A DNA stretch of 64,000 nucleotides from Haplodiscus bocki. Taxonomy: Eukaryota. The notes beneath the pieces are model-generated. The model worked only from the letters and a program-made list of their open reading frames with translations. It ran no database searches and was not told the origin of the DNA. Below, one piece after another: positions 1-64,000 of this stretch (its first letter is position 1; each line of letters starts with the position of its first letter). The position numbers were made by a program, and so were the translations under genes. The stretch covers positions 248,001 to 312,000 of the forward strand of contig CBFHFQ010000011.1 of assembly GCA_965655095.1 (NCBI GenBank). The letters run 5' to 3'.

Positions 1-1251
1 GTGCACGGTTGAACAGGTGACTAGGGGAGGGTAGGAAGGGGGAAGTTGGAGATAAATGCTGTCGTCTTACGACGCGTTGTGTTTTGAATCCATGTTGCTA
101 CAACTATTGAAAAAAACTTTTCTTCCCTCGAACATATCTCTAACAAGATACAAGTCTACAGCAACATTGGCACCCCAAAACGCTCAACGCGTCCACCATG
201 GCCTATCTACGCGCCGTAGGCGCTGAAACAACCTTTAGAAGTATGTGTTTTTCGCAAGTACATTCACATCTCCCTGATCGGGAAGATGTAAATGTACTTG
301 ACTGTTTTACGTTTTGTGATCAATTTTTCCGTCAAAACCTCCTCAACTGTCAAACCTACGCACCAATACGGAAAATAAACCTGACGTTGCACGTTTACGC
401 GGCCTTTGTGTCAGATTCCGAGCGGGGGAACAAAAAAAATTGTTCAAAAATTTCGTGACGAAATTTTTGAATTTCTGTTGGGAACTATTAAAAATGTCAT
501 AACTCAACGTCAGGTAAAGATAGAGAGACATTTTTTAGCGCATTTTTCTCCTCGTTTCATGGGGTTTCCACATGAATTCACTTGCTAATCTAGTTGTGTG
601 GACGAAACTCTACTTTTTGCTGCCTGAAGATGAAGAAAACAAAATGTCAAAATTTTTTGTTCATTTTCTAAGTAAAATTACTTCTTAACCAGGAATCCCA
701 GGAAGCTGAAAACGCGGGAAACATGCCAAATGGTTTGTCCCGTGAATAATTTGGGCAGGGGTTGCCCCCTGTGCACGTCATTTTCAAAAAAATGGGGAAA
801 ATCGGCAGAGACAGAACCTGAAAAATCAAAAAATGCGCAGAAAATGACAATTTTCTCGAGAATTATTTGTGCTAGAAACCTCACAAACCCCTCTATACAC
901 GCTACAGGAAGTGCTGAACAAAAGTAATGTCCGGGACCATGCCGCTCCGAGCAATCCCTGTTGAGATGTAGGCCGTCAAAATAAAAAAAGCCAAAAAATG
1001 GCCATTTTTGGACCCAAAAATTGAGTTTTTGGTCAACAAAATGATTTTTGCCGGCAAAATGCCACTAGGGACTTGTTCTTATATCATCAAATGGGAGCCG
1101 TATGCAAAATTTGGGCCAATTCTATTGGCTCGTTCTCGAGATCGGGGTTAGACTGTAACATGGGCCTTACGTTAAATTTTGGATAGAGGACTCGGGCTGG
1201 GGGCCCTACCCCGCCCTCGAAAGTTAAGATGGACCGTTGGGGCCGACCACC
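1..1251 (+). mobile_element. Non-autonomous unit A1 (first ~5 nt lie outside the window)
   Basis: The window start gtgcacggttgaacaggtgactagggg matches 1257 onward in A2. The unit is colinear with A2 and ends in GACCACC. Confidence 0.8.
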
Positions 1252-2506
1252 TAGACGTGCACGGTTGAACAGGTGACTAGGGGCGAGGAGATGGGAGAGG
1301 CTAGTAAAAGTCTTTGTCGTCTCGCGACCCGTTGTGCTTTGAGTCCATGTTGCAAAAAAACGTCTACTAATTTTCTTTTTTTATCAAACATCCCTCAAAC
1401 AAAATACAACAGTAGAGCAGCATTGGCACTCCAAAACGCTCAGCGCGTCCACCGTGGCCTCCCTACGCGCCGTAGGCGCTGAAACAATCTTTAGAAGTAT
1501 GTGTTTTTCGCAAGTACATTCACATCTCCCTGATCGGGAAGATGTAAATGTACTTGACTGTATTACGTTTTGTGATCCATTTTCTCATCAAAATCAGTTC
1601 AATTGTCAAACCTACGCACCAATACGAAAAGCACACGTGACGTTGCATGTTTCTTTGCCCTTTACGTCAGATTCCGAGCAGTGGAACAAGAAAAAACGTT
1701 CAAAAATTTCGTTACGAAATTTTTGATATTCTGTCGGGAACTACTAAAAATGTCACAAGTCAACGTCTCGCAAAGATAGAGCAACGATCTTTAGCGCATT
1801 TTTCTCCTCGTTTCGTGGGCTTTTCACATGCATTCACTTGCTAATCTAGTTGTGTGGACGAAACTCTACTTTTTGCTGCCTGAACATGAAGAAAACAAAA
1901 TCTCAAAAATTTTTGTCCATTTTCTAAGTAAAATTACTTCTGAACCAGATACGCCGGGAACCTGAAAACGCGGGAAACATGCCAAATGGTTTGCGCTGTG
2001 AGAAATTTGGGCAGGGGTTGCCCCCTGTGCAGGTCAATTTCAAAAAAATTGCGAAATTCGGCAGAGACACTACCTGAAAAACCAAAAAATGCGCGGAAAA
2101 CGTCAATTTTCTCAACAAGTATTTGTGCTAGAAACCTCACAAACCCCTCTATACACGCTACAGGAAGTGCTGAACAAAAGTAGCGTCCGGGACCATGCCG
2201 CTCCGAGTAACCCCTGTTGAGATATAGGCCTTCAAAATTAAAAAAGCCAAAAAATGGCCATTTTTAGACCCAAAAATTGAGTTTTTGGTCAACAAAATGA
2301 AATTTGCGGGCAAAATGCCACTAGGGACTTGTTCTTATATCATCAAATGGGAGCCGCATGCAAAATTTGGGCCAATTCTATTGGCTCGTTCCCGAGATCG
2401 GGGGTAGACTGGAAAAAGCGCCTTAAGTTGATTTTTGAGAAAGGACTCGGGCTGGGGGCCCTACCCCGCCCTCGAAAGTTAAGATGGACCGTTGGGGCCG
2501 ACCACC
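1252..2506 (+). mobile_element. Non-autonomous unit A2 (1255 bp)
   Basis: Starts TAGACGTGCAC and ends ggggccGACCACC. Diverged copy of A1. Confidence 0.82.
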
Positions 2507-3934
2507 TAGTGCTGGAGGCTAAGGTCAAAATAGGGCCGTTGTCTGAGAGTTTTTGAACTTTTGCTATGCTAATTTCAAGGATATTTTGAAAATTGACACC
2601 CGACTGATAAACAACACTCCACGTGTCGTCGCACTGCCTCCACTTCGCCACGCTTCGTTCCGGCTGAGTGCGACGACACGTGGAGTGTTGTTTATCAGTC
2701 CGGCTGCTAGGGTTTGCCTGAGATACTGGCGATAGGCCACCTCGTTACCGAAACGGAGTCAAAATTTCAATTTTGACCTTTTTGTTTTGAAACAGTTCGC
2801 CGTTCCCATTGCCCTGCGGACGAATGGGAACGGCGTCACTCTAAGTGACTCCCTTTCAAGCACTCTAGGCGTTGTTGTGGAGGTCCTGCAACTTCATTTC
2901 AAGCACCCGTGAAGACAAAACTTGTCAAAATAGAAAAAATCTGAAACTTTTGAAAACCATTTTCATTGGTAGTGAGGTTTTGAAAATTGAGCGCGTAGTC
3001 TTTTTGACAAACTGGCTCTAATGACTTCAAACTTCACATACGCCTTCTTGCACATCAGGGGAACCATTTATTGTTGCAGGTTGCAATCCGTAAAGTGCCC
3101 CAGAAAAAAGTTACGGCCAGTTGAAACACAAGGTTTCTGATGAAAATCTTGTCAGGTAGGTCAAATTTCGTGCCGCAAAAAATGTCAAAAAAATGAAAAG
3201 TTTTGGAAAAACAAAAACACACCAGGTAACTACATTATATGGGCTAACTATTGCAATACAGAATGAACCAATATCTTTCGTATGAAAAAAATGCCGCCAA
3301 AATGCATTTTATGACCAAAATCTCGAGAAAGTGTGGTTTTTTCCAAAAAAGTGGTCATAACTTTTTCCCACTTTGTTTCAGAGACTTTTTTCCTGCTAAG
3401 CATTTGTTACCCTTAGGATGGCCAACAAGGGGTAGTACCGCCTTGAAACCGCTCCGACCAGTGTGTGACGAGTTACGGGACCCTAAACCTGAAAAACACC
3501 TCTCTGACACCCATTTTTGACCATTTTCAAATTATCATAAGTCAACCTCAAAATGTCGTAGAGCAGCGTTCTTTAGCTCGCTGTTCCCGCCGGTTGACGT
3601 ACTTTCCGCATGCAGCCACTTGCAATACTAGTTGTGTGGACGAAGTTGGACTTTTTGGGCAAAAACCGTCAAAAAATGGAAAATAGGCGAAATTGACGTC
3701 ACAAAATGGCCAAAAAATCCAACTTTAAGAAAAAATTCGGAAAAACGCCAGTAGGGATTGTTGATTAGCTTGCTCAAACCTAAAAACATGCAAAAATTCA
3801 GCCAATTCTATAGGCTCGTTTCCAAAATCGCATTTTTTTCCAGCGTTTTTTATAAGTAAGTTTTCCATAAGGGAAGCCGCTACCGGGTCCCGTCCCCGCG
3901 CGGCAGAAAAAGTTGGAAAAAATCCCGGACCACC
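2507..3934 (+). mobile_element. Non-autonomous unit B1 (1428 bp)
   Basis: Starts TAGTGCTGGAGGCTAAGGTC and ends cccgGACCACC. Contains 34-bp and 13-bp inverted repeats. Confidence 0.82.
2602..2700. repeat. Perfect 34-bp inverted repeat with a 31-nt loop, present in every B unit with 0-few mismatches
   Basis: GACTGATAAACAACACTCCACGTGTCGTCGCACT (2602-2635) is the exact reverse complement of 2667-2700. Confidence 0.95.
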
Positions 3935-5369
3935 TAGCGCTGGAGGCTAAGGTCAAAATAGGGCCGTTGTCTGAGAGTATTTTAACCTTTTCTATAGTTT
4001 TTTCAATGATTTTCTGCTAGATAAGTGACACCTGACTGTTAAACAACACTCCACGTGTCGTCGCACACCCTCCACTTCGCCACGCTCCGTTCCGGCTGAT
4101 TGCGACGACACGCGGAGTGTTGTTTATCAGTCCGGCAGCCAGGGGTTTGCCTGAGCTAGTGGCGAGAGACAACCTGGTTACCGAAACGGAGTCGAAATTT
4201 CAATTTTGACCTTTTTGTTTTGAAAGAGTTCGCCGTTCCCATTGCCCTGCGGACGAATGGGAACGGCGTCACTCTGAGTGACTCCCTTTCAAGCACTCTA
4301 GGTGTTGTCTTGGAGGTCCTGCAACTTCATTTGAACCACCCGTAAAGATAAAAAAATGTCAAAAATGGAAAAGTCTGAAATTTTTGAAAACCATTATCAA
4401 TGGTGGTGAAGTTTTGAAAATTGAGCGCGTCGTCTTTCTGACAAACTATTTCTAATGACTTGAAACTTCACATACGCGTTGATGCGCACTAGGGAAACTA
4501 TTTATGGCTGCTGGTAACATTCCGTAAAGTGCCCCAGAAAAAAGTTATGGCCAGTTGAAACACAAGGATTCTGATCAAAATGTTGTCAGGTAGGTCAAAT
4601 TTCGTGCCCCGAAAATTGTCCAAAAAAAGAATAGTTTTGGAAAAACAAAAACACACCAGCTAACTACATTATATGGGCTAACTATTGCAATACAGAATGA
4701 ACCAATATCTTTCGTACGAAAAAAATGCCGCCGAATTGCATTTTATGAGGAAAATTTCGGAAAAGTGTGGTTTTTTCCAAAAAAGTGGTCATAACTTTTT
4801 CCCACTTTGTTTTACAGACTTTTTTCCTGCTAAGCATTTGTTCACCTATGGATGGGAGACAAGGGGTAGTACCGCCTTGAAACCGCTCCGAACATTGTGT
4901 GACGAGTTACGGGACCTTAAACCTGAAAAACACCTCTCTGACACCCTTTTTTGACAAATTTCAAAAAATCGTAAGTCAACGTCAGAATGTCGTAGAGCAG
5001 CGTTCTTTAGCTCGTTGTTCCCACCGATTGACGTACTTTCCGCATGCAGCCACTTGCAATACTAGTTGTGTGGACGAAGTTGGACTTTTTGGCCAAAAAC
5101 CGTCAAAAAATGGAAAATAGGCGAAATTGACGTCACAAAATGGCCAAAAAAACCAACTTTAAGAAAAAATTCGGAAAAACGCCAGTAGGGATTGTTGATT
5201 AGCTTGCTCAAACCTAAAAACATGCAAAATTTCAGCCAATTCTATAGGCTCGTTTCCAAAATCGTATTTTTTTCAAGCAAAATTTATAAAGTCTATTTTC
5301 CATAAGGGAAGCCGCTACCGGGTCCCGTCCCCGCGCGGCCTGAGAGGTTAGGAAACATCCCGGACCACC
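3935..5369 (+). mobile_element. Non-autonomous unit B2 (1435 bp)
   Basis: Starts TAGCGCTGGAGGC and ends GACCACC. Appears identical to B5. Confidence 0.82.
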
Positions 5370-6803
5370 TAGCGCTGGAGGCTAAGGTCAAAATAGGGCC
5401 GTTGTCACGATGTTTTTTGCTTCTTTTATGTTAATTTCAATGATTTTCTTGTTAGAATACTGACACCCGACTGATAAACAACACTCCACGTGTCGTCGCA
5501 CTGCCTCCACTTCGCCACGCTCCGTTCCGGCTGAGTGCGACGACACGTGGAGTGCTGTTTATCAGTCTGAACGCAAATGCTTTGCATGACATAGTGGCGA
5601 AAGGCCATCTGATTACCTGAACGGAGTCAAGATTTCAATTTTGACCTTTTTGTTTTGAAAGAGTTCGCCGTTCCCATTGCCCTGCGGACGAATGGGAACG
5701 GCGTCACTCTGAGTGACTCCCTTTCAAGCACTCTAGATGTTGTCTTGGAGGTCCTGCAACTTCATTTGAACCACCCGTAAAGATAAAAAAATGTCAAAAA
5801 TGGAAAAGTCTGAATTTTTTGAAAACCTTTTTCAATGGTAGGGAAGTTTTGAAATTTGAGCACATAGTCTTTTCGACAAACTATCTCTAATGACTTGAAA
5901 CTTCACATACGCGTTGATGCGCACCAGGGGAACTATTTATGGCTGCTGGTAACATTCCGTAAAGTGCCCCAGAAAAAAGTTATGGCCAGTTGAAACACAA
6001 GGATTCTGATGAAAATGTTGTCAGGTAGGTCAAAATTCGTGCCCCGAAAATTGTCAAAAAAATGAAAAGTTTTGGAAAACCAAAAACACACCAGCTAATT
6101 ACATCATATGGGCTAACTATTGGAATACAGATTGAACCAATATCTTTTGTACGAAAAAAATGCCGCCGGATTGCATTTTATTAGGAAAATTTCGAAAAAC
6201 TGAGGTTTTTTCCAAAAAAGTGGTCATAACTTTTTCCCACTTTGTTTCACGGACTTTTTTCCTGCTAAGCATTTGTTCACCTATGGATAGGCAACAAGGG
6301 GTAGTAACGCCTTGAAACCGCTCCGACCAGTGTGTGACGAGTTACGGGACCCTAAACCTGAAAAACACCTCTCTGACACCCATTTTTGACCATTTTCAAA
6401 TTATCATAAGTCAACGTCAAAATGTCGTAGAGCAGCGTTCTTTAGCTCACTGTTCCCGCCGGTTGACGTACTTTCCGCATGCAGCCACTTGCAATACTAG
6501 TTGTGTGGACGAAGTTGGACTTTTTGGGCAAAAACCGTCAAAAAATGGAAAATAGGCGAAATTGACGTCACAAAATGGCCAAAAAATCCAACTTTAAGAA
6601 AAAATTCGGAAAAACACCAGTAGGGATTGTTGATTAGCTTGCTCAAACCTAAAAACATGCAAAAATTCAGCCAATTCTATAGGCTCGTTTCCAAAATCGC
6701 ATTTTTTTCCAGCGTTTTTTATAAGTAAGTTTTCCATAAGGGAAGCCGCTACCGGGTCCCGTCCCCGCGCGGCAGAAAAAGTTGGAAAAAATCCCGGACC
6801 ACC
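5370..6803 (+). mobile_element. Non-autonomous unit B3 (1434 bp)
   Basis: Same termini as the other B units. The middle is B2-like and the 3' part is B1-like. Confidence 0.82.
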
Positions 6804-7852
6804 CAGTGGAGGCACCGGTGAAAATCACCAGGTGGCGGTCACTGGAGAAGCTCCTCTGAAATATGAAATATTACTGATAGTCTTTTCTTCGAACACAGTA
6901 TTGAGTTTTGCAAAGGCCTGTTTAATAAATTGAAAATGAGCCTGTGAAATCTTCATTGAAATCTACAGGACATCAAAAACGAAGCTTGCAAACAGTTCGG
7001 CCCCGTTGTTTCTCCGTGTCGCTTCGCTAATCTACGAAACAACGGGGCGGGGCAATTAACAATTTGAAAGTTGAAATTTTTTTTTTTTAATTTTCGGGCC
7101 AAATTATGATTGTTTTTCCAAAAAACTTCAATATTTCAACCCACAAAAAAAACTAAAATTCAAAAAAACTATGCAGTAAGAAAAGTTTGGAAAAAAAACT
7201 GGACAAAACAAATGCCAGATATGAATTCTACAATCAAAACTGAGTGTTTCGAAAACTTTATTTTTTTTTCGAAAAATTCGTCATAACCGTCATTTCTTTC
7301 GGCGAAATGGCCAAAAATTTTTTATCGTCGAAAAATTATCTTTCAAGTTATGGAGTCAATTTCATACTGGAGGCACTCCAGAGCGCAAACTATGTACTTC
7401 AATGTGGGAGCTATGACGAAATGATCGATTTTCGGCATTTTTTTCCAAATTTGATGCGTCATATCTCCACACCTATGACGAGTTGGTAGAAAATTTTTTG
7501 CATGTGTGTAGCCAACAGGTATTATGCTTTACACAAAAAGTTTCGGCCAAATGCATGTGGTTACTTGCAGGGCTGTTGGTAGAAAACTGCAAAAAGAGGC
7601 CAAAAAATAGAATCATCTTGTCATAATTCCCCAACCATTTTTGCTAGAAGGATCTAACTTGCACCAATGTTCATAGAATTGTAAATTGTGCCTGCATGCA
7701 AAGTTTGAATCAAATCGTATGGGTGGGAGCTGAGATCGCTAATTCCCTATACCGTTTGTGCATATTTGTTTTTTCTTATATTTTAACGCTCGGCAAAGGG
7801 GCCGCTCCCCCGCCTCGCAAAGACTAATGTGGGGCGCGATCCCCTGACCACC
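6804..7852 (+). mobile_element. Non-autonomous unit C1 (1049 bp)
   Basis: Starts CAGTGGAGGCACCGGTGAAAATCACC and ends cccctGACCACC. The last ~575 bp are homologous to the 3' end of H. Confidence 0.85.
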
Positions 7853-8901
7853 CAGTGGAGGCACCGGTGAAAATCACCAGGTGGCGGTCACTGGTTATGC
7901 CATTCTGAAACTTGAACAAACTTGCTAGTGTTTTCTTTCAACACAGTAATGATTTTTGCAAATGCATTTTTTATATATTGATATTTAGCATGTGAAATCT
8001 TCACCGATCTGGATGAGACATCGATGATGGAGCTTGCAAACATTTTGGCCCCGTTGTTTCTCCGTGTCGCTCCGCTAGTCTACGAAACAACGGGGCGGGG
8101 CAATTAACAATTTGACTTTTGATAAATTTTTCCTCAAATTTGGACCAAATTATGATTGTTTTACCAAAAAACTTCAAAACTTCGACCCACAAAAAAGGTT
8201 AAATTTCGAGATAAACTTTGCAGTGAGAAAACTTTGTAGAGAAATTGAACAAAACAATTGCCAGATATGAATTCTACAAGTAAAACTGTGTTTTTGGAAA
8301 ATTTTATTTTTTTTCTTTCGAAAAGTTCGTCATAACCGTCATTTCTTTCGGCAAAATGGCCGAAAATTTTTTATCGTCGAAAAATTATCTTTCAAGTTAT
8401 GGAGTCAATTTCATACTGGAGCCACTCCAGAGCGCAAACTAGGTACTTCAATGTGAGAGATATGACGAAATGATCGATTTTTGGCATTTTTTTCCAAATT
8501 TGATCCGTCATATCTCAACACCTATGACGAGTTGGTCAAAAATTTTTTGCATGCGTGTAGCCCTTAGTTATTCTGCTTCACACGAAAAGTTTTGGCCAAA
8601 TGCATGTGGTTATTTGCAGGGCTCTCGGTAAAAAACTGCAAAATGAGGCCAAAAAACAGAATCATCCCGTCATAATTCCCCAACCAAATTGGCTAGAATG
8701 ATCTAACTTGCATCATTGTTCATAGAATTGTAAACTATGCCTGCATGCAAAGTTTCATCAAAATCGTATGGGTGGGAGCTGAGATCGCTAATTCCCTATA
8801 CCGTATGTGCATATTTGTTTTTTCTTATATTTTAACGCTCGGCAAAGGGGCCCCTCCCCCGCCTCGCAAGGACTAATGTGGGGCGCAATCCCCTGACCAC
8901 C
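7853..8901 (+). mobile_element. Non-autonomous unit C2 (1049 bp)
   Basis: Same termini as C1 and colinear with it. Confidence 0.85.
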
Positions 8902-9951
8902 CAGTGGAGGCACCGGTGAAAATCACCAGGTGGCGGTCACTGGAGAGGCACCTCTGAAACATGAACATTTGCTGATAGTCTTTTCTTCGAACACAGTATT
9001 GATTTTTGCAAACGCATGTTTTATGCATTGAAATTGAGCCTGTGAAATCTTCGTTGATGTCGAAAGGACATCGAGGATGAAACGTGCGAAAGTTTTGGCC
9101 CCGTTGTTTCTCCGTGTCGCTTCGCTAATCTACGAAACAACGGGGCGGGGCAATTAACACTTTGACTTGTGAGAAATTTTCCCTCACTTTTGGACCAAAT
9201 TAAATACTAATTTTTCCCCGGAAAAACTTCAAAACTTCAACCCACGAAAGATGCTAAATTTCAGAAAGCTACGCAGTAAGAGAATTCTGAAGAAAAACTG
9301 GAGAAAGAAATGCCAGATTTGAATTCCTGAATGAAAACTGGGTTTTTGGAAATTTTCAATTTTTTTTTCTGATTTTTTCGTCATAACCGTCATTTTTTTC
9401 GGCAAAATGGCCAAAAACTTTTTATCGTCGAAAAATTGTCTTTCAAGTTATGGAGTCAATTTCACAATGGAGCCGCTGCAGAACGCAATCTATGTGCATC
9501 AAAGTGGGAGGTATGACGAAAAGATCGATTTTCGGCATTTTTTTCCAACTTTGATCCGTCACATCTCAACACCTATGACGAGTTGGTAGAAAATCTTTTG
9601 CATGCGTTTAGCCCTTAGTTATTCTGCTTCACACGAAAAGTTTCGGCCAAATGCATGTGGTTACTTGCAGGGCTGTCGGTAAAAAACTGCAAAATGAGGC
9701 CAAAAAACAGAATCATCCCGTCATAATTCCTCAACCATTTTTGCTAGAATGATCTAACTTGCACCATTGTTCTTAGAATTGAAAGTTATGTCCGCATGCA
9801 AAGTTTGATCCAAATCGTATGGGTGGGAGCTGAGATCGCTATTTTCCTATACCGTATTTGCATAGAGTTGTTTCTTATATTTTAACGCGAGGCAAAGGGG
9901 CCCCTCCCCCGCCTCGCAAGGACTAATGTGGGGCGCGATCCCCTGACCACC
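8902..9951 (+). mobile_element. Non-autonomous unit C3 (1050 bp)
   Basis: Same termini as C1 and colinear with it. Followed by a B unit. Confidence 0.85.
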
Positions 9952-11387
9952 TAGCGCTGGAGGCTAAGGTCAAAATAGGGCCGTTGTCTGGTAGTATTTT
10001 AACTTTTGCTATAATAATTTAAATGATATTTTTGTTACAAAACTGACACCCGACTGATAAACAACACTCCACGTGTCGTCGCACTGCCTCCACTTCGCCA
10101 CGCTTCGTTCCGGCTGAGTGCGGCGACACGTGGAGCGTTGTTTATCAGTCTGGCCGCCTATTGTTTGCGTCAGCTACAGGCGATAGGCCACCTGGTTACC
10201 GGAACGGAGTGTAGATTTCAGTTTTGACCTTTTTGTTTTGAAAGAGTTCGCCGATCCCTTTGCCCTGCGGACGAATGGGAACGGCGTCACTCTGAGGGGC
10301 TTAACTTCTACTACTCTAGACGTTGCTTTGGAAGTCTTGCAACTTCATTTGAGCCACCCGTGAAGATAAAAAGTTGTCAAAATAGAAAAAATCTGAAATT
10401 TTTGAAAAACAATTTCAATGGTAGTGAAGTTTTGAAAATTGAGAGCATAGACTTTCTGACAAACTGCTTCTAAAGACTTGAAACTTCACATACGCCTTGC
10501 CGCCTACCAGGGGAGCTTTTTATAGCTGCTGGTACCAATCCATAAAGTGCCCCAGAAAAAAGTTATGGCCAGTTAAATCACAACGATTCTCATGAAAATC
10601 TTGTCAGGTGGGTCAAAATTCGTGGCCTGAAAAATGTCGAAAAAATGAAAATTTTTCGAAAAACAAAAACACACCGGCCAATTACATCCAATGGGCTAAC
10701 TATTGCAACACAGAACGAACCAATACCGTTAGTACGAAAAAAATGCCGCCAGATTGCATTTTATGAGCAAAATTTCGAAAAAGTGTGGTTTTTTTCAAAA
10801 AAGGGGTCATAACTTTTTCCCACTTTGTTTTGTGGACTTTTTCCCTGCTAAACATTTGTTGACCTATGGATGGGCAACAAGGGGTAGTACCGCCTTGAAA
10901 CCGCTGCGACCAGTGTGTGACGAGTTACGGGACCCTAAACCTCAAAAACACCTCTCTCACACCCTTTTTTGACCAATTTCAAAATATCATAAGTCAACGT
11001 CAAATTGCCGTAGAGCAGCGTTCTTTAGCTGGTTGTTCCTACCGAATGACGTACTTTCCGCATGCAGCCACTTGCAATACTAGTTGTGTGGACGAAGTTG
11101 GACTTTTTGGCCAAAAACCGTCAAAAAACGGAAAATAGGCGAAATTGACGTCACAAAATGGCAAAAAAATCCAACTTTAAGAAAAAATCCGGGAAAACGC
11201 CAGTAGGGAATGTTGATTAGCTTGCTCATACCTAAAAACATGCAAAATTTCAGCCAATTCTATAGGCTCATATCCAAAATCGTATTTTTTTCCACCCAAA
11301 AATTACAAGTAAGATTTCCCACAGGGGGTGCCGCTACCGGGTCCCTCCCCGGGCGGCCTGAGAGGTTGAAAAACGTTCCGGACCACC
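9952..11387 (+). mobile_element. Non-autonomous unit B4 (1436 bp)
   Basis: B termini. Near-identical to B6. Confidence 0.82.
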
Positions 11388-12822
11388 TAGCGCTGGAGGC
11401 TAAGGTCAAAATAGGGCCGTTGTCTGAGAGTATTTTAACCTTTTCTATAGTTTTTTCAATGATTTTCTGCTAGATAAGTGACACCTGACTGTTAAACAAC
11501 ACTCCACGTGTCGTCGCACACCCTCCACTTCGCCACGCTCCGTTCCGGCTGATTGCGACGACACGCGGAGTGTTGTTTATCAGTCCGGCAGCCAGGGGTT
11601 TGCCTGAGCTAGTGGCGAGAGACAACCTGGTTACCGAAACGGAGTCGAAATTTCAATTTTGACCTTTTTGTTTTGAAAGAGTTCGCCGTTCCCATTGCCC
11701 TGCGGACGAATGGGAACGGCGTCACTCTGAGTGACTCCCTTTCAAGCACTCTAGGTGTTGTCTTGGAGGTCCTGCAACTTCATTTGAACCACCCGTAAAG
11801 ATAAAAAAATGTCAAAAATGGAAAAGTCTGAAATTTTTGAAAACCATTATCAATGGTGGTGAAGTTTTGAAAATTGAGCGCGTCGTCTTTCTGACAAACT
11901 ATTTCTAATGACTTGAAACTTCACATACGCGTTGATGCGCACTAGGGAAACTATTTATGGCTGCTGGTAACATTCCGTAAAGTGCCCCAGAAAAAAGTTA
12001 TGGCCAGTTGAAACACAAGGATTCTGATCAAAATGTTGTCAGGTAGGTCAAATTTCGTGCCCCGAAAATTGTCCAAAAAAAGAATAGTTTTGGAAAAACA
12101 AAAACACACCAGCTAACTACATTATATGGGCTAACTATTGCAATACAGAATGAACCAATATCTTTCGTACGAAAAAAATGCCGCCGAATTGCATTTTATG
12201 AGGAAAATTTCGGAAAAGTGTGGTTTTTTCCAAAAAAGTGGTCATAACTTTTTCCCACTTTGTTTTACAGACTTTTTTCCTGCTAAGCATTTGTTCACCT
12301 ATGGATGGGAGACAAGGGGTAGTACCGCCTTGAAACCGCTCCGAACATTGTGTGACGAGTTACGGGACCTTAAACCTGAAAAACACCTCTCTGACACCCT
12401 TTTTTGACAAATTTCAAAAAATCGTAAGTCAACGTCAGAATGTCGTAGAGCAGCGTTCTTTAGCTCGTTGTTCCCACCGATTGACGTACTTTCCGCATGC
12501 AGCCACTTGCAATACTAGTTGTGTGGACGAAGTTGGACTTTTTGGCCAAAAACCGTCAAAAAATGGAAAATAGGCGAAATTGACGTCACAAAATGGCCAA
12601 AAAAACCAACTTTAAGAAAAAATTCGGAAAAACGCCAGTAGGGATTGTTGATTAGCTTGCTCAAACCTAAAAACATGCAAAATTTCAGCCAATTCTATAG
12701 GCTCGTTTCCAAAATCGTATTTTTTTCAAGCAAAATTTATAAAGTCTATTTTCCATAAGGGAAGCCGCTACCGGGTCCCGTCCCCGCGCGGCCTGAGAGG
12801 TTAGGAAACATCCCGGACCACC
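11388..12822 (+). mobile_element. Non-autonomous unit B5 (1435 bp)
   Basis: B termini. Appears identical to B2 at offset 7453, and the incidental ORF translations at 4685 and 12138 are identical. Confidence 0.82.
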
Positions 12823-14258
12823 TAGCGCTGGAGGCTAAGGTCAAAATAGGGCCGTTGTCTGGTAGTATTTTAACTTTTGCTATAATAATTTAAATGATAT
12901 TTTTGTTACAAAACTGACACCCGACTGATAAACAACACTCCACGTGTCGTCGCACTGCCTCCACTTCGCCACGCTTCGTTCCGGCTGAGTGCGACGACAC
13001 GTGGAGCGTTGTTTATCAGTCTGGCCGCCTATTGTTTGCGTCAGCTACAGGCGATAGGCCACCTGGTTACCGGAACGGAGTGTAGATTTCAGTTTTGACC
13101 TTTTTGTTTTGAAAGAGTTCGCCGATCCCATTGCCCTGCGGACGAATGGGAACGGCGTCACTCTGAGGGGCTTAACTTCTACTACTCTAGACGTTGCTTT
13201 GGAAGTCTTGCAACTTCATTTGAGCCACCCGTGAAGATAAAAAGTTGTCAAAATAGAAAAAATCTGAAATTTTTGAAAAACAATTTCAATGGTAGTGAAG
13301 TTTTGAAAATTGAGAGCATAGACTTTCTGACAAACTGCTTCTAAAGACTTGAAACTTCACATACGCCTTGCCGCCTACCAGGGGAGCTTTTTATAGCTGC
13401 TGGTACCAATCCATAAAGTGCCCCAGAAAAAAGTTATGGCCAGTTAAATCACAACGATTCTCATGAAAATCTTGTCAGGTGGGTCAAAATTCGTGGCCTG
13501 AAAAATGTCGAAAAAATGAAAATTTTTCGAAAAACAAAAACACACCGGCCAATTACATCCAATGGGCTAACTATTGCAACACAGAACGAACCAATACCGT
13601 TAGTACGAAAAAAATGCCGCCAGATTGCATTTTATGAGCAAAATTTCGAAAAAGTGTGGTTTTTTTCAAAAAAGGGGTCATAACTTTTTCCCACTTTGTT
13701 TTGTGGACTTTTTCCCTGCTAAACATTTGTTGACCTATGGATGGGCAACAAGGGGTAGTACCGCCTTGAAACCGCTGCGACCAGTGTGTGACGAGTTACG
13801 GGACCCTAAACCTCAAAAACACCTCTCTCACACCCTTTTTTGACCAATTTCAAAATATCATAAGTCAACGTCAAATTGCCGTAGAGCAGCGTTCTTTAGC
13901 TGGTTGTTCCTACCGAATGACGTACTTTCCGCATGCAGCCACTTGCAATACTAGTTGTGTGGACGAAGTTGGACTTTTTGGCCAAAAACCGTCAAAAAAC
14001 GGAAAATAGGCGAAATTGACGTCACAAAATGGCAAAAAAATCCAACTTTAAGAAAAAATCCGGGAAAACGCCAGTAGGGAATGTTGATTAGCTTGCTCAT
14101 ACCTAAAAACATGCAAAATTTCAGCCAATTCTATAGGCTCATTTCCAAAATCGTATTTTTTTCCACCCAAAAATTACAAGTAAGATTTCCCACAGGGGGT
14201 GCCGCTACCGGGTCCCTCCCCGGGCGGCCTGAGAGGTTGAAAAACGTTCCGGACCACC
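12823..14258 (+). mobile_element. Non-autonomous unit B6 (1436 bp)
   Basis: B termini. Near-identical to B4 at offset 2871. Confidence 0.82.
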
Positions 14259-17200
14259 CAGTGGAGGCGACGGTGAAAATTACCAGAAGGCGTGAGGTTT
14301 GAATCGGTGTTTCTTTCGTGTTCAGATTTATTTTCTGCGACAAACGGGCGTAGTCCTGTCATTGTGCGTCAGTCAACGTGAAGCCGTGAAGCAGTATGTT
14401 GTCAATTTTTGTGACGAAGACGAAAAATGCCTTTTGGGTGGCAAATATTGACAGAATTATCGTCGTCAATCCTTATTTCAGATTGTTGTTCTAACTTCTC
14501 TGTCTCCTGCATGAGAGGTAACTTTGTTTTCCTGTAGACGCACTGGATTTGCCGATGCAGTTTGGGAAAGGTGCAGTTAGGCGGTGAATACGAAGGGGCC
14601 GGAAGTATGCTGAGCAATGAACAGTTGTTATCTTGGAACAAAATATGTTTTTGTTAAAATTTAAGTTTAACAGTTACTTTTTAATCTTTTCTTCAGCTAC
14701 CAAAATTCTGGGTTTTTGTCCAATTCATTAGTAAAATTTATCTGTACTTAAAATATGAAAGGTGAGTAAAGTTTTGTTTTAACTCTAAGTTTTTATCCAT
14801 ACTTTTGCTGTTTCTTTTGGAGCTGTTCCCAGAAATTTTTTTGTCTCATTGCTGTTGTTGTTTCTTTAAACAAAGAAAAAACTTGACTGGTGTTCAATTA
14901 CGCACTCCAAAGTTATGTTTGGATTCTGCCTTCGTGGAAAAAACAATAATTGTTTTGTTGTTTCTAATGTTTTCTGCAGGGATGAACTTGACAATGCAGC
15001 TTTGCAATGGGATACTAACATTTAGTGAACAAAAATCAGGATATTGGAAGCGGGTGGTCTCCACGAACCTTAAGCGTTGTTTGAACCTCGAAAATCACGA
15101 GCAAGTTTCTCCAGTTTCTCATACCTATGAGATTCATTTTCAAGGTTTTCAATGATTGTTATAACTTACATTGGTTTTTTGAAAAATGTGTCTGATTAAT
15201 ATCAACCACCCATTCCGCCGCTTTCGAAAATGAATTTCTGAATAGTTTTGTTGAATGAAATTTTAATGTTCAAAAAAAAAGAGGCAACGGAATGATGACT
15301 TGTTTTTGATCGACACCAAATGCTATTTTTTTTCCGGGCTCAGGTGGAGTTTTTTATTGGAAACGTTGCACTACGCATCTGGTAGGTAATTTATTTTTTT
15401 GTTGTTTTGTGTTTTAATGGATAACACGATTCATCACAATCATTTCTTCAATTAAGGCTTCCTGCGCTGTAGCTGCTTCTTTTTGTTTGAATCAAGCGTT
15501 TCTTGACGGGAAAGGTCCGGTTTCCCCTTGTGTTGGCATGAAGTTTCACTAACCAATAATGTTTTTCAATCAGCACATAAGTAGAAAAGTAAAGATGGCT
15601 ACTGCACGCTTCCTCGTGGCTTCATGTTTTCGCGTTAATTCGCTTTCTTCACATTTGTTTACAACGTTGTCCGAGCCAATTTTCCCTAAATAATTACGTT
15701 TTTTATTCATGGCTTCCCATTGACATGACTGTCCTGCTTTTACGGTCAACATTTTTAAGAAAAGCACCCAACCTTTTTTTTCCGCAATAATGTCTTCCTA
15801 AAAATAATTTCCTTTTTTGAAGACTGTACTGACAATTCGAAATTTCCGATATTTTCGCGAAACTAATAAGTTTCGTTAGTCCAGATTGAGTAACGAACGG
15901 GGCATTTCCTCAGCTATTTAATTCCATCACTTGTTCAACATTTTACCGAATTTCAGATTCGTCCTTCCCTTCTTTGACTTTTTCTTCCTGATTTTAAATT
16001 ATAGAATTTCCAGAAGCAAATTATTGTTTTTTATTGTAGAGCTTATTATTTTATTCACAATGTTTTTCTAATTTTGCTAATTCCCATCCTGATACTCTGA
16101 TCCCCCAGAGTCATTTGGAATTTTGGTGGACGGAAGGCAATTCACTTCTGCAACCTTATGCTAGTTCTCTTACGACTGTTCACATTAGCATATGTTTCTC
16201 CGCAGACATATATAAAACATCGTTAATGTTTGTAAAGTGATTGATTAAAAATAAAAACGTATTTCATCTTTAACTTCATAAATATCTTTTATATGCGTAA
16301 CTTTTTCTCACACGCAATGGCTGGCTTTGGCAGCCTTTTTCTGCGGAATAATATTTCCGTTAACTGCCAATTTTCTCACTTGGACTAGCCTGGTTGTTTA
16401 AAAGTCAATGCTTTCGAATCTTAAGGTCCACTTTGAGGCTCTTTCTTTCCTGCAGTGAAGATTTTATGAAATGGCTCCACTGCCAGAAATTCAAAATTTC
16501 AAATATGCTTTACTTGTAAAAGATCATCGGGAAGTGGATGTTCATCTAATTGTCAGTAGACGGAATCAAGACAATAAGAAGCCAAGGCGGGATAGCCATA
16601 TTGATCAATGACTTTAACCGATTCAATTTTTCAAGTTCAAGATGCAAACTATATCACAACGATTAACTGTGTCTGAATGATGCTAGGCAGTTGGAATTGC
16701 ACACAACTATGGCACTTTTTGAACATCCTTGATCCATTCTTTTTATGTTTTCATCAAGAGATTTCGTATCTGGAGCCTTGAAATTTTCCCCTCTGTTCCA
16801 TCAACGTGCCTGTTCATCTATCACCGTTGACGAAAGGACATGAAATAAAACAACGAATAGAGTTTGCGGAATTTGTTACTAAGCTCTTGATTTCAAGAAG
16901 CTTTCCAACGTTGAAGTAATTTAAAAAAAATACTAAATTCATTTTTATGACGCCTAAAGACTGTCAGTAGTGGTTTACGTTGTGTATTTCAATGAAATAG
17001 GCCGTGAATATATGATTTTGAGAATTTGTCGGAGAGAAAAGGTGAATTCGACGGAGAATGATGGAAATGTAGAGCTTCCCATTGTTCCTCCCAACTGAAA
17101 CAAAATTTGTACCAACAATTATCTGTACCCCCTTATTTGTATGAAATTGTTATTGGATGCTTTTTTTAGACTGTCAAATTCTTGAGCTTTTTCGTATCTT

Positions 17201-17551
17201 AAATCTGGTCTCTTTTCGTCTTCTATACGACATTTTCTTCGAAACCTAGACTGATCTTTTCAACTTTACATCTGTTAAAACAAGCTACTTACTTCATAGA
17301 TGAAACAAAGGTACTGATTTTTTTGGGCCCTTGAATATAAATTTTTTTACCTGCAAAAACTGAATTGAATTGATGCCTGGTTTACACCAGTGAAAAAGAC
17401 TACGAACCTCTGAAAACTTTGTTGGGTCTTAATTTACCCAACTTCAGTTACTTGGTGCCATTTTTTGCAAAAAGTTTTCAAGTTCCTAAGTGTTTTGTGA
17501 AACTGAAAAATTACGTTGTGTTCGATTGAAGTCAATACAACTGCTGAGGAA

Positions 17552-17589
17552 GCCTTGGTTTTGCTCCTGTGTGTTCGCAAAACCAAGGC
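17552..17589. promoter_or_regulatory. 13-bp stem-loop ~260 nt upstream of the RepHel ATG (copies at 38773-38810 and 57919-57956); function unknown
   Basis: GCCTTGGTTTTGC-N12-GCAAAACCAAGGC. The stem is identical in H1 and H2 while the loop differs. Confidence 0.5.
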
Positions 17590-17850
17590 GTCTGGTTTAT
17601 GAATGCTTGGAATTGAATTATGATTTTTTACAGTACTGCCTTATCTTTTTCGCGGCATCGAACCTGAAATTTAATTAGGCAGGCAACGGTTTGTAATTGA
17701 ACCGTAAAAGACTTCGCTCAAACGACAATTTGATGTATTTACCTATTATACGAATTTCCCTGCTAATTCTTCAACGTGTGTTTGTATTGTAACATCTTGT
17801 TTTTTCATATAGTCATGATCCCACTGAATTAATGTCTGTTGTGTTTTACA

Positions 17851-20800
17851 ATGTCAAAACAAAACAACAAAGGAAACTTGAAGCGTCGTCGTTGTACTTC
17901 CTGTGGACAATTTGTTGGAGAACATCATGTGTGTGCAAAATCAATTGAGCTGGAACTTCAGGTCAACGAGCCTTTAGGAATTTTATACAAAATTCCCGAT
18001 GCATCAGTTGCTGTGTCACCTACCGCGAGAACGGAGATACACAGCTCGCTGAACACTTTGGGGTTGATGGACTTTTTAAAGCCTACAAAAACAGCTATCG
18101 GAAACGATACAGTTATCTGCTCCATGCAGCCAGTCCGGGTAACAGCAGTGCTTGGGGACGGTAATTGCCTTTTTTTTCTCTGGCAGTTGCTCTGGGACTG
18201 TCACATGAATGTGGCCCAATCATACGTAACATTATTGTCAGCCACATGAATTTAATCAGTTTCCCCCCTAATAGCCTGCAAACATCTGTTTACTCCGATG
18301 ACTTTCCCAACCAACATCGTGTTTTGAGTTGTACTTCCGTCGATGAGTACCTCCGCGAATCTAGAATGGCAGAAAATGGTGTTTTTGGAAGCTGTGTAGA
18401 AATATATTCATTTTGCCAAATCTTCAAAGTAGATGTTTTTTTGTACCATGTTCCATTCAAATCCTGGATGATTTATGAATGTTCCTCCAACGTAAATAGA
18501 AAAGGAATTTTCATTCAACAAAACCGGAATGCAAATCACTTCGAGGTGATAACAGAGCTGGTTTCAATTGGTCCTGAAAGCTCCAGCTTATCGCAAGTTG
18601 CATCAATTAATCGCCCTCCTTCTCAATCAAGCGAAACTAATCATTGGAGTCAAGCCTTGCAGAACTGCGAAGGAACTGAAACTGAACCAGCTTCGAAAAA
18701 AAGCAAAGTCAATTCTGATTACACCTGGGAAGAGCACCCTGACCCGCTCGCATTAAGTCTCTTCGCCAATTCTGTATCTACCAAAATGAAGAAACTTTCG
18801 GCCTTGGAAACATTATCAACAAATTCAACGAACCTCCCAAAGAACGATTGTTCACAAATGCTGGAACCCCCATGTTTTGACTTTTCCCCAACAGATAGTG
18901 TTTCAGGAAATATGCACACGAACGGCGAGTGCCCCAATTTGGGCGGATGTGACTGTTGCGCAAAATGCATGCGCCAGTCAACAGTTCTTTACCCTTTAAA
19001 GTTGAAGAGGAAGAATAAATTTGATCTTAAAAACCGTGTGTTTGGAAACAAGCTAACGGAGCCCATTGTTGTTTTATGTAAGCTCTGTCTTCTCTATTGC
19101 ACAACCGAAAGTTATGATTGGTACAATGCTTGGCCCTCTGTGTTTTTCAGCCTATTGAGTGATCAAGACATGCCAGTTAGAACCCAAATGGATATTTTGT
19201 CTTTGTTACCTTGGGAATTGAGACAGCAGTGGATGACATCCATGCACTACTTTCCCCTGTGCGTTCAAAGATGTCTAAGTCGGAAACGGATTGCTGGGAA
19301 ATGTTCCGTTGATGGGACGCTTCGTTTGCGTCGTTTCCACGAACTCATGAAAACCTTGAAGCAGACTAACATTGCTCTTGCCCTGGACAATGAACCTTAT
19401 CCCAACGTCCGCTGCCCATATGGGTGCTGGTGTTTCATTGAAGAATCAGGTTGGATACCCGCAAATCACTTCATCAATCTTTTTGAAAGAAACTTTACCT
19501 CGTTTCAGTCCTCCAGCTTCCTGCATCTAAGAGGAATTAGGTCCAACTTTTTGACACCATTTGTGTCCCTGCGCCAGTTCTTAGTAGCGACTACAGTGCG
19601 AGTTGATGAAAAAGCGGGACTCGTGGTTCAGGCTTGCTCCAGGCACTCAAGAGGCTCCAGTGTGCAGTACTTTCATCCGCCATCACATCCTTCGCTGGTG
19701 CGAACTACAGTGAATTATGAAGAACGTCTTAGTGCCATCGCACCCACATTGTCGTTCATCTCAAGCATAAAAGCCAACTTCGCCAGTCATACGTACCAAT
19801 TGCTAAGAAGTGTTGGCTCTTACAGTGGAATGAGCACAGTCCGATTGAAGCGGAAAACGCGCTGGGATTTCACTAGTGACATTTTGTATCATGCTGAAGG
19901 CGTCGCTTGTCATTTCAGAGAAGACATCAAAACAATGATTCGTGAGTGGGTAAGACAGGGTAAAATCCTTGATGACGTAGCTTCGGGAATGCTGGATTAT
20001 GTACCGGACAAAAAGAAAGTCAACAGTTGTTTGTCACAGGCCACTTCAATAGACTTACAAACATGCCTGGACCTCACGAAAATAGTGGAAATGAATGAAA
20101 AAGAATATCTCAACAATGTTGAGTCGTTGAGTTGTTACACTCTCGTTCATGGGAATGATGATTACGGCTGCTCTCCACCTCCTCTGGAAAATAGAGTAAG
20201 CATAGTATCGTGGATTGTGCAGGCTGCAGTTTGTGTTTCCCCAATACTTTGTCGATCCTTAGTGAACTCATCAAAATACAGTGTGACACTTAGGCCTTTG
20301 TTCACTTTACTCAGGAAAGTGTTGCTTGGCACCGCAAGAATGAATACAGCAAAAGTTTTATGGCTTGTTAGAAAATCCGAACAAGCAGTCTCAGCTGTCA
20401 TAGAACAAACTAACACTGATGACAAAACAGAGGGAACAACCGACTGTTGTTGTTTTGTAGGAGCAAGGTTTCTTTCAGAAATTTGTGACACCATTCAACA
20501 CGTTCCCTTAAACAAACGGAAGAATATCGGTTCAGCCACAACAGAGAAAGTTTCGTACAACATGACTCATGCCATTTTTACGACAGGTTCCCCGAAAAAT
20601 TTGCGGAACAAGGTGAAACCACCGTTAACCCTGATTATTTCCGACAATGAATTCGAATTGATTGCAGTTGGAACGAAGGATGGAAGCAGCAAGGGAGAAC
20701 CGAGGTGGTTGGTTAGACATGGAGGGAGGTTTCAGGGGTTTTGACTCATTGAGAAAAGTAAAAAATTTGCCACAAAAACAGAAGGCTCTCCGACTGATGC

Positions 20801-23800
20801 CGTGGAAACTTTCATTCGGGGTTATTGGACAATTGCAATTTATCAAAGGTCAAGAAATGTTGAATTGATTGATTTGAAGTGGAAATTTCTGAGCACTTTG
20901 ACAGGTCAGGGTATTTTTATTTGTGCACATCACACAATTCCTTTAACAAGAGATTTCAGAAACAGTGGTTTCCAATGTAGATGTAATCGTGCATCGTTTT
21001 TGCGCTGCCCGCATTTGCAGTGCTACTCTTGCGTTTGCAAGCGTCACTTCAATGAAGGTCTACAGCAGCAACACAGACGTATTTTAATTGATTCAGTACC
21101 GTTGGAGAAGTTAAATAAAACTAATTCCCCTTCTCTGGTATCGGAATCATCTTCGTCACGGGATTTTATTGAGCCCAACAGCATGCCTGCAAATGAACCA
21201 ATTCAACCAGATGCGGCAGCAGAAACGCTTGACATTGCATCAAGCAACAGTTCGTCCGTCAGTTATATTGTTCATCCGGAAACAAATGACGAAGAATTCG
21301 AAGATGACAACTTGAGAATAATGGCTACATTAAAAACCAACTCAGATGAAAAACTGATTTCCGTGGATCTTGAACGAAAAGAAGATGCCTTCAAACTACC
21401 GCTCCATATTCTTTTAAACTCACAATGCAATCTTCTTTATCGACGTAACGGGAATCCAATCAGCCTTTCTCTGAAAGAAAAACGTTTCCTGGAAAATATT
21501 TCAGCTGTTTCGACGTCTGCATTACCGCTCATTCAACCCGAAGCTCTTCTTTTTCCATCGATTTTTTGGTGTCAAGCTAGCAGCGGCAGTTTTCCAGGAG
21601 CAATACCAACGGCTTTATACAATTCATCCAAGTACAACAAACAGCTGGGTTTCGCCGGTTTGGATGACATGCTTCGAACTCGAATCAAGGACGGCTCTCT
21701 TTTGACATCTTGCAATCCTACTTATTTGCAGTATGTGTTTGATTGCCTCTTGAACATGCAGCTTCATAAAAGTGACATTAGGATAATACTAAATCGAGGA
21801 TGGCAAGAAGTTAATTCGGTTCCTCATAATTGCTCTTTTCTTTCGACTCAAACTTTCAAGTTTGATTGTGCCGAAAGTCGAAAAAATGTCTGCGAACTTG
21901 CGGCTTTGATTAGAGACAAAAATCCAACCTACTTTGTGACATACACTTGTAGTCAATCGACCCACCCGGGGATTCGCAAAATCTTTGAAGCAGTGCATGA
22001 AATGTATCCCGCAGAAACCACTCCAAAGGAAGTACTTGCAGCAGCAATTCAAGCTGAGCTCATGCCCATGCTCAGGTCTTGGTACCGCGCCTCTCAATAT
22101 GTAATGGAATGGGTGAAAAATTCACCAGAAGAACCACTTGGTCCTGTGTCTCATATTTGGATGAGGTACGAATGGCAAGAAGAGACAGCTGGCTTTCCAC
22201 ACTTGCATGCTATATTGTGCACACCAGAAGATAAATTTAGTGATGACGTACGATCTCGAGTTTGCTGTTCAAAACAAACGTTTTTGGGTGGCTTAGAAGT
22301 CAGTTGCCACGAATTGAACGCAGTCGAACGTTTCCAACTGGGTGAACTTTACCAAAAGTATCAAACCCATAACTGTTCGAAAGGCCGTAAACGTTGCCAT
22401 AAGAAGACAGACAGGCTGGACAAACCAATTTGTCGTGTACCTAAATATCCTCCTTCGAATTGTTTTTCTTTCAAGGAAATTCCTGTGAACTTTTCCTGCG
22501 AAACAATGGGACTTCTGCGAGAAATGGAACTGGCAGACATAGATGAAAACTCGCTATTCCCAAAAGTGAAAGATCCTTTAACGGCCGGAAAACATCATTA
22601 TCCCACTGTTTCTAACGAACATTATTCACCAACCAACGCTGCTGTTTTTGCTTTGACACAATCCAGCACCAATGTTCAATTATGTGACGACTACATGGCC
22701 CCCCGCTATGTTGCAAAATATGCAGCCGGCATTGACTCTCGAGCAGTTGCCAAAATTGTCGCTGGTGAAACAGAAAATAGTGTCAAAGTTTTGACAGAAC
22801 CAATCGCACATGAAAAAATAGCTGGGGTACAGGCTTCGCTAAAGAAATTGAGAGGCGATGAAAAACAAAAATTTGTAACTGGTCGTGTGGTCAGCATAAC
22901 AGAGTGTCTCTGGTGGTCCTTACAGCTTCCTTATGTCTGCACAAATGTCGATTTTGTTCACGTGCCAACTGTTCCCAAAGAAAATCGATCTGGAATTATC
23001 ACTGAAAAACGCTTTAGCAATAAAATTAAGTTGGGCGCCACGTTTATGGAAGGAATCCGAGTTCGGAAACACGTTTTACAACTTCCAAAGCACCGGCAGT
23101 TCACAAGAACACAAAGTTTTCTTCTTGCAGATGTTGAAAACAGCTCTATTTCGCCAGACAAAGTAACAGTTTTTGGACTCCGCCCACCTGAACTTTTGTT
23201 TGTCTCGAAGTTAAAAAATTACTACAGTTGGTTTGTTCGTTGTAAACCGCAAACAAAAAAATCCATCAGCAATCATGAAGTGTTCTTGAAGAGAAGCTTC
23301 CGCAGAAGTTGTTGGGTTGATGCATTGGGGTATTTGGTTAAACTACGCCCTTGTTCAGTGGACGCTTTCGTAAATTTCTGTCGTGCAAATGGTACCGATG
23401 GACGGGATGGGATTCTGAAACGCGAAATGAGAATACACATTGTTCCGTTGCTTGTGACGAAAAAAGCATCACAATTTGTTGCTCACTGGAAGCAGTTGTC
23501 CGAAGAAGATGCCGTGGTTGTTTTCAGTAACGTTTTGCCGAATAACCCAACTAAATTTCTACTACATGTGCTCTTGACTAATGGAGAATTTGACACAGAG
23601 ATGGACATTCTGAACGTGCAGTCTTTCAAAGAAGCTTTCACAACAGCTAAAATTATTCCAAGCTGTAACATAAACGCCAAGACCGTGCAAAATTTAACAC
23701 GGAATTATTTGCTGAAACAGCTGCGTTTTGTACCTGGGTCCTCGAAACTAATTGACAAATACCTTTTAATGGCTCACAGTGTTCTTTCAGAGGCTCTGTT

Positions 23801-25907
23801 AGTAAACAGCCTTTATTTCGCTGCTGCGCTACCGCCTGTGCTGGACAGAAGTGTCATTGAAGAATACGAAGAATCACTAGCAGTGCAAATCAGTATGGAA
23901 AAATGCAAAATGGTAGCTTTTCTTCACACTTGTCAGAAACAATTACCTACTGAGCAGGCGATGCTAGATGCAACCATCACCGTCCCTTTACCTTGGAAAC
24001 CAGTCATTCAGAAAAGCCCGGATCAATGTCGAAACTCTTATACGGAACAGAAGAGTGTATTAAACAAACTGTTGAGTTCCATCGACATTTATAAAGAAGG
24101 ACTTTGCAGTTTCATCAGGCATCAAATTGTCTTTGGACCTCCAGGAAGTGGGAAAACTTTCGTTGTGCTAAAATCGCTTGCATATGCTTTATGCCAACGT
24201 CTCAACTGTGTAGTGACATCTTTGGCTGCTGAAAGATCTGCCGCTTTGGCTGGAAAACATCTGAATGCCCTCATCCCATTTCCAGTGGAAAAACACGCTT
24301 CTGCAGAATCGCTCTCGAGAACAGCCCTGTCCAACCTACAACGATCTCCTATTAAGAGCCGCTTTCTGCAAAATCTACACGTTCTTTTCGTGGAGGAATT
24401 GTCAATGATTTCTAGCGATCTTTGGGCTGCCACGGATTATGTGCTTCAGGTTATCACAGCAAATTATGTTCCATTCGGTGGGAAACTTGTTATTGCAACC
24501 GGAGATTTCTTCCAACTTCCTCCACCATCAGGATCTTGTTTGATGAGTTCTTCTTTTCCTCTCACAACGTTCACTTTTCTCAAACTGGAAAATTTCGTTC
24601 GCATGCAAAACAAAAATGGCCAAGAACTGTTGTCTTTGTTGTCAGCGACTCCAAAAACTGACGGCAATGCGAGGCGTATCTGGGAAATTATCGGTAAAGG
24701 TTGCAATTTTGTCCATTCATGGAAAGACGTGCCGAATGATAGAATTCGAATTTTTGCCACTCGACAAGCAGAACGTAAAGCAACTGAAGACAAAATAATC
24801 GATGTTAAAAACAGCGGTACCCAATTTTATGAAAATGCGGCAATTGATGAAATGTGCGTTTCAAGCACTGACAACTGGACCGAGGCGTCGCCAAGTACAT
24901 CAAAATTTCTCAACAAAAAGTGTCTTGAACCCCAGTCGTTGTTTCTGTACCCCGGAGCCATTTTACGACTAACAGTGAACATGCCATCTATATCCGCGTA
25001 TCAGGGTCAACTCTGTGTTCTGCTTTCTTTGGATACAATTGAGAATGGCTCTGTGACAATTGCTCTAGCACCAGCTGGTTGCCGAAGTATTCCACCGCTT
25101 GTTGTGATCAAAAACAAATGGCGTTGTGTTGTTATCGGCAAAGAAACTGGTGTTACCTACCGATTAAACCACAAAACGGTTTGCAGACGAATCCAGTTTC
25201 CACTAAAATTATTTGTTGCGTCAACCATTCATAAGACAATGGGTGAAACGCTTCCGATGGTCGCAACCCAAATAGTTGGATCGAAAGACTTCGCTTTGTG
25301 GCTTCCCGAACAACTCTATGTTGTAATGAGTCGAGTAAGAAGTCTGAATCAGGTGACTTTTGTTGGATCGAAGGAATCTAACAAACGAGCAGTCTTGGAT
25401 TTAGTCTGCAAAAATTCGCAATGGGCTGAACTCACGAATGAAATTTTGACTAAAAGTTCCGCTGGTGACCCTACAATTGATCATGCAAGAGCATCTCCTT
25501 TTCCCCCTTCAATGAGAGAACTACCCGTTCAAAATGTGGGCTTCTGTTACTTGCTCCAAAGTGAACCACAGCAGCACCTTCTGTACATTGGCTCCACTAT
25601 GTCGTTAGTGCGTCGTTTGCGAGAGCACAATGCAGGACTGGGTTCCTCCTTCACCAAGGTACAAAATCGTTTGCCCTGGATGGTTTGTGCTTATGTTACT
25701 GGTTTCAATTCGATTAATGCTTCAGAGAGAATCCGAGCATTCGAGAAGGAGTGGCTGAATGCGGCAACACACTACGTCAACGCAAAAAAGAAAAATGTGT
25801 CACTTCCCACAGCTATCAATTTGGGGGAAATTGTCGCAAAAAATTGGCTATACAAAGAAGATGATTTGAAACTAGTAGTGTGCTGCAGGTCATCAACTGT
25901 GTCTTGA
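17851..25907 (+). pseudogene. Disrupted OTU-Rep-PIF1 helicase-GIY-YIG gene of H1
   Basis: Three ORF pieces (17839-18249, 18165-20744, 20802-25907) align end to end with the 2689-aa ORF of H2. There is a 1-nt deletion in a T-run near 18170-18177 and a TGG>TGA change at 20742-20744. Confidence 0.88.
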
Positions 25908-26483
25908 AAAGTCGTACTTTAGGAGAAAGCTGCCCAAAAACTTATGGATTAGTTTGAGATAATTGTTTTACTTGCACACAAACTTCCTTGCCTTGACAGC
26001 CATACGCATCGACTGCATAGTGATGCAATGGTGAATTTCTCTTTATGTTATGCTGCAACCGCATCGGCTGCAGAGTGATGTACCAAGTAGCACGTGCAGC
26101 AACATCAACCTTTTTGCTGGAAAATATAATGCCTCGACTGCATAGTGTTGCATTATCTATTTTGCAGTTGAGATGATTTGTTGCTAATCACTTGTCTGTG
26201 TCTGTTTAATTCATTAGTTTGATGGGATTGACTTTCACTGAACCTGATTTGATGGACTTTGATTTTGGAAGCACTAGAAAGAGTCCATTTAAAAAAGCGC
26301 CGTTAATTTTGGACAATAGAAATCAGCTAACTTTCAAGTTTTTTCGGGAAAAAATATAATCATACGTTAAATGACGAATTTTGACATTGTTGATTGAAGC
26401 ACTCTTGTTACTGTATCCCCGTATTCGGGGATGATACCTGAAGCTGCAGAAACCGACGTTTTTCACAGTGCTTCCAGATCATT

Positions 26484-27236
26484 ATGGCTCATTTGATCAT
26501 AACCGACTCTCTGGGCGTACAACTGGAAGGTGTGCTTGAAAATTTGGCAGTTAAAAGTTTTCCTGGCGCCAGAGCGGCGGACCGACGTGTAACGAGTTTC
26601 CTGGAAAATTTGCGGCGCCGCTTCCAATCCATTACAATTTTCATTGGAGGGAATGGCCTTTCCAATTGGGGCCGGCGTCCAGCTGAAAGTCCAGAACAGG
26701 TAAAGCTTAAGTGATGGTTCATGGGGTTACTGTTTGCAAAATCAAATTAGACGCTAGTAAAATTTGGAACGTTTTTGTGTATTGTTAAACCCTTTATTGA
26801 AGTACGTTTAGTAAAAATCTAGGAAAACGTTGTTTTCAATAGTAAGTCTTTCTACTGGTACTTTAACTGGTGCTACTTGCAAACTATAATTGAACCGTAA
26901 CTTTGTGTTTTTAATATCTCAACAGTACTTCATTTGCTTTTGTTGTTTTATTATTAGGTGTTCCATGATATCTTGAACCTTGTGAGAATTGCCGAGAGAA
27001 AATGCGACAAAGTATACTGCCTGGGCTTAGTAATGCGAAGCCGACCGTGCTTCCTTGCAGTGAAAGAAATAAACCGAATGCTGCGAACATCCATTGGACA
27101 CTACACTTACGTTTCCGTGTCATCTAAGATGTCATCTGAAAGAAATCTTAAAGACGGAGTGCATCTGTCTCAGCACGGCGTGACGAACATCCTGTGGATT
27201 ATAAAAAGACGGATTTTAGGTAACAAATGTGTCTAG
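26484..27236 (+). CDS. Two-exon SGNH/GDSL-type hydrolase, 164 aa; join(26484..26699,26958..27236)
   Basis: Donor CAG|GTAAAG at 26699/26700 and acceptor ttattattAG|GTG at 26957/26958, phase 0. The joined protein has SGNH blocks LIITDS, FPGA, IGGNG and KDGVHLS. Confidence 0.82.
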
Positions 27237-28680
27237 CAGTACATTAAGATGTTGAAAAACAGTATTGATTCCAGTAATTTGCGGTTGATATCAACTTTCC
27301 AGCAATTGAATGTTTCTAGCTTTAAACTCTTTGGAATTTACCTATAGAAGGTTTACGTTTTTTCCATAAACTTCCATTCTAACACCAATGTCGTTTAGGA
27401 TACTCAATCAGGAGACTCTCCCATCGCAAAAACCGCTACGTCCACTGGAAGTGGTGAAGATCCGGCCCTGTGTTGTTGTAGGCTTCATTTGGACATTTCT
27501 GGAAAATGGAATTACAATCTTGGTCGTTGCACCTATGTTTCGAATACTCTTGGTAGTTTTTTCATGATGACACAATTTTGAAACTTTTTTTGGTGGTACC
27601 ATTAAAAACAAACAAAGGTGCTTTTTTGGTTTCCAATAATCTTGGCCAATTGACGCCGCTAGGACAGTGTTTTAATTTTGTTTTCGTGTCCTCTTCGATT
27701 TGTAATTTGTCAGTGATAAAATTGTAAAAAAGCTCGACCGCATGGTGGCCTCTACTTCTTTGAAGTTTTGAATTTTTTTTGTTCCACACACCTTGCATTT
27801 TGGCGTACATTACAACATATTTATTATTTTAAACTTTGTCTTCATGCCTCATTCAATTTAAAGTTGGTTTGTGATGACGTTGTAAGGAGTTCAACCACAT
27901 GGTGATCTGTACCTCTTTGAATTTTTGATGCTTCGTTGTCATTGGAACATTTTTTTAATGGTCGCCGTCCGCTATGAGTCGTCACAATTCCTTCATGTTT
28001 TCGCTGAAATAGTGTACTCCATAGTTACATTGTTTGTTAAAAACTTTTGGTAGTTTAAAATTTCGAAAGTGATCAACTAACCTCGGCCATACTGTTACAA
28101 GGATTGTTCATATTATTTTGAATAAAGTTTTCTTTTGAAATGTTTGTTCCTATATTCGCAAAAAACGTTATAGCAAACATTGTGCAGCTTTGAGCTCGTA
28201 TTAAACTTCAGTTGTCGAACATCTGCAATGAAGATATAATTTATAATCCTTAACTTTCTACAAGTTTTGTAGACAGGAAAAAAACCGATGTAATAACGAT
28301 GTATTTGAATGCATTGCTCACCATTTTTTTTCTTTTGCCTTGAGTGTTACTGATCGATAAAGCGTGATGCGTTGAACAGTAAGATAACTGTAAATGTAAC
28401 ATAACATTTCGATGAAATAAACTTAATGATAAAGAAGATTTGAGAAATGTGAATAATTGAGAAACTTGTCATGCTTTTTTGAAAAACAGGTTGCTTTACT
28501 TGAAGCAATAGCGCTAATTCACTGGATTAAATGCTTGAAACCAAAATTACTTGCCTGTTGACTTCATTGAACCTTATAGGAAAATGCGTTCACAGAATCT
28601 TTAAAAAAGGAAAAACCATGGTTTTGAATGTTCCAATTGTTCAATTCTCAGGCAGCTTCAACCACGTTTGATTTCAGACT

Positions 28681-29691
28681 ATGACAACTCAAGTGAACAC
28701 CTCCCAAGTAACAGCACCAAATTTTTTGCGTCGAAGCGAAAATACATTCGTCAGAGGTATCGTTCTAGTAATTAAGAAATACGACAAACCTTTGCAGTTG
28801 TTTAGACCGCAAAATATCAAAAACAAGAGAGGTGCCCTCGATACCAGCTATGATCGATTAGTCATACTAGGCGAGATCAATTCAAAAGAATGCTTTGCTG
28901 TGATTGCGGAGTCTGCACAGAAAAGCTATTTTTTGTTCGGGGACACTCTGTTAACAGTAGGGTCAATTGTGGACGTAAAAGAACCTGTGTTCTCGAACTC
29001 TTGTCTCGGCAATGACCGCAGTAATCCAATTTTTCATGTCTTTCTTCCTTTGGAAGTCGTGGTTAACAATATTCCATTGTTGCCAATTCCCATAGATCTC
29101 CACCCATCAACGACAGCAATGTTTCACTTTTGCTTGCCAAACAGACCCCTCACCTTCTTACAAGCAGGTGCTGTAGCTCCAACTTGCTCAGGCTTCATGT
29201 GTGACAGACGAGAAAAACGAATTGACTCTGTATGCCCCTGTATACAGAAATCTCCTGTTTCAGCTTGGGTAATGTGCGCCCGAATTGTCAGTCGTGACAT
29301 CGAAAATGAAGACGAAGATTCCCTCACGGGAGAAATGATACAAAGTCTTAACCTGACAAAACTGTTTTGCAGCGAAGCAATTATTAGAAGTTCATATGCA
29401 TCAATCGATTCGCAACAACTGCGGATTGCTGTTAACCAGGTGTCCCAATTTGTAAATGAGAATGGTGGTTGGCAGGTATGTGGATTTTACAAAAGTGGAT
29501 CCACAGACGAAAATCTTGCACAAAACGTACAACGTGTCCGCATTTGCAAAATTACGCCTGCCGTTGAAGTGCCTTTTAACTTGAAATACAACATTGTGCC
29601 ATGCAACGCCAATATTGGCAATGAGCCCCCAGCTTTGCAACATGCGAATACTAACGTCGGTGCTCCTAACAATCCGAACAACGTACGATAG
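28681..29691 (+). CDS. Hypothetical 336-aa protein; beta-rich N-terminal half (possible OB fold) and a Cys cluster CSGFMC...CPC
   Basis: Uninterrupted ATG-to-TAG ORF of the same length and near-identical sequence in H2, although the flanking DNA has indels. The fold assignment is only a guess from the residue pattern. Confidence 0.8.
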   Translation: MTTQVNTSQVTAPNFLRRSENTFVRGIVLVIKKYDKPLQLFRPQNIKNKRGALDTSYDRLVILGEINSKECFAVIAESAQKSYFLFGDTLLTVGSIVDVKEPVFSNSCLGNDRSNPIFHVFLPLEVVVNNIPLLPIPIDLHPSTTAMFHFCLPNRPLTFLQAGAVAPTCSGFMCDRREKRIDSVCPCIQKSPVSAWVMCARIVSRDIENEDEDSLTGEMIQSLNLTKLFCSEAIIRSSYASIDSQQLRIAVNQVSQFVNENGGWQVCGFYKSGSTDENLAQNVQRVRICKITPAVEVPFNLKYNIVPCNANIGNEPPALQHANTNVGAPNNPNNVR

Positions 29692-31295
29692 CTGATCTAG
29701 ACTTACTCCTCAGATGACCGTTCTTTCTCCACCGCATGAACTGCTTGCTGGTTTTCAAAACCAATCTCTCCTTTCGCAATCGACCGCAAGGTGGTTGCTG
29801 AAAAAAACATGCACAAATTAACAAGTTTCGGAAAAAAAGTCAACTGATAAAGTTGTCCTCGTTCTTTCATACCACAATTTGTTCTCCTCCTTTTCAATCT
29901 TGAAACCTATGCTTCAATTTTCTTGTTAATGATAAAGTTTAACTTTCCAGTACTTATCAGTACCCAAAGGTTAATTGTTGGTTTTTGTGGAACTGTAAAC
30001 ACTAATGTCAAATTACAAATTAGTTGTTGTTGAACAATGGAAATTAGTTTGCAACTGCCGACGACTTGTCTCTGTAAACCTACGTTTTTCAGTAGCTTAG
30101 AACATTGTGCTAATTCGTGTGGCTTTTGAGTGTGGTTTATTGGTTCGTGTAGAAGTTGTGAACTTTTTATGTTATGCAATTAACTTCTTTCTTGTTATGT
30201 TAAACATTACTATCCGTTCATGACCGAACGTTTTGAACTTTGAAACGCTGGCTTGCTCTTCTATCGGTCGAAGTGCACGCTCTCAGTTCGTTGCTTGACG
30301 TTTGATACAGTGTTGTAATTTTCGCTAACAGAAGAATGGGATCAAACTTTCATACGAAATTTTAGGGAAATTTTTTTCTGAAGTCTATACAGGTTCATTT
30401 GGTTCATTCGGGTTGTTTTCACAAAGTAACAGCTGGGAACCTACTGCCTACAAATTGACAACATTGATGCGAAACTTTTTGAGAAAGTTAAAACACTTTC
30501 GCTGGTCAAATTTTGAAAGTATTCGTTCGGACAAAAATTTTAGTTTTCCTTCGCAGAAACTCATCAAACTTGAAGTTGTTTGTTAAAGGAACAGTTGCTC
30601 TCCGAGAATTGCGGGCAAAAATTCCTGCCGACGTTTCACCATACGCCTGTTTAAGTGTTATATTCAAATTCTACAGCAAAAATTGATTTTTTTCTGAATT
30701 TTGTTTTTTTTCCAAAAAATTCGTCATAACCGTCATTTTTTTCGGCAAAGTGGCCGAAACTTTTTCATCTTCGGAAAATTGCCTTTGAAGTTATGGAGTC
30801 GATTTCATACTGGAGCCACTCCACAGGGCAAACTATGCACTTCAATGTGGGAGATATGACGAAATGATCGATTTTCGGCATTTTTTTCCAAATTTGATCC
30901 GTCATATCTCAACGCCTATGACGAGTTGGTGGAGAATTTTTTGCATGTGCGTAGCCCACAGTTATTATGCTTCACACAAAAAGTTTCGGCCAAATGCATG
31001 CGGTTACTTGCAGGGCTGTTGGAGAAAAACTGCAAAATGAGGGCAAAAAACAGAATCATCCCGTCATAATTCCCCAACTAATTTGGCTAGAATGATTTAA
31101 CTTGCACCATTGTTCATGGAATTGTAAACTATGCCTGCATGCAAAGTTTCATCGAAATCGTATGGGTGGGAGCTGAGATCGCAAATTCCCTATACCGTAT
31201 GTGCGTATTTGTTATTTCTTATATTTTAACGCGAGGCAAAGGGGCCCCTCCCCCGCCTCGCCAGGACGTATGACGGGCGCAATCCCTTGACCACC

Positions 31296-32356
31296 CAGTG
31301 GAGGCAACGGTGAAATTCACCAGTTGGCGGCCACTGGTTATTTTTTTGTGCCAATGTATGCACTTTCACTGTTCCTATGAAACGTTCCATGTTAGGTACT
31401 TTCCCCAGTTTGAGTCAAAAACTACATTTTTAGAGACTTCTGTCATAAAAACTTAAAAAAGTAGATAAAGTAAAGAAAAGTGGAAATCCCTTTTGCCCCG
31501 TTATTCCTCCGAAACGCTGCGCTAATCTACGGAAAAACGGGGCGAAGGTGATGTGAAATTTGATTCTCGATTTTTGTCCTTTCTTTGTAGGTTTTTCAAC
31601 CGTTTGTGTGATGTTCGAGAAAACTTTCGGAAAACTGTTCTACGTGAACCTTCTAGTTGATCTTGACCCCTTTCGGATGGGAGGAAGATTTTGGGCGAAG
31701 AAATCGCGCAAATGATCATCGGGATTAATTCTGCAGTCAAAAATTAATTTTTTTGGAGTTTTTTATTTTTTTTTTCGGAAATTTCGTCATAACCGTCATT
31801 ATTTTCGGCAATTTGACCAAAACTGTTTTTTTTGTCGGAAATTTATCTTTCATTTGACACAGGTCCCGTCACGTTGTGACGAAAGCTCACATCACTTTTT
31901 TAACATCAACCTGGGAGAAATGACAAAATGCTCGATTTTGGCCTCTTTTTGACAAATTTGAAAGGTCATATCTCCTAGGGCAAAAGGCCCTGGCCAAAAA
32001 TTTTTGGCATGTAGGTAGTTAACAGCAAATGTGCTTCACACAAAAAATTTGGGTCCAATGCTATGGGTAAAGTGTGGAGATATTGCGGGAAAAACATCGA
32101 AACCTGCCAAAAAACAGGATCATTGCGTCATATCTCCCCAACCAAAAGAAAAAAAAATGATGTAAGTGCCAAAAATCTTCATACATCGGCGGACTCTATC
32201 CACATGCAAAGTTTCATCAAAATCGTATGGTTAGGTTTCGAGATCGTCTCCTTTTCGGCGGGTTGAGTGTAAGTGTAAACTTGATTTTTGAAACTCGGCA
32301 CAGGGGCCCCTCCCCCGCCTCGTAACAGTTTTGTGTCGCTAAAAAGCTTGACCACC
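31296..32356 (+). mobile_element. Non-autonomous unit D1 (1061 bp)
   Basis: Starts CAGTGGAGGCAACGGTGAAATTCACC and ends gcttGACCACC. Distant relative of C. Confidence 0.83.
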
Positions 32357-33397
32357 CAGTGGAGGCACCGGTGAAAATCACCAGGTGGCGGTCACTGGTT
32401 ATGCCATTCTGAAATTTGAACAAATTTGCTAGTGTTTTCTTTCAACACAGTAATGATTTTTGCAAATGCAAATTTTATATATTGAAATTTAGCCTGTGAA
32501 AACTTTACCCATCTGGATGACACATCCATGATGGAGCTTGCAAACATTTTAGCCCCGTTGTTTCTCCGTGTCGCTTCGCTAATCTACGAAACAACGGGGC
32601 GGGGCAATTAACATTTTGGCAATTGTGGTGAATTTTTTAAACAGAAATGCATCAAAGTTTGATTTTTTTTCGCAGAATGACTTTTACTCCAAATTTTACC
32701 CCAAGTTGAAGAATCATTTGCACCAAAGCAGTTTGCGAAAAAAATCCGAGCACAAAAATATCAGAAACGAACTCTACGGGGAAAATTGAGTTTTCTGCTA
32801 AAAAATTTTTTTTTCGGAAAATTCGTCATAACCGTCATTTTTTTCGGCAAACTGGCCAAAACTTTTTCATCATCGGAAAATTATCTTTCAAATTATGCAG
32901 TCAATTTCAGACTGGAGCCAGTCCAGAACGCAAGCTACGTACTTCAATGTGGGAGCCATGACGAAATGGTCGATTTTCGGCATTTTTTTCCAAATTTCAT
33001 CCGTCATATCTCCACACCTATGACGAGTTGGTAGAAAATTTTTTGCATGCGTGTAGCCCTTAGTTATTCTGCTTCACACAAAAAGTTTCGGCCAAATGCA
33101 TGTGGTTACTTGCAGGGCTGTCGGTAAAAAACTGCAAAATGGGGCCAAAAAACAGAATCATCCCGTCATAACTCCCCAACCAATTTTGCTAGAATGATCT
33201 AACTTGCACCATTGTTCTTAGAATTGAAAGTTATGCCCGCATGCAAAGTTTGAACCAAATCGTATGGGTGGGAGCTGAGATCGCTAATTCCCTATACCGT
33301 TTGTGCATATTTGTTTTTTCTTATATTTTAACGCTCGGCAAAGGGGCCCCTCCCCCGCCTCGCAAAGACTAATGTGGGGCGCGATCCCCTGACCACC
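32357..33397 (+). mobile_element. Non-autonomous unit C4 (1041 bp)
   Basis: C termini and internal hairpin. Confidence 0.85.
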
Positions 33398-34454
33398 CAG
33401 TGGAGGCAACGGTGAAATTCACCAGTTGGCGGCCACTGGTTCTTTTTTTGTGCCAGTACATGTATTTTCTCTGTTCCTATGAAACGTTCCATGTTAGGTA
33501 CTTTCCCCAGTTTGATTCAAAAACTACATATTTAGAGACTTCTGTCATAAAAACTTACAAAAGTGGATAAAAGAAGTTATGTCGAAATGTTTTCAGCCCC
33601 GATTTTCCTCCGAAACGCTGCGCTAATCTACGGAAAAACGGGGCGAAGGTAATGCTAATTTTGGTTCTCAATTTTTGTCCTTTATTTATAGGTATTTCAA
33701 CCGTTTGTTTGTTTTTTGAAAGAACTTCAGGAACTTTCCTCTACGTGAACCTTCTACTTGATCTTGACCTCTTCCCAAAGGGAGAAGATTTTGGGCGAAA
33801 AAATCGGGCAACTTAACATCGGAAAAAATTCTACTGTCAAAAATAAAATTTTCTGAGTTTTTGGTTTTTTTTCCGGGAATTTCGTCATAACCGTCATTAT
33901 TTTCGGCAATTTGACCAAAACTGTTTTTTTTGTCGGAAAATTATTTTTCATTTGACACAGGTCCCGTCACGTTGTGACGAAAGCTCACATCACTTTTTTA
34001 ACATCAACGTGGGAGAAATGACAAATTGGTCGATTTTGGCCTATTTTTGACAAATTTGAAAGGTCATATCTCCTAGGGCAAAAGGCCCTGGCCAAAAACT
34101 TTTGGCATGTAGGTAGTCCACAACAATTGTGCTTCACACAAAAAATTTTAGTCCAATGCTATGGTTAAAGTGTGGAGATATTGCGAAAAATACATCGAAA
34201 CCTGCCAAAAAACAGGATCATTGCGTCATATCTCCCCAACCAAAACAAAAACAATTATGTAGGTGCCAAATATCTTCATACATCGGCGGACTCTAGCCAC
34301 ATGCAAAGTTTGATCGAAATCGTATGGTTAGGTTTCGAGATCGTCTCCTTTTCGGCGGGTTCAGTGTAAGTGTAAACTTGATTTTTGAAGCTCGGCACAG
34401 GGCCCCTCCCCCGCCTCGCAACATGGTTTTGTGGGGCTAAAGAGCGTGACCACC
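33398..34454 (+). mobile_element. Non-autonomous unit D2 (1057 bp)
   Basis: D termini. Appears identical to D3. Confidence 0.83.
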
Positions 34455-35495
34455 CAGTGGAGGCACCGGTGAAAATCACCAGGTGGCGGTCACTGGTTAT
34501 GCCATTCTGAAACTTCAACAAATTTGCTAGTGTTTTCTTTCAATGCAGTAATGATTTTTGCAAATGCATTTTTTATATATTGAAATTTACCATGTGAAAT
34601 CTTCACCGATCTGGATGAGACATCGATGATGGAGCTTGCAAACATTTTGGCCCCGTTGTTTCTCCGCGTCGCTTCGCTAATCTGCGAAACAACGGGGCGG
34701 GGCATTTAACATTTTGGCAATTGTGGTGACTTTTTTAAACAGAAATGCCTCAAAATTTGATTTTTTTTCGCAGAATGACTTTTACTCCAAATTTTACCGC
34801 AAGTTGAAGAATCATTTGCACCAAAGCAGTGTCCGAAAAAAAATCCGACCACAAAAAAATCAGCAACGAATTCTACGAGGGAAATTGATTTTTCTGGTAA
34901 AAGTTTTTTTCTCGGAAAAATCGTCATAACCGTCATTTTTTTCGGCAAAATGGCCAAAACTTTTTTATCGTCGGAAAAGTATCTTTCAAGTTATGGAGTC
35001 AATTTCAGACTGGAGCCACTCCAGAACGCAAGCTATGTACTTCAATGTGGGAGCTATGACGAAATGATCGATTTTCGGCATTTTTTTCGTACTTTGATCC
35101 GTCATATCTCCACACCTATGACGAGTGGGTAGAAAATTTTTGGCATGTGAGTAGCCTTTATGTATTATGCTTCACACAAAAAACTTCGGCCAAATGCATG
35201 TGGTTACTTGCTGGGCTGTCGGTAAAAAACTGCAAAATGAGGCCAAAAAACAGAATCATCCCGTCATATCTCCACAACCATTTTTGCTAGAACGATCTCA
35301 CTTGCACCATTGTTCTTAGAATTGAAAGTTATGCCCGCATGCAAAGTTTGATCCAAATCGTATGGGTGGGAGCTGAGATCACTAATTTCCTATACCGTTT
35401 GTGCATATTTGTTTTTTCTTATATTTTAACGCTCGGCAAAGGGGCCCCTCCCCCGCCTCGCAAGGACTAATGTGGGGCGCAATACCCTGACCACC
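34455..35495 (+). mobile_element. Non-autonomous unit C5 (1041 bp)
   Basis: C termini and internal hairpin. Confidence 0.85.
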
Positions 35496-38400
35496 CAGTG
35501 GAGGCGACGGCGAAAATTACTAGAGGGCGTGAGGTTTGAATCCGTGTTTCTTTCGTGTTCAGATTTATTTTCTGCGACAAACGGGCGTAGTCCTTTCATT
35601 GTGCGTCAGTCAACGTGAAGTAATATGTTGTCGGTTTTTGTGACGAAGACAAAAAATGCCCTTTAGGTGCCAAATATTGACAAAGTAATCGTTAATCCCG
35701 ATTCCAGATTGTTGTTCTAACTTCTCTGTTTCCGGCATGAGAGGTAATTTTGTTTTTCTGTAGAAGCACTGGCTTTGTCGATGCAGTTCGAAAAGGTGCA
35801 GTTAGGTGGTGAATACGAACGGGGCCGAAGTCTGCAGAGCAATGAACAGTTGTTATCTTGGAACAAAATATGTTTCTGTTGACATTTCAGTTTAATAGCT
35901 GCTTTTGAGCTTTTTCTCCAGCTAGCAAAATTCTGCGTTATTGTCTAATTCATTTCTATAATTTATTCGTACTTAAAATAATAAATGTGAATAAAGGTTT
36001 GTTTTAAACTCGAAATTGTTATCTCAACTTTTGCTGTTTCTTTTGCAGCTGTTTCCAGAGAAATCGTTTTTTGTCTCTCATAGCTGTTTTTGTTTCTTTA
36101 AACAAAGAAAAAACTTGATTGGTGTTCAATTACGCACTCCAAAGGTATGTTTGGCTTCTGCCTTGGTGGAAGAAACAAATGTTTTGCTGCTTCTAATGTC
36201 TTCTGCAGGGATAGTCATGATAATGGAACTTTGCAACGGGATACTTAATATTTAATGAACAAACATCAGAATTTGGAAACGGGTGGCTTGCAGGAACCTT
36301 ACGCGTTGTTTGAACCTCAAAAATCACGACGAAGGTTCTCCAGTTTCTGATACCAATGAGACTCATTTTCAAGGGTTCCAATGATTGTTATGACTTAAAT
36401 TGGTTTTTTTTAAAAATGTGTCTAAATAATATCAACCACCCCTTCCTCCGCTTTCGAATTTTAATTTCTGAATAGTTTTGTTAATGAAATTTTACTGTTC
36501 ACAAAAAGAGGCAACGGTATGATGCCTTATTTCTGATCGGCGCCAAATGCAAAATTTTTTTCCGGGCTTCTGTGGTTTTCTTTTAAGGGAAACGTTGCAT
36601 TGCGCATCTAGTAGGTAATTTTTATTTTTTCTTTGTTTTGTTTTGTAATGGATAACACGATTGATCACAATCATTTCTTGATTTAAGGCTTCCTGCGGTG
36701 TAGCTCTATCTTTTTAATTGAATCAACCGTTTCTTGACGGCAATGGTCCCGTTTCCCCTTGTAGTGGTATGAAGTTTCACTGACCAATATTGTTGTTCAA
36801 TCAGCACTTGATTAGAAAATCAGTGAAAGCTACTGCACGCTTCATTGTGGCTTGATGTTTTCCCGTTAATTCGCTTTCTTCATTTGTTTACAAGGTTGTG
36901 CGAGCTACTTTTCTCTAAATAATTTCGTTTTCTATTCACGACTTCCGATTGACATGACTGTGCTGCTTTTGCGGTCAACATATTTAGAAAACGCACCCAA
37001 CCAATTTTCCGAAATGCTGTTTTCCCATATATAATTACCTTCTTTCAAGACTGTACTGACAATTCAAAATTTCTCATGTTTTCGCGGAATCAATGAGTTT
37101 CGATACTCCGGATTGAGCAGTTAACGGAGCATTTCTTCAGCTGTATAATTCTATCAATTGTTCAACATTTTACCGAGTTTCAAATTAGTCCTTCCGTTGT
37201 TTGATTTTTTTCCTCATCTTAAATAATTGAATTTCCTGAAGCATTTTATTTTTTTTTTATTGTTGATATTACTATTTTATTCACAACGTTTTTCTTCCAA
37301 TTCCAATCCTGATGCTCTGATCCCCCAGAGTCATTTGCATTTTTGCTGGACGGATGACAATTCACTTCTTCAACCTTATGCTAGATCGACTGTTCACGTT
37401 TGACATATGTTACACCAAAGACATATATAAACCCTCGTTGAAGTTTGTAAAGTGATTGATTAAAAATTAAAACGTATTTCAATTTTAACTTTATAAACAT
37501 CTGTTTAATATGCGTAACGTTTTCTCACGTGTAATTGCTGGCTGTGGAAGGTTTCATTTAGGAAATATTATTTTCATTAATTGTCAATTTTCTCTCTTGG
37601 GCTAGCTTCGACGTTTAAAACTCAATGCTTTCGAATCTTGAGGTCCACGTTGAGGCTCCTTTTTTTCCTGCAGTACAGATTTAAAGAAATGACTCCACGG
37701 CCAGAAATTCAAAATTTCAAATAAACTTTACTTGTAATAGATCAGCCGAAAGATGATCTTTATCTAAATGTCAATAGACGGAATCAAGACACAATAAGAA
37801 ACAACGGCGTGATAGCCATATTGATCAAAGACTTTAAGCAATTCAGTTTTTCAAGTTCAAGATGGAAACTATATCGCAACGATTAAATGTGTCCGAAAAA
37901 TGCTAGGCAGTTGGAATTGCTCAAACCTATGGCACTTTTAGAACCTCCTTGATCCAATTTTTTTATGTTTTCATCAAGGTTTTTCCCATCTGGATTCTTG
38001 AAACTTACCCTCTGTTCTATGAGTGTGCCTGTTCAACTATCAACGTTGACAAAACGACATGAAAAAGACAGCGAATACAGTTTGAACAATTTGTTACTAA
38101 GCTCTTGATTTTAAGAAGGTTCCCAACGTTGAAGTGTTATGAAAAAATTACTAAATTCATTCTTTTGACGCCCAAAAACTTTCAGTAGTGGTTTACGTTG
38201 TAGTTCACTGAGATGAGCCCTGAATATTTGATTCTCAAATTTTGTGAGAGAAAAAGAGAATTCGACGAAGAATGGTGGAAATGTAAAGCTTCCCATTGTT
38301 TCTCCCAACTGAAACAAAATTGTTGTAGCAACAATTCTCTCTACCCCCGTCATTTTTATGAAATGGTTATTAAATGCATTTTTTTAGACTACAGAACTCA

Positions 38401-39071
38401 TGAGCTTCTTCCTATATTAAATGTGGTCTCTGTTCGTCTTGTATAAGTCATTTTTTTCGGAATATGGACAGACCTTTTCATTTTTACATCTGTTAAAACA
38501 AGCTAGATGTTTTATAGGTGAAACAAAGTTACTGATTTCTTTCAGGCCCTTGAAAACGAGAATTTTTTACCTGCAACAACTAAATTAAATTGATGCCTGG
38601 TTTACACCAGTCGGAAGCACTAAGAACCTCTCAAAAACTTTTGTGGCCTTACTTTTACGCAACTTCAGTTACTTGCTGCGATTTTTTGCCAAAAATTTTC
38701 AATTTTCCAAATTGTTTGTGAAACTGAAAGTTTACGTCGTGTCTGATTGAAGTCAGTAAATCTGCTGAGGAAGCCTTGGTTTTGCTCCATTCCGTTCGCA
38801 AAACCAAGGCGCCTGGTTTATGAATGGTTGGAAACGAATTATGATTTTTTACCGTACTGGCTTATCTTTTCCGCTGCATCGACCCTTAAAATTAACTAGA
38901 CAGGCAACGGTTTGTAATCGAACCTCAAAAGACTTTGCTCAAACGACAATTTGATGTATTTACCTGCTATACGAATTTGCCTGCAATTTATTCAACGTGT
39001 GGTTGTATTGTAACTTTTTGTTCTTTCATATAGTTATGATCCCATTGAACTAATGTCTGTTGTGTTTGACA

Positions 39072-42000
39072 ATGTCAAAGCAAAACAGCAAAGGAAACTT
39101 AAAGCGTCGACGTTGTACTTCCTGTGGACAATTTGTTGGAGAACATCATGTGTGTGCAAAATCAATTGAAGTTGAACTTCAGGCCAATGAGTCTTTAGGA
39201 ATTTTATACAAAATTCCCGATGCTTCAGTTTCTGTCTCACCTGCCGCGAGAACGGAGATACACAGCTCGCTGAACACTTTGGGGTTGATTGACTTTTGGA
39301 AGCCTATAGTAACAGCTATCGGAAATGATACAGTTATCTGCTCCACGCAGCCAGTCCGGGTAACAGCAGTGCTTGGGGACGGTAATTGCCTTTTTTCCTC
39401 TCTGGCAGTTGCTCTCGGGCTGTCACATGAATGTGGCCCAATCATACGAAACATTATTGTCAGCCACATGAATTTAATCAGTTTCCCCCCTAATAGCCTG
39501 CAAACATCTGTTTACTCCGACGACTTTCCCAACCAACATCATATTTTGAATTGTACTTCCGTCCATGAGTACCTCCGCGAATCTAGAATGGCAGAAAATG
39601 GCGTTTTTGGAAGCTGTGTTGAAATATATTCATTTTGCCAAATCTTCAAAGTCGATGTTTTTTTGTACCATGTTCCGTTCCAATCCTGGATGATTTATGA
39701 ATGTTCCTCCAACGTAAATCGAGAAGGAATTTTCATTCAACAAAACAGGAATGCAAATCACTTCGAGGTGATAACAGAGCTAGTTTCACTTGGTCCTGAA
39801 AGCTCCAGCGTAGCGCAAGTTGCATCAATTGATCGCCCTTTTTCTCAATTAAGCGAAAATAATCACCGGACTGTAGCATTGCAGAACTGCGAAGCAACTG
39901 CAACTGAACCAGCTTCGAAAAAAAGAAAAGTCCATTCTGATTACGCCTGGGAAGAGCACCCAAAGACTCTCGCAACAAGTCCCTTGAACATTTCAGTATC
40001 TACCAATATGAAGAGACTTTCGGCCTTGGAAACATTATCAACAAATTCAGCGGACCTCCTAAACAACGATTGTTCACAAATGCTGGACGCCCCATGTTCT
40101 GCCTTTTCCAGAACAGATAGTGTTTCAACAAATATGCACACGAACAACGAGTGCCCCAGTTCGGGCGGATCTGACTGTTGCGCAAAATGCATGCGCCAGT
40201 CAACAGTTCTTTACCCTTTAAAATTGACGAGGAAGAACAAACTTGATCTTAAAAACCGTGTGTTTGGACACAAGCTAACGCAGCCCATTGTTGCTTTATG
40301 TAAGCCCTGTCTTCTCTATTGCACAACCGAAAGTTATGATTGGTACAATGCTTGGCCGTCTGTGTTTTTCAGCCTATTGAGTGATCAAGACAGGCCAGCT
40401 AGAACCCAAATGGATATTTTGTCTTTGTTACCTTGGGAATTGAGACAGCAGTGGATGACATCCATGCACTACTTTCCCCTTTGCGTTCAAAGATGTCTAA
40501 GTCAGAAACGGATTTCTGGGAAATGTTCCGTTGATGGGACGCTTCGTTTGCGTCGTTTCCAGAAACTCATGAAAACCTTAAAGCAGACTAACATAGCTCT
40601 TGCCCTGGACAATGAACCTTATCCCAACGTCCGCTGCCCATATGGGTGCTGGTGTTTCATTGAAGAATCAGGTTGGATACCCGCAAATCACTTCATCAAC
40701 TTTTTTGAGAGAAACTTTACCTCGTTCCAGTCCTCCAGCCTCCTGCATCTAAGAGGAATTAGGTCCGACTTTTTAACACCATTTGTGTCCCTGCGCCAGT
40801 TCCTAGTAGCAACTACAGTGCGAGTTGATGAAAAAGTGGGACTCGTGGTTCAGACTTGCTCCATGCACTCAAGAGGCTCCAGTGTGCAGTACTTTCATCC
40901 GCCATCACATCCTTCGCTGGGGCGAACTACAGTGAATTATGAAGAACGTCTTAGTGCGATCGCACCCACATTGTCGTTCGTCTCCAGCATCAAAGCCAAC
41001 TTCGCAAGTCATACATACCAATTGCTAAGAAGTGTTGGCTCTTACAGTGGAATGAGCACAGTCCGATTGAAGCGGAAAACGCGCTGGGATTTCACTAGTG
41101 ACATTTTGTATCATGCTGAAGGCGTCGCCTGTCACTTCAGAGAAGACATTAAAACAATGATTCGTGAGTGGGTAAGACAGGGTAAAATCCTTGATGACGT
41201 AGCTTCGGGAATGCTGGATTATGTACCGGACAATAAGAAAGTCAACAGTTGTTTGTCACAGGCCACTTCAATAGACTTACAAACATGCCTGGACCTCACA
41301 AAAATAGTGGAAAAGAATGAAAAAGAGTATCTCAACAATGCTGAGCTGTTGAGCTGTTACACTCTCGTTCATGGGAATGATGATTACGGTTGCTCTCCAC
41401 CTCCTCTAGAAAATAGAGTTAGCATAGTTTCGTGGATTGTGCAGGCTGCAGCTTGTGTTTCCCCAATACTTTGTCGTTCCTTAGTGAACTCTTCAAATTA
41501 CAGTGTGACACTTAGGCCTTTGTTCACTTTACTCAGGAAAGTGTTGCTTGGCACCGGAAGAATGAATACAGCAAGAGTTTTATGTCTTGTTGAAAAATCC
41601 GAACAAGCTGTATCAGCTGTAATTGAACAAAATAAAAGTGATGACAAAACAGAAGGAACAGCCGACTGTTGTTGTTTTGTAGGAGCAAGGTTTCTATCAA
41701 AAATTTGTAACACCATTCAACACTTTCCCTTAGACAAACGGAAAAATATCGGTTCAGCCACCAGAGAGCACGTTTCGTACAACATGACCCATGCCATTTT
41801 TACGACAGGTTCCCCAAAAAGTTTGCGGAACAAGGTTGAACCACCGTTAACCCTGATTATTTCCGACAATGAATTTGAATTGATCGCAGTTGGAACGAAG
41901 GATGGAAGCAGCAAGGGAGAACCGAGGTGGTTAGTTAGACATGGAGGAAAGTTTCAAGGGTTTTGGCTCATTGAGAAAAGTACAAAATTTGCCAAAAAAA

Positions 42001-45000
42001 CAGAAGGTTCCCCGACTGATAACTTGGAAACTTTAATTCGGGGATATTGGACAATTGCGATTTATCAAATATCGAGAAATGTTGAATTGATTGATTTGAA
42101 GTGGAAATTTCTGAGCACTTTGACCGGTCAGGGTATTTTTATTTGTGGACATCACACAATTCCTTTAACCAGAGACTTCAGGAAGAGTGGTTTCCAATGT
42201 AGATGTCGTCGTGCATCGTTTTTGCGCTGCCCGCATTTGCAATGCTACTCTTGCGTTTGCAAGCGTCACTTCAATGAAGGTCTACAGCAGCAACACAGAC
42301 GTATTTTAATTGATTCAGTACCGTTGGAGAACTTAAATAAAACGAATTCCCCTTCTATAGTATCGGAATCATCTTCCTCACGGGATTTTATTGATCCCAA
42401 CATCATCTCTGCAACTGAACCAATTCAACCAGATGCGGCAACAGAAACGTTTGAGATTGCATCAAGCAACAGTTCTTCTGTCAGTTTTATTCTTCATCCG
42501 GAAAGAAATAACGAAGAATTCGAAGATGACAACGTGAGAATAATGGCAACATTAAAAACCAACCCTGATGAAAAACTGATTTCCGTGGATCATGAACGAA
42601 AAGAAGATGCTTTCAAACTACCGCTCCATATTCTTTTAAACTCACAATGCAATCTTCTTTATCGACGTAACGTGAATCCAATCAGCCTTTCCCTGAAAGA
42701 AAAACGTTTCCTTGAAAATATTTCAGCTACTTCGACGTCTGCATTACCGCTCATTCAGCCCGAAGCTCTTCTTTTCCCATCGATTTTTTGGTGTCAAGCT
42801 AGCAGCGGCAGTTTTCAAGGAGCAATACCAACTGCTTTATACAATTCATCCAAGTACAACAAACAGCTGGGTTTCGCTGGTTTGGATGACATGCTTCGAA
42901 CTCGAATCAAAGACGGTTCTCTTTTGACATCTTGCAATCCTACTTATTTGCAGTATGTGTTTGATTGCCTGTTGAACATGCAGCTTCATAAAAGTGACAT
43001 TAGGCTAATACTAAATCGAGGATGGCAAGAAGTTAATTCTGCTCCTCGTAATTGCTCATTCGTTTCGACTCAAACTTTCAAGTTTGATTGTGCGGAAAGT
43101 CGAAAAAATGTCTGCGAACTTGCGGCTTTAATTAGAGACAAAAATCCAACCTACTTTGTGACCTACACTTGTAGTCAATCGACGCACCCGGGGATTCGGA
43201 AAATCTTTGAAGCACTGCATGAAATGTATCCCGCAGAAACCACTCCGAAGGAAGTACTTTCAGCAGCAATTCAAGCTGAACTCATGCCCATGCTCAGGTC
43301 TTGGCACCGCGCCTCTCAATATGTAATGGAATGGGTGAAAAATTCACCAGAAAAACCACTGGGTCCTGTGTCTCATATTTGGATGAGGTACGAATGGCAG
43401 GAAGAGACAGCTGGCTTTCCTCACTTGCATGCTATTTTGTGCACACCAGAAGATAAATTTAGTGATGATGTACGATCTCGTGTTTGCTGTTCAAAACAAA
43501 CGTTTTTGGGTGGCTTAGAAGTCAGTTGCCCCGAATTGGACGCAGTCGAACGTTTCCATCTGGGTGAACTTTACCAAAAGTATCAAACCCATAACTGTTC
43601 CAAAGGTCGTAAACGTTGCCATAAGAAGACAGACAGGATGGAGAAACCAATTTGTCGTGTGCCTAAATATCCTCCTTCGAATTGTTTTTCTTTCAAGGAA
43701 ATTCCTGTGAACTTTTCCTGCGAAACAATGGGACTTCTGCGAGAAATGGATTTAGCAGACATAGATGAAAACTCGCTAGTCCCAAAAGTGAAAGATCCTT
43801 TAACCGCCGGAAAACATCATTATCCCACTGTTTCTAACGAACATTATTCACCAACGAACGCTGCTCTTTTTGCTTTGACACAATCCAGCACCAATGTTCA
43901 AATATGTGACGACTACATGGCCCCCCGCTACGTTGCAAAATATGCAGCCGGCATTGAATCTCGAGCAGTTGCCAAAATTGTCGCTGGTGAAACAGAAAAT
44001 AGTGTCAAAGTCTTGACAGAACCAATCGCACATGAAAAAATAGCTGGGGTACAGGCTTCGCTAAAGAAATTGAGAGGCGATGAAAAACAAAAATCGGTAA
44101 CTGGTCGTGTTGTCAGCATAACAGAGTGTCTCTGGTGGTCCTTACAACTTCCGTATGTCTGTACAAATGTCGATTTTGTTCACGTGCCAACTGTTCCCAA
44201 AGAATATCGATCTGGAATTGTCACTGAAAAACGATTTAGCAATATTATTAAGTTGGGCGCCACATTCATGGAAGGAATCCGAGTTCGGAAACACGTTTTA
44301 CAACTCCCAAAGCACCGGCAGTTCACTAGGACACAAAGTTTTCTTCTCGCAGATGTTGAAAACAGCTCTATTTCGCCAGACAAAGTAACAGTTTTTGGAC
44401 TCCGCCCACCTGAACTTTTGTTTGTCTCGAAGTTAAAAAATTACTACAGTTGGTTTGTTCGTTGTAAACCGCAAACAAAAAAATCCATCAGCAATCATGA
44501 AGTGTTCTTGAAGAGAAGCCTCCGCAGAAGTTGTTGGGTTGATGCATTGGGGTATTTGGTTAAACTACGCCCTTGTTCTGTGGACGCTTTTGTAAAATTC
44601 TGTCGTGCAAATGGTACCGATGGACGGGATGGGATTCTGAAACGCGAAATGAGAATACACATTGTTCCGTTGCTTGTGACGAAAAACGCGTCACAATTTG
44701 TTGCTCAGTGGAAGCAGTTGTCCGAAGAAAATGCCGTGGTTGTTTTCAGTAACATTTTGCCGAATAACCCAACTAAATTTCTACTACATTTGCTCTTGAC
44801 TAATGGAGAATTCGACACAGAGATGGACATTCTGAACGTGCAATCTTTCAGAGAAGCTTTCACAACAGCTAAAATTATTCCAAGCTGCAACATAAACGCT
44901 AAAACCGTGCAAAATTTAACACGAAATTATTTGCTGGAACAACTGCGTTTTGTACCTGGGTCCTCGAAACTAATTGACAAATACCTTTTAATGGCTCACA

Positions 45001-47129
45001 GTGTTCTTTCGGAGGCTCTGTTAGTAAACAGCCTTTATTTCGCTGCTGCGCTACCGCCTGTGCTGGACAGAAGTGTCATTGAAGAATACGAAGAAACACT
45101 AGCAGTGCAAATCAGTATGGAAAAATGCAAAATGGTAGCTTTTCTTCACACTTGTCAGAAACAATTACCTACTGAGCAGGCGATGCTGGATGCAACCATC
45201 ACCGTCCCTTTACTTTGGAAACCAGTCATTCAGAAAAGCCCGGATCAATGTGGAAACTCTTATACGGAACAGAAGCGTGTATTAGACAAACTGTTGAGTT
45301 CCATCGACATTTATAAAGAAGGACTCTGCAATTTCATCAGGCATCAAATTGTCTTTGGACCTCCAGGAAGTGGGAAAACGTTCGTTGTGCTGAAATCGCT
45401 TGCATATGCTTTATGCCAAGGTCTCAACTGTGTAGTGACATCTTTGGCTGCTGAAAGATCTGCCGCTTTGGCTGGAAAACATCTGAATGCCCTCATCCCA
45501 TTTCCAGTGGAAAAGCATGCTTCTGCAGAAACGCTCTCCAGAACAGCCCTTTCCAACTTACAGCGATCTCCTATTAAGTGCCGCTTTCTGCAAAATCTAC
45601 ACGTTCTTTTCGTGGAAGAATTGTCAATGATTTCTAGCGAACTTTGGGCTGCAACAGATTATGTGCTTCAGGTTATCACAGCAAATTATGTTCCATTCGG
45701 TGGGAAACTTGTTATTGCAACCGGAGATTTCTTCCAACTTCCTCCACCATCAGGATCTTGTTTGATGAGTTCTTCTTTTCCTCTCACAACTTTCACTTTT
45801 CTCAAACTGGAAAATTTCGTTCGGATGCAAAACAAAAATGGCCAAGAACTGTTGTCTTTGTTGTCAGCGACTCCAAAAACTGACGGCAATGCGAGGCGTA
45901 TCTGGGAAATAATCGATAAAGGTTGCAATTTTGTCCATTCATGGAAAGACGTACCGAATGACAGAATTCGAATTTTTGCCACTCGACAAGCAGAACGTAA
46001 AGCAACTGAAAACAAAATAATGGATGTTAAAAACAGCGGTACGCAATTTTATGAAAATGCGGCAGTTGATGAAATGTGCGTTTCAAGCACTGACAACTGG
46101 ACCGAGGCGTCGCCAAGTACATCAAAATTTCTCAACAAAAAGTGTCTTGAACCCCAGTCGTTGTTTCTGTACCCCGGTGCCATTTTACGACTAACAGTGA
46201 ACATGCCATCTATATCCGCGTATCAGGGTCAACTCTGTGTTCTACTTTCTTTGGATACAATTGAGAATGGCTCTGTGACAATTGCTCTAGCACCAGCTGG
46301 TTGCCGAAGTATTCCACCGCTTGCTGTGATCAAAAACAAATGGCGTTGTGTTGTTATCAGCAAAGAAACTGGTGTTACCCACCGATTAAACCACAAAACG
46401 GTTTGCAGACGAATCCAATTTCCACTAAAATTATTTGTTGCGTCAACCATTCATAAGACAATGGGTGAAACGCTTCCGATGGTCGCAACCCAAATAGTTG
46501 GATCGAAAGATTTCGCTTTGTGGCTTCCCGAACAACTCTATGTTGTAATGAGTCGAGTAAGAAGTCTGAATCAGCTGACTTTTGTTGGATCGAAAGAATC
46601 TAACAAACGAGCAGTTTTGAATTTAGTCTGCAAAAAATCGCAATGGGCTGAACTCACGAATGAAATTTTGACTAAAAGTTCCGCTGGTGACCCTACAATT
46701 GATCATGCAAGAGCATCTCCCTTTCCCCCTTCAATGAGAGAACTACCCGTTCAAAATCTGGGGTTCTGTTACTTGCTCCAAAGTGAACCACAGCAGCACC
46801 TTCTGTACATTGGCTCCACTATGTCGTTAGTGCGTCGTTTGCGAGAGCACAATGCAGGACTGGGTTCCGCCTTCACCAAAGTACAAAATCGCTTGCCCTG
46901 GATGGTTTGTGCTTATGTTACTGGTTTCAATTGGACTAATGCTTCAGAGAGAATCCGAGCATTCGAGAAGGAGTGGCTGAATGCGGTATCACACTACGTC
47001 AACGCAAAAAAGAAAAATGTGTCACTTCCCACAGCTATCAATTTGGGGGAAATTGTGGCAAAAAATTGGCTACACAAAGAAGATGATTTGAAACTAGTAG
47101 TGTGCTGCAGGTCATCACTTGTGTCTTGA
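39072..47129 (+). CDS. Helitron RepHel protein (~2685 aa from first ATG): Zn finger, OTU protease, HUH Rep, PIF1-family SF1B helicase, C-terminal SLX1-like GIY-YIG endonuclease
   Basis: Zn finger CTSC..HHVC. OTU GDGNCLFSSLA (~39375) and NHF (~39756). Rep motifs PTYFVTYTC (~43146), WMRYEWQEETAGFPHLHAIL (~43380) and YVAKY (~43929). Helicase motifs GPPGSGKT (~45357), FVEELSMI, FGGKLVIATGDFFQLPP, QFPLKLFVASTIHKTMGETL and QLYVVMSRV. GIY-YIG GFCYLL..LYIGST..RRLREHN..PW..GF..FEKEW (from ~46761). The ORF track starts at TTG 39060. Confidence 0.95.
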   Translation: MSKQNSKGNLKRRRCTSCGQFVGEHHVCAKSIEVELQANESLGILYKIPDASVSVSPAARTEIHSSLNTLGLIDFWKPIVTAIGNDTVICSTQPVRVTAVLGDGNCLFSSLAVALGLSHECGPIIRNIIVSHMNLISFPPNSLQTSVYSDDFPNQHHILNCTSVHEYLRESRMAENGVFGSCVEIYSFCQIFKVDVFLYHVPFQSWMIYECSSNVNREGIFIQQNRNANHFEVITELVSLGPESSSVAQVASIDRPFSQLSENNHRTVALQNCEATATEPASKKRKVHSDYAWEEHPKTLATSPLNISVSTNMKRLSALETLSTNSADLLNNDCSQMLDAPCSAFSRTDSVSTNMHTNNECPSSGGSDCCAKCMRQSTVLYPLKLTRKNKLDLKNRVFGHKLTQPIVALCKPCLLYCTTESYDWYNAWPSVFFSLLSDQDRPARTQMDILSLLPWELRQQWMTSMHYFPLCVQRCLSQKRISGKCSVDGTLRLRRFQKLMKTLKQTNIALALDNEPYPNVRCPYGCWCFIEESGWIPANHFINFFERNFTSFQSSSLLHLRGIRSDFLTPFVSLRQFLVATTVRVDEKVGLVVQTCSMHSRGSSVQYFHPPSHPSLGRTTVNYEERLSAIAPTLSFVSSIKANFASHTYQLLRSVGSYSGMSTVRLKRKTRWDFTSDILYHAEGVACHFREDIKTMIREWVRQGKILDDVASGMLDYVPDNKKVNSCLSQATSIDLQTCLDLTKIVEKNEKEYLNNAELLSCYTLVHGNDDYGCSPPPLENRVSIVSWIVQAAACVSPILCRSLVNSSNYSVTLRPLFTLLRKVLLGTGRMNTARVLCLVEKSEQAVSAVIEQNKSDDKTEGTADCCCFVGARFLSKICNTIQHFPLDKRKNIGSATREHVSYNMTHAIFTTGSPKSLRNKVEPPLTLIISDNEFELIAVGTKDGSSKGEPRWLVRHGGKFQGFWLIEKSTKFAKKTEGSPTDNLETLIRGYWTIAIYQISRNVELIDLKWKFLSTLTGQGIFICGHHTIPLTRDFRKSGFQCRCRRASFLRCPHLQCYSCVCKRHFNEGLQQQHRRILIDSVPLENLNKTNSPSIVSESSSSRDFIDPNIISATEPIQPDAATETFEIASSNSSSVSFILHPERNNEEFEDDNVRIMATLKTNPDEKLISVDHERKEDAFKLPLHILLNSQCNLLYRRNVNPISLSLKEKRFLENISATSTSALPLIQPEALLFPSIFWCQASSGSFQGAIPTALYNSSKYNKQLGFAGLDDMLRTRIKDGSLLTSCNPTYLQYVFDCLLNMQLHKSDIRLILNRGWQEVNSAPRNCSFVSTQTFKFDCAESRKNVCELAALIRDKNPTYFVTYTCSQSTHPGIRKIFEALHEMYPAETTPKEVLSAAIQAELMPMLRSWHRASQYVMEWVKNSPEKPLGPVSHIWMRYEWQEETAGFPHLHAILCTPEDKFSDDVRSRVCCSKQTFLGGLEVSCPELDAVERFHLGELYQKYQTHNCSKGRKRCHKKTDRMEKPICRVPKYPPSNCFSFKEIPVNFSCETMGLLREMDLADIDENSLVPKVKDPLTAGKHHYPTVSNEHYSPTNAALFALTQSSTNVQICDDYMAPRYVAKYAAGIESRAVAKIVAGETENSVKVLTEPIAHEKIAGVQASLKKLRGDEKQKSVTGRVVSITECLWWSLQLPYVCTNVDFVHVPTVPKEYRSGIVTEKRFSNIIKLGATFMEGIRVRKHVLQLPKHRQFTRTQSFLLADVENSSISPDKVTVFGLRPPELLFVSKLKNYYSWFVRCKPQTKKSISNHEVFLKRSLRRSCWVDALGYLVKLRPCSVDAFVKFCRANGTDGRDGILKREMRIHIVPLLVTKNASQFVAQWKQLSEENAVVVFSNILPNNPTKFLLHLLLTNGEFDTEMDILNVQSFREAFTTAKIIPSCNINAKTVQNLTRNYLLEQLRFVPGSSKLIDKYLLMAHSVLSEALLVNSLYFAAALPPVLDRSVIEEYEETLAVQISMEKCKMVAFLHTCQKQLPTEQAMLDATITVPLLWKPVIQKSPDQCGNSYTEQKRVLDKLLSSIDIYKEGLCNFIRHQIVFGPPGSGKTFVVLKSLAYALCQGLNCVVTSLAAERSAALAGKHLNALIPFPVEKHASAETLSRTALSNLQRSPIKCRFLQNLHVLFVEELSMISSELWAATDYVLQVITANYVPFGGKLVIATGDFFQLPPPSGSCLMSSSFPLTTFTFLKLENFVRMQNKNGQELLSLLSATPKTDGNARRIWEIIDKGCNFVHSWKDVPNDRIRIFATRQAERKATENKIMDVKNSGTQFYENAAVDEMCVSSTDNWTEASPSTSKFLNKKCLEPQSLFLYPGAILRLTVNMPSISAYQGQLCVLLSLDTIENGSVTIALAPAGCRSIPPLAVIKNKWRCVVISKETGVTHRLNHKTVCRRIQFPLKLFVASTIHKTMGETLPMVATQIVGSKDFALWLPEQLYVVMSRVRSLNQLTFVGSKESNKRAVLNLVCKKSQWAELTNEILTKSSAGDPTIDHARASPFPPSMRELPVQNLGFCYLLQSEPQQHLLYIGSTMSLVRRLREHNAGLGSAFTKVQNRLPWMVCAYVTGFNWTNASERIRAFEKEWLNAVSHYVNAKKKNVSLPTAINLGEIVAKNWLHKEDDLKLVVCCRSSLVS

Positions 47130-47706
47130 AAAGTCGTACTTTAGGAGAAAGCCGCTCAAAAACTTATGGATTAGTTTCGGATAATTGTTTTACTTGCTCA
47201 CAAACTTCCTTGCCTTGACAGCGATACGCATCGACTGCATAGTGGTGCATTGGTGAACTTCGCTTTATGTTATGCTGCAACCGCATCGGCTGCAGAGTGA
47301 TGTACCAAGTAGCACGTGCAACAACATGAACCTTTTTGCTGGAAACGATAATGCTTCGACTGCATAGTGTTGCATTATCTATTTTGCAGTTGAGATGATT
47401 TGTTGCTAATTACTTGTATGTGTCTGTTTAATTCATTAGCTTGAGGGGATTGACTTTCACTGAACCTGATCTGATGGACTTTAATATTCCAAGCACTAGA
47501 AACAGTCCATTTAAAAATGCGCCGTTAATTTTGGACAATAGAAATTAGGTTACTTTCAAGTTTTTTTGAAAAACAATTATAATCATACGTTAATTGACAA
47601 ATTTTGACATTGTTGATTGAGGCACTCTTGTTACTGTATCCCCGTATTCGGGGATGATACCTGAAGCTGCAGAAACCGACGTTTTTCACAGTGCTTCCAG
47701 ATCATT

Positions 47707-48580
47707 ATGGCTCATTTGATCATAACCGACTCTCTGGGCGTACAACTGGAAGGTGTGCTTGAAAGTTTGGCAGTTAAAAGTTTTCCTGGCGCCAGAGCGG
47801 CGGACCAACGTGTAACGAGTTTCCTGGAAAATTTGCGGCGCCGCTTTCAATCCATTACAATTTTCATTGGAGGGAATGGCCTTTCCAATTGGGGCCGGCG
47901 TCCAGCTGAAACTCCAGAACAGGTAAAGCTTAAGTGATGTTTCATGGGGTTACTGTTTGCAAAATCAAATTAGACGACAGTAAAATTTGAAATGTTTTTG
48001 TGTTTTGTCAAATCCTTTATTGAAATACGTTAGTAAAAGTCTAGGAAAACGTTGTTTTCAATTCTGCGTCTTTCTACTGGTGCTTTAACTAGTGCTACGT
48101 GCAAACTATTTTTGAACCGTTACTTTGGGTTTTTAATATCTCAGCAGTACTTCATTTGTTTTCCCTTTTTTCCTGTTGTTTTATTATTAGGTGTTCCTTG
48201 ATATCTTGAACCTTGTGAGAATTGCCGAGAGAAAATGCGACAAAGTATACTGCCTGGGCTTAGTAATGCGAAGCCAACCGTGCTTCCTTGCAGTGAAAGA
48301 AATAAACCGAATGCTGCGAACATCCATTGGACACTACACTTACGTATCCGTGTCATCTAAAATGTCATCTGAAAGAAATCTTAAAGACGGAGTGCATTTG
48401 TCTCAGCACGGCGTGACCAACATCCTGTGGATTATAAAAAGACGGATTTTAGGTAACAAATGTGTACAGCAGTACATTAGAATGTTGAAAAACAGTATTG
48501 ATTCCAGTAATTTGCGCTTGATATCAACTTTCCAGCAATTGAATGTTTCTAGCTCTAAACTCTTTGGAATTTATCTATAG
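47707..48580 (+). CDS. Two-exon SGNH hydrolase of H2, 201 aa; join(47707..47922,48191..48580)
   Basis: Same splice sites and motifs as in H1. The H1 stop TAG is CAG here, which extends the C-terminus by 37 aa. Confidence 0.8.
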
Positions 48581-49893
48581 AAGGGTTACGTTTTTTCCAT
48601 AAACTTCCATTCTAACACCAATGTTGTTTAGGACTCTCCCATCGCAAAAACCGCTACGTGCACTGGAAATGGTGAAGATCTGGCCGTGAGTTGTTCTAGG
48701 CTTCAATTGCAAGTTTCTTGAAAATGGTATTACAATCTTGGTCGTTGCACCTATGTTTCGAATACTCTTGGTAGTTTTTTCATGATAACACAATTTAGAA
48801 ATTTTATTGGTGCTACCATTAAAAACAAACAAAGGTGCTTTTTTGATTTCGAATAATCTTGGCTAATTGACGCTGCTAGGACAGTGTTTTAATTTTTTTT
48901 TCGTGTCGCTTTCGATTTGTAATTTGTTACTGATTAAATTGTAAAAGAGTTCGACCGCATGGTGGCCTCTACTTCTTTGGAGTTTTGAAAATTTTTTGTT
49001 CCATACACCTTGCATTTTGGCGTACATTAAAACATGTTTATTATTTTAAACTTTGTCTTCGTGCCTCATTCAATTTAAAGTTGGTTTGTGATGACGCTGT
49101 AAAGAGTTCAACCGCATGGTGATCTGTACGTCTATGAAGTTTTGATGCTTCGTTGTCATTGGAACAATTTTGTGATGGTCGCCGTCCGCTATGAGTCGTC
49201 ACAAGTCCTTCATGTTTTCGCTGAAATAGTGTACTCCATAGTTACATTGTTTGTTAAAAACTTTTGTTATTTTAAATTTTTGAGGGTGATCAACTAACCT
49301 TGGCCATACTCTTAGAAGGATTGTTCATATTTTTTGAATAAAATTTTCTTTCGAAATGTTTGTTCTTGTCCGCGCAAAAAACGTTATAGCAAACATTGTG
49401 CAGGTTTGAGCTCGTATTAAACTTCAGTTGTGGAACATCTGCAATGAAAATATAATGTATAATGCTTAACTTTCTACAAGTTTTGTGGACAAAAAAAACC
49501 GATGTAATAACGGTGTATTCGAGTGCATTGATCACCAATTTTTTTCTATTGCCTTGAGTGTTACTGATCGATAAAGCGTGATGCGTTGAACAGTAAGCTA
49601 ACTGTAAATGTAACATAACATTTCTATGAAATAAACTTAATGATAAAGAAGATTTGAGAACTCTGAATAATTGAGAAACTTGTGATTTTTTTGATAAACA
49701 AGTTGCTTTACTTGAAGCAATAGCGCTAATTGACTGTAATAAATGCTTCAAACCGAAATTACTTGCCTGTTGACTTCATTGAACCTTATAGGAAAATGCG
49801 TTCACAGAATCTTTAAAAAAAGGAAAAAGCATGGTTTTGAATGTTCCAATTTTTCAATTCTCAGGCAGCTTCAACCACGTTTGATTTCAGACT

Positions 49894-50904
49894 ATGACAA
49901 CTCAAGTGAACACTTCCCAAGTAACAGCACCAAATTTTTTGCGTCGAAGCGAAAATACGTTCGTCAGAGGTATCGTTCTAGTTATTAAGAAATACGACAA
50001 ACCTTTGCAGTTGTTTAGACCGAAAAATATCAAAAACAAGAGAGGTGCCCTCGATACCAGTTATGATCGATTAGTCATACTAGGCGAGATCAATTCAAAA
50101 GAATGCTTTGCTGTGATTGCGGAGTCTGCACAGAAAAGCTATTTTTTGTTCGGAGACACTCTGTTAACGGTAGGGTCAATTGTGGACGTAAAAGAACCTG
50201 TATTCTCGAATTCTTGTCTCGGCAATGACCGCAGTAATCCAATTTTCCATGTCTTTCTTCCTTTGGAAGTCGTGGTTAACAGTATTCCATTGTTGCCAAT
50301 TCCCATAGATCTCCACCCATCAACGACAGCAATGTTTCACTTTTGCTTGCCAAACAGACCCCTCACCTTCTTACAAGCAGGTGCTGTGGCTCCAACTTGC
50401 TCAGGCTTCATGTGTGACAGACGAGAAAAACGAATTGACTCTGTATGCCCCTGTATACAGAAATCTCCTGTTTCAGCTTGGGTAATGTGCGCCCGAATTG
50501 TCAGTCGTGACATCGAAAATGAAGACGAAGAATCCCTCACGGGAGAAATAATACAAAGTCTTAACCTTACAAAAATGTTTTGCAGCGAAGCAATTATTAG
50601 AAGTTCATACGCATCAATCGATTCGCAACAACTGCGGAATGCTGTTAACCAGGTGTCACAATTTGTAAATGAGAATGGAGGGTGGCAGGTATGTGGATTT
50701 TACAAAAGTGGATCCACAGACGAAAATCTTGCACAAAACGTACAACGTGTCCGCATTTGCAAAATTACGCCTGCCGTTGAAGTGCCTTTTAATTTGAAAT
50801 ACAACATTGTGCCATGCAACGCCAATATTGGCAATGAGCCCCCAGCTTTGCAACATGCGAATGCTAACGTCGGTGCTCCTAACAATCCGAACAACGTACG
50901 ATAG
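49894..50904 (+). CDS. Hypothetical 336-aa protein, H2 copy
   Basis: Intact and near-identical to 28681-29691. Confidence 0.8.
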   Translation: MTTQVNTSQVTAPNFLRRSENTFVRGIVLVIKKYDKPLQLFRPKNIKNKRGALDTSYDRLVILGEINSKECFAVIAESAQKSYFLFGDTLLTVGSIVDVKEPVFSNSCLGNDRSNPIFHVFLPLEVVVNSIPLLPIPIDLHPSTTAMFHFCLPNRPLTFLQAGAVAPTCSGFMCDRREKRIDSVCPCIQKSPVSAWVMCARIVSRDIENEDEESLTGEIIQSLNLTKMFCSEAIIRSSYASIDSQQLRNAVNQVSQFVNENGGWQVCGFYKSGSTDENLAQNVQRVRICKITPAVEVPFNLKYNIVPCNANIGNEPPALQHANANVGAPNNPNNVR

Positions 50905-52540
50905 CTGATCTAGACTTACTCCTCAGAGGACCGTTCTTTCTCCACCGCATCAGCTGCTTAAAGGCTTTCAAAACCAATCTCTCCTTTCGCAATCGACCGC
51001 AAGGTGGTTGCTGAAAAAAACTTGCACAAATTAACAAGTTTCGGAAAAAAAGTCAACTGATAAAGTTGTCCTCGTTCTTTCAAACCAAAATTTGTTCTCC
51101 TCCTTTTCAATCTTGAAACCTATCGTTCAATTTTTTTGTTTATGACAAAGTTTAAATTTCCAGTACTTATCAGTACCCAAAGGTTAATTGTTGGTTTTTG
51201 TAGAACTGTAAACACTAATGTCAAAATAGTTGTTGTTGAACAATGGAAATTAGTTTGCAACTGCCGACGACTTGTCTCTGTGAACATATGTTTTTCAGTA
51301 GCTCAGAACATTGTGGTAATTCGTGTTGCTTTTGAATGTGGATTGTTGGTTCGTGTAGAAGTTGTGAACTTTTTATCTTATGCAATTAACTTCTTGTTAT
51401 GTTAAACATTACTATCCCTTCATCACCGAACGTTGTGAACTTTGAAACAATGTCTTGCTATTCTATTGGGCTCAGTGCACACTCTCAGTTTGTTGCTTGA
51501 CGTTTGATGCAGTGAACGCTTTGCAAAACAGGGAAAAGGAATAAAACTAGAAAGTGTTCTAATTTTCGCCAACAGAAGAATGGGAACAAACTTTCATACG
51601 AAATTTTAAGGAAGTTTTTTTCTGAAGTCTATACAGGTTCATTTGCTTCATTCAGGTTGTTTTCACAAAGTAAAATCTGGGATCCTACTGCCTACAAATT
51701 GACAACATTGGTGCGCAAGTTTTTTGAGAAAGTTAAAACACTTTCGAGGGTCAAATTTTGAAAGTACTCGTTTGGAAAAAAATTTTAAGTTTTCTTCCCA
51801 GAAACTCATCCAACTTGAAGTTGTTTGTTAAAAGAACGGTTGCTTTCAATGAATTGCAGGCAAAAATTCCTGCCGACGTTCGCCATGCGCCTGTTTAAGT
51901 GTCATAATCAAATTCTGCGCCAAATTTTGATTTTTTGTTTTTTTTTATGGTTTTTTTTGAAAAGTTCGTCATAACCGTCATTTCTTTCGGCAAAGTGGCC
52001 GAAAATTTTTCATCTTCGGAAAATTGCCTTTCAAGTTATGGAGTCGATTTCATACTGGAGCCACTCCAGAGGGCAAACTATGCACTTCAATGTGGGAGCT
52101 ATGACGAAATGGTCGATTTTCGGCATTTTTTTCCAAATTTGATCCGTCATATCTCAACACCTATGACAAGTTCGTGGATAATTTTTTGCATGTGTGTAGC
52201 CCTTAGTTATTCTGCTTCACAGGAAAAGTTTCGGCCAAATGCATGTGGTTACTTGCAGGGCTGTCGGTAAAAAACTGCAAAATGAGGCCAAAAAACAGAA
52301 TCATCCCGTCATAATTCCCCAACCATTTTTGCTAGAATGATCTAACTTGGACCATTGTTCTTAGAATTGAAAGTTATGTCCGCATGCAAAGTTTGATCAA
52401 AATCGTATGGGTGGGAGCTGAGATCGCTAATTCCCTATACCGTTTGTGCATATTTGTTTTTTCTTATATTTTAACGCTCGGCAAAGGGGCCCCTCCCCCG
52501 CCTCGCAAAGACTAATGTGGGGCGCGATCCCCTGACCACC

Positions 52541-53597
52541 CAGTGGAGGCAACGGTGAAATTCACCAGTTGGCGGCCACTGGTTCTTTTTTTGTGCCAGT
52601 ACATGTATTTTCTCTGTTCCTATGAAACGTTCCATGTTAGGTACTTTCCCCAGTTTGATTCAAAAACTACATATTTAGAGACTTCTGTCATAAAAACTTA
52701 CAAAAGTGGATAAAAGAAGTTATGTCGAAATGTTTTCAGCCCCGATTTTCCTCCGAAACGCTGCGCTAATCTACGGAAAAACGGGGCGAAGGTAATGCTA
52801 ATTTTGGTTCTCAATTTTTGTCCTTTATTTATAGGTATTTCAACCGTTTGTTTGTTTTTTGAAAGAACTTCAGGAACTTTCCTCTACGTGAACCTTCTAC
52901 TTGATCTTGACCTCTTCCCAAAGGGAGAAGATTTTGGGCGAAAAAATCGGGCAACTTAACATCGGAAAAAATTCTACTGTCAAAAATAAAATTTTCTGAG
53001 TTTTTGGTTTTTTTTCCGGGAATTTCGTCATAACCGTCATTATTTTCGGCAATTTGACCAAAACTGTTTTTTTTGTCGGAAAATTATTTTTCATTTGACA
53101 CAGGTCCCGTCACGTTGTGACGAAAGCTCACATCACTTTTTTAACATCAACGTGGGAGAAATGACAAATTGGTCGATTTTGGCCTATTTTTGACAAATTT
53201 GAAAGGTCATATCTCCTAGGGCAAAAGGCCCTGGCCAAAAACTTTTGGCATGTAGGTAGTCCACAACAATTGTGCTTCACACAAAAAATTTTAGTCCAAT
53301 GCTATGGTTAAAGTGTGGAGATATTGCGAAAAATACATCGAAACCTGCCAAAAAACAGGATCATTGCGTCATATCTCCCCAACCAAAACAAAAACAATTA
53401 TGTAGGTGCCAAATATCTTCATACATCGGCGGACTCTAGCCACATGCAAAGTTTGATCGAAATCGTATGGTTAGGTTTCGAGATCGTCTCCTTTTCGGCG
53501 GGTTCAGTGTAAGTGTAAACTTGATTTTTGAAGCTCGGCACAGGGCCCCTCCCCCGCCTCGCAACATGGTTTTGTGGGGCTAAAGAGCGTGACCACC
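52541..53597 (+). mobile_element. Non-autonomous unit D3 (1057 bp)
   Basis: D termini. Appears identical to D2 at offset 19143. Confidence 0.83.
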
Positions 53598-54642
53598 CAG
53601 TGGAGGCACCGGTGAAAATCACCAGGTGGCGGTCACTGGTTATGCCATTCTGAAACTTCAACAAATTTGCTAGTGTTTTCTTTCAATGCAGTAATGATTT
53701 TTGCAAATGCATTTTTTATATATTGAAATTTACCATGTGAAATCTTCACCGATCTGGATGAGACATCGATGATGGAGCTTGCAAACATTTAGGCCCCGTT
53801 GTTTCTCCGTGTCGCTTCGCTAATCCACGAAACAACGGGGCGGGGCAAATAACATTTTAGCAATTGTGGTGAATTTTTTAAACAGAAACGCCTCACAGTT
53901 TGATTTTTTTTTCGCAGAATGACTTTTACTACAAAGTTTACCCCAAGTTGAAGAAACATTTGCACCAAAGCAGTTTGCGAAAAAAATCCGACCACAAAAA
54001 TATCAGAAACGAATTCTACGAGGAAAATTGAGTTTTTTGTTCAAAAAAATTTTTTTTCGGAAAATTCGTCATAACCGTCATATTTTTCGGCAAACTGGCC
54101 AAAACTTTTTAATCATCTGAAAATTATCTTTCAAGTTATGGAGTCAATTTCAGACTGGAGCCACTCCAGAACGCAAGCTATGTACTTCAATGTGGGAGCT
54201 ATGACGAAATGATCGCTTTTCGGCATTTTTTTCCCACTTTGAGCCGTCATAACTCCACACCTATGACGAGTTGATAGAAAGTTTCTGGCATGCGTGTAGC
54301 CCTTAGTCATTATGCTTCACACAAAAAGTTTCGGCCAAATGCATGTGGGTGCTTGCAGGGCTGTCGGTTAAAAACTGCAAAAAATGAGGCCAAAAAACAG
54401 AATCATCCTGTCATAATTCCCCAACCAATTTTGCTAGAATGATCTAACTTGCACCATTGTTCTTAGAATTGAAAGTTATGCCCGCATGCATAGTTTGATC
54501 CAAATCGTATGGGTGGGAGCTGAGATCGCTAATTCCCTATACCGTTTGTGCATATTTGTTATTTCCTATATTTTAACGCGAGGCAAAGGGGCCCCTCCCC
54601 CGCCTCGCAAGGACTAATGTGGGGCGCAATCCCCTGACCACC
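53598..54642 (+). mobile_element. Non-autonomous unit C6 (1045 bp)
   Basis: C termini and internal hairpin. Confidence 0.85.
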
Positions 54643-57600
54643 CAGTGGAGGCGACGGCGAAAATTACTAGAGGGCGTGAGGTTTGAATCCGTGTTTCTTT
54701 CGTGTTCAGATTTATTTTCTGCGACAAACGGGCGTAGTCCTTTCATTGTGCGTCAGTCAACGTGAAGTAATATGTTGTCGGTTTTTGTGACGAAGACAAA
54801 AAATGCCCTTTAGGTGCCAAATATTGACAAAGTAATCGTTAATCCCGATTCCAGATTGTTGTTCTAACTTCTCTGTTTCCGGCATGAGAGGTAATTTTGT
54901 TTTTCTGTAGAAGCACTGGCTTTGTCGATGCAGTTCGAAAAGGTGCAGTTAGGTGGTGAATACGAACGGGGCCGAAGTCTGCAGAGCAATGAACAGTTGT
55001 TATCTTGGAACAAAATATGTTTCTGTTGACATTTCAGTTTAATAGCTGCTTTTGAGCTTTTTCTCCAGCTAGCAAAATTCTGCGTTATTGTCTAATTCAT
55101 TTCTATAATTTATTCGTACTTAAAATAATAAATGTGAATAAAGGTTTGTTTTAAACTCGAAATTGTTATCTCAACTTTTGCTGTTTCTTTTGCAGCTGTT
55201 TCCAGAGAAATCGTTTTTTGTCTCTCATAGCTGTTTTTGTTTCTTTAAACAAAGAAAAAACTTGATTGGTGTTCAATTACGCACTCCAAAGGTATGTTTG
55301 GCTTCTGCCTTGGTGGAAGAAACAAATGTTTTGCTGCTTCTAATGTCTTCTGCAGGGATAGTCATGATAATGGAACTTTGCAACGGGATACTAATATTTA
55401 ATGAACAAACATCAGAATTTGGAAACGGGTGGCTTGCAGGAACCTTACGCGTTGTTTGAACCTCAAAAATCACGACGAAGGTTCTCCAGTTTCTGATACC
55501 AATGAGACTCATTTTCAAGGGTTCCAATGATTGTTATGACTTAAATTGGTTTTTTTTTAAAAATATGTCTAAATAATATCAACCACCCCTTCCTCCGCTT
55601 TCGAATTTTAATTTCTGAATAGTTTTGTTAATGAAATTTTACTGTTCACAAAAAGAGGCAACGGTATGATGCCTTATTTGTGATCGGCGCCAAATGCAAA
55701 ATTTTTTTCCGGGCTTCTGTGGTTTTCTTTTAAGGGAAACGTTGCATTGCGCATCTAGTAGGTAATTTTTATTTTTTCTTTGTTTTGTTTTGTAATGGAT
55801 AACACGATTGATCACAATCATTTCTTGATTTAAGGCTTCCTGCGGTGTAGCTCTATCTTTTTAATTGAATCAACCGTTTCTTGACGGCAATGGTCCCGTT
55901 TCCCCTTGTAGTGGTATGAAGTTTCACTGACCAATATTGTTGTTCAATCAGCACTTGATTAGAAAATCAGTGAAAGCTACTGCACGCTTAATTGTGGCTT
56001 GATGTTTTCCCGTTAATTCGCTTTCTTCATTTGTTTACAAGGTTGTGCGAGCTACTTTTCTCTAAATAATTTCGTTTTCTATTCACGACTTCCGATTGAC
56101 ATGACTGTGCTGCTTTTGCGGTCAACATATTTGGAAAACGCACCCAACCAATTTTCCGAAATGCTGTTTTCCTATATATAATTACCTTCTTTCAAGACTG
56201 TACTGACAATTCAAAATTTCTCATGTTTTCGCGGAATCAATGAGTTTCGATACTCCGGATTGAGCAGTTAACGGAGCATTTCTTCAGCTGTATAATTCTA
56301 TCAATTGTTCAACATTTTACCGAGTTTCGAATTAGTCCTTCCGTTGTTTGAATTTTTTCCTCATCTTAAATAATTGAATTTCCTGAAGCATTTTATTTTT
56401 TTTTATTGTTGATATTACTATTTTATTCACAACGTTTTTCTTCCAATTCCAATCCTGATACTCTGATCCCCCAGAGTCATTTGCATTTTTGCTGGACGGA
56501 TGACAATTCACTTCTTCAACCTTATGCTAGATCGACTGTTCACGTTTGACATATGTTACACCAAAGACATATATAAACCCTCGTTGAAGTTTGTAAAGTG
56601 ATTGATTAAAAATTAAAACGTATTTCAATTTTAACTTTATAAACATCTGTTTAATATGCGTAACGTTTTCTCACGTGTAATTGCTGGCTGTGGAAGGTTT
56701 CATTTAGGAAATATTATTTTCATTAATTGTCAATTTTCTCTCTTGGGCTAGCTTCGACGTTTAAAACTCAATGCTTTCGAATCTTGAGGTCCACGTTGAG
56801 GCTCCTTTTTTTCCTGCAGTACAGATTTAAAGAAATGACTCCACGGCCAGAAATTCAAAATTTCAAATAAACTTTACTTGTAATAGATCAGCCGAAAGAT
56901 GATCTTTATCTAAATGTCAATAGACGGAATCAAGACACAATAAGAAACAACGGCGTGATAGCCATATTGATCAAAGACTTTAAGCAATTCAGTTTTTCAA
57001 GTTCAAGATGGAAACTATATCGCAACGATTAAATGTGTCCGAAAAATGCTAGGCAGTTGGAATTGCTCAAACCTATGGCACTTTTAGAACCTCCTTGATC
57101 CAATTTTTTTATGTTTTCATCAAGGTTTTTCCCATCTGGATTCTTGAAACTTACCCTCTGTTCTATGAGTGTGCCTGTTCAACTATCAACGTTGACAAAA
57201 CGACATGAAAAAGACAGCGAATACAGTTTGAACAATTTGTTACTAAGCTCTTGATTTTAAGAAGGTTCCCAACGTTGAAGTGTTATGAAAAAATTACTAA
57301 ATTCATTCTTTTGACGCCCAAAAACTTTCAGTAGTGGTTTACGTTGTAGTTCACTGAGATGAGCCCTGAATATTTGATTCTCAAATTTTGTGAGAGAAAA
57401 AGAGAATTCGACGAAGAATGGTGGAAATGTAAAGCTTCCCATTGTTTCTCCCAACTGAAACAAAATTGTTGTAGCAACAATTCTCTCTACCCCCGTCATT
57501 TTTATGAAATGGTTATTAAATGCATTTTTTTAGACTACAGAACTCATGAGCTTCTTCCTATATTAAATGTGGTCTCTGTTCGTCTTGTATAAGTCATTTT

Positions 57601-60600
57601 TTTCGGAATATGGACAGACCTTTTCATTTTTACATCTGTTAAAACAAGCTACATGTTTTATAGGTGAAACAAAGTTACTGATTTCTTTCAGGCCCTTGAA
57701 AACGAGAATTTTTTACCTGCAACAACTAAATTAAATTGATGCCTGGTTTACACCAGTCGGAAGCACTAAGAACCTCTCAAAAACTTTTGTGGCCTTACTT
57801 TTACGCAACTTCAGTTACTTGCTGCGATTTTTTGCCAAAAATTTTCAATTTTCCAAATTGTTTGTGAAACTGAAAGTTTACGTCGTGTCTGATTGAAGTC
57901 AGTAAATCTGCTGAGGAAGCCTTGGTTTTGCTCCATTCCGTTCGCAAAACCAAGGCGCCTGGTTTATGAATGGTTGGAAACGAATTATGATTTTTTACCG
58001 TACTGGCTTATCTTTTCCGCTGCATCGACCCTTAAAATTAACTAGACAGGCAACGGTTTGTAATCGAACCTCAAAAGACTTTGCTCAAACGACAATTTGA
58101 TGTATTTACCTGCTATACGAATTTGCCTGCAATTTATTCAACGTGTGGTTGTATTGTAACTTTTTGTTCTTTCATATAGTTATGATCCCATTGAACTAAT
58201 GTCTGTTGTGTTTGACAATGTCAAAGCAAAACAGCAAAGGAAACTTAAAGCGTCGACGTTGTACTTCCTGTGGACAATTTGTTGGAGAACATCATGTGTG
58301 TGCAAAATCAATTGAAGTTGAACTTCAGGCCAATGAGTCTTTAGGAATTTTATACAAAATTCCCGATGCTTCAGTTTCTGTCTCACCTGCCGCGAGAACG
58401 GAGATACACAGCTCGCTGAACACTTTGGGGTTGATTGACTTTTGGAAGCCTATAGTAACAGCTATCGGAAATGATACAGTTATCTGCTCCACGCAGCCAG
58501 TCCGGGTAACAGCAGTGCTTGGGGACGGTAATTGCCTTTTTTCCTCTCTGGCAGTTGCTCTCGGGCTGTCACATGAATGTGGCCCAATCATACGAAACAT
58601 TATTGTCAGCCACATGAATTTAATCAGTTTCCCCCCTAATAGCCTGCAAACATCTGTTTACTCCGACGACTTTCCCAACCAACATCATATTTTGAATTGT
58701 ACTTCCGTCCATGAGTACCTCCGCGAATCTAGAATGGCAGAAAATGGCGTTTTTGGAAGCTGTGTTGAAATATATTCATTTTGCCAAATCTTCAAAGTCG
58801 ATGTTTTTTTGTACCATGTTCCGTTCCAATCCTGGATGATTTATGAATGTTCCTCCAACGTAAATCGAGAAGGAATTTTCATTCAACAAAACAGGAATGC
58901 AAATCACTTCGAGGTGATAACAGAGCTAGTTTCACTTGGTCCTGAAAGCTCCAGCGTAGCGCAAGTTGCATCAATTGATCGCCCTTTTTCTCAATTAAGC
59001 GAAAATAATCACCGGACTGTAGCATTGCAGAACTGCGAAGCAACTGCAACTGAACCAGCTTCGAAAAAAAGAAAAGTCCATTCTGATTACGCCTGGGAAG
59101 AGCACCCAAAGACTCTCGCAACAAGTCCCTTGAACATTTCAGTATCTACCAATATGAAGAGACTTTCGGCCTTGGAAACATTATCAACAAATTCAGCGGA
59201 CCTCCTAAACAACGATTGTTCACAAATGCTGGACGCCCCATGTTCTGCCTTTTCCAGAACAGATAGTGTTTCAACAAATATGCACACGAACAACGAGTGC
59301 CCCAGTTCGGGCGGATCTGACTGTTGCGCAAAATGCATGCGCCAGTCAACAGTTCTTTACCCTTTAAAATTGACGAGGAAGAACAAACTTGATCTTAAAA
59401 ACCGTGTGTTTGGACACAAGCTAACGCAGCCCATTGTTGCTTTATGTAAGCCCTGTCTTCTCTATTGCACAACCGAAAGTTATGATTGGTACAATGCTTG
59501 GCCGTCTGTGTTTTTCAGCCTATTGAGTGATCAAGACAGGCCAGCTAGAACCCAAATGGATATTTTGTCTTTGTTACCTTGGTAATTGAGACAGCAGTGG
59601 ATGACATCCATGCACTACTTTCCCCTTTGCGTTCAAAGATGTCTAAGTCAGAAACGGATTTCTGGGAAATGTTCCGTTGATGGGACGCTTCGTTTGCGTC
59701 GTTTCCAGAAACTCATGAAAACCTTAAAGCAGACTAACATAGCTCTTGCCCTGGACAATGAACCTTATCCCAACGTCCGCTGCCCATATGGGTGCTGGTG
59801 TTTCATTGAAGAATCAGGTTGGATACCCGCAAATCACTTCATCAACTTTTTTGAGAGAAACTTTACCTCGTTCCAGTCCTCCAGCCTCCTGCATCTAAGA
59901 GGAATTAGGTCCGACTTTTTAACACCATTTGTGTCCCTGCGCCAGTTCCTAGTAGCAACTACAGTGCGAGTTGATGAAAAAGTGGGACTCGTGGTTCAGA
60001 CTTGCTCCATGCACTCAAGAGGCTCCAGTGTGCAGTACTTTCATCCGCCATCACATCCTTCGCTGGGGCGAACTACAGTGAATTATGAAGAACGTCTTAG
60101 TGCGATCGCACCCACATTGTCGTTCGTCTCCAGCATCAAAGCCAACTTCGCAAGTCATACATACCAATTGCTAAGAAGTGTTGGCTCTTACAGTGGAATG
60201 AGCACAGTCCGATTGAAGCGGAAAACGCGCTGGGATTTCACTAGTGACATTTTGTATCATGCTGAAGGCGTCGCCTGTCACTTCAGAGAAGACATTAAAA
60301 CAATGATTCGTGAGTGGGTAAGACAGGGTAAAATCCTTGATGACGTAGCTTCGGGAATGCTGGATTATGTACCGGACAATAAGAAAGTCAACAGTTGTTT
60401 GTCACAGGCCACTTCAATAGACTTACAAACATGCCTGGACCTCACAAAAATAGTGGAAAAGAATGAAAAAGAGTATCTCAACAATGCTGAGCTGTTGAGC
60501 TGTTACACTCTCGTTCATGGGAATGATGATTACGGTTGCTCTCCACCTCCTCTAGAAAATAGAGTTAGCATAGTTTCGTGGATTGTGCAGGCTGCAGCTT

Positions 60601-63600
60601 GTGTTTCCCCAATACTTTGTCGTTCCTTAGTGAACTCTTCAAATTACAGTGTGACACTTAGGCCTTTGTTCACTTTACTCAGGAAAGTGTTGCTTGGCAC
60701 CGGAAGAATGAATACAGCAAGAGTTTTATGTCTTGTTGAAAAATCCGAACAAGCTGTATCAGCTGTAATTGAACAAAATAAAAGTGATGACAAAACAGAA
60801 GGAACAGCCGACTGTTGTTGTTTTGTAGGAGCAAGGTTTCTATCAAAAATTTGTAACACCATTCAACACTTTCCCTTAGACAAACGGAAAAATATCGGTT
60901 CAGCCACCAGAGAGCACGTTTCGTACAACATGACCCATGCCATTTTTACGACAGGTTCCCCAAAAAGTTTGCGGAACAAGGTTGAACCACCGTTAACCCT
61001 GATTATTTCCGACAATGAATTTGAATTGATCGCAGTTGGAACGAAGGATGGAAGCAGCAAGGGAGAACCGAGGTGGTTAGTTAGACATGGAGGAAAGTTT
61101 CAAGGGTTTTGGCTCATTGAGAAAAGTACAAAATTTGCCAAAAAAACAGAAGGTTCCCCGACTGATAACTTGGAAACTTTAATTCGGGGATATTGGACAA
61201 TTGCGATTTATCAAATATCGAGAAATGTTGAATTGATTGATTTGAAGTGGAAATTTCTGAGCACTTTGACCGGTCAGGGTATTTTTATTTGTGGACATCA
61301 CACAATTCCTTTAACCAGAGACTTCAGGAAGAGTGGTTTCCAATGTAGATGTCGTCGTGCATCGTTTTTGCGCTGCCCGCATTTGCAATGCTACTCTTGC
61401 GTTTGCAAGCGTCACTTCAATGAAGGTCTACAGCAGCAACACAGACGTATTTTAATTGATTCAGTACCGTTGGAGAACTTAAATAAAACGAATTCCCCTT
61501 CTATAGTATCGGAATCATCTTCCTCACGGGATTTTATTGATCCCAACATCATCTCTGCAACTGAACCAATTCAACCAGATGCGGCAACAGAAACGTTTGA
61601 GATTGCATCAAGCAACAGTTCTTCTGTCAGTTTTATTCTTCATCCGGAAAGAAATAACGAAGAATTCGAAGATGACAACGTGAGAATAATGGCAACATTA
61701 AAAACCAACCCTGATGAAAAACTGATTTCCGTGGATCATGAACGAAAAGAAGATGCTTTCAAACTACCGCTCCATATTCTTTTAAACTCACAATGCAATC
61801 TTCTTTATCGACGTAACGTGAATCCAATCAGCCTTTCCCTGAAAGAAAAACGTTTCCTTGAAAATATTTCAGCTACTTCGACGTCTGCATTACCGCTCAT
61901 TCAGCCCGAAGCTCTTCTTTTCCCATCGATTTTTTGGTGTCAAGCTAGCAGCGGCAGTTTTCAAGGAGCAATACCAACTGCTTTATACAATTCATCCAAG
62001 TACAACAAACAGCTGGGTTTCGCTGGTTTGGATGACATGCTTCGAACTCGAATCAAAGACGGTTCTCTTTTGACATCTTGCAATCCTACTTATTTGCAGT
62101 ATGTGTTTGATTGCCTGTTGAACATGCAGCTTCATAAAAGTGACATTAGGCTAATACTAAATCGAGGATGGCAAGAAGTTAATTCTGCTCCTCGTAATTG
62201 CTCATTCGTTTCGACTCAAACTTTCAAGTTTGATTGTGCGGAAAGTCGAAAAAATGTCTGCGAACTTGCGGCTTTAATTAGAGACAAAAATCCAACCTAC
62301 TTTGTGACCTACACTTGTAGTCAATCGACGCACCCGGGGATTCGGAAAATCTTTGAAGCACTGCATGAAATGTATCCCGCAGAAACCACTCCCAAGGAAG
62401 TACTTTCAGCAGCAATTCAAGCTGAACTCATGCCCATGCTCAGGTCTTGGCACCGCGCCTCTCAATATGTAATGGAATGGGTGAAAAATTCACCAGAAAA
62501 ACCACTGGGTCCTGTGTCTCATATTTGGATGAGGTACGAATGGCAGGAAGAGACAGCTGGCTTTCCTCACTTGCATGCTATTTTGTGCACACCAGAAGAT
62601 AAATTTAGTGATGATGTACGATCTCGTGTTTGCTGTTCAAAACAAACGTTTTTGGGTGGCTTAGAAGTCAGTTGCCCCGAATTGGACGCAGTCGAACGTT
62701 TCCATCTGGGTGAACTTTACCAAAAGTATCAAACCCATAACTGTTCCAAAGGTCGTAAACGTTGCCATAAGAAGACAGACAGGATGGAGAAACCAATTTG
62801 TCGTGTGCCTAAATATCCTCCTTCGAATTGTTTTTCTTTCAAGGAAATTCCTGTGAACTTTTCCTGCGAAACAATGGGACTTCTGCGAGAAATGGATTTA
62901 GCAGACATAGATGAAAACTCGCTAGTCCCAAAAGTGAAAGATCCTTTAACCGCCGGAAAACATCATTATCCCACTGTTTCTAACGAACATTATTCACCAA
63001 CGAACGCTGCTCTTTTTGCTTTGACACAATCCAGCACCAATGTTCAAATATGTGACGACTACATGGCCCCCCGCTACGTTGCAAAATATGCAGCCGGCAT
63101 TGAATCTCGAGCAGTTGCCAAAATTGTCGCTGGTGAAACAGAAAATAGTGTCAAAGTCTTGACAGAACCAATCGCACATGAAAAAATAGCTGGGGTACAG
63201 GCTTCGCTAAAGAAATTGAGAGGCGATGAAAAACAAAAATCGGTAACTGGTCGTGTTGTCAGCATAACAGAGTGTCTCTGGTGGTCCTTACAACTTCCGT
63301 ATGTCTGTACAAATGTCGATTTTGTTCACGTGCCAACTGTTCCCAAAGAATATCGATCTGGAATTGTCACTGAAAAACGATTTAGCAATATTATTAAGTT
63401 GGGCGCCACATTCATGGAAGGAATCCGAGTTCGGAAACACGTTTTACAACTCCCAAAGCACCGGCAGTTCACTAGGACACAAAGTTTTCTTCTCGCAGAT
63501 GTTGAAAACAGCTCTATTTCGCCAGACAAAGTAACAGTTTTTGGACTCCGCCCACCTGAACTTTTGTTTGTCTCGAAGTTAAAAAATTACTACAGTTGGT

Positions 63601-64000
63601 TTGTTCGTTGTAAACCGCAAACAAAAAAATCCATCAGCAATCATGAAGTGTTCTTGAAGAGAAGCCTCCGCAGAAGTTGTTGGGTTGATGCATTGGGGTA
63701 TTTGGTTAAACTACGCCCTTGTTCTGTGGACGCTTTTGTAAAATTCTGTCGTGCAAATGGTACCGATGGACGGGATGGGATTCTGAAACGCGAAATGAGA
63801 ATACACATTGTTCCGTTGCTTGTGACGAAAAACGCGTCACAATTTGTTGCTCAGTGGAAGCAGTTGTCCGAAGAAAATGCCGTGGTTGTTTTCAGTAACA
63901 TTTTGCCGAATAACCCAACTAAATTTCTACTACATTTGCTCTTGACTAATGGAGAATTCGACACAGAGATGGACATTCTGAACGTGCAATCTTTCAGAGA
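54643..64000 (+). mobile_element. Helitron-like element H3, near-identical to H2 and truncated by the window edge
   Basis: Starts CAGTGGAGGCGACGGCGAAAATTAC. Colinear with H2 at offset ~19146. Confidence 0.9.
58218..64000 (+). pseudogene. RepHel gene of H3 with a premature stop; continues past the window
   Basis: Matches the H2 ORF, but GAA is TAA at 59583-59585. The downstream sequence stays colinear with H2 through the Rep motifs. Confidence 0.85.

What the first reader, a model, noticed from the sequence alone, without database searches (positions are those of the whole stretch)
1245..14261. Heterologous junctions confine the crossover to the 7-nt core GACCACC
The base after GACCACC follows the downstream unit: B>B gives TAG (3935), B>C gives CAG (6804), C>C gives CAG (7853) and C>B gives TAG (9952). 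The bases before the core follow the upstream unit (A ggcc, B ccg, C cct). The break therefore lies within or at the edges of GACCACC. The + strand CTAG at A/B junctions is not the 3' end of the upstream unit. I saw no indel or filler at any of the 19 junctions, which suggests a precise enzymatic join.
Basis: seen in the sequence. Interest (0 to 1): 0.75.

Follow-up and report, generated by a model that had tools for sequence, protein, structure and literature searches.

The report
Helitrons that insert into Helitron junctions
This 64-kb stretch consists only of rolling-circle transposons (Helitrons) of five families joined head to tail at one shared 7-base word, and whole units likely jump precisely into the joints between resident copies, a self-targeting habit that I did not find described for Helitrons.

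Summary
All 19 plus-strand GACCACC are unit junctions in an unbroken 64-kb head-to-tail array (A A B B B C C C B B B H D C D C H D C H). H is a 17-kb Helitron-like element (OTU-Rep-PIF1-GIY-YIG plus an RPA-like gene); A-D are non-coding. Flanks sort with unit family and no junction has an indel. Only 3 of 19 junctions narrow the break to 7 nt; one gives 10 nt, six give 19-20 nt, nine cannot bracket it. New evidence: two near-identical B copies share identity from core to core, with the nearest differences at -1 and +1, and a perfect copy of another B sits between them, like a filled site. Best reading (0.55): the Rep transposase treats resident junctions as targets. Nick position and strand are untested, and no array edge was seen. 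The transposase belongs to a large divergent group with non-canonical HUH motif spacing. New variant of a known kind.

The parts
1..64000 (.). Uninterrupted head-to-tail array of 20 units (two cut by the window ends), no spacer DNA between units
1..2499 (.). Two A units (1-1244, cut; 1245-2499), non-coding, 87.5% identical
2500..6796 (.). Three B units (2500-3927, 3928-5362, 5363-6796), 90-92% identical
6797..9944 (.). Three C units (6797-7845, 7846-8894, 8895-9944); share 41 nt of one end and about 600 nt of the other with H
9945..14251 (.). Three B units X-Y-X': 9945-11380 and 12816-14251 differ at 3 sites; 11381-12815 is identical to 3928-5362 (filled-site pattern)
6797..6803 (+). Core GACCACC at B>C junction, crossover bracketed to 7 nt
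9945..9951 (+). Core at C>B junction, bracketed to 7 nt
14252..14258 (+). Core at B>H junction, bracketed to 7 nt
2500..2509 (+). Core plus TAG at A>B junction, bracketed to 10 nt. Other cores start at 1245, 3928, 5363, 7846, 8895, 11381, 12816, 31289, 32350, 33391, 34448, 35489, 52534, 53591, 54636
9887..9917 (.). Example of the GC-rich hairpin found 23-29 nt on the plus-strand upstream side of the core in all five families
6803..6845 (.). Hairpin on the other side of the core in C and D only; its inner stem (6813-6834) ends 10 nt before the minus-strand CTGG
14252..31288 (+). H1, 17-kb coding element; RepHel frame interrupted by a frameshift near 18165-18249 and a stop at 20742-20744
31289..35488 (.). 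D (31289-32349), C (32350-33390), D (33391-34447), C (34448-35488)
35489..52533 (+). H2, 17-kb element with open RepHel frame
39072..47129 (+). 2685-aa transposase: OTU-like, Helitron Rep (HUH at 43422-43430, tyrosines at 43929 and 43941), PIF1 helicase, GIY-YIG
49894..50904 (+). 336-aa predicted OB-fold, RPA-like single-stranded-DNA-binding protein (copy in H1 at 28681-29691)
52534..54635 (.). D (52534-53590, identical to 33391-34447) and C (53591-54635)
54636..64000 (+). H3, cut by window end, 99.85% identical to H2, stop at 59583-59585

Best explanation
The window is a head-to-tail array of five Helitron-like families joined at GACCACC, and the Rep transposase of the 17-kb element (or of sister families) likely builds it by inserting whole core-to-core units into junctions between resident units. 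Shown: unit layout, sorting of flanks, no indels, copies bounded by cores, a two-tyrosine HUH Rep with PIF1 helicase. Inferred from Helraiser work: a unit is nicked at one core, peeled off, closed at the next core into a circle with one junction. Inferred here: a resident junction has the same sequence as a circle junction, so Rep would nick it at the same bond and exchange strands; this adds one unit and one core, leaves no target duplication, and regenerates two targets. Strand is open. I put about 55% on the minus strand (3' end CTRG, nick between the 6th and 7th base of GACCACC, genes reversed relative to the ends) and about 45% on the plus strand (hairpin then core as 3' end, nick within or just after the core). 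Homologous exchange between same-family units also acts on the array.
For: Three junctions bracket the break to 7 nt and one to 10 nt although neighbours share 190-2281 other exact words of 7 nt or more. Units 9945-11380 and 12816-14251 differ at 3 of 1443 nt and their flanks first differ at -1 and +1 of the cores; 11381-12815 equals 3928-5362 at 1442 of 1442 nt, with the nearest flank differences at -4 and +38, and lies between those two; H2/H3 identity starts at -4. For homologous exchange to make the X-Y-X' pattern both crossovers would have to fall in windows of about 47-49 nt of 1442, while an 82-nt perfect tract lies inside the units. The only strand-transfer enzyme found in H is Rep: Pfam Helitron_like_N 4.8e-7, PIF1 9e-11, GIY-YIG 1.2e-9; HUH and YxxxY align with Helraiser; the model's only PDB match at E<=0.001 is Helraiser 7lcc, E 1.2e-6. 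RepHel has 148 synonymous and 157 non-synonymous changes in 2400 codons, the RPA-like gene 16 and 7, which points to purifying selection. A, B and C/D/H share remote homology in the last 130-230 nt (E 2e-7 to 2e-9). Families cluster (5 runs in 20 units, p 0.0004; p 0.007 with five duplicate units dropped) although neighbours are only 85-92% alike, as expected if each transposase prefers its own ends. Helraiser circles have precise head-to-tail junctions and are proposed to be re-nicked there (PMC5876387).
Against: One window, no array edge, no empty allele and no dispersed copy were seen, so insertion is reconstructed, not observed. Only 3 of 19 junctions give the 7-nt bracket. One of four near-identical pairs is not core-bounded: the D copies 33391/52534 stay identical 134 nt upstream and 193 nt downstream. 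B units 2500 and 5363 share an identical last 180 nt, so homologous exchange does occur. The upstream hairpin folds better than shuffles in only 2 of 11 distinct versions (z -2.2 to -3.0), and its covariation is modest (score 0.152, 3 of 500 shuffles, but a slid register scores 0.169). The hairpin next to CTRG is absent from H, A and B (z about +1). None of the 37 metagenome loci of distant relatives showed a GACCACC junction or an array; most do not reach their ends.
Confidence: 0.55

Rival explanations
1. Short-motif targeting. The transposase inserts next to any GACCACC-like word, and arrays arise only because each element's own end recreates that word (as Paramecium Helitrons end in CCAA and insert in C4A2 repeats). 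No recognition of the resident hairpin is needed.
For: Gives the same junction sequences. Precedent in PMC13085455 sections 14 and 18 and in the tetranucleotide target of IS91 (PMC10288648).
Against: Four minus-strand GACCACC inside H copies (two distinct sites) are unoccupied, which is weak. A 7-mer would be common in host DNA, yet 64 kb hold 20 units and no host DNA. Family clustering needs more than a shared 7-mer.
Confidence: 0.2
2. Arrays are built off the chromosome: rolling-circle read-through and fusion of circles at their junctions make mixed multimers, which integrate as blocks; multi-unit pieces also move by bypass of an end.
For: Concatemers and end bypass are documented for Helitrons (PMC5876387, PMC4778049). 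The D-C-H order recurs, and D identity runs into its neighbours.
Against: Read-through gives identical neighbours; adjacent same-family units here are 85-92% identical. The identical pairs are not adjacent. It still needs Rep-made joins at the core.
Confidence: 0.13
3. Host recombination alone (unequal exchange, gene conversion, microhomology joining) shuffled an old satellite of Helitron origin.
For: Mosaic B and C units; the 44-46-nt perfect tract at B starts is the second longest between B subtypes.
Against: B and C/H have no BLAST-level homology and hundreds of equally long chance words, yet 3 of 3 joins use the core. Transposase genes are under purifying selection and one frame is open.
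Confidence: 0.07
4. The fused GIY-YIG nuclease, not Rep, picks and cuts the junction, and repair copies a unit in (homing-like).
For: GIY-YIG is fused in 96 of 139 fetched relatives that reach the helicase end. Copying by repair could explain the D pair's extended identity.
Against: Repair copying needs flank homology and co-converts flanks; the 9945/12816 pair has unrelated neighbours and differences at -1 and +1.
Confidence: 0.04
5. Assembly artefact joining repeats at a shared word.
For: No listed contig spans a heterologous junction in the displayed part.
Against: Units are mostly 85-93% alike and each has its own sequence; a 7-nt overlap is far below assembler word sizes; three runs cover 30 of 30 bins.
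Confidence: 0.01

Closest known systems
Helitron1 / HLE1 (Helraiser; PMC4778049, PMC5876387)
   Same: Two-tyrosine HUH Rep fused to PIF1; no target duplication; head-to-tail junctions; a CTRR on the minus strand with a hairpin ending 10 nt before it in C and D (Helraiser: 11 nt).
   Different: Helraiser inserts at AT in host DNA; its junction is CTAG-TC, here GTGG lies between CTRG and TC. HUH motif 2 has two extra residues; GIY-YIG fused; 2685 aa versus 1496.
Helitron2 / Helentron / HLE2 (PMC3627910, PMC4067079, PMC5148889, PMC11417382)
   Same: OTU and RPA-like cargo; hairpins at both ends in C and D; aromatic-x-R before motif 2; reversed ORFs occur; a GIY-YIG domain is reported in the Sphagnum family HelenSM92; self-insertion and occasional tandem copies in fungi.
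   Different: No TT target, no AP endonuclease, no serine before PHxH, no clear 8-15-bp asymmetric inverted repeats in all families; fungal self-insertions are sporadic and nested, not at a fixed junction word.
Paramecium Helitrons (PMC13085455)
   Same: Very long transposase ORF, divergent from HLE1/HLE2, strict orientation, end motif (CCAA) equal to the target motif, variable ORF orientation.
   Different: They insert in telomeric C4A2 repeats that separate copies; here units abut with no host repeat. Protein kinship not tested.
Replitrons (PMC10288648)
   Same: HUH transposons with a short direct repeat at both ends (each unit here lies between two GACCACC).
   Different: Y1 Rep without helicase; dispersed copies at RG targets with fuzzy ends.
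Centromeric tandem Helitrons of plants and Meloidogyne (PMC13404089; Xiong 2016 seen only as cited)
   Same: Long tandem Helitron tracts with autonomous and non-autonomous members.
   Different: Described as rolling-circle repeats of truncated elements or as elements between satellite arrays, not as full-length units of several families exchanged at one word.

Membership tests
Helitron superfamily | Rep (HUH, two tyrosines) fused to a PIF1 helicase | tested here: met
   Pfam; motif alignment to Helraiser; fold match 7lcc
Helitron superfamily | No target-site duplication | tested here: inconclusive
   One core per unit and no filler; without an array edge the core could be terminus or duplicated target
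Helitron superfamily | Non-autonomous partners share both ends with a coding element | tested here: met
   C shares 41 nt and about 600 nt with H; D 41 nt and 66% over 600 nt; A and B only remote end homology
Helitron superfamily | Rolling-circle transposition with circular intermediate | not testable with these tools
   Circle junctions equal array junctions in sequence; needs experiment
HLE1 (Helitron1) | 5'-TC and CTRR-3' termini | tested here: inconclusive
   Minus strand shows CTRG and TC at 19 of 19 junctions but separated by GTGG, so only one can be terminal
HLE1 (Helitron1) | Hairpin about 11 nt before the 3' end | tested here: inconclusive
   Present in C and D on the minus-strand reading, absent in A, B, H
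HLE1 (Helitron1) | Insertion between A and T | tested here: not met
   No AT step within GACCACCYAG at any of 19 junctions
HLE1 (Helitron1) | Rep motif 2 ExQxRGLPHxH (PMC4067079) | tested here: not met
   Window EWQEETAGFPHLH; 6, 7 or 8 residues between Q and P-position in 152, 1 and 30 of 183 relatives with the motif, none with 4
HLE2 (Helitron2/Helentron) | Insertion at TT, T-rich ends | tested here: not met
HLE2 (Helitron2/Helentron) | [quoted passage not shown] | tested here: inconclusive
   By eye only: a 7-bp pairing with G-T wobbles between minus-strand start and subterminal end in C and D; not seen in H
HLE2 (Helitron2/Helentron) | Motif 2 with aromatic-x-R and GSPHxH | tested here: not met
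   W-x-R present, serine absent, spacing differs
Helentron | C-terminal AP endonuclease | tested here: not met
   GIY-YIG instead
HLE1 or HLE2 | Placement in the RepHel tree | not tested
   No labelled reference sequences were available as stored proteins
Paramecium Helitron clade | RepHel kinship and telomeric target | tested here: inconclusive
   No telomeric repeats between units; motif searches in 7 readable supplements found nothing; two supplements unreadable
Replitron | Y1 Rep without helicase | tested here: not met
   Y2 Rep with PIF1
Tyrosine-recombinase cassette arrays (7-bp core, recalled) | A tyrosine recombinase gene | tested here: inconclusive
   None among ORFs of 120 aa or more nor in 32 ORFs of related loci; short frames in H flanks read by eye only; a spliced or remote gene is not excluded

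The most novel reading that the evidence does not exclude
An undescribed, widespread third lineage of giant Helitrons (hundreds of protein clusters, Rep-PIF1-GIY-YIG) whose transposase works as a site-specific integrase on its own end-to-end junction, so that several families share one landing pad and build self-extending cassette arrays that spare host genes and may form a chromosome compartment.
Probability: 0.3. Interest if true: 0.85.

Novelty: new variant of a known kind. Interest (0 to 1): 0.64.

Why it matters
Helitrons are described as inserting at AT or TT dinucleotides, and how the transposase chooses and joins its target is little known. Here target and circle junction would be the same sequence, which gives a defined 10-nt substrate for a cleavage and strand-transfer assay and an open reading frame to express. 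It would be a second case of strict target specificity in Helitrons after the telomere-targeted Paramecium group, a way for transposons to make their own safe haven, and a route to large multi-family satellite blocks. A site-specific enzyme that moves 17-kb units without target duplication could interest genome engineers.

Tried and rejected
Sequencing runs: 15 holders in 7 studies, no RNA holder listed; small shares in coral and reef metagenomes are not habitat evidence beyond the runs laid. Laying contigs of 4 runs on 1100-10100: none of the 15 joints shown (47 more hidden) and none of the 24 loose ends shown (838 hidden) lies at a core; one contig piece stops at 5362, the base before a core, with 359 nt running on to a partner not shown; contigs were too fragmented to test junctions. 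Viral contigs: no relative; two GC-rich pattern hits without similarity to the window, taken as chance. Prokaryote genomes: one 2.5-kb contig, likely host contamination, nothing further in that genome. 37 metagenome loci at 26-38% identity: no GACCACC junction or array. Rfam on 1-39000: two sub-threshold hits; no tRNA. Tyrosine recombinase looked for because of the 7-nt core, not found. A first structure string was one column off (corrected in 108). Ten literature searches gave no report of multi-family Helitron arrays joined at a fixed word; the library lacks most subscription journals and Repbase. Folding energies could not settle the strand: the upstream hairpin is as stable or more stable on the minus strand in 11 of 11 versions, the C/D hairpin more stable on the plus strand in 4 of 4.
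Full report
What is there. Cutting the window at its 19 plus-strand GACCACC gives 20 units and nothing else: A A B B B C C C B B B H D C D C H D C H, all in one orientation. A is 1.25 kb, B 1.43 kb, C and D 1.05 kb, H 17 kb. H encodes a 2685-aa protein with OTU-like, Helitron Rep, PIF1 and GIY-YIG domains. Its HUH and YxxxY motifs align with Helraiser, and the predicted Rep fold has Helraiser as its only PDB match at E<=0.001. A second gene is predicted to be an RPA-like OB-fold protein. H2 has an open frame; H1 and H3 are interrupted. Between H1 and H2 synonymous changes are about as many as non-synonymous ones in RepHel (148 and 157 in 2400 codons) and exceed them in the RPA-like gene (16 and 7). 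C shares 41 nt of one end and about 600 nt of the other with H; D is a sister; A and B share only remote end homology. The host is a eukaryote, inferred from these genes; no whole genome is held. Summed contig depth in three runs is high over 30 of 30 bins, and the nearest protein cluster has 165 members.

Checking the observation. The stated bases and coordinates are correct. Chance gives about 1.6 cores per strand, and GACCACCYAG with one mismatch allowed finds exactly the 19 junctions. Hairpin-to-core spacing is fixed within A, B, C and H, and D differs only further upstream, so no junction has an indel. The bracket is 7 nt at 3 junctions (6797, 9945, 14252), 10 nt at 2500, 19-20 nt at six D-containing junctions, one-sided at two C>H junctions and undefined at seven same-family junctions. 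The title is therefore true of 3 of 12 heterologous junctions and compatible with the rest.

Is the join enzymatic? Heterologous neighbours share 256 (A/B), 225 and 190 (B/C) and 2281 (B/H) other exact words of 7 nt or more, up to 17 nt, yet the four informative joins use the core. Recent copies give independent evidence. B units at 9945 and 12816 differ at 3 sites, have different neighbours on both sides, and their flanks first differ at -1 and +1 of the cores. The B unit at 11381 is identical to the one at 3928 and lies between those two, the pattern of a filled site with one extra core; nearest flank differences are -4 and +38. H2/H3 identity begins at -4. Against this, the identical D pair stays identical 134 nt upstream and 193 nt downstream, and two B units share only their last 180 nt, so homologous exchange also works on the array. 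Families cluster (p 0.0004 in three groups; 0.007 after dropping five duplicate units; 0.053 with five families) although neighbours are 85-92% alike, which fits family-biased insertion better than read-through.

Which strand? On the minus strand all 19 junctions read CTRG-GTGG-TC. The only variable base of the 10-nt block is the first R of the canonical CTRR end, and in C and D a hairpin ends 10 nt before it (Helraiser: 11 nt, PMC4778049 passages). The long shared end would then be the 5' end, as in Chlamydomonas Helitron2 partners, and reversed ORFs are known (PMC3627910 passages; PMC13085455 section 14). This reading predicts a nick between the 6th and 7th base of the core, inside the observed bracket. 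Against it, H, A and B lack that hairpin, and GTGG separates CTRG from TC. On the plus strand, the ORFs point forward and a GC-rich hairpin in all five families lies 23-29 nt before the core like a terminator, but it beats shuffles in only 2 of 11 versions. I put about 55 to 45 on minus versus plus.

Mechanism. Helraiser is nicked at its left end, closed at its right end into circles with a precise junction, and is proposed to be re-nicked at that junction (PMC5876387 passages). A resident junction in this array has the same sequence as a circle junction. The most economical model is that Rep nicks it at the same bond and exchanges strands, adding one unit and one core and regenerating targets (0.55). 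Rivals: bare short-motif targeting with ends that recreate the motif (0.2), mixed multimers formed off the chromosome (0.13), host recombination alone (0.07), GIY-YIG-driven homing (0.04), artefact (0.01). Every enzymatic step is inferred.

Relatives. A Rep-region search found 799 clusters at 50% identity with E<=0.001. In 183 fetched proteins with the motif, 6-8 residues lie where HLE1 and HLE2 have 4 (canonical motif from PMC4067079 passages). GIY-YIG is fused in 96 of 139 that reach the helicase end. 37 metagenome loci at 26-38% identity carry the RPA-like gene in several cases but showed no GACCACC junction or array; most stop short of their ends. Whether the junction habit extends beyond this host is unknown.

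Comparison with print. It works like a Helitron and meets the protein definition. It fails the AT target and motif-2 tests for HLE1 and the TT target, serine and AP-endonuclease tests for HLE2/Helentron; no tree with labelled references was made. GIY-YIG is reported in one Sphagnum HLE2 family (PMC11417382: abstract, sections 4 and 22, passages, supplement search). Sporadic self-insertion and tandem copies are reported in fungi (PMC5148889: abstract, section 14, passages). Paramecium Helitrons end in the motif they target (PMC13085455: abstract, section 14, first part of 18, passages, searches in 7 supplements; two supplements, one with the terminal alignments, were too large to read and may bear on kinship). 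Replitrons have short direct terminal repeats (PMC10288648 passages). Tandem Helitrons occur in centromeres and in Xenopus (PMC13404089 and PMC12001565 passages; Xiong 2016 seen only as a citation). A centromere atlas preprint had nothing specific (passages). Ten searches found no multi-family array joined at a fixed word; subscription journals and Repbase are not covered.

Verdict. Real and more than chance; a precise join at the core is well supported within this window, self-targeted insertion is the likely cause, and nick site, strand and genome-wide generality are open. New variant of a known kind, interest 0.64.

Noticed in passing
window 47707-47922 and about 48191-48580 (+): Two frames separated by a GT...AG intron-like stretch read like an SGNH/GDSL hydrolase (TDS, PG, IGGN, DGVH motifs; family recalled). 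Pfam gave no SGNH hit on either piece.
   Followed up: partly
window 6807-6828 and equivalents in B, D, H: A motif TGGAGGC-nnn-GGT[CG]AAAAT/AAATT follows the core in B, C, D and H, shifted by 3 nt in B; joins between B and C/H fall before it.
   Followed up: partly
alignment A2 columns 25-26 and 50-51 (e.g. window 9889-9890): The upstream hairpin has either full pairing (3 of 13 rows) or a TC/TC mismatch (5 C/D rows, and 2 A rows in a shifted register) that reads as tandem G-A pairs on the minus strand; such pairs are stable in DNA (recalled). No single-change intermediates among 8 C/D/H rows.
   Followed up: partly
protein clusters: Members of different RepHel clusters share contig lengths (66165, 343377, 453529 for clusters 1 and 2; 60055 for clusters 1 and 7, about 38% identical), suggesting that divergent coding families lie together. 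Cluster 1 has 165 members.
   Followed up: no
window 2599-2703 and other B units; 1511-1556 in A: Long internal inverted repeats (37-nt arms in B, a 46-nt palindrome in A, about 225 nt imperfect in C/D).
   Followed up: no
L008:66-120: In a relative at 26% identity a GC-rich stretch is followed about 20 nt later by GGTACCTAG, resembling hairpin-spacer-ACCTAG, 1.75 kb before the RepHel frame. Single case.
   Followed up: partly
L024 last 60 nt; L027 last 330 nt: Degenerate TTAGGG/CCCTAA-like words near the ends of two distant relatives, a possible hint of telomeric location.
   Followed up: no
L005, L010, L015, L021, L023, L028: Distant relatives carry the RPA-like gene (7 loci, either strand) and several further 200-1465-aa ORFs with no Pfam match.
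   Followed up: partly
L015:5781-5914 and 12731-12864: 134-nt inverted repeats enclose 7 kb that includes a second Rep fragment.
   Followed up: no
P0032: A relative is recorded from the hagfish Myxine glutinosa (UniRef name), so the group reaches vertebrates.
   Followed up: no

Follow-up and report, generated by a model that had tools for sequence, protein, structure and literature searches.

A one-way, multi-family array of Helitron-like elements that appear to insert into their own end-to-end joints

The closest described systems are the Helentron/Helitron2 (HLE2) and HINE/DINE-1 elements (PMC4067079, PMC5148889, PMC11417382). They share with the elements reported here a giant single ORF with an N-terminal OTU domain, an HUH Rep, a PIF1-type helicase and a C-terminal nuclease, together with hairpins near the ends, no observed target duplication, and many short non-coding partners that have only the ends in common. 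The T tract in which Helentrons insert has been proposed to copy the termini of the elements themselves (PMC4067079, PMC5148889, PMC11417382). One HLE2 family, HelenSM92 from Sphagnum magellanicum, was reported to contain a GIY-YIG domain, regarded as captured (PMC11417382), and like our elements combines this domain with a Helitron-like RepHel. Homotypic Helitron arrays, with head-to-tail copies and joined ends as found here, occur in Myotis, Bombyx, the D. pseudoobscura Y chromosome, plant centromeres and Hydractinia subtelomeres, and have been attributed to rolling-circle replication or terminator bypass. The telomere-repeat-targeting Helitrons of Paramecium (PMC13085455) are also comparable: they form a divergent clade with giant ORFs, integrate sequence-specifically and in a strict orientation, and have numerous non-autonomous derivatives, and entire genomic compartments are built from them. 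Here, we analyzed a 64,000-nucleotide stretch of DNA (the window), which is probably part of a large array made by a family of Helitron-like rolling-circle elements.

Anatomy of the array and its autonomous unit

The whole window is a one-way chain of Helitron-like units from several families, joined at exactly the same nucleotide. The sequence GACCACCYAG was found 19 times, always on the + strand, against 0.07 matches expected from shuffles, and cutting after each junction 7-mer generated 20 units of five kinds: A (1.25 kb), B (1.43 kb), C (1.05 kb), D (1.06 kb) and H (17 kb). Eighteen of the 10-mers start at positions 1245, 2500, 3928, 5363, 6797, 8895, 9945, 11381, 12816, 14252, 31289, 32350, 33391, 34448, 35489, 52534, 53591 and 54636, and in the remaining one, a C/C junction at 7790-7900, the boundary lies between 7852 and 7853. 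Lengths within families were narrow (C, 1041-1050; D, 1057-1061; B, 1428-1436; complete H units, 17037-17045 bp); therefore, the window contains neither spacers nor nested insertions.

All units are on the + strand. Two A units that are 88% alike (1-1251, cut by the window start, and 1252-2506; 5' start TAGACGTGCACGG) are followed by three B units, 90-92% alike (2507-3934, 3935-5369 and 5370-6803), three C units, 86-87% alike (6804-7852, 7853-8901 and 8902-9951), a second run of three B units (9952-11387, 11388-12822 and 12823-14258), and an autonomous-type H of 17,037 bp (14259-31295). Next to it lie the units D, C, D and C (31296-32356, 32357-33397, 33398-34454 and 34455-35495), the autonomous H of 17,045 bp (35496-52540), and a D, a C and an H that is cut by the window end (52541-53597, 53598-54642 and 54643-64000). 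The original prediction of 20 units of five kinds in one orientation without spacers was borne out, and each of its transitions (A>B, B>C, C>B, B>H, H>D, D>C, C>D and C>H) was found, although those in or at the duplication described below stem from one event and not from separate joins.

The A to D units are non-coding and ride on the autonomous elements. About 600 bp at the 3' end of C are homologous to the 3' end of H (87-94% identity), and about 575 bp of D are common to a second autonomous family, H2 (92-95% identity). C and D are partial derivatives of autonomous elements, which corrects the original prediction of five families. Same-family neighbours in the window were 82-92% alike, and identical copies sit in non-adjacent positions, the reverse of local homogenisation.

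The H unit at 35496-52540 contains the sole intact RepHel gene of the window, an ORF of 2,689 aa (39060-47129, + strand). It encodes a weak match to an OTU domain (~39375-39674), a Rep domain (Helitron_like_N, 43095-43436, 30.6 bits against a cut-off of 28.9) with all three HUH motifs, the two-tyrosine motif included (FFTYTC, aa 1366; PH(I/L)HA, aa 1454; YVAKY, aa 1624), a PIF1 helicase domain (45267-45749), and a C-terminal, SLX1-like GIY-YIG nuclease domain (46761-46988). This agreed with the Helitron-type Rep predicted for H and, from sequence, identifies H as a genuine Helitron-like autonomous element, with a predicted protein that is Helentron-like by domains and has GIY-YIG in place of the AP endonuclease. 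In the H unit at 14259-31295, one in-frame stop near 20742 splits RepHel into ORFs at 18165-20744 and 20802-25907, and the gene in the H unit at 54643-64000 has a nonsense change at 59583. Moreover, a 336-aa ORF (28681-29691 and 49894-50904, + strand, in the H units starting at 14259 and 35496, respectively) was kept in all eight autonomous-type units compared. The presence of at least one intact RepHel gene and several near-identical copies points to current activity.

Conservation of the joint and the contexts of near-identical units

On the + strand of the window, GACCACC was confined to the 19 junctions. None of the four minus-strand copies within units had an insertion, and a few internal plus-strand 7-mers were likewise unoccupied, a total too small to define specificity. 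The 7-mer had been described as invariant; this holds in the window, but related loci showed GGCCACC, AACCAAC, AACCACC, TTCCACC and GACTACA, and the invariant core is CCA-C-AG. The Y of YAG tracks the right-hand unit, and the right-hand type H3 was preceded by three different 7-mers; therefore, the boundary lies between the 7-mer and YAG. The 7-mer and the box upstream varied far less than the 5' ends, which are different in A, in B, in C/D/H and in the units of a second organism, and the invariant AG 3' of the cut suggests that the 5' side is also read in targeting. In C and D, the junction falls in an unpaired stretch flanked by two hairpins (z -2.8 and -3.1); at 7790-7900, six unpaired bases, GACCAC, separate the 3' hairpin from the 5' hairpin, which starts at C/CAGTGG. 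The 5' ends of A, B and H gave no significant hairpin, the search for subterminal inverted repeats gave none of significance, and telomeric repeats were sought and absent.

Besides the window, nine loci from the same species were taken from contigs of the ENA assembly ERZ26859043, a long-read metagenome. These ten stretches held 44 junctions (19 in the window and 25 in the metagenome contigs), where every unit end adjoined another unit, with at least 20 unlike-family combinations, no nested insertions and a single imprecise join, a deletion. This was in agreement, as a partial census of termini, with the expectation that unit ends do not lie beside non-unit DNA, and no array end or solo copy was found in the loci, which were anchored on RepHel genes with 10-kb flanks and so favour array interiors.

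Ten pairs of units with 98-100% identity had unrelated neighbours, and the identity stopped at the junction. A 16.9-kb H variant was present on three contigs with 0-9 differences over 9.4-14.1 kb; identity stopped at the last base of the 7-mer, and the next unit was H2, B or C. The H unit at 14259-31295 was 99.2-99.6% identical to its copies on metagenome contigs, and the members of this group had B, H2 or H2' on the left and D or H3 on the right. A near-identical H 3' end was found before five unit types (D, C, H3, H2 and B). Within the window, B 3935-5369 and B 11388-12822 were 100% identical, the match extending past the unit by 10 bp on its left side and 37 bp on its right, and B 9952-11387 and B 12823-14258 were 99.8% identical within non-homologous flanks (C/../B and B/../H). 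Such near-identical units with unrelated neighbours and identity ending at the junction cannot arise from read-through, block duplication or gene conversion alone; the original prediction had held that read-through or unequal crossing-over alone does not easily explain precise joins between unlike families.

The CCACC/YAG core and the upstream box were also kept in the second organism, from another sample, where the RepHel proteins were 58% and 40% identical. There, one join had a 17-nt spacer and a degenerate end, and an array lies within a few kb of a CAP-Gly exon, which resembles part of a host gene but may be a captured fragment. A 17.3-kb scaffold from another sample consisted essentially of a single H unit and had a junction at each end.

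The right third of the window arose by segmental duplication: a 19,143-bp stretch (33257-52399, + strand) is copied in tandem to 52400-64000, with the left breakpoint 141 bp inside the homologous 3' ends of C and H. Its internal joins (the second H>D, D>C and C>H) were copied and do not count as independent events. C>D at 33391 and H>D at 52534 also go back to this duplication, since the crossover took place a short way upstream of them, in the 3' homology of C and H. A diverged patch at 34648-35484 resembles gene conversion. Ordinary homologous unequal crossing-over thus demonstrably also remodels the array and explains part of its irregular order.

Proposed mechanism and rival explanations

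Collectively, the elements seem to use their own end-to-end joints as insertion sites, because near-identical copies elsewhere have different neighbours at the same nucleotide, and junction-targeted, Rep-mediated integration of whole units is probably the best explanation. In the following scheme, circle formation, the place of nicking, the chemistry of integration and the part played by the GIY-YIG nuclease are all inferred. The Rep nick site would be the joint, where the 3' end of a unit, with its conserved G/C-rich box, hairpin and final ..CCACC, meets the 5' YAG.. of the next. Rep would nick the + strand at CCACC/YAG, the PIF1-type helicase would peel the strand to the next junction or a later one, and the second tyrosine of Rep would cut there and close a single-stranded circle of at least one whole unit, re-creating the same joint. 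If only sequences identical to the joint are good integration substrates, circles would be strand-transferred into existing chromosomal junctions, so that growth would proceed by whole units that all face the same way, and would leave neither spacers nor target duplications. The start of any family could come after the end of any family, and the non-coding A to D units and decayed H copies, which bear the same end signals, would be moved in trans. Cutting or resolution of the second strand may fall to the C-terminal, SLX1-like GIY-YIG nuclease, and the array would be reshuffled by host homologous recombination, in which units with shared 3' ends undergo unequal crossing-over and gene conversion.

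Insertion could instead occur right after any resident 3' end (hairpin and ..CCACC) or right before any 5' end, in which case arrays would still form, and insertions would also go to solitary 3' ends and to similar sequences in the genome. The targets of IS91/ISCR and IS200/IS605 resemble one of the elements' own ends, a similar half-site targeting. The stronger conservation of the 7-mer and upstream box relative to the 5' ends favours this, and it fits every observation behind junction-targeted integration equally well, but the invariant AG past the cut suggests that the 5' side is read too, and we consider it rather unlikely. Smaller still is the chance that Rep joins circles of different families at their nick sites, and rolling-circle copying turns them into mixed concatemers that integrate en bloc or persist as arrays of amplified episomal DNA, chromosomal junctions not being the target. 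Rep-type proteins can indeed start at one origin and end at another, as established for rolling-circle plasmids, contig coverages went from 37x to 73x within one assembly, and the 17.3-kb scaffold is about one H unit with its junctions. However, such copying should yield runs of identical neighbours, whereas those of the same family differ as stated above; all loci sampled were on contigs marked linear, of 45 kb to 1.55 Mb, and an array of the second organism lies near an apparent host exon, unless captured.

Terminator read-through with en-bloc transposition, where Rep would skip 3' ends and the array would be one or a few multi-unit composites moved to ordinary targets, seems even less probable. 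Helitrons are known to bypass their ends and to form homotypic tandem arrays (PMC5148889, PMC4067079, D. pseudoobscura Y-chromosome paper), and some adjacencies recur across loci, e.g., H>D in the window and in another locus, but this process carries only pre-existing neighbours and makes no new precise join, and the same H 3' end precedes five unit types. As for a satellite-like higher-order repeat that host recombination only would have shaped without Rep, the shared 10-17 bp serving for microhomology-mediated joining in addition to unequal crossing-over and gene conversion, we hold it to be very improbable. The 19,143-bp duplication with breakpoints in homologous C/H 3' ends and the conversion-like patch are in its favour, but it leaves unexplained at least 20 unlike-family joins with single-nucleotide precision, tracts of identity that lie between non-homologous flanks and break off exactly at the junction, the missing local homogenisation, and a joint conserved across RepHel lineages with 40% identity; the signs of current RepHel activity also speak against it.

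Comparison with described systems

We found no description of this behaviour for any Helitron in open-access papers and bioRxiv, and the original prediction knew of none. Site-specific integration by HUH enzymes is known for AAV Rep at AAVS1, the TrwC relaxase at oriT-like sites, and IS91/ISCR and IS200/IS605 at targets like their own ends. These have in common with our elements an HUH nuclease and an integration target that copies the own origin or nick site, but they belong to other protein families and hosts and, to our knowledge, none builds multi-family arrays of the present kind. Integron cassette arrays are also made of discrete same-orientation units with a conserved core site folding in single-stranded form, and they show the excision as circles and site-specific reinsertion that we infer here. 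As in the predicted integron-like array, the gene of the presumed recombinase is itself a unit, which it is not in integrons; the enzyme is an HUH Rep with a helicase and not a tyrosine recombinase, the small units have neither genes nor promoter logic, nothing points to a privileged, single attI-like entry point, and the host is a eukaryote. The comparison is an analogy only.

Helentron/HLE2 elements differ in having an AP endonuclease where ours have the SLX1-like GIY-YIG, and T tracts as termini where ours end in ..CCACC and start with YAG..; the present elements are without significant subterminal inverted repeats, and in our RepHel-anchored sample all copies are in mixed arrays and none is dispersed. 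HelenSM92, compared by its description only, has TT insertion sites and short terminal inverted repeats, with no arrays described (PMC11417382). The homotypic arrays consist of one family, often truncated, among dispersed copies, whereas here at least eight families, autonomous and non-autonomous, are set in irregular order around a single conserved joint, and neighbours are not closest relatives. In Paramecium, the target is the host telomeric C4A2 repeat and units are spaced by telomeric repeats (PMC13085455), whereas in the present array, where such repeats are absent, the target appears to be the elements' own joint.

Units and junctions in the window

We counted 19 occurrences of the motif GACCACCYAG in the 64-kb window, always on the plus strand, against 0.07 expected from shuffled sequences. 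On this strand, GACCACC was confined to those 19 sites, and the four copies on the minus strand all lie inside units and are unoccupied. When the sequence was cut after the 7-mer, 20 units of five families were obtained: A (1.25 kb, two units), B (1.43 kb, six), C (1.05 kb, six), D (1.06 kb, three), and H (17.04 kb, three, the last one cut by the window end). From left to right, they read A A B B B C C C B B B H D C D C H D C H, and the array of 20 units in one orientation that the original prediction had read from the sequence was described correctly. The length spread within a family is no more than about 10 bp, indicating that the window contains neither spacers nor nested elements. The window has no N runs. 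The source organism is eukaryote-like, with about 40% G+C, and is present in long-read metagenome assemblies. An artefact of assembly is an unlikely source of the joints, since they recur in independent assemblies. Scans of the window for Rfam families, tRNAs, tandem repeats, and telomere repeats gave nothing relevant; the first D unit contains a T-rich 30-bp tandem repeat of 2.6 copies (31766-31844).

The Y of YAG tracks the right-hand unit, being T before A and B, and C before C, D, and H. At related loci, the 7-mer has the variants GGCCACC, AACCAAC, AACCACC, TTCCACC, and GACTACA, and units of a further family, H3, are preceded by three different 7-mers. These two observations indicate that the 7-mer is part of the left unit and that the boundary falls between the 7-mer and YAG, where it had originally been placed. 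When 16 different 3' ends were aligned, the core CCA-C-AG proved invariant, and a G/C-rich box was conserved 25-60 nt upstream. Upon single-strand folding (z -2.8 and -3.1), the C and D joints were predicted to form a 3' hairpin and a 5' hairpin, the latter starting at C/CAGTGG with the slash marking the unit boundary, and GACCAC was left as six unpaired bases in between. The 3' hairpin was supported for the C-, D-, and H-type ends and not for those of A and B, and no significant fold was obtained at the 5' ends of A, B, and H.

The RepHel protein and its dependent units

The only enzyme gene in the window is RepHel, and it is intact in one of the three H units. This unit (35496-52540, plus strand) contains an uninterrupted ORF of 2,689 aa at 39060-47129, and the other two are each hit by a single stop codon, an in-frame stop at 20742-20744 in the first H unit and a nonsense change at 59583-59585 in the third. 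Motif 1, the HUH motif, and the two-tyrosine motif are the signature of HUH rolling-circle initiators, and the intact ORF carries them as FFTYTC (aa 1366), PH(I/L)HA (aa 1454), and YVAKY (aa 1624). All three recur in relatives with 40-96% RepHel identity, and motif 1 and the HUH histidines were invariant in an alignment of six sequences. The Rep domain matched Helitron_like_N with 30.6 bits (cut-off 28.9), and no relative was matched when a profile of the Rep region was compared with the PDB. Downstream of Rep, a PIF1-type helicase was detected (PF05970, E 9e-11, aa 2070-2230); PIF1 helicases of the PDB matched, as did Helraiser in the helicase part (E 5.6e-5). The C-terminal nuclease is of the GIY-YIG type (PF01541, E 1e-9) and matched SLX1 in the PDB. 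The OTU match was weak in the window protein (E 0.0023) and above the cut-off in the relative P0011 (27.3 bits vs. 23.3). The architecture documented here, i.e., OTU, Rep, PIF1, and GIY-YIG, matched only unnamed proteins from ENA and Logan assemblies when searched. Moreover, each of the eight autonomous-type units compared contains, downstream of RepHel, a second conserved ORF of 336 aa, with many invariant Cys residues and 61-98% amino-acid identity (in the window, 28681-29691 and 49894-50904); it matched no Pfam family, and its AlphaFold model was unusable (mean pLDDT 31).

Within the small units A-D, no conserved ORF, tRNA, or Rfam match was found. The last ~600 bp of C are common to H, and the last ~575 bp of D are common to the second autonomous family, H2. 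Taken with the lack of a conserved ORF or RNA, these shared 3' ends indicate that A-D are non-autonomous riders that keep the end signals.

In the protein collection, 24 unnamed relatives of RepHel were found, every one of them in ENA metagenome assemblies or Logan, and the clusters at 90% identity numbered four, with 437 members. The arrays may be very long, since three or four RepHel fragments were found on each of several contigs of 0.16-0.9 Mb.

Arrays at other loci

The sampling of other loci was anchored on RepHel genes and yielded nine from the same species, eight in the long-read assembly ERZ26859043 and one in a short-read scaffold from another sample; the assignment to the species was based on three copies there that match the first H unit of the window at 99.2-99.6% identity. 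Together, the 25 junctions of these loci and the 19 of the window make 44, and at all of them, both unit ends adjoin another unit in the same orientation, with the exception of one imprecise join (L002:2626-2627), where a D unit without its last 58 bp, which hold the hairpin and the 7-mer, runs into unrelated sequence, probably by ordinary deletion. Duplicated bases were found at none of the 44 joins, and the flanks seen were units, with no host target among them. At least 20 combinations of unlike families were tabulated, including the further families H2, H2', H3, and X and A-like units, and an H-type 3' end can be followed by D, C, H3, H2, or B. This partial census of unit ends is in line with the original prediction that units are joined to units, as no precise unit end lay beside non-unit DNA. 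Ten protein-anchored look-ups, which in the species of the window always landed inside arrays, found no array end, solo copy, or empty site. A junction pattern with a variable gap proved too loose, as its ~240 matches in metagenome, genome, and viral contigs were all due to chance and none was similar to the window.

A 16.9-kb H variant was present on three contigs (L251:914-17805, L252:1-14299, and L253:1-9453), with no difference between the second and third copies over 9,453 bp and four differences (three mismatches and one gap) between the first and second over 14,117 bp. The alignments end at the last base of the 7-mer, and the unit that follows is H2, B, and C, respectively. The RepHel of this variant is broken into three or four ORFs, yet the copies are virtually identical, and decayed autonomous units therefore seem to be copied still, presumably in trans. 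The left neighbours are also unlike: the first H unit of the window and its 99% relatives are preceded by B, H2, or H2', and H2 copies of 99.1% identity follow D at one locus and H at another. Within the window, the unit at 3935-5369 is identical to that at 11388-12822, with identity extending beyond the unit by 10 bp on the left and 37 bp on the right, and the units at 9952-11387 and 12823-14258 are 99.8% alike between non-homologous flanks. In total, identity stopped at the junction, with unrelated neighbours, in ten pairs; matching flanks were found in two pairs, both from a single segmental duplication.

That duplication bears on how much of the array can be ascribed to host recombination. 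The segment at 33257-52399 (19,143 bp) is duplicated in tandem at 52400-64000, its left breakpoint lying 141 bp inside the 3' homology between a C unit and an H unit, and within this otherwise near-identical duplication, a ~840-bp patch with ~9% divergence (34648-35484 vs. 53791-54631) suggests that one C unit underwent gene conversion by another copy. Part of the irregular order is thus ordinary unequal crossing-over. The precise joins in irregular order on which the original prediction relied are real, but some of that order came from this one event, and not all 19 joins in the window are independent. A satellite or higher-order repeat, in which neighbours are most alike and breakpoints lie in homology, fits this event; elsewhere, identical copies are non-adjacent and identity tracts end at junctions. 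Adjacent units of the same family are only 82-92% alike, contrary to the pattern expected from rolling-circle read-through or local homogenisation. Together with the tracts that end between non-homologous flanks, this supports the earlier view that read-through or crossing-over alone does not easily explain the joins. The same tract ends exclude gene conversion as the source of the identical units.

In a second organism (sample ERZ25074608), one contig carries two autonomous elements with 122 kb between them; they share one orientation, and their RepHel proteins are 58% and 40% identical to that of the window. Both are followed by small units joined at GACCACC/YAG or ..CCACC/YAG, and the upstream box is the same. 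A spacer was seen at a single join, in this organism (L248:9956-9986), where a degenerate 3' end (GACTAAC) and 17 nt precede the CAGTGG start of an autonomous unit, ~20 bp before its ORF. At L250:22268-22287, two copies of the junction 10-mer directly follow one another (7-mer+CCG, then 7-mer+CAG), forming a 10-bp "unit" that may be the footprint of excision or abortive joining at the nick site. A few kb from the array, a strong CAP-Gly domain exon (L248:1408-1704, E 2e-24) was detected, which belongs either to a host gene at the edge of the array or to a gene fragment that was captured; nothing recognisable was found at ~2110-7400 of this locus, and the left array edge was not located. At L249, a locus with a RepHel 49% identical to that of the window, no junction motif was found and the unit ends were not definable.

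Probable junction-targeted integration and known systems

We consider it fairly probable that the arrays arise by Rep-mediated integration targeted to the junction, with the steps specific to this family inferred. In the simplest account, CCACC/YAG would be the nick site of Rep and would serve as both start and terminator of strand displacement; whole units or runs of units would be released as circles in which the joint is re-created, and integration with the same specificity would make existing joints the targets. The GIY-YIG nuclease may process the second strand. A variant in which only one half of the joint is needed appears improbable. Integration targeted to the whole joint would give a single orientation, single-nucleotide precision, free combination of families, no nested insertions, and young copies interleaved among old ones, and it would allow non-coding and decayed units to be mobilised in trans. 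A broader reading, to which we give equal weight for and against, is that a eukaryotic HUH Rep-helicase serves as an integrase specific to its own circle junction and that a guild of autonomous and non-autonomous units accretes into very long one-way arrays, a counterpart of integron-type exchange through single-strand nicking and joining plus a GIY-YIG nuclease. If true, a Helitron Rep would be able to act as a sequence-specific integrase with its own ~10-nt joint as target, and large mixed repeat compartments built by rolling-circle elements, with genes undamaged, would be accounted for. The short defined site and the intact 2,689-aa enzyme gene would also offer a tractable system for the poorly understood integration step of Helitrons.

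Helitrons are regarded as very loose in their target (A/T or T/T), and their tandem arrays are ascribed to terminator bypass, of which they would be by-products. Tandem arrays of a single Helitron family are well known, and distantly related Helitrons are sometimes directly adjacent in bat and maize. The open-access papers and bioRxiv preprints searched described neither arrays of several families joined at one conserved site nor a Helitron with its own joint as target. Helitron circles with joined ends are established by the Helraiser work, as cited in PMC5148889 and PMC6431247; for Helentrons, a target choice mirroring their own termini has been proposed (PMC4067079), and Paramecium Helitrons target telomeric repeats and build chromosome-end compartments (PMC13085455).

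With an HUH Rep bearing three motifs and a downstream PIF1 helicase, the units fall within the enzymatic definition of Helitron-like (RepHel) elements, but in termini, target, and nuclease they lie outside the structural definitions of canonical Helitrons and Helentrons. They start with YAG and end in ..CCACC, unlike canonical Helitrons (HLE1). The short asymmetric or subterminal inverted repeats of HLE2 are lacking, and the first 40 nt paired with the last 80 nt as terminal inverted repeats no better than shuffles did in any of seven representative units from the five families. Insertion between T-T or T-C with terminal T tracts, as in HLE2, is likewise not seen; the joint is CCACC/YAG, and T tracts were absent from both unit ends. 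The protein layout is like that of Helentrons, but GIY-YIG stands in place of the C-terminal apurinic/apyrimidinic endonuclease, which in Helentrons is often accompanied by an N-terminal OTU protease. A GIY-YIG domain has been reported once in a Helitron-like element, in Sphagnum (PMC11417382). The likeness to an integron array put forward in the original prediction holds as a functional one; an IntI tyrosine recombinase, attI, and gene cassettes bounded by attC are lacking, RepHel is the sole enzyme gene, and the small units have no conserved ORF. Among HUH enzymes, AAV Rep, TrwC, and IS91 integrate at copies of their own origin, and RepHel, if the reading is true, would be a eukaryotic addition to the few that integrate at a defined sequence, of practical interest for targeted insertion of single-stranded DNA.
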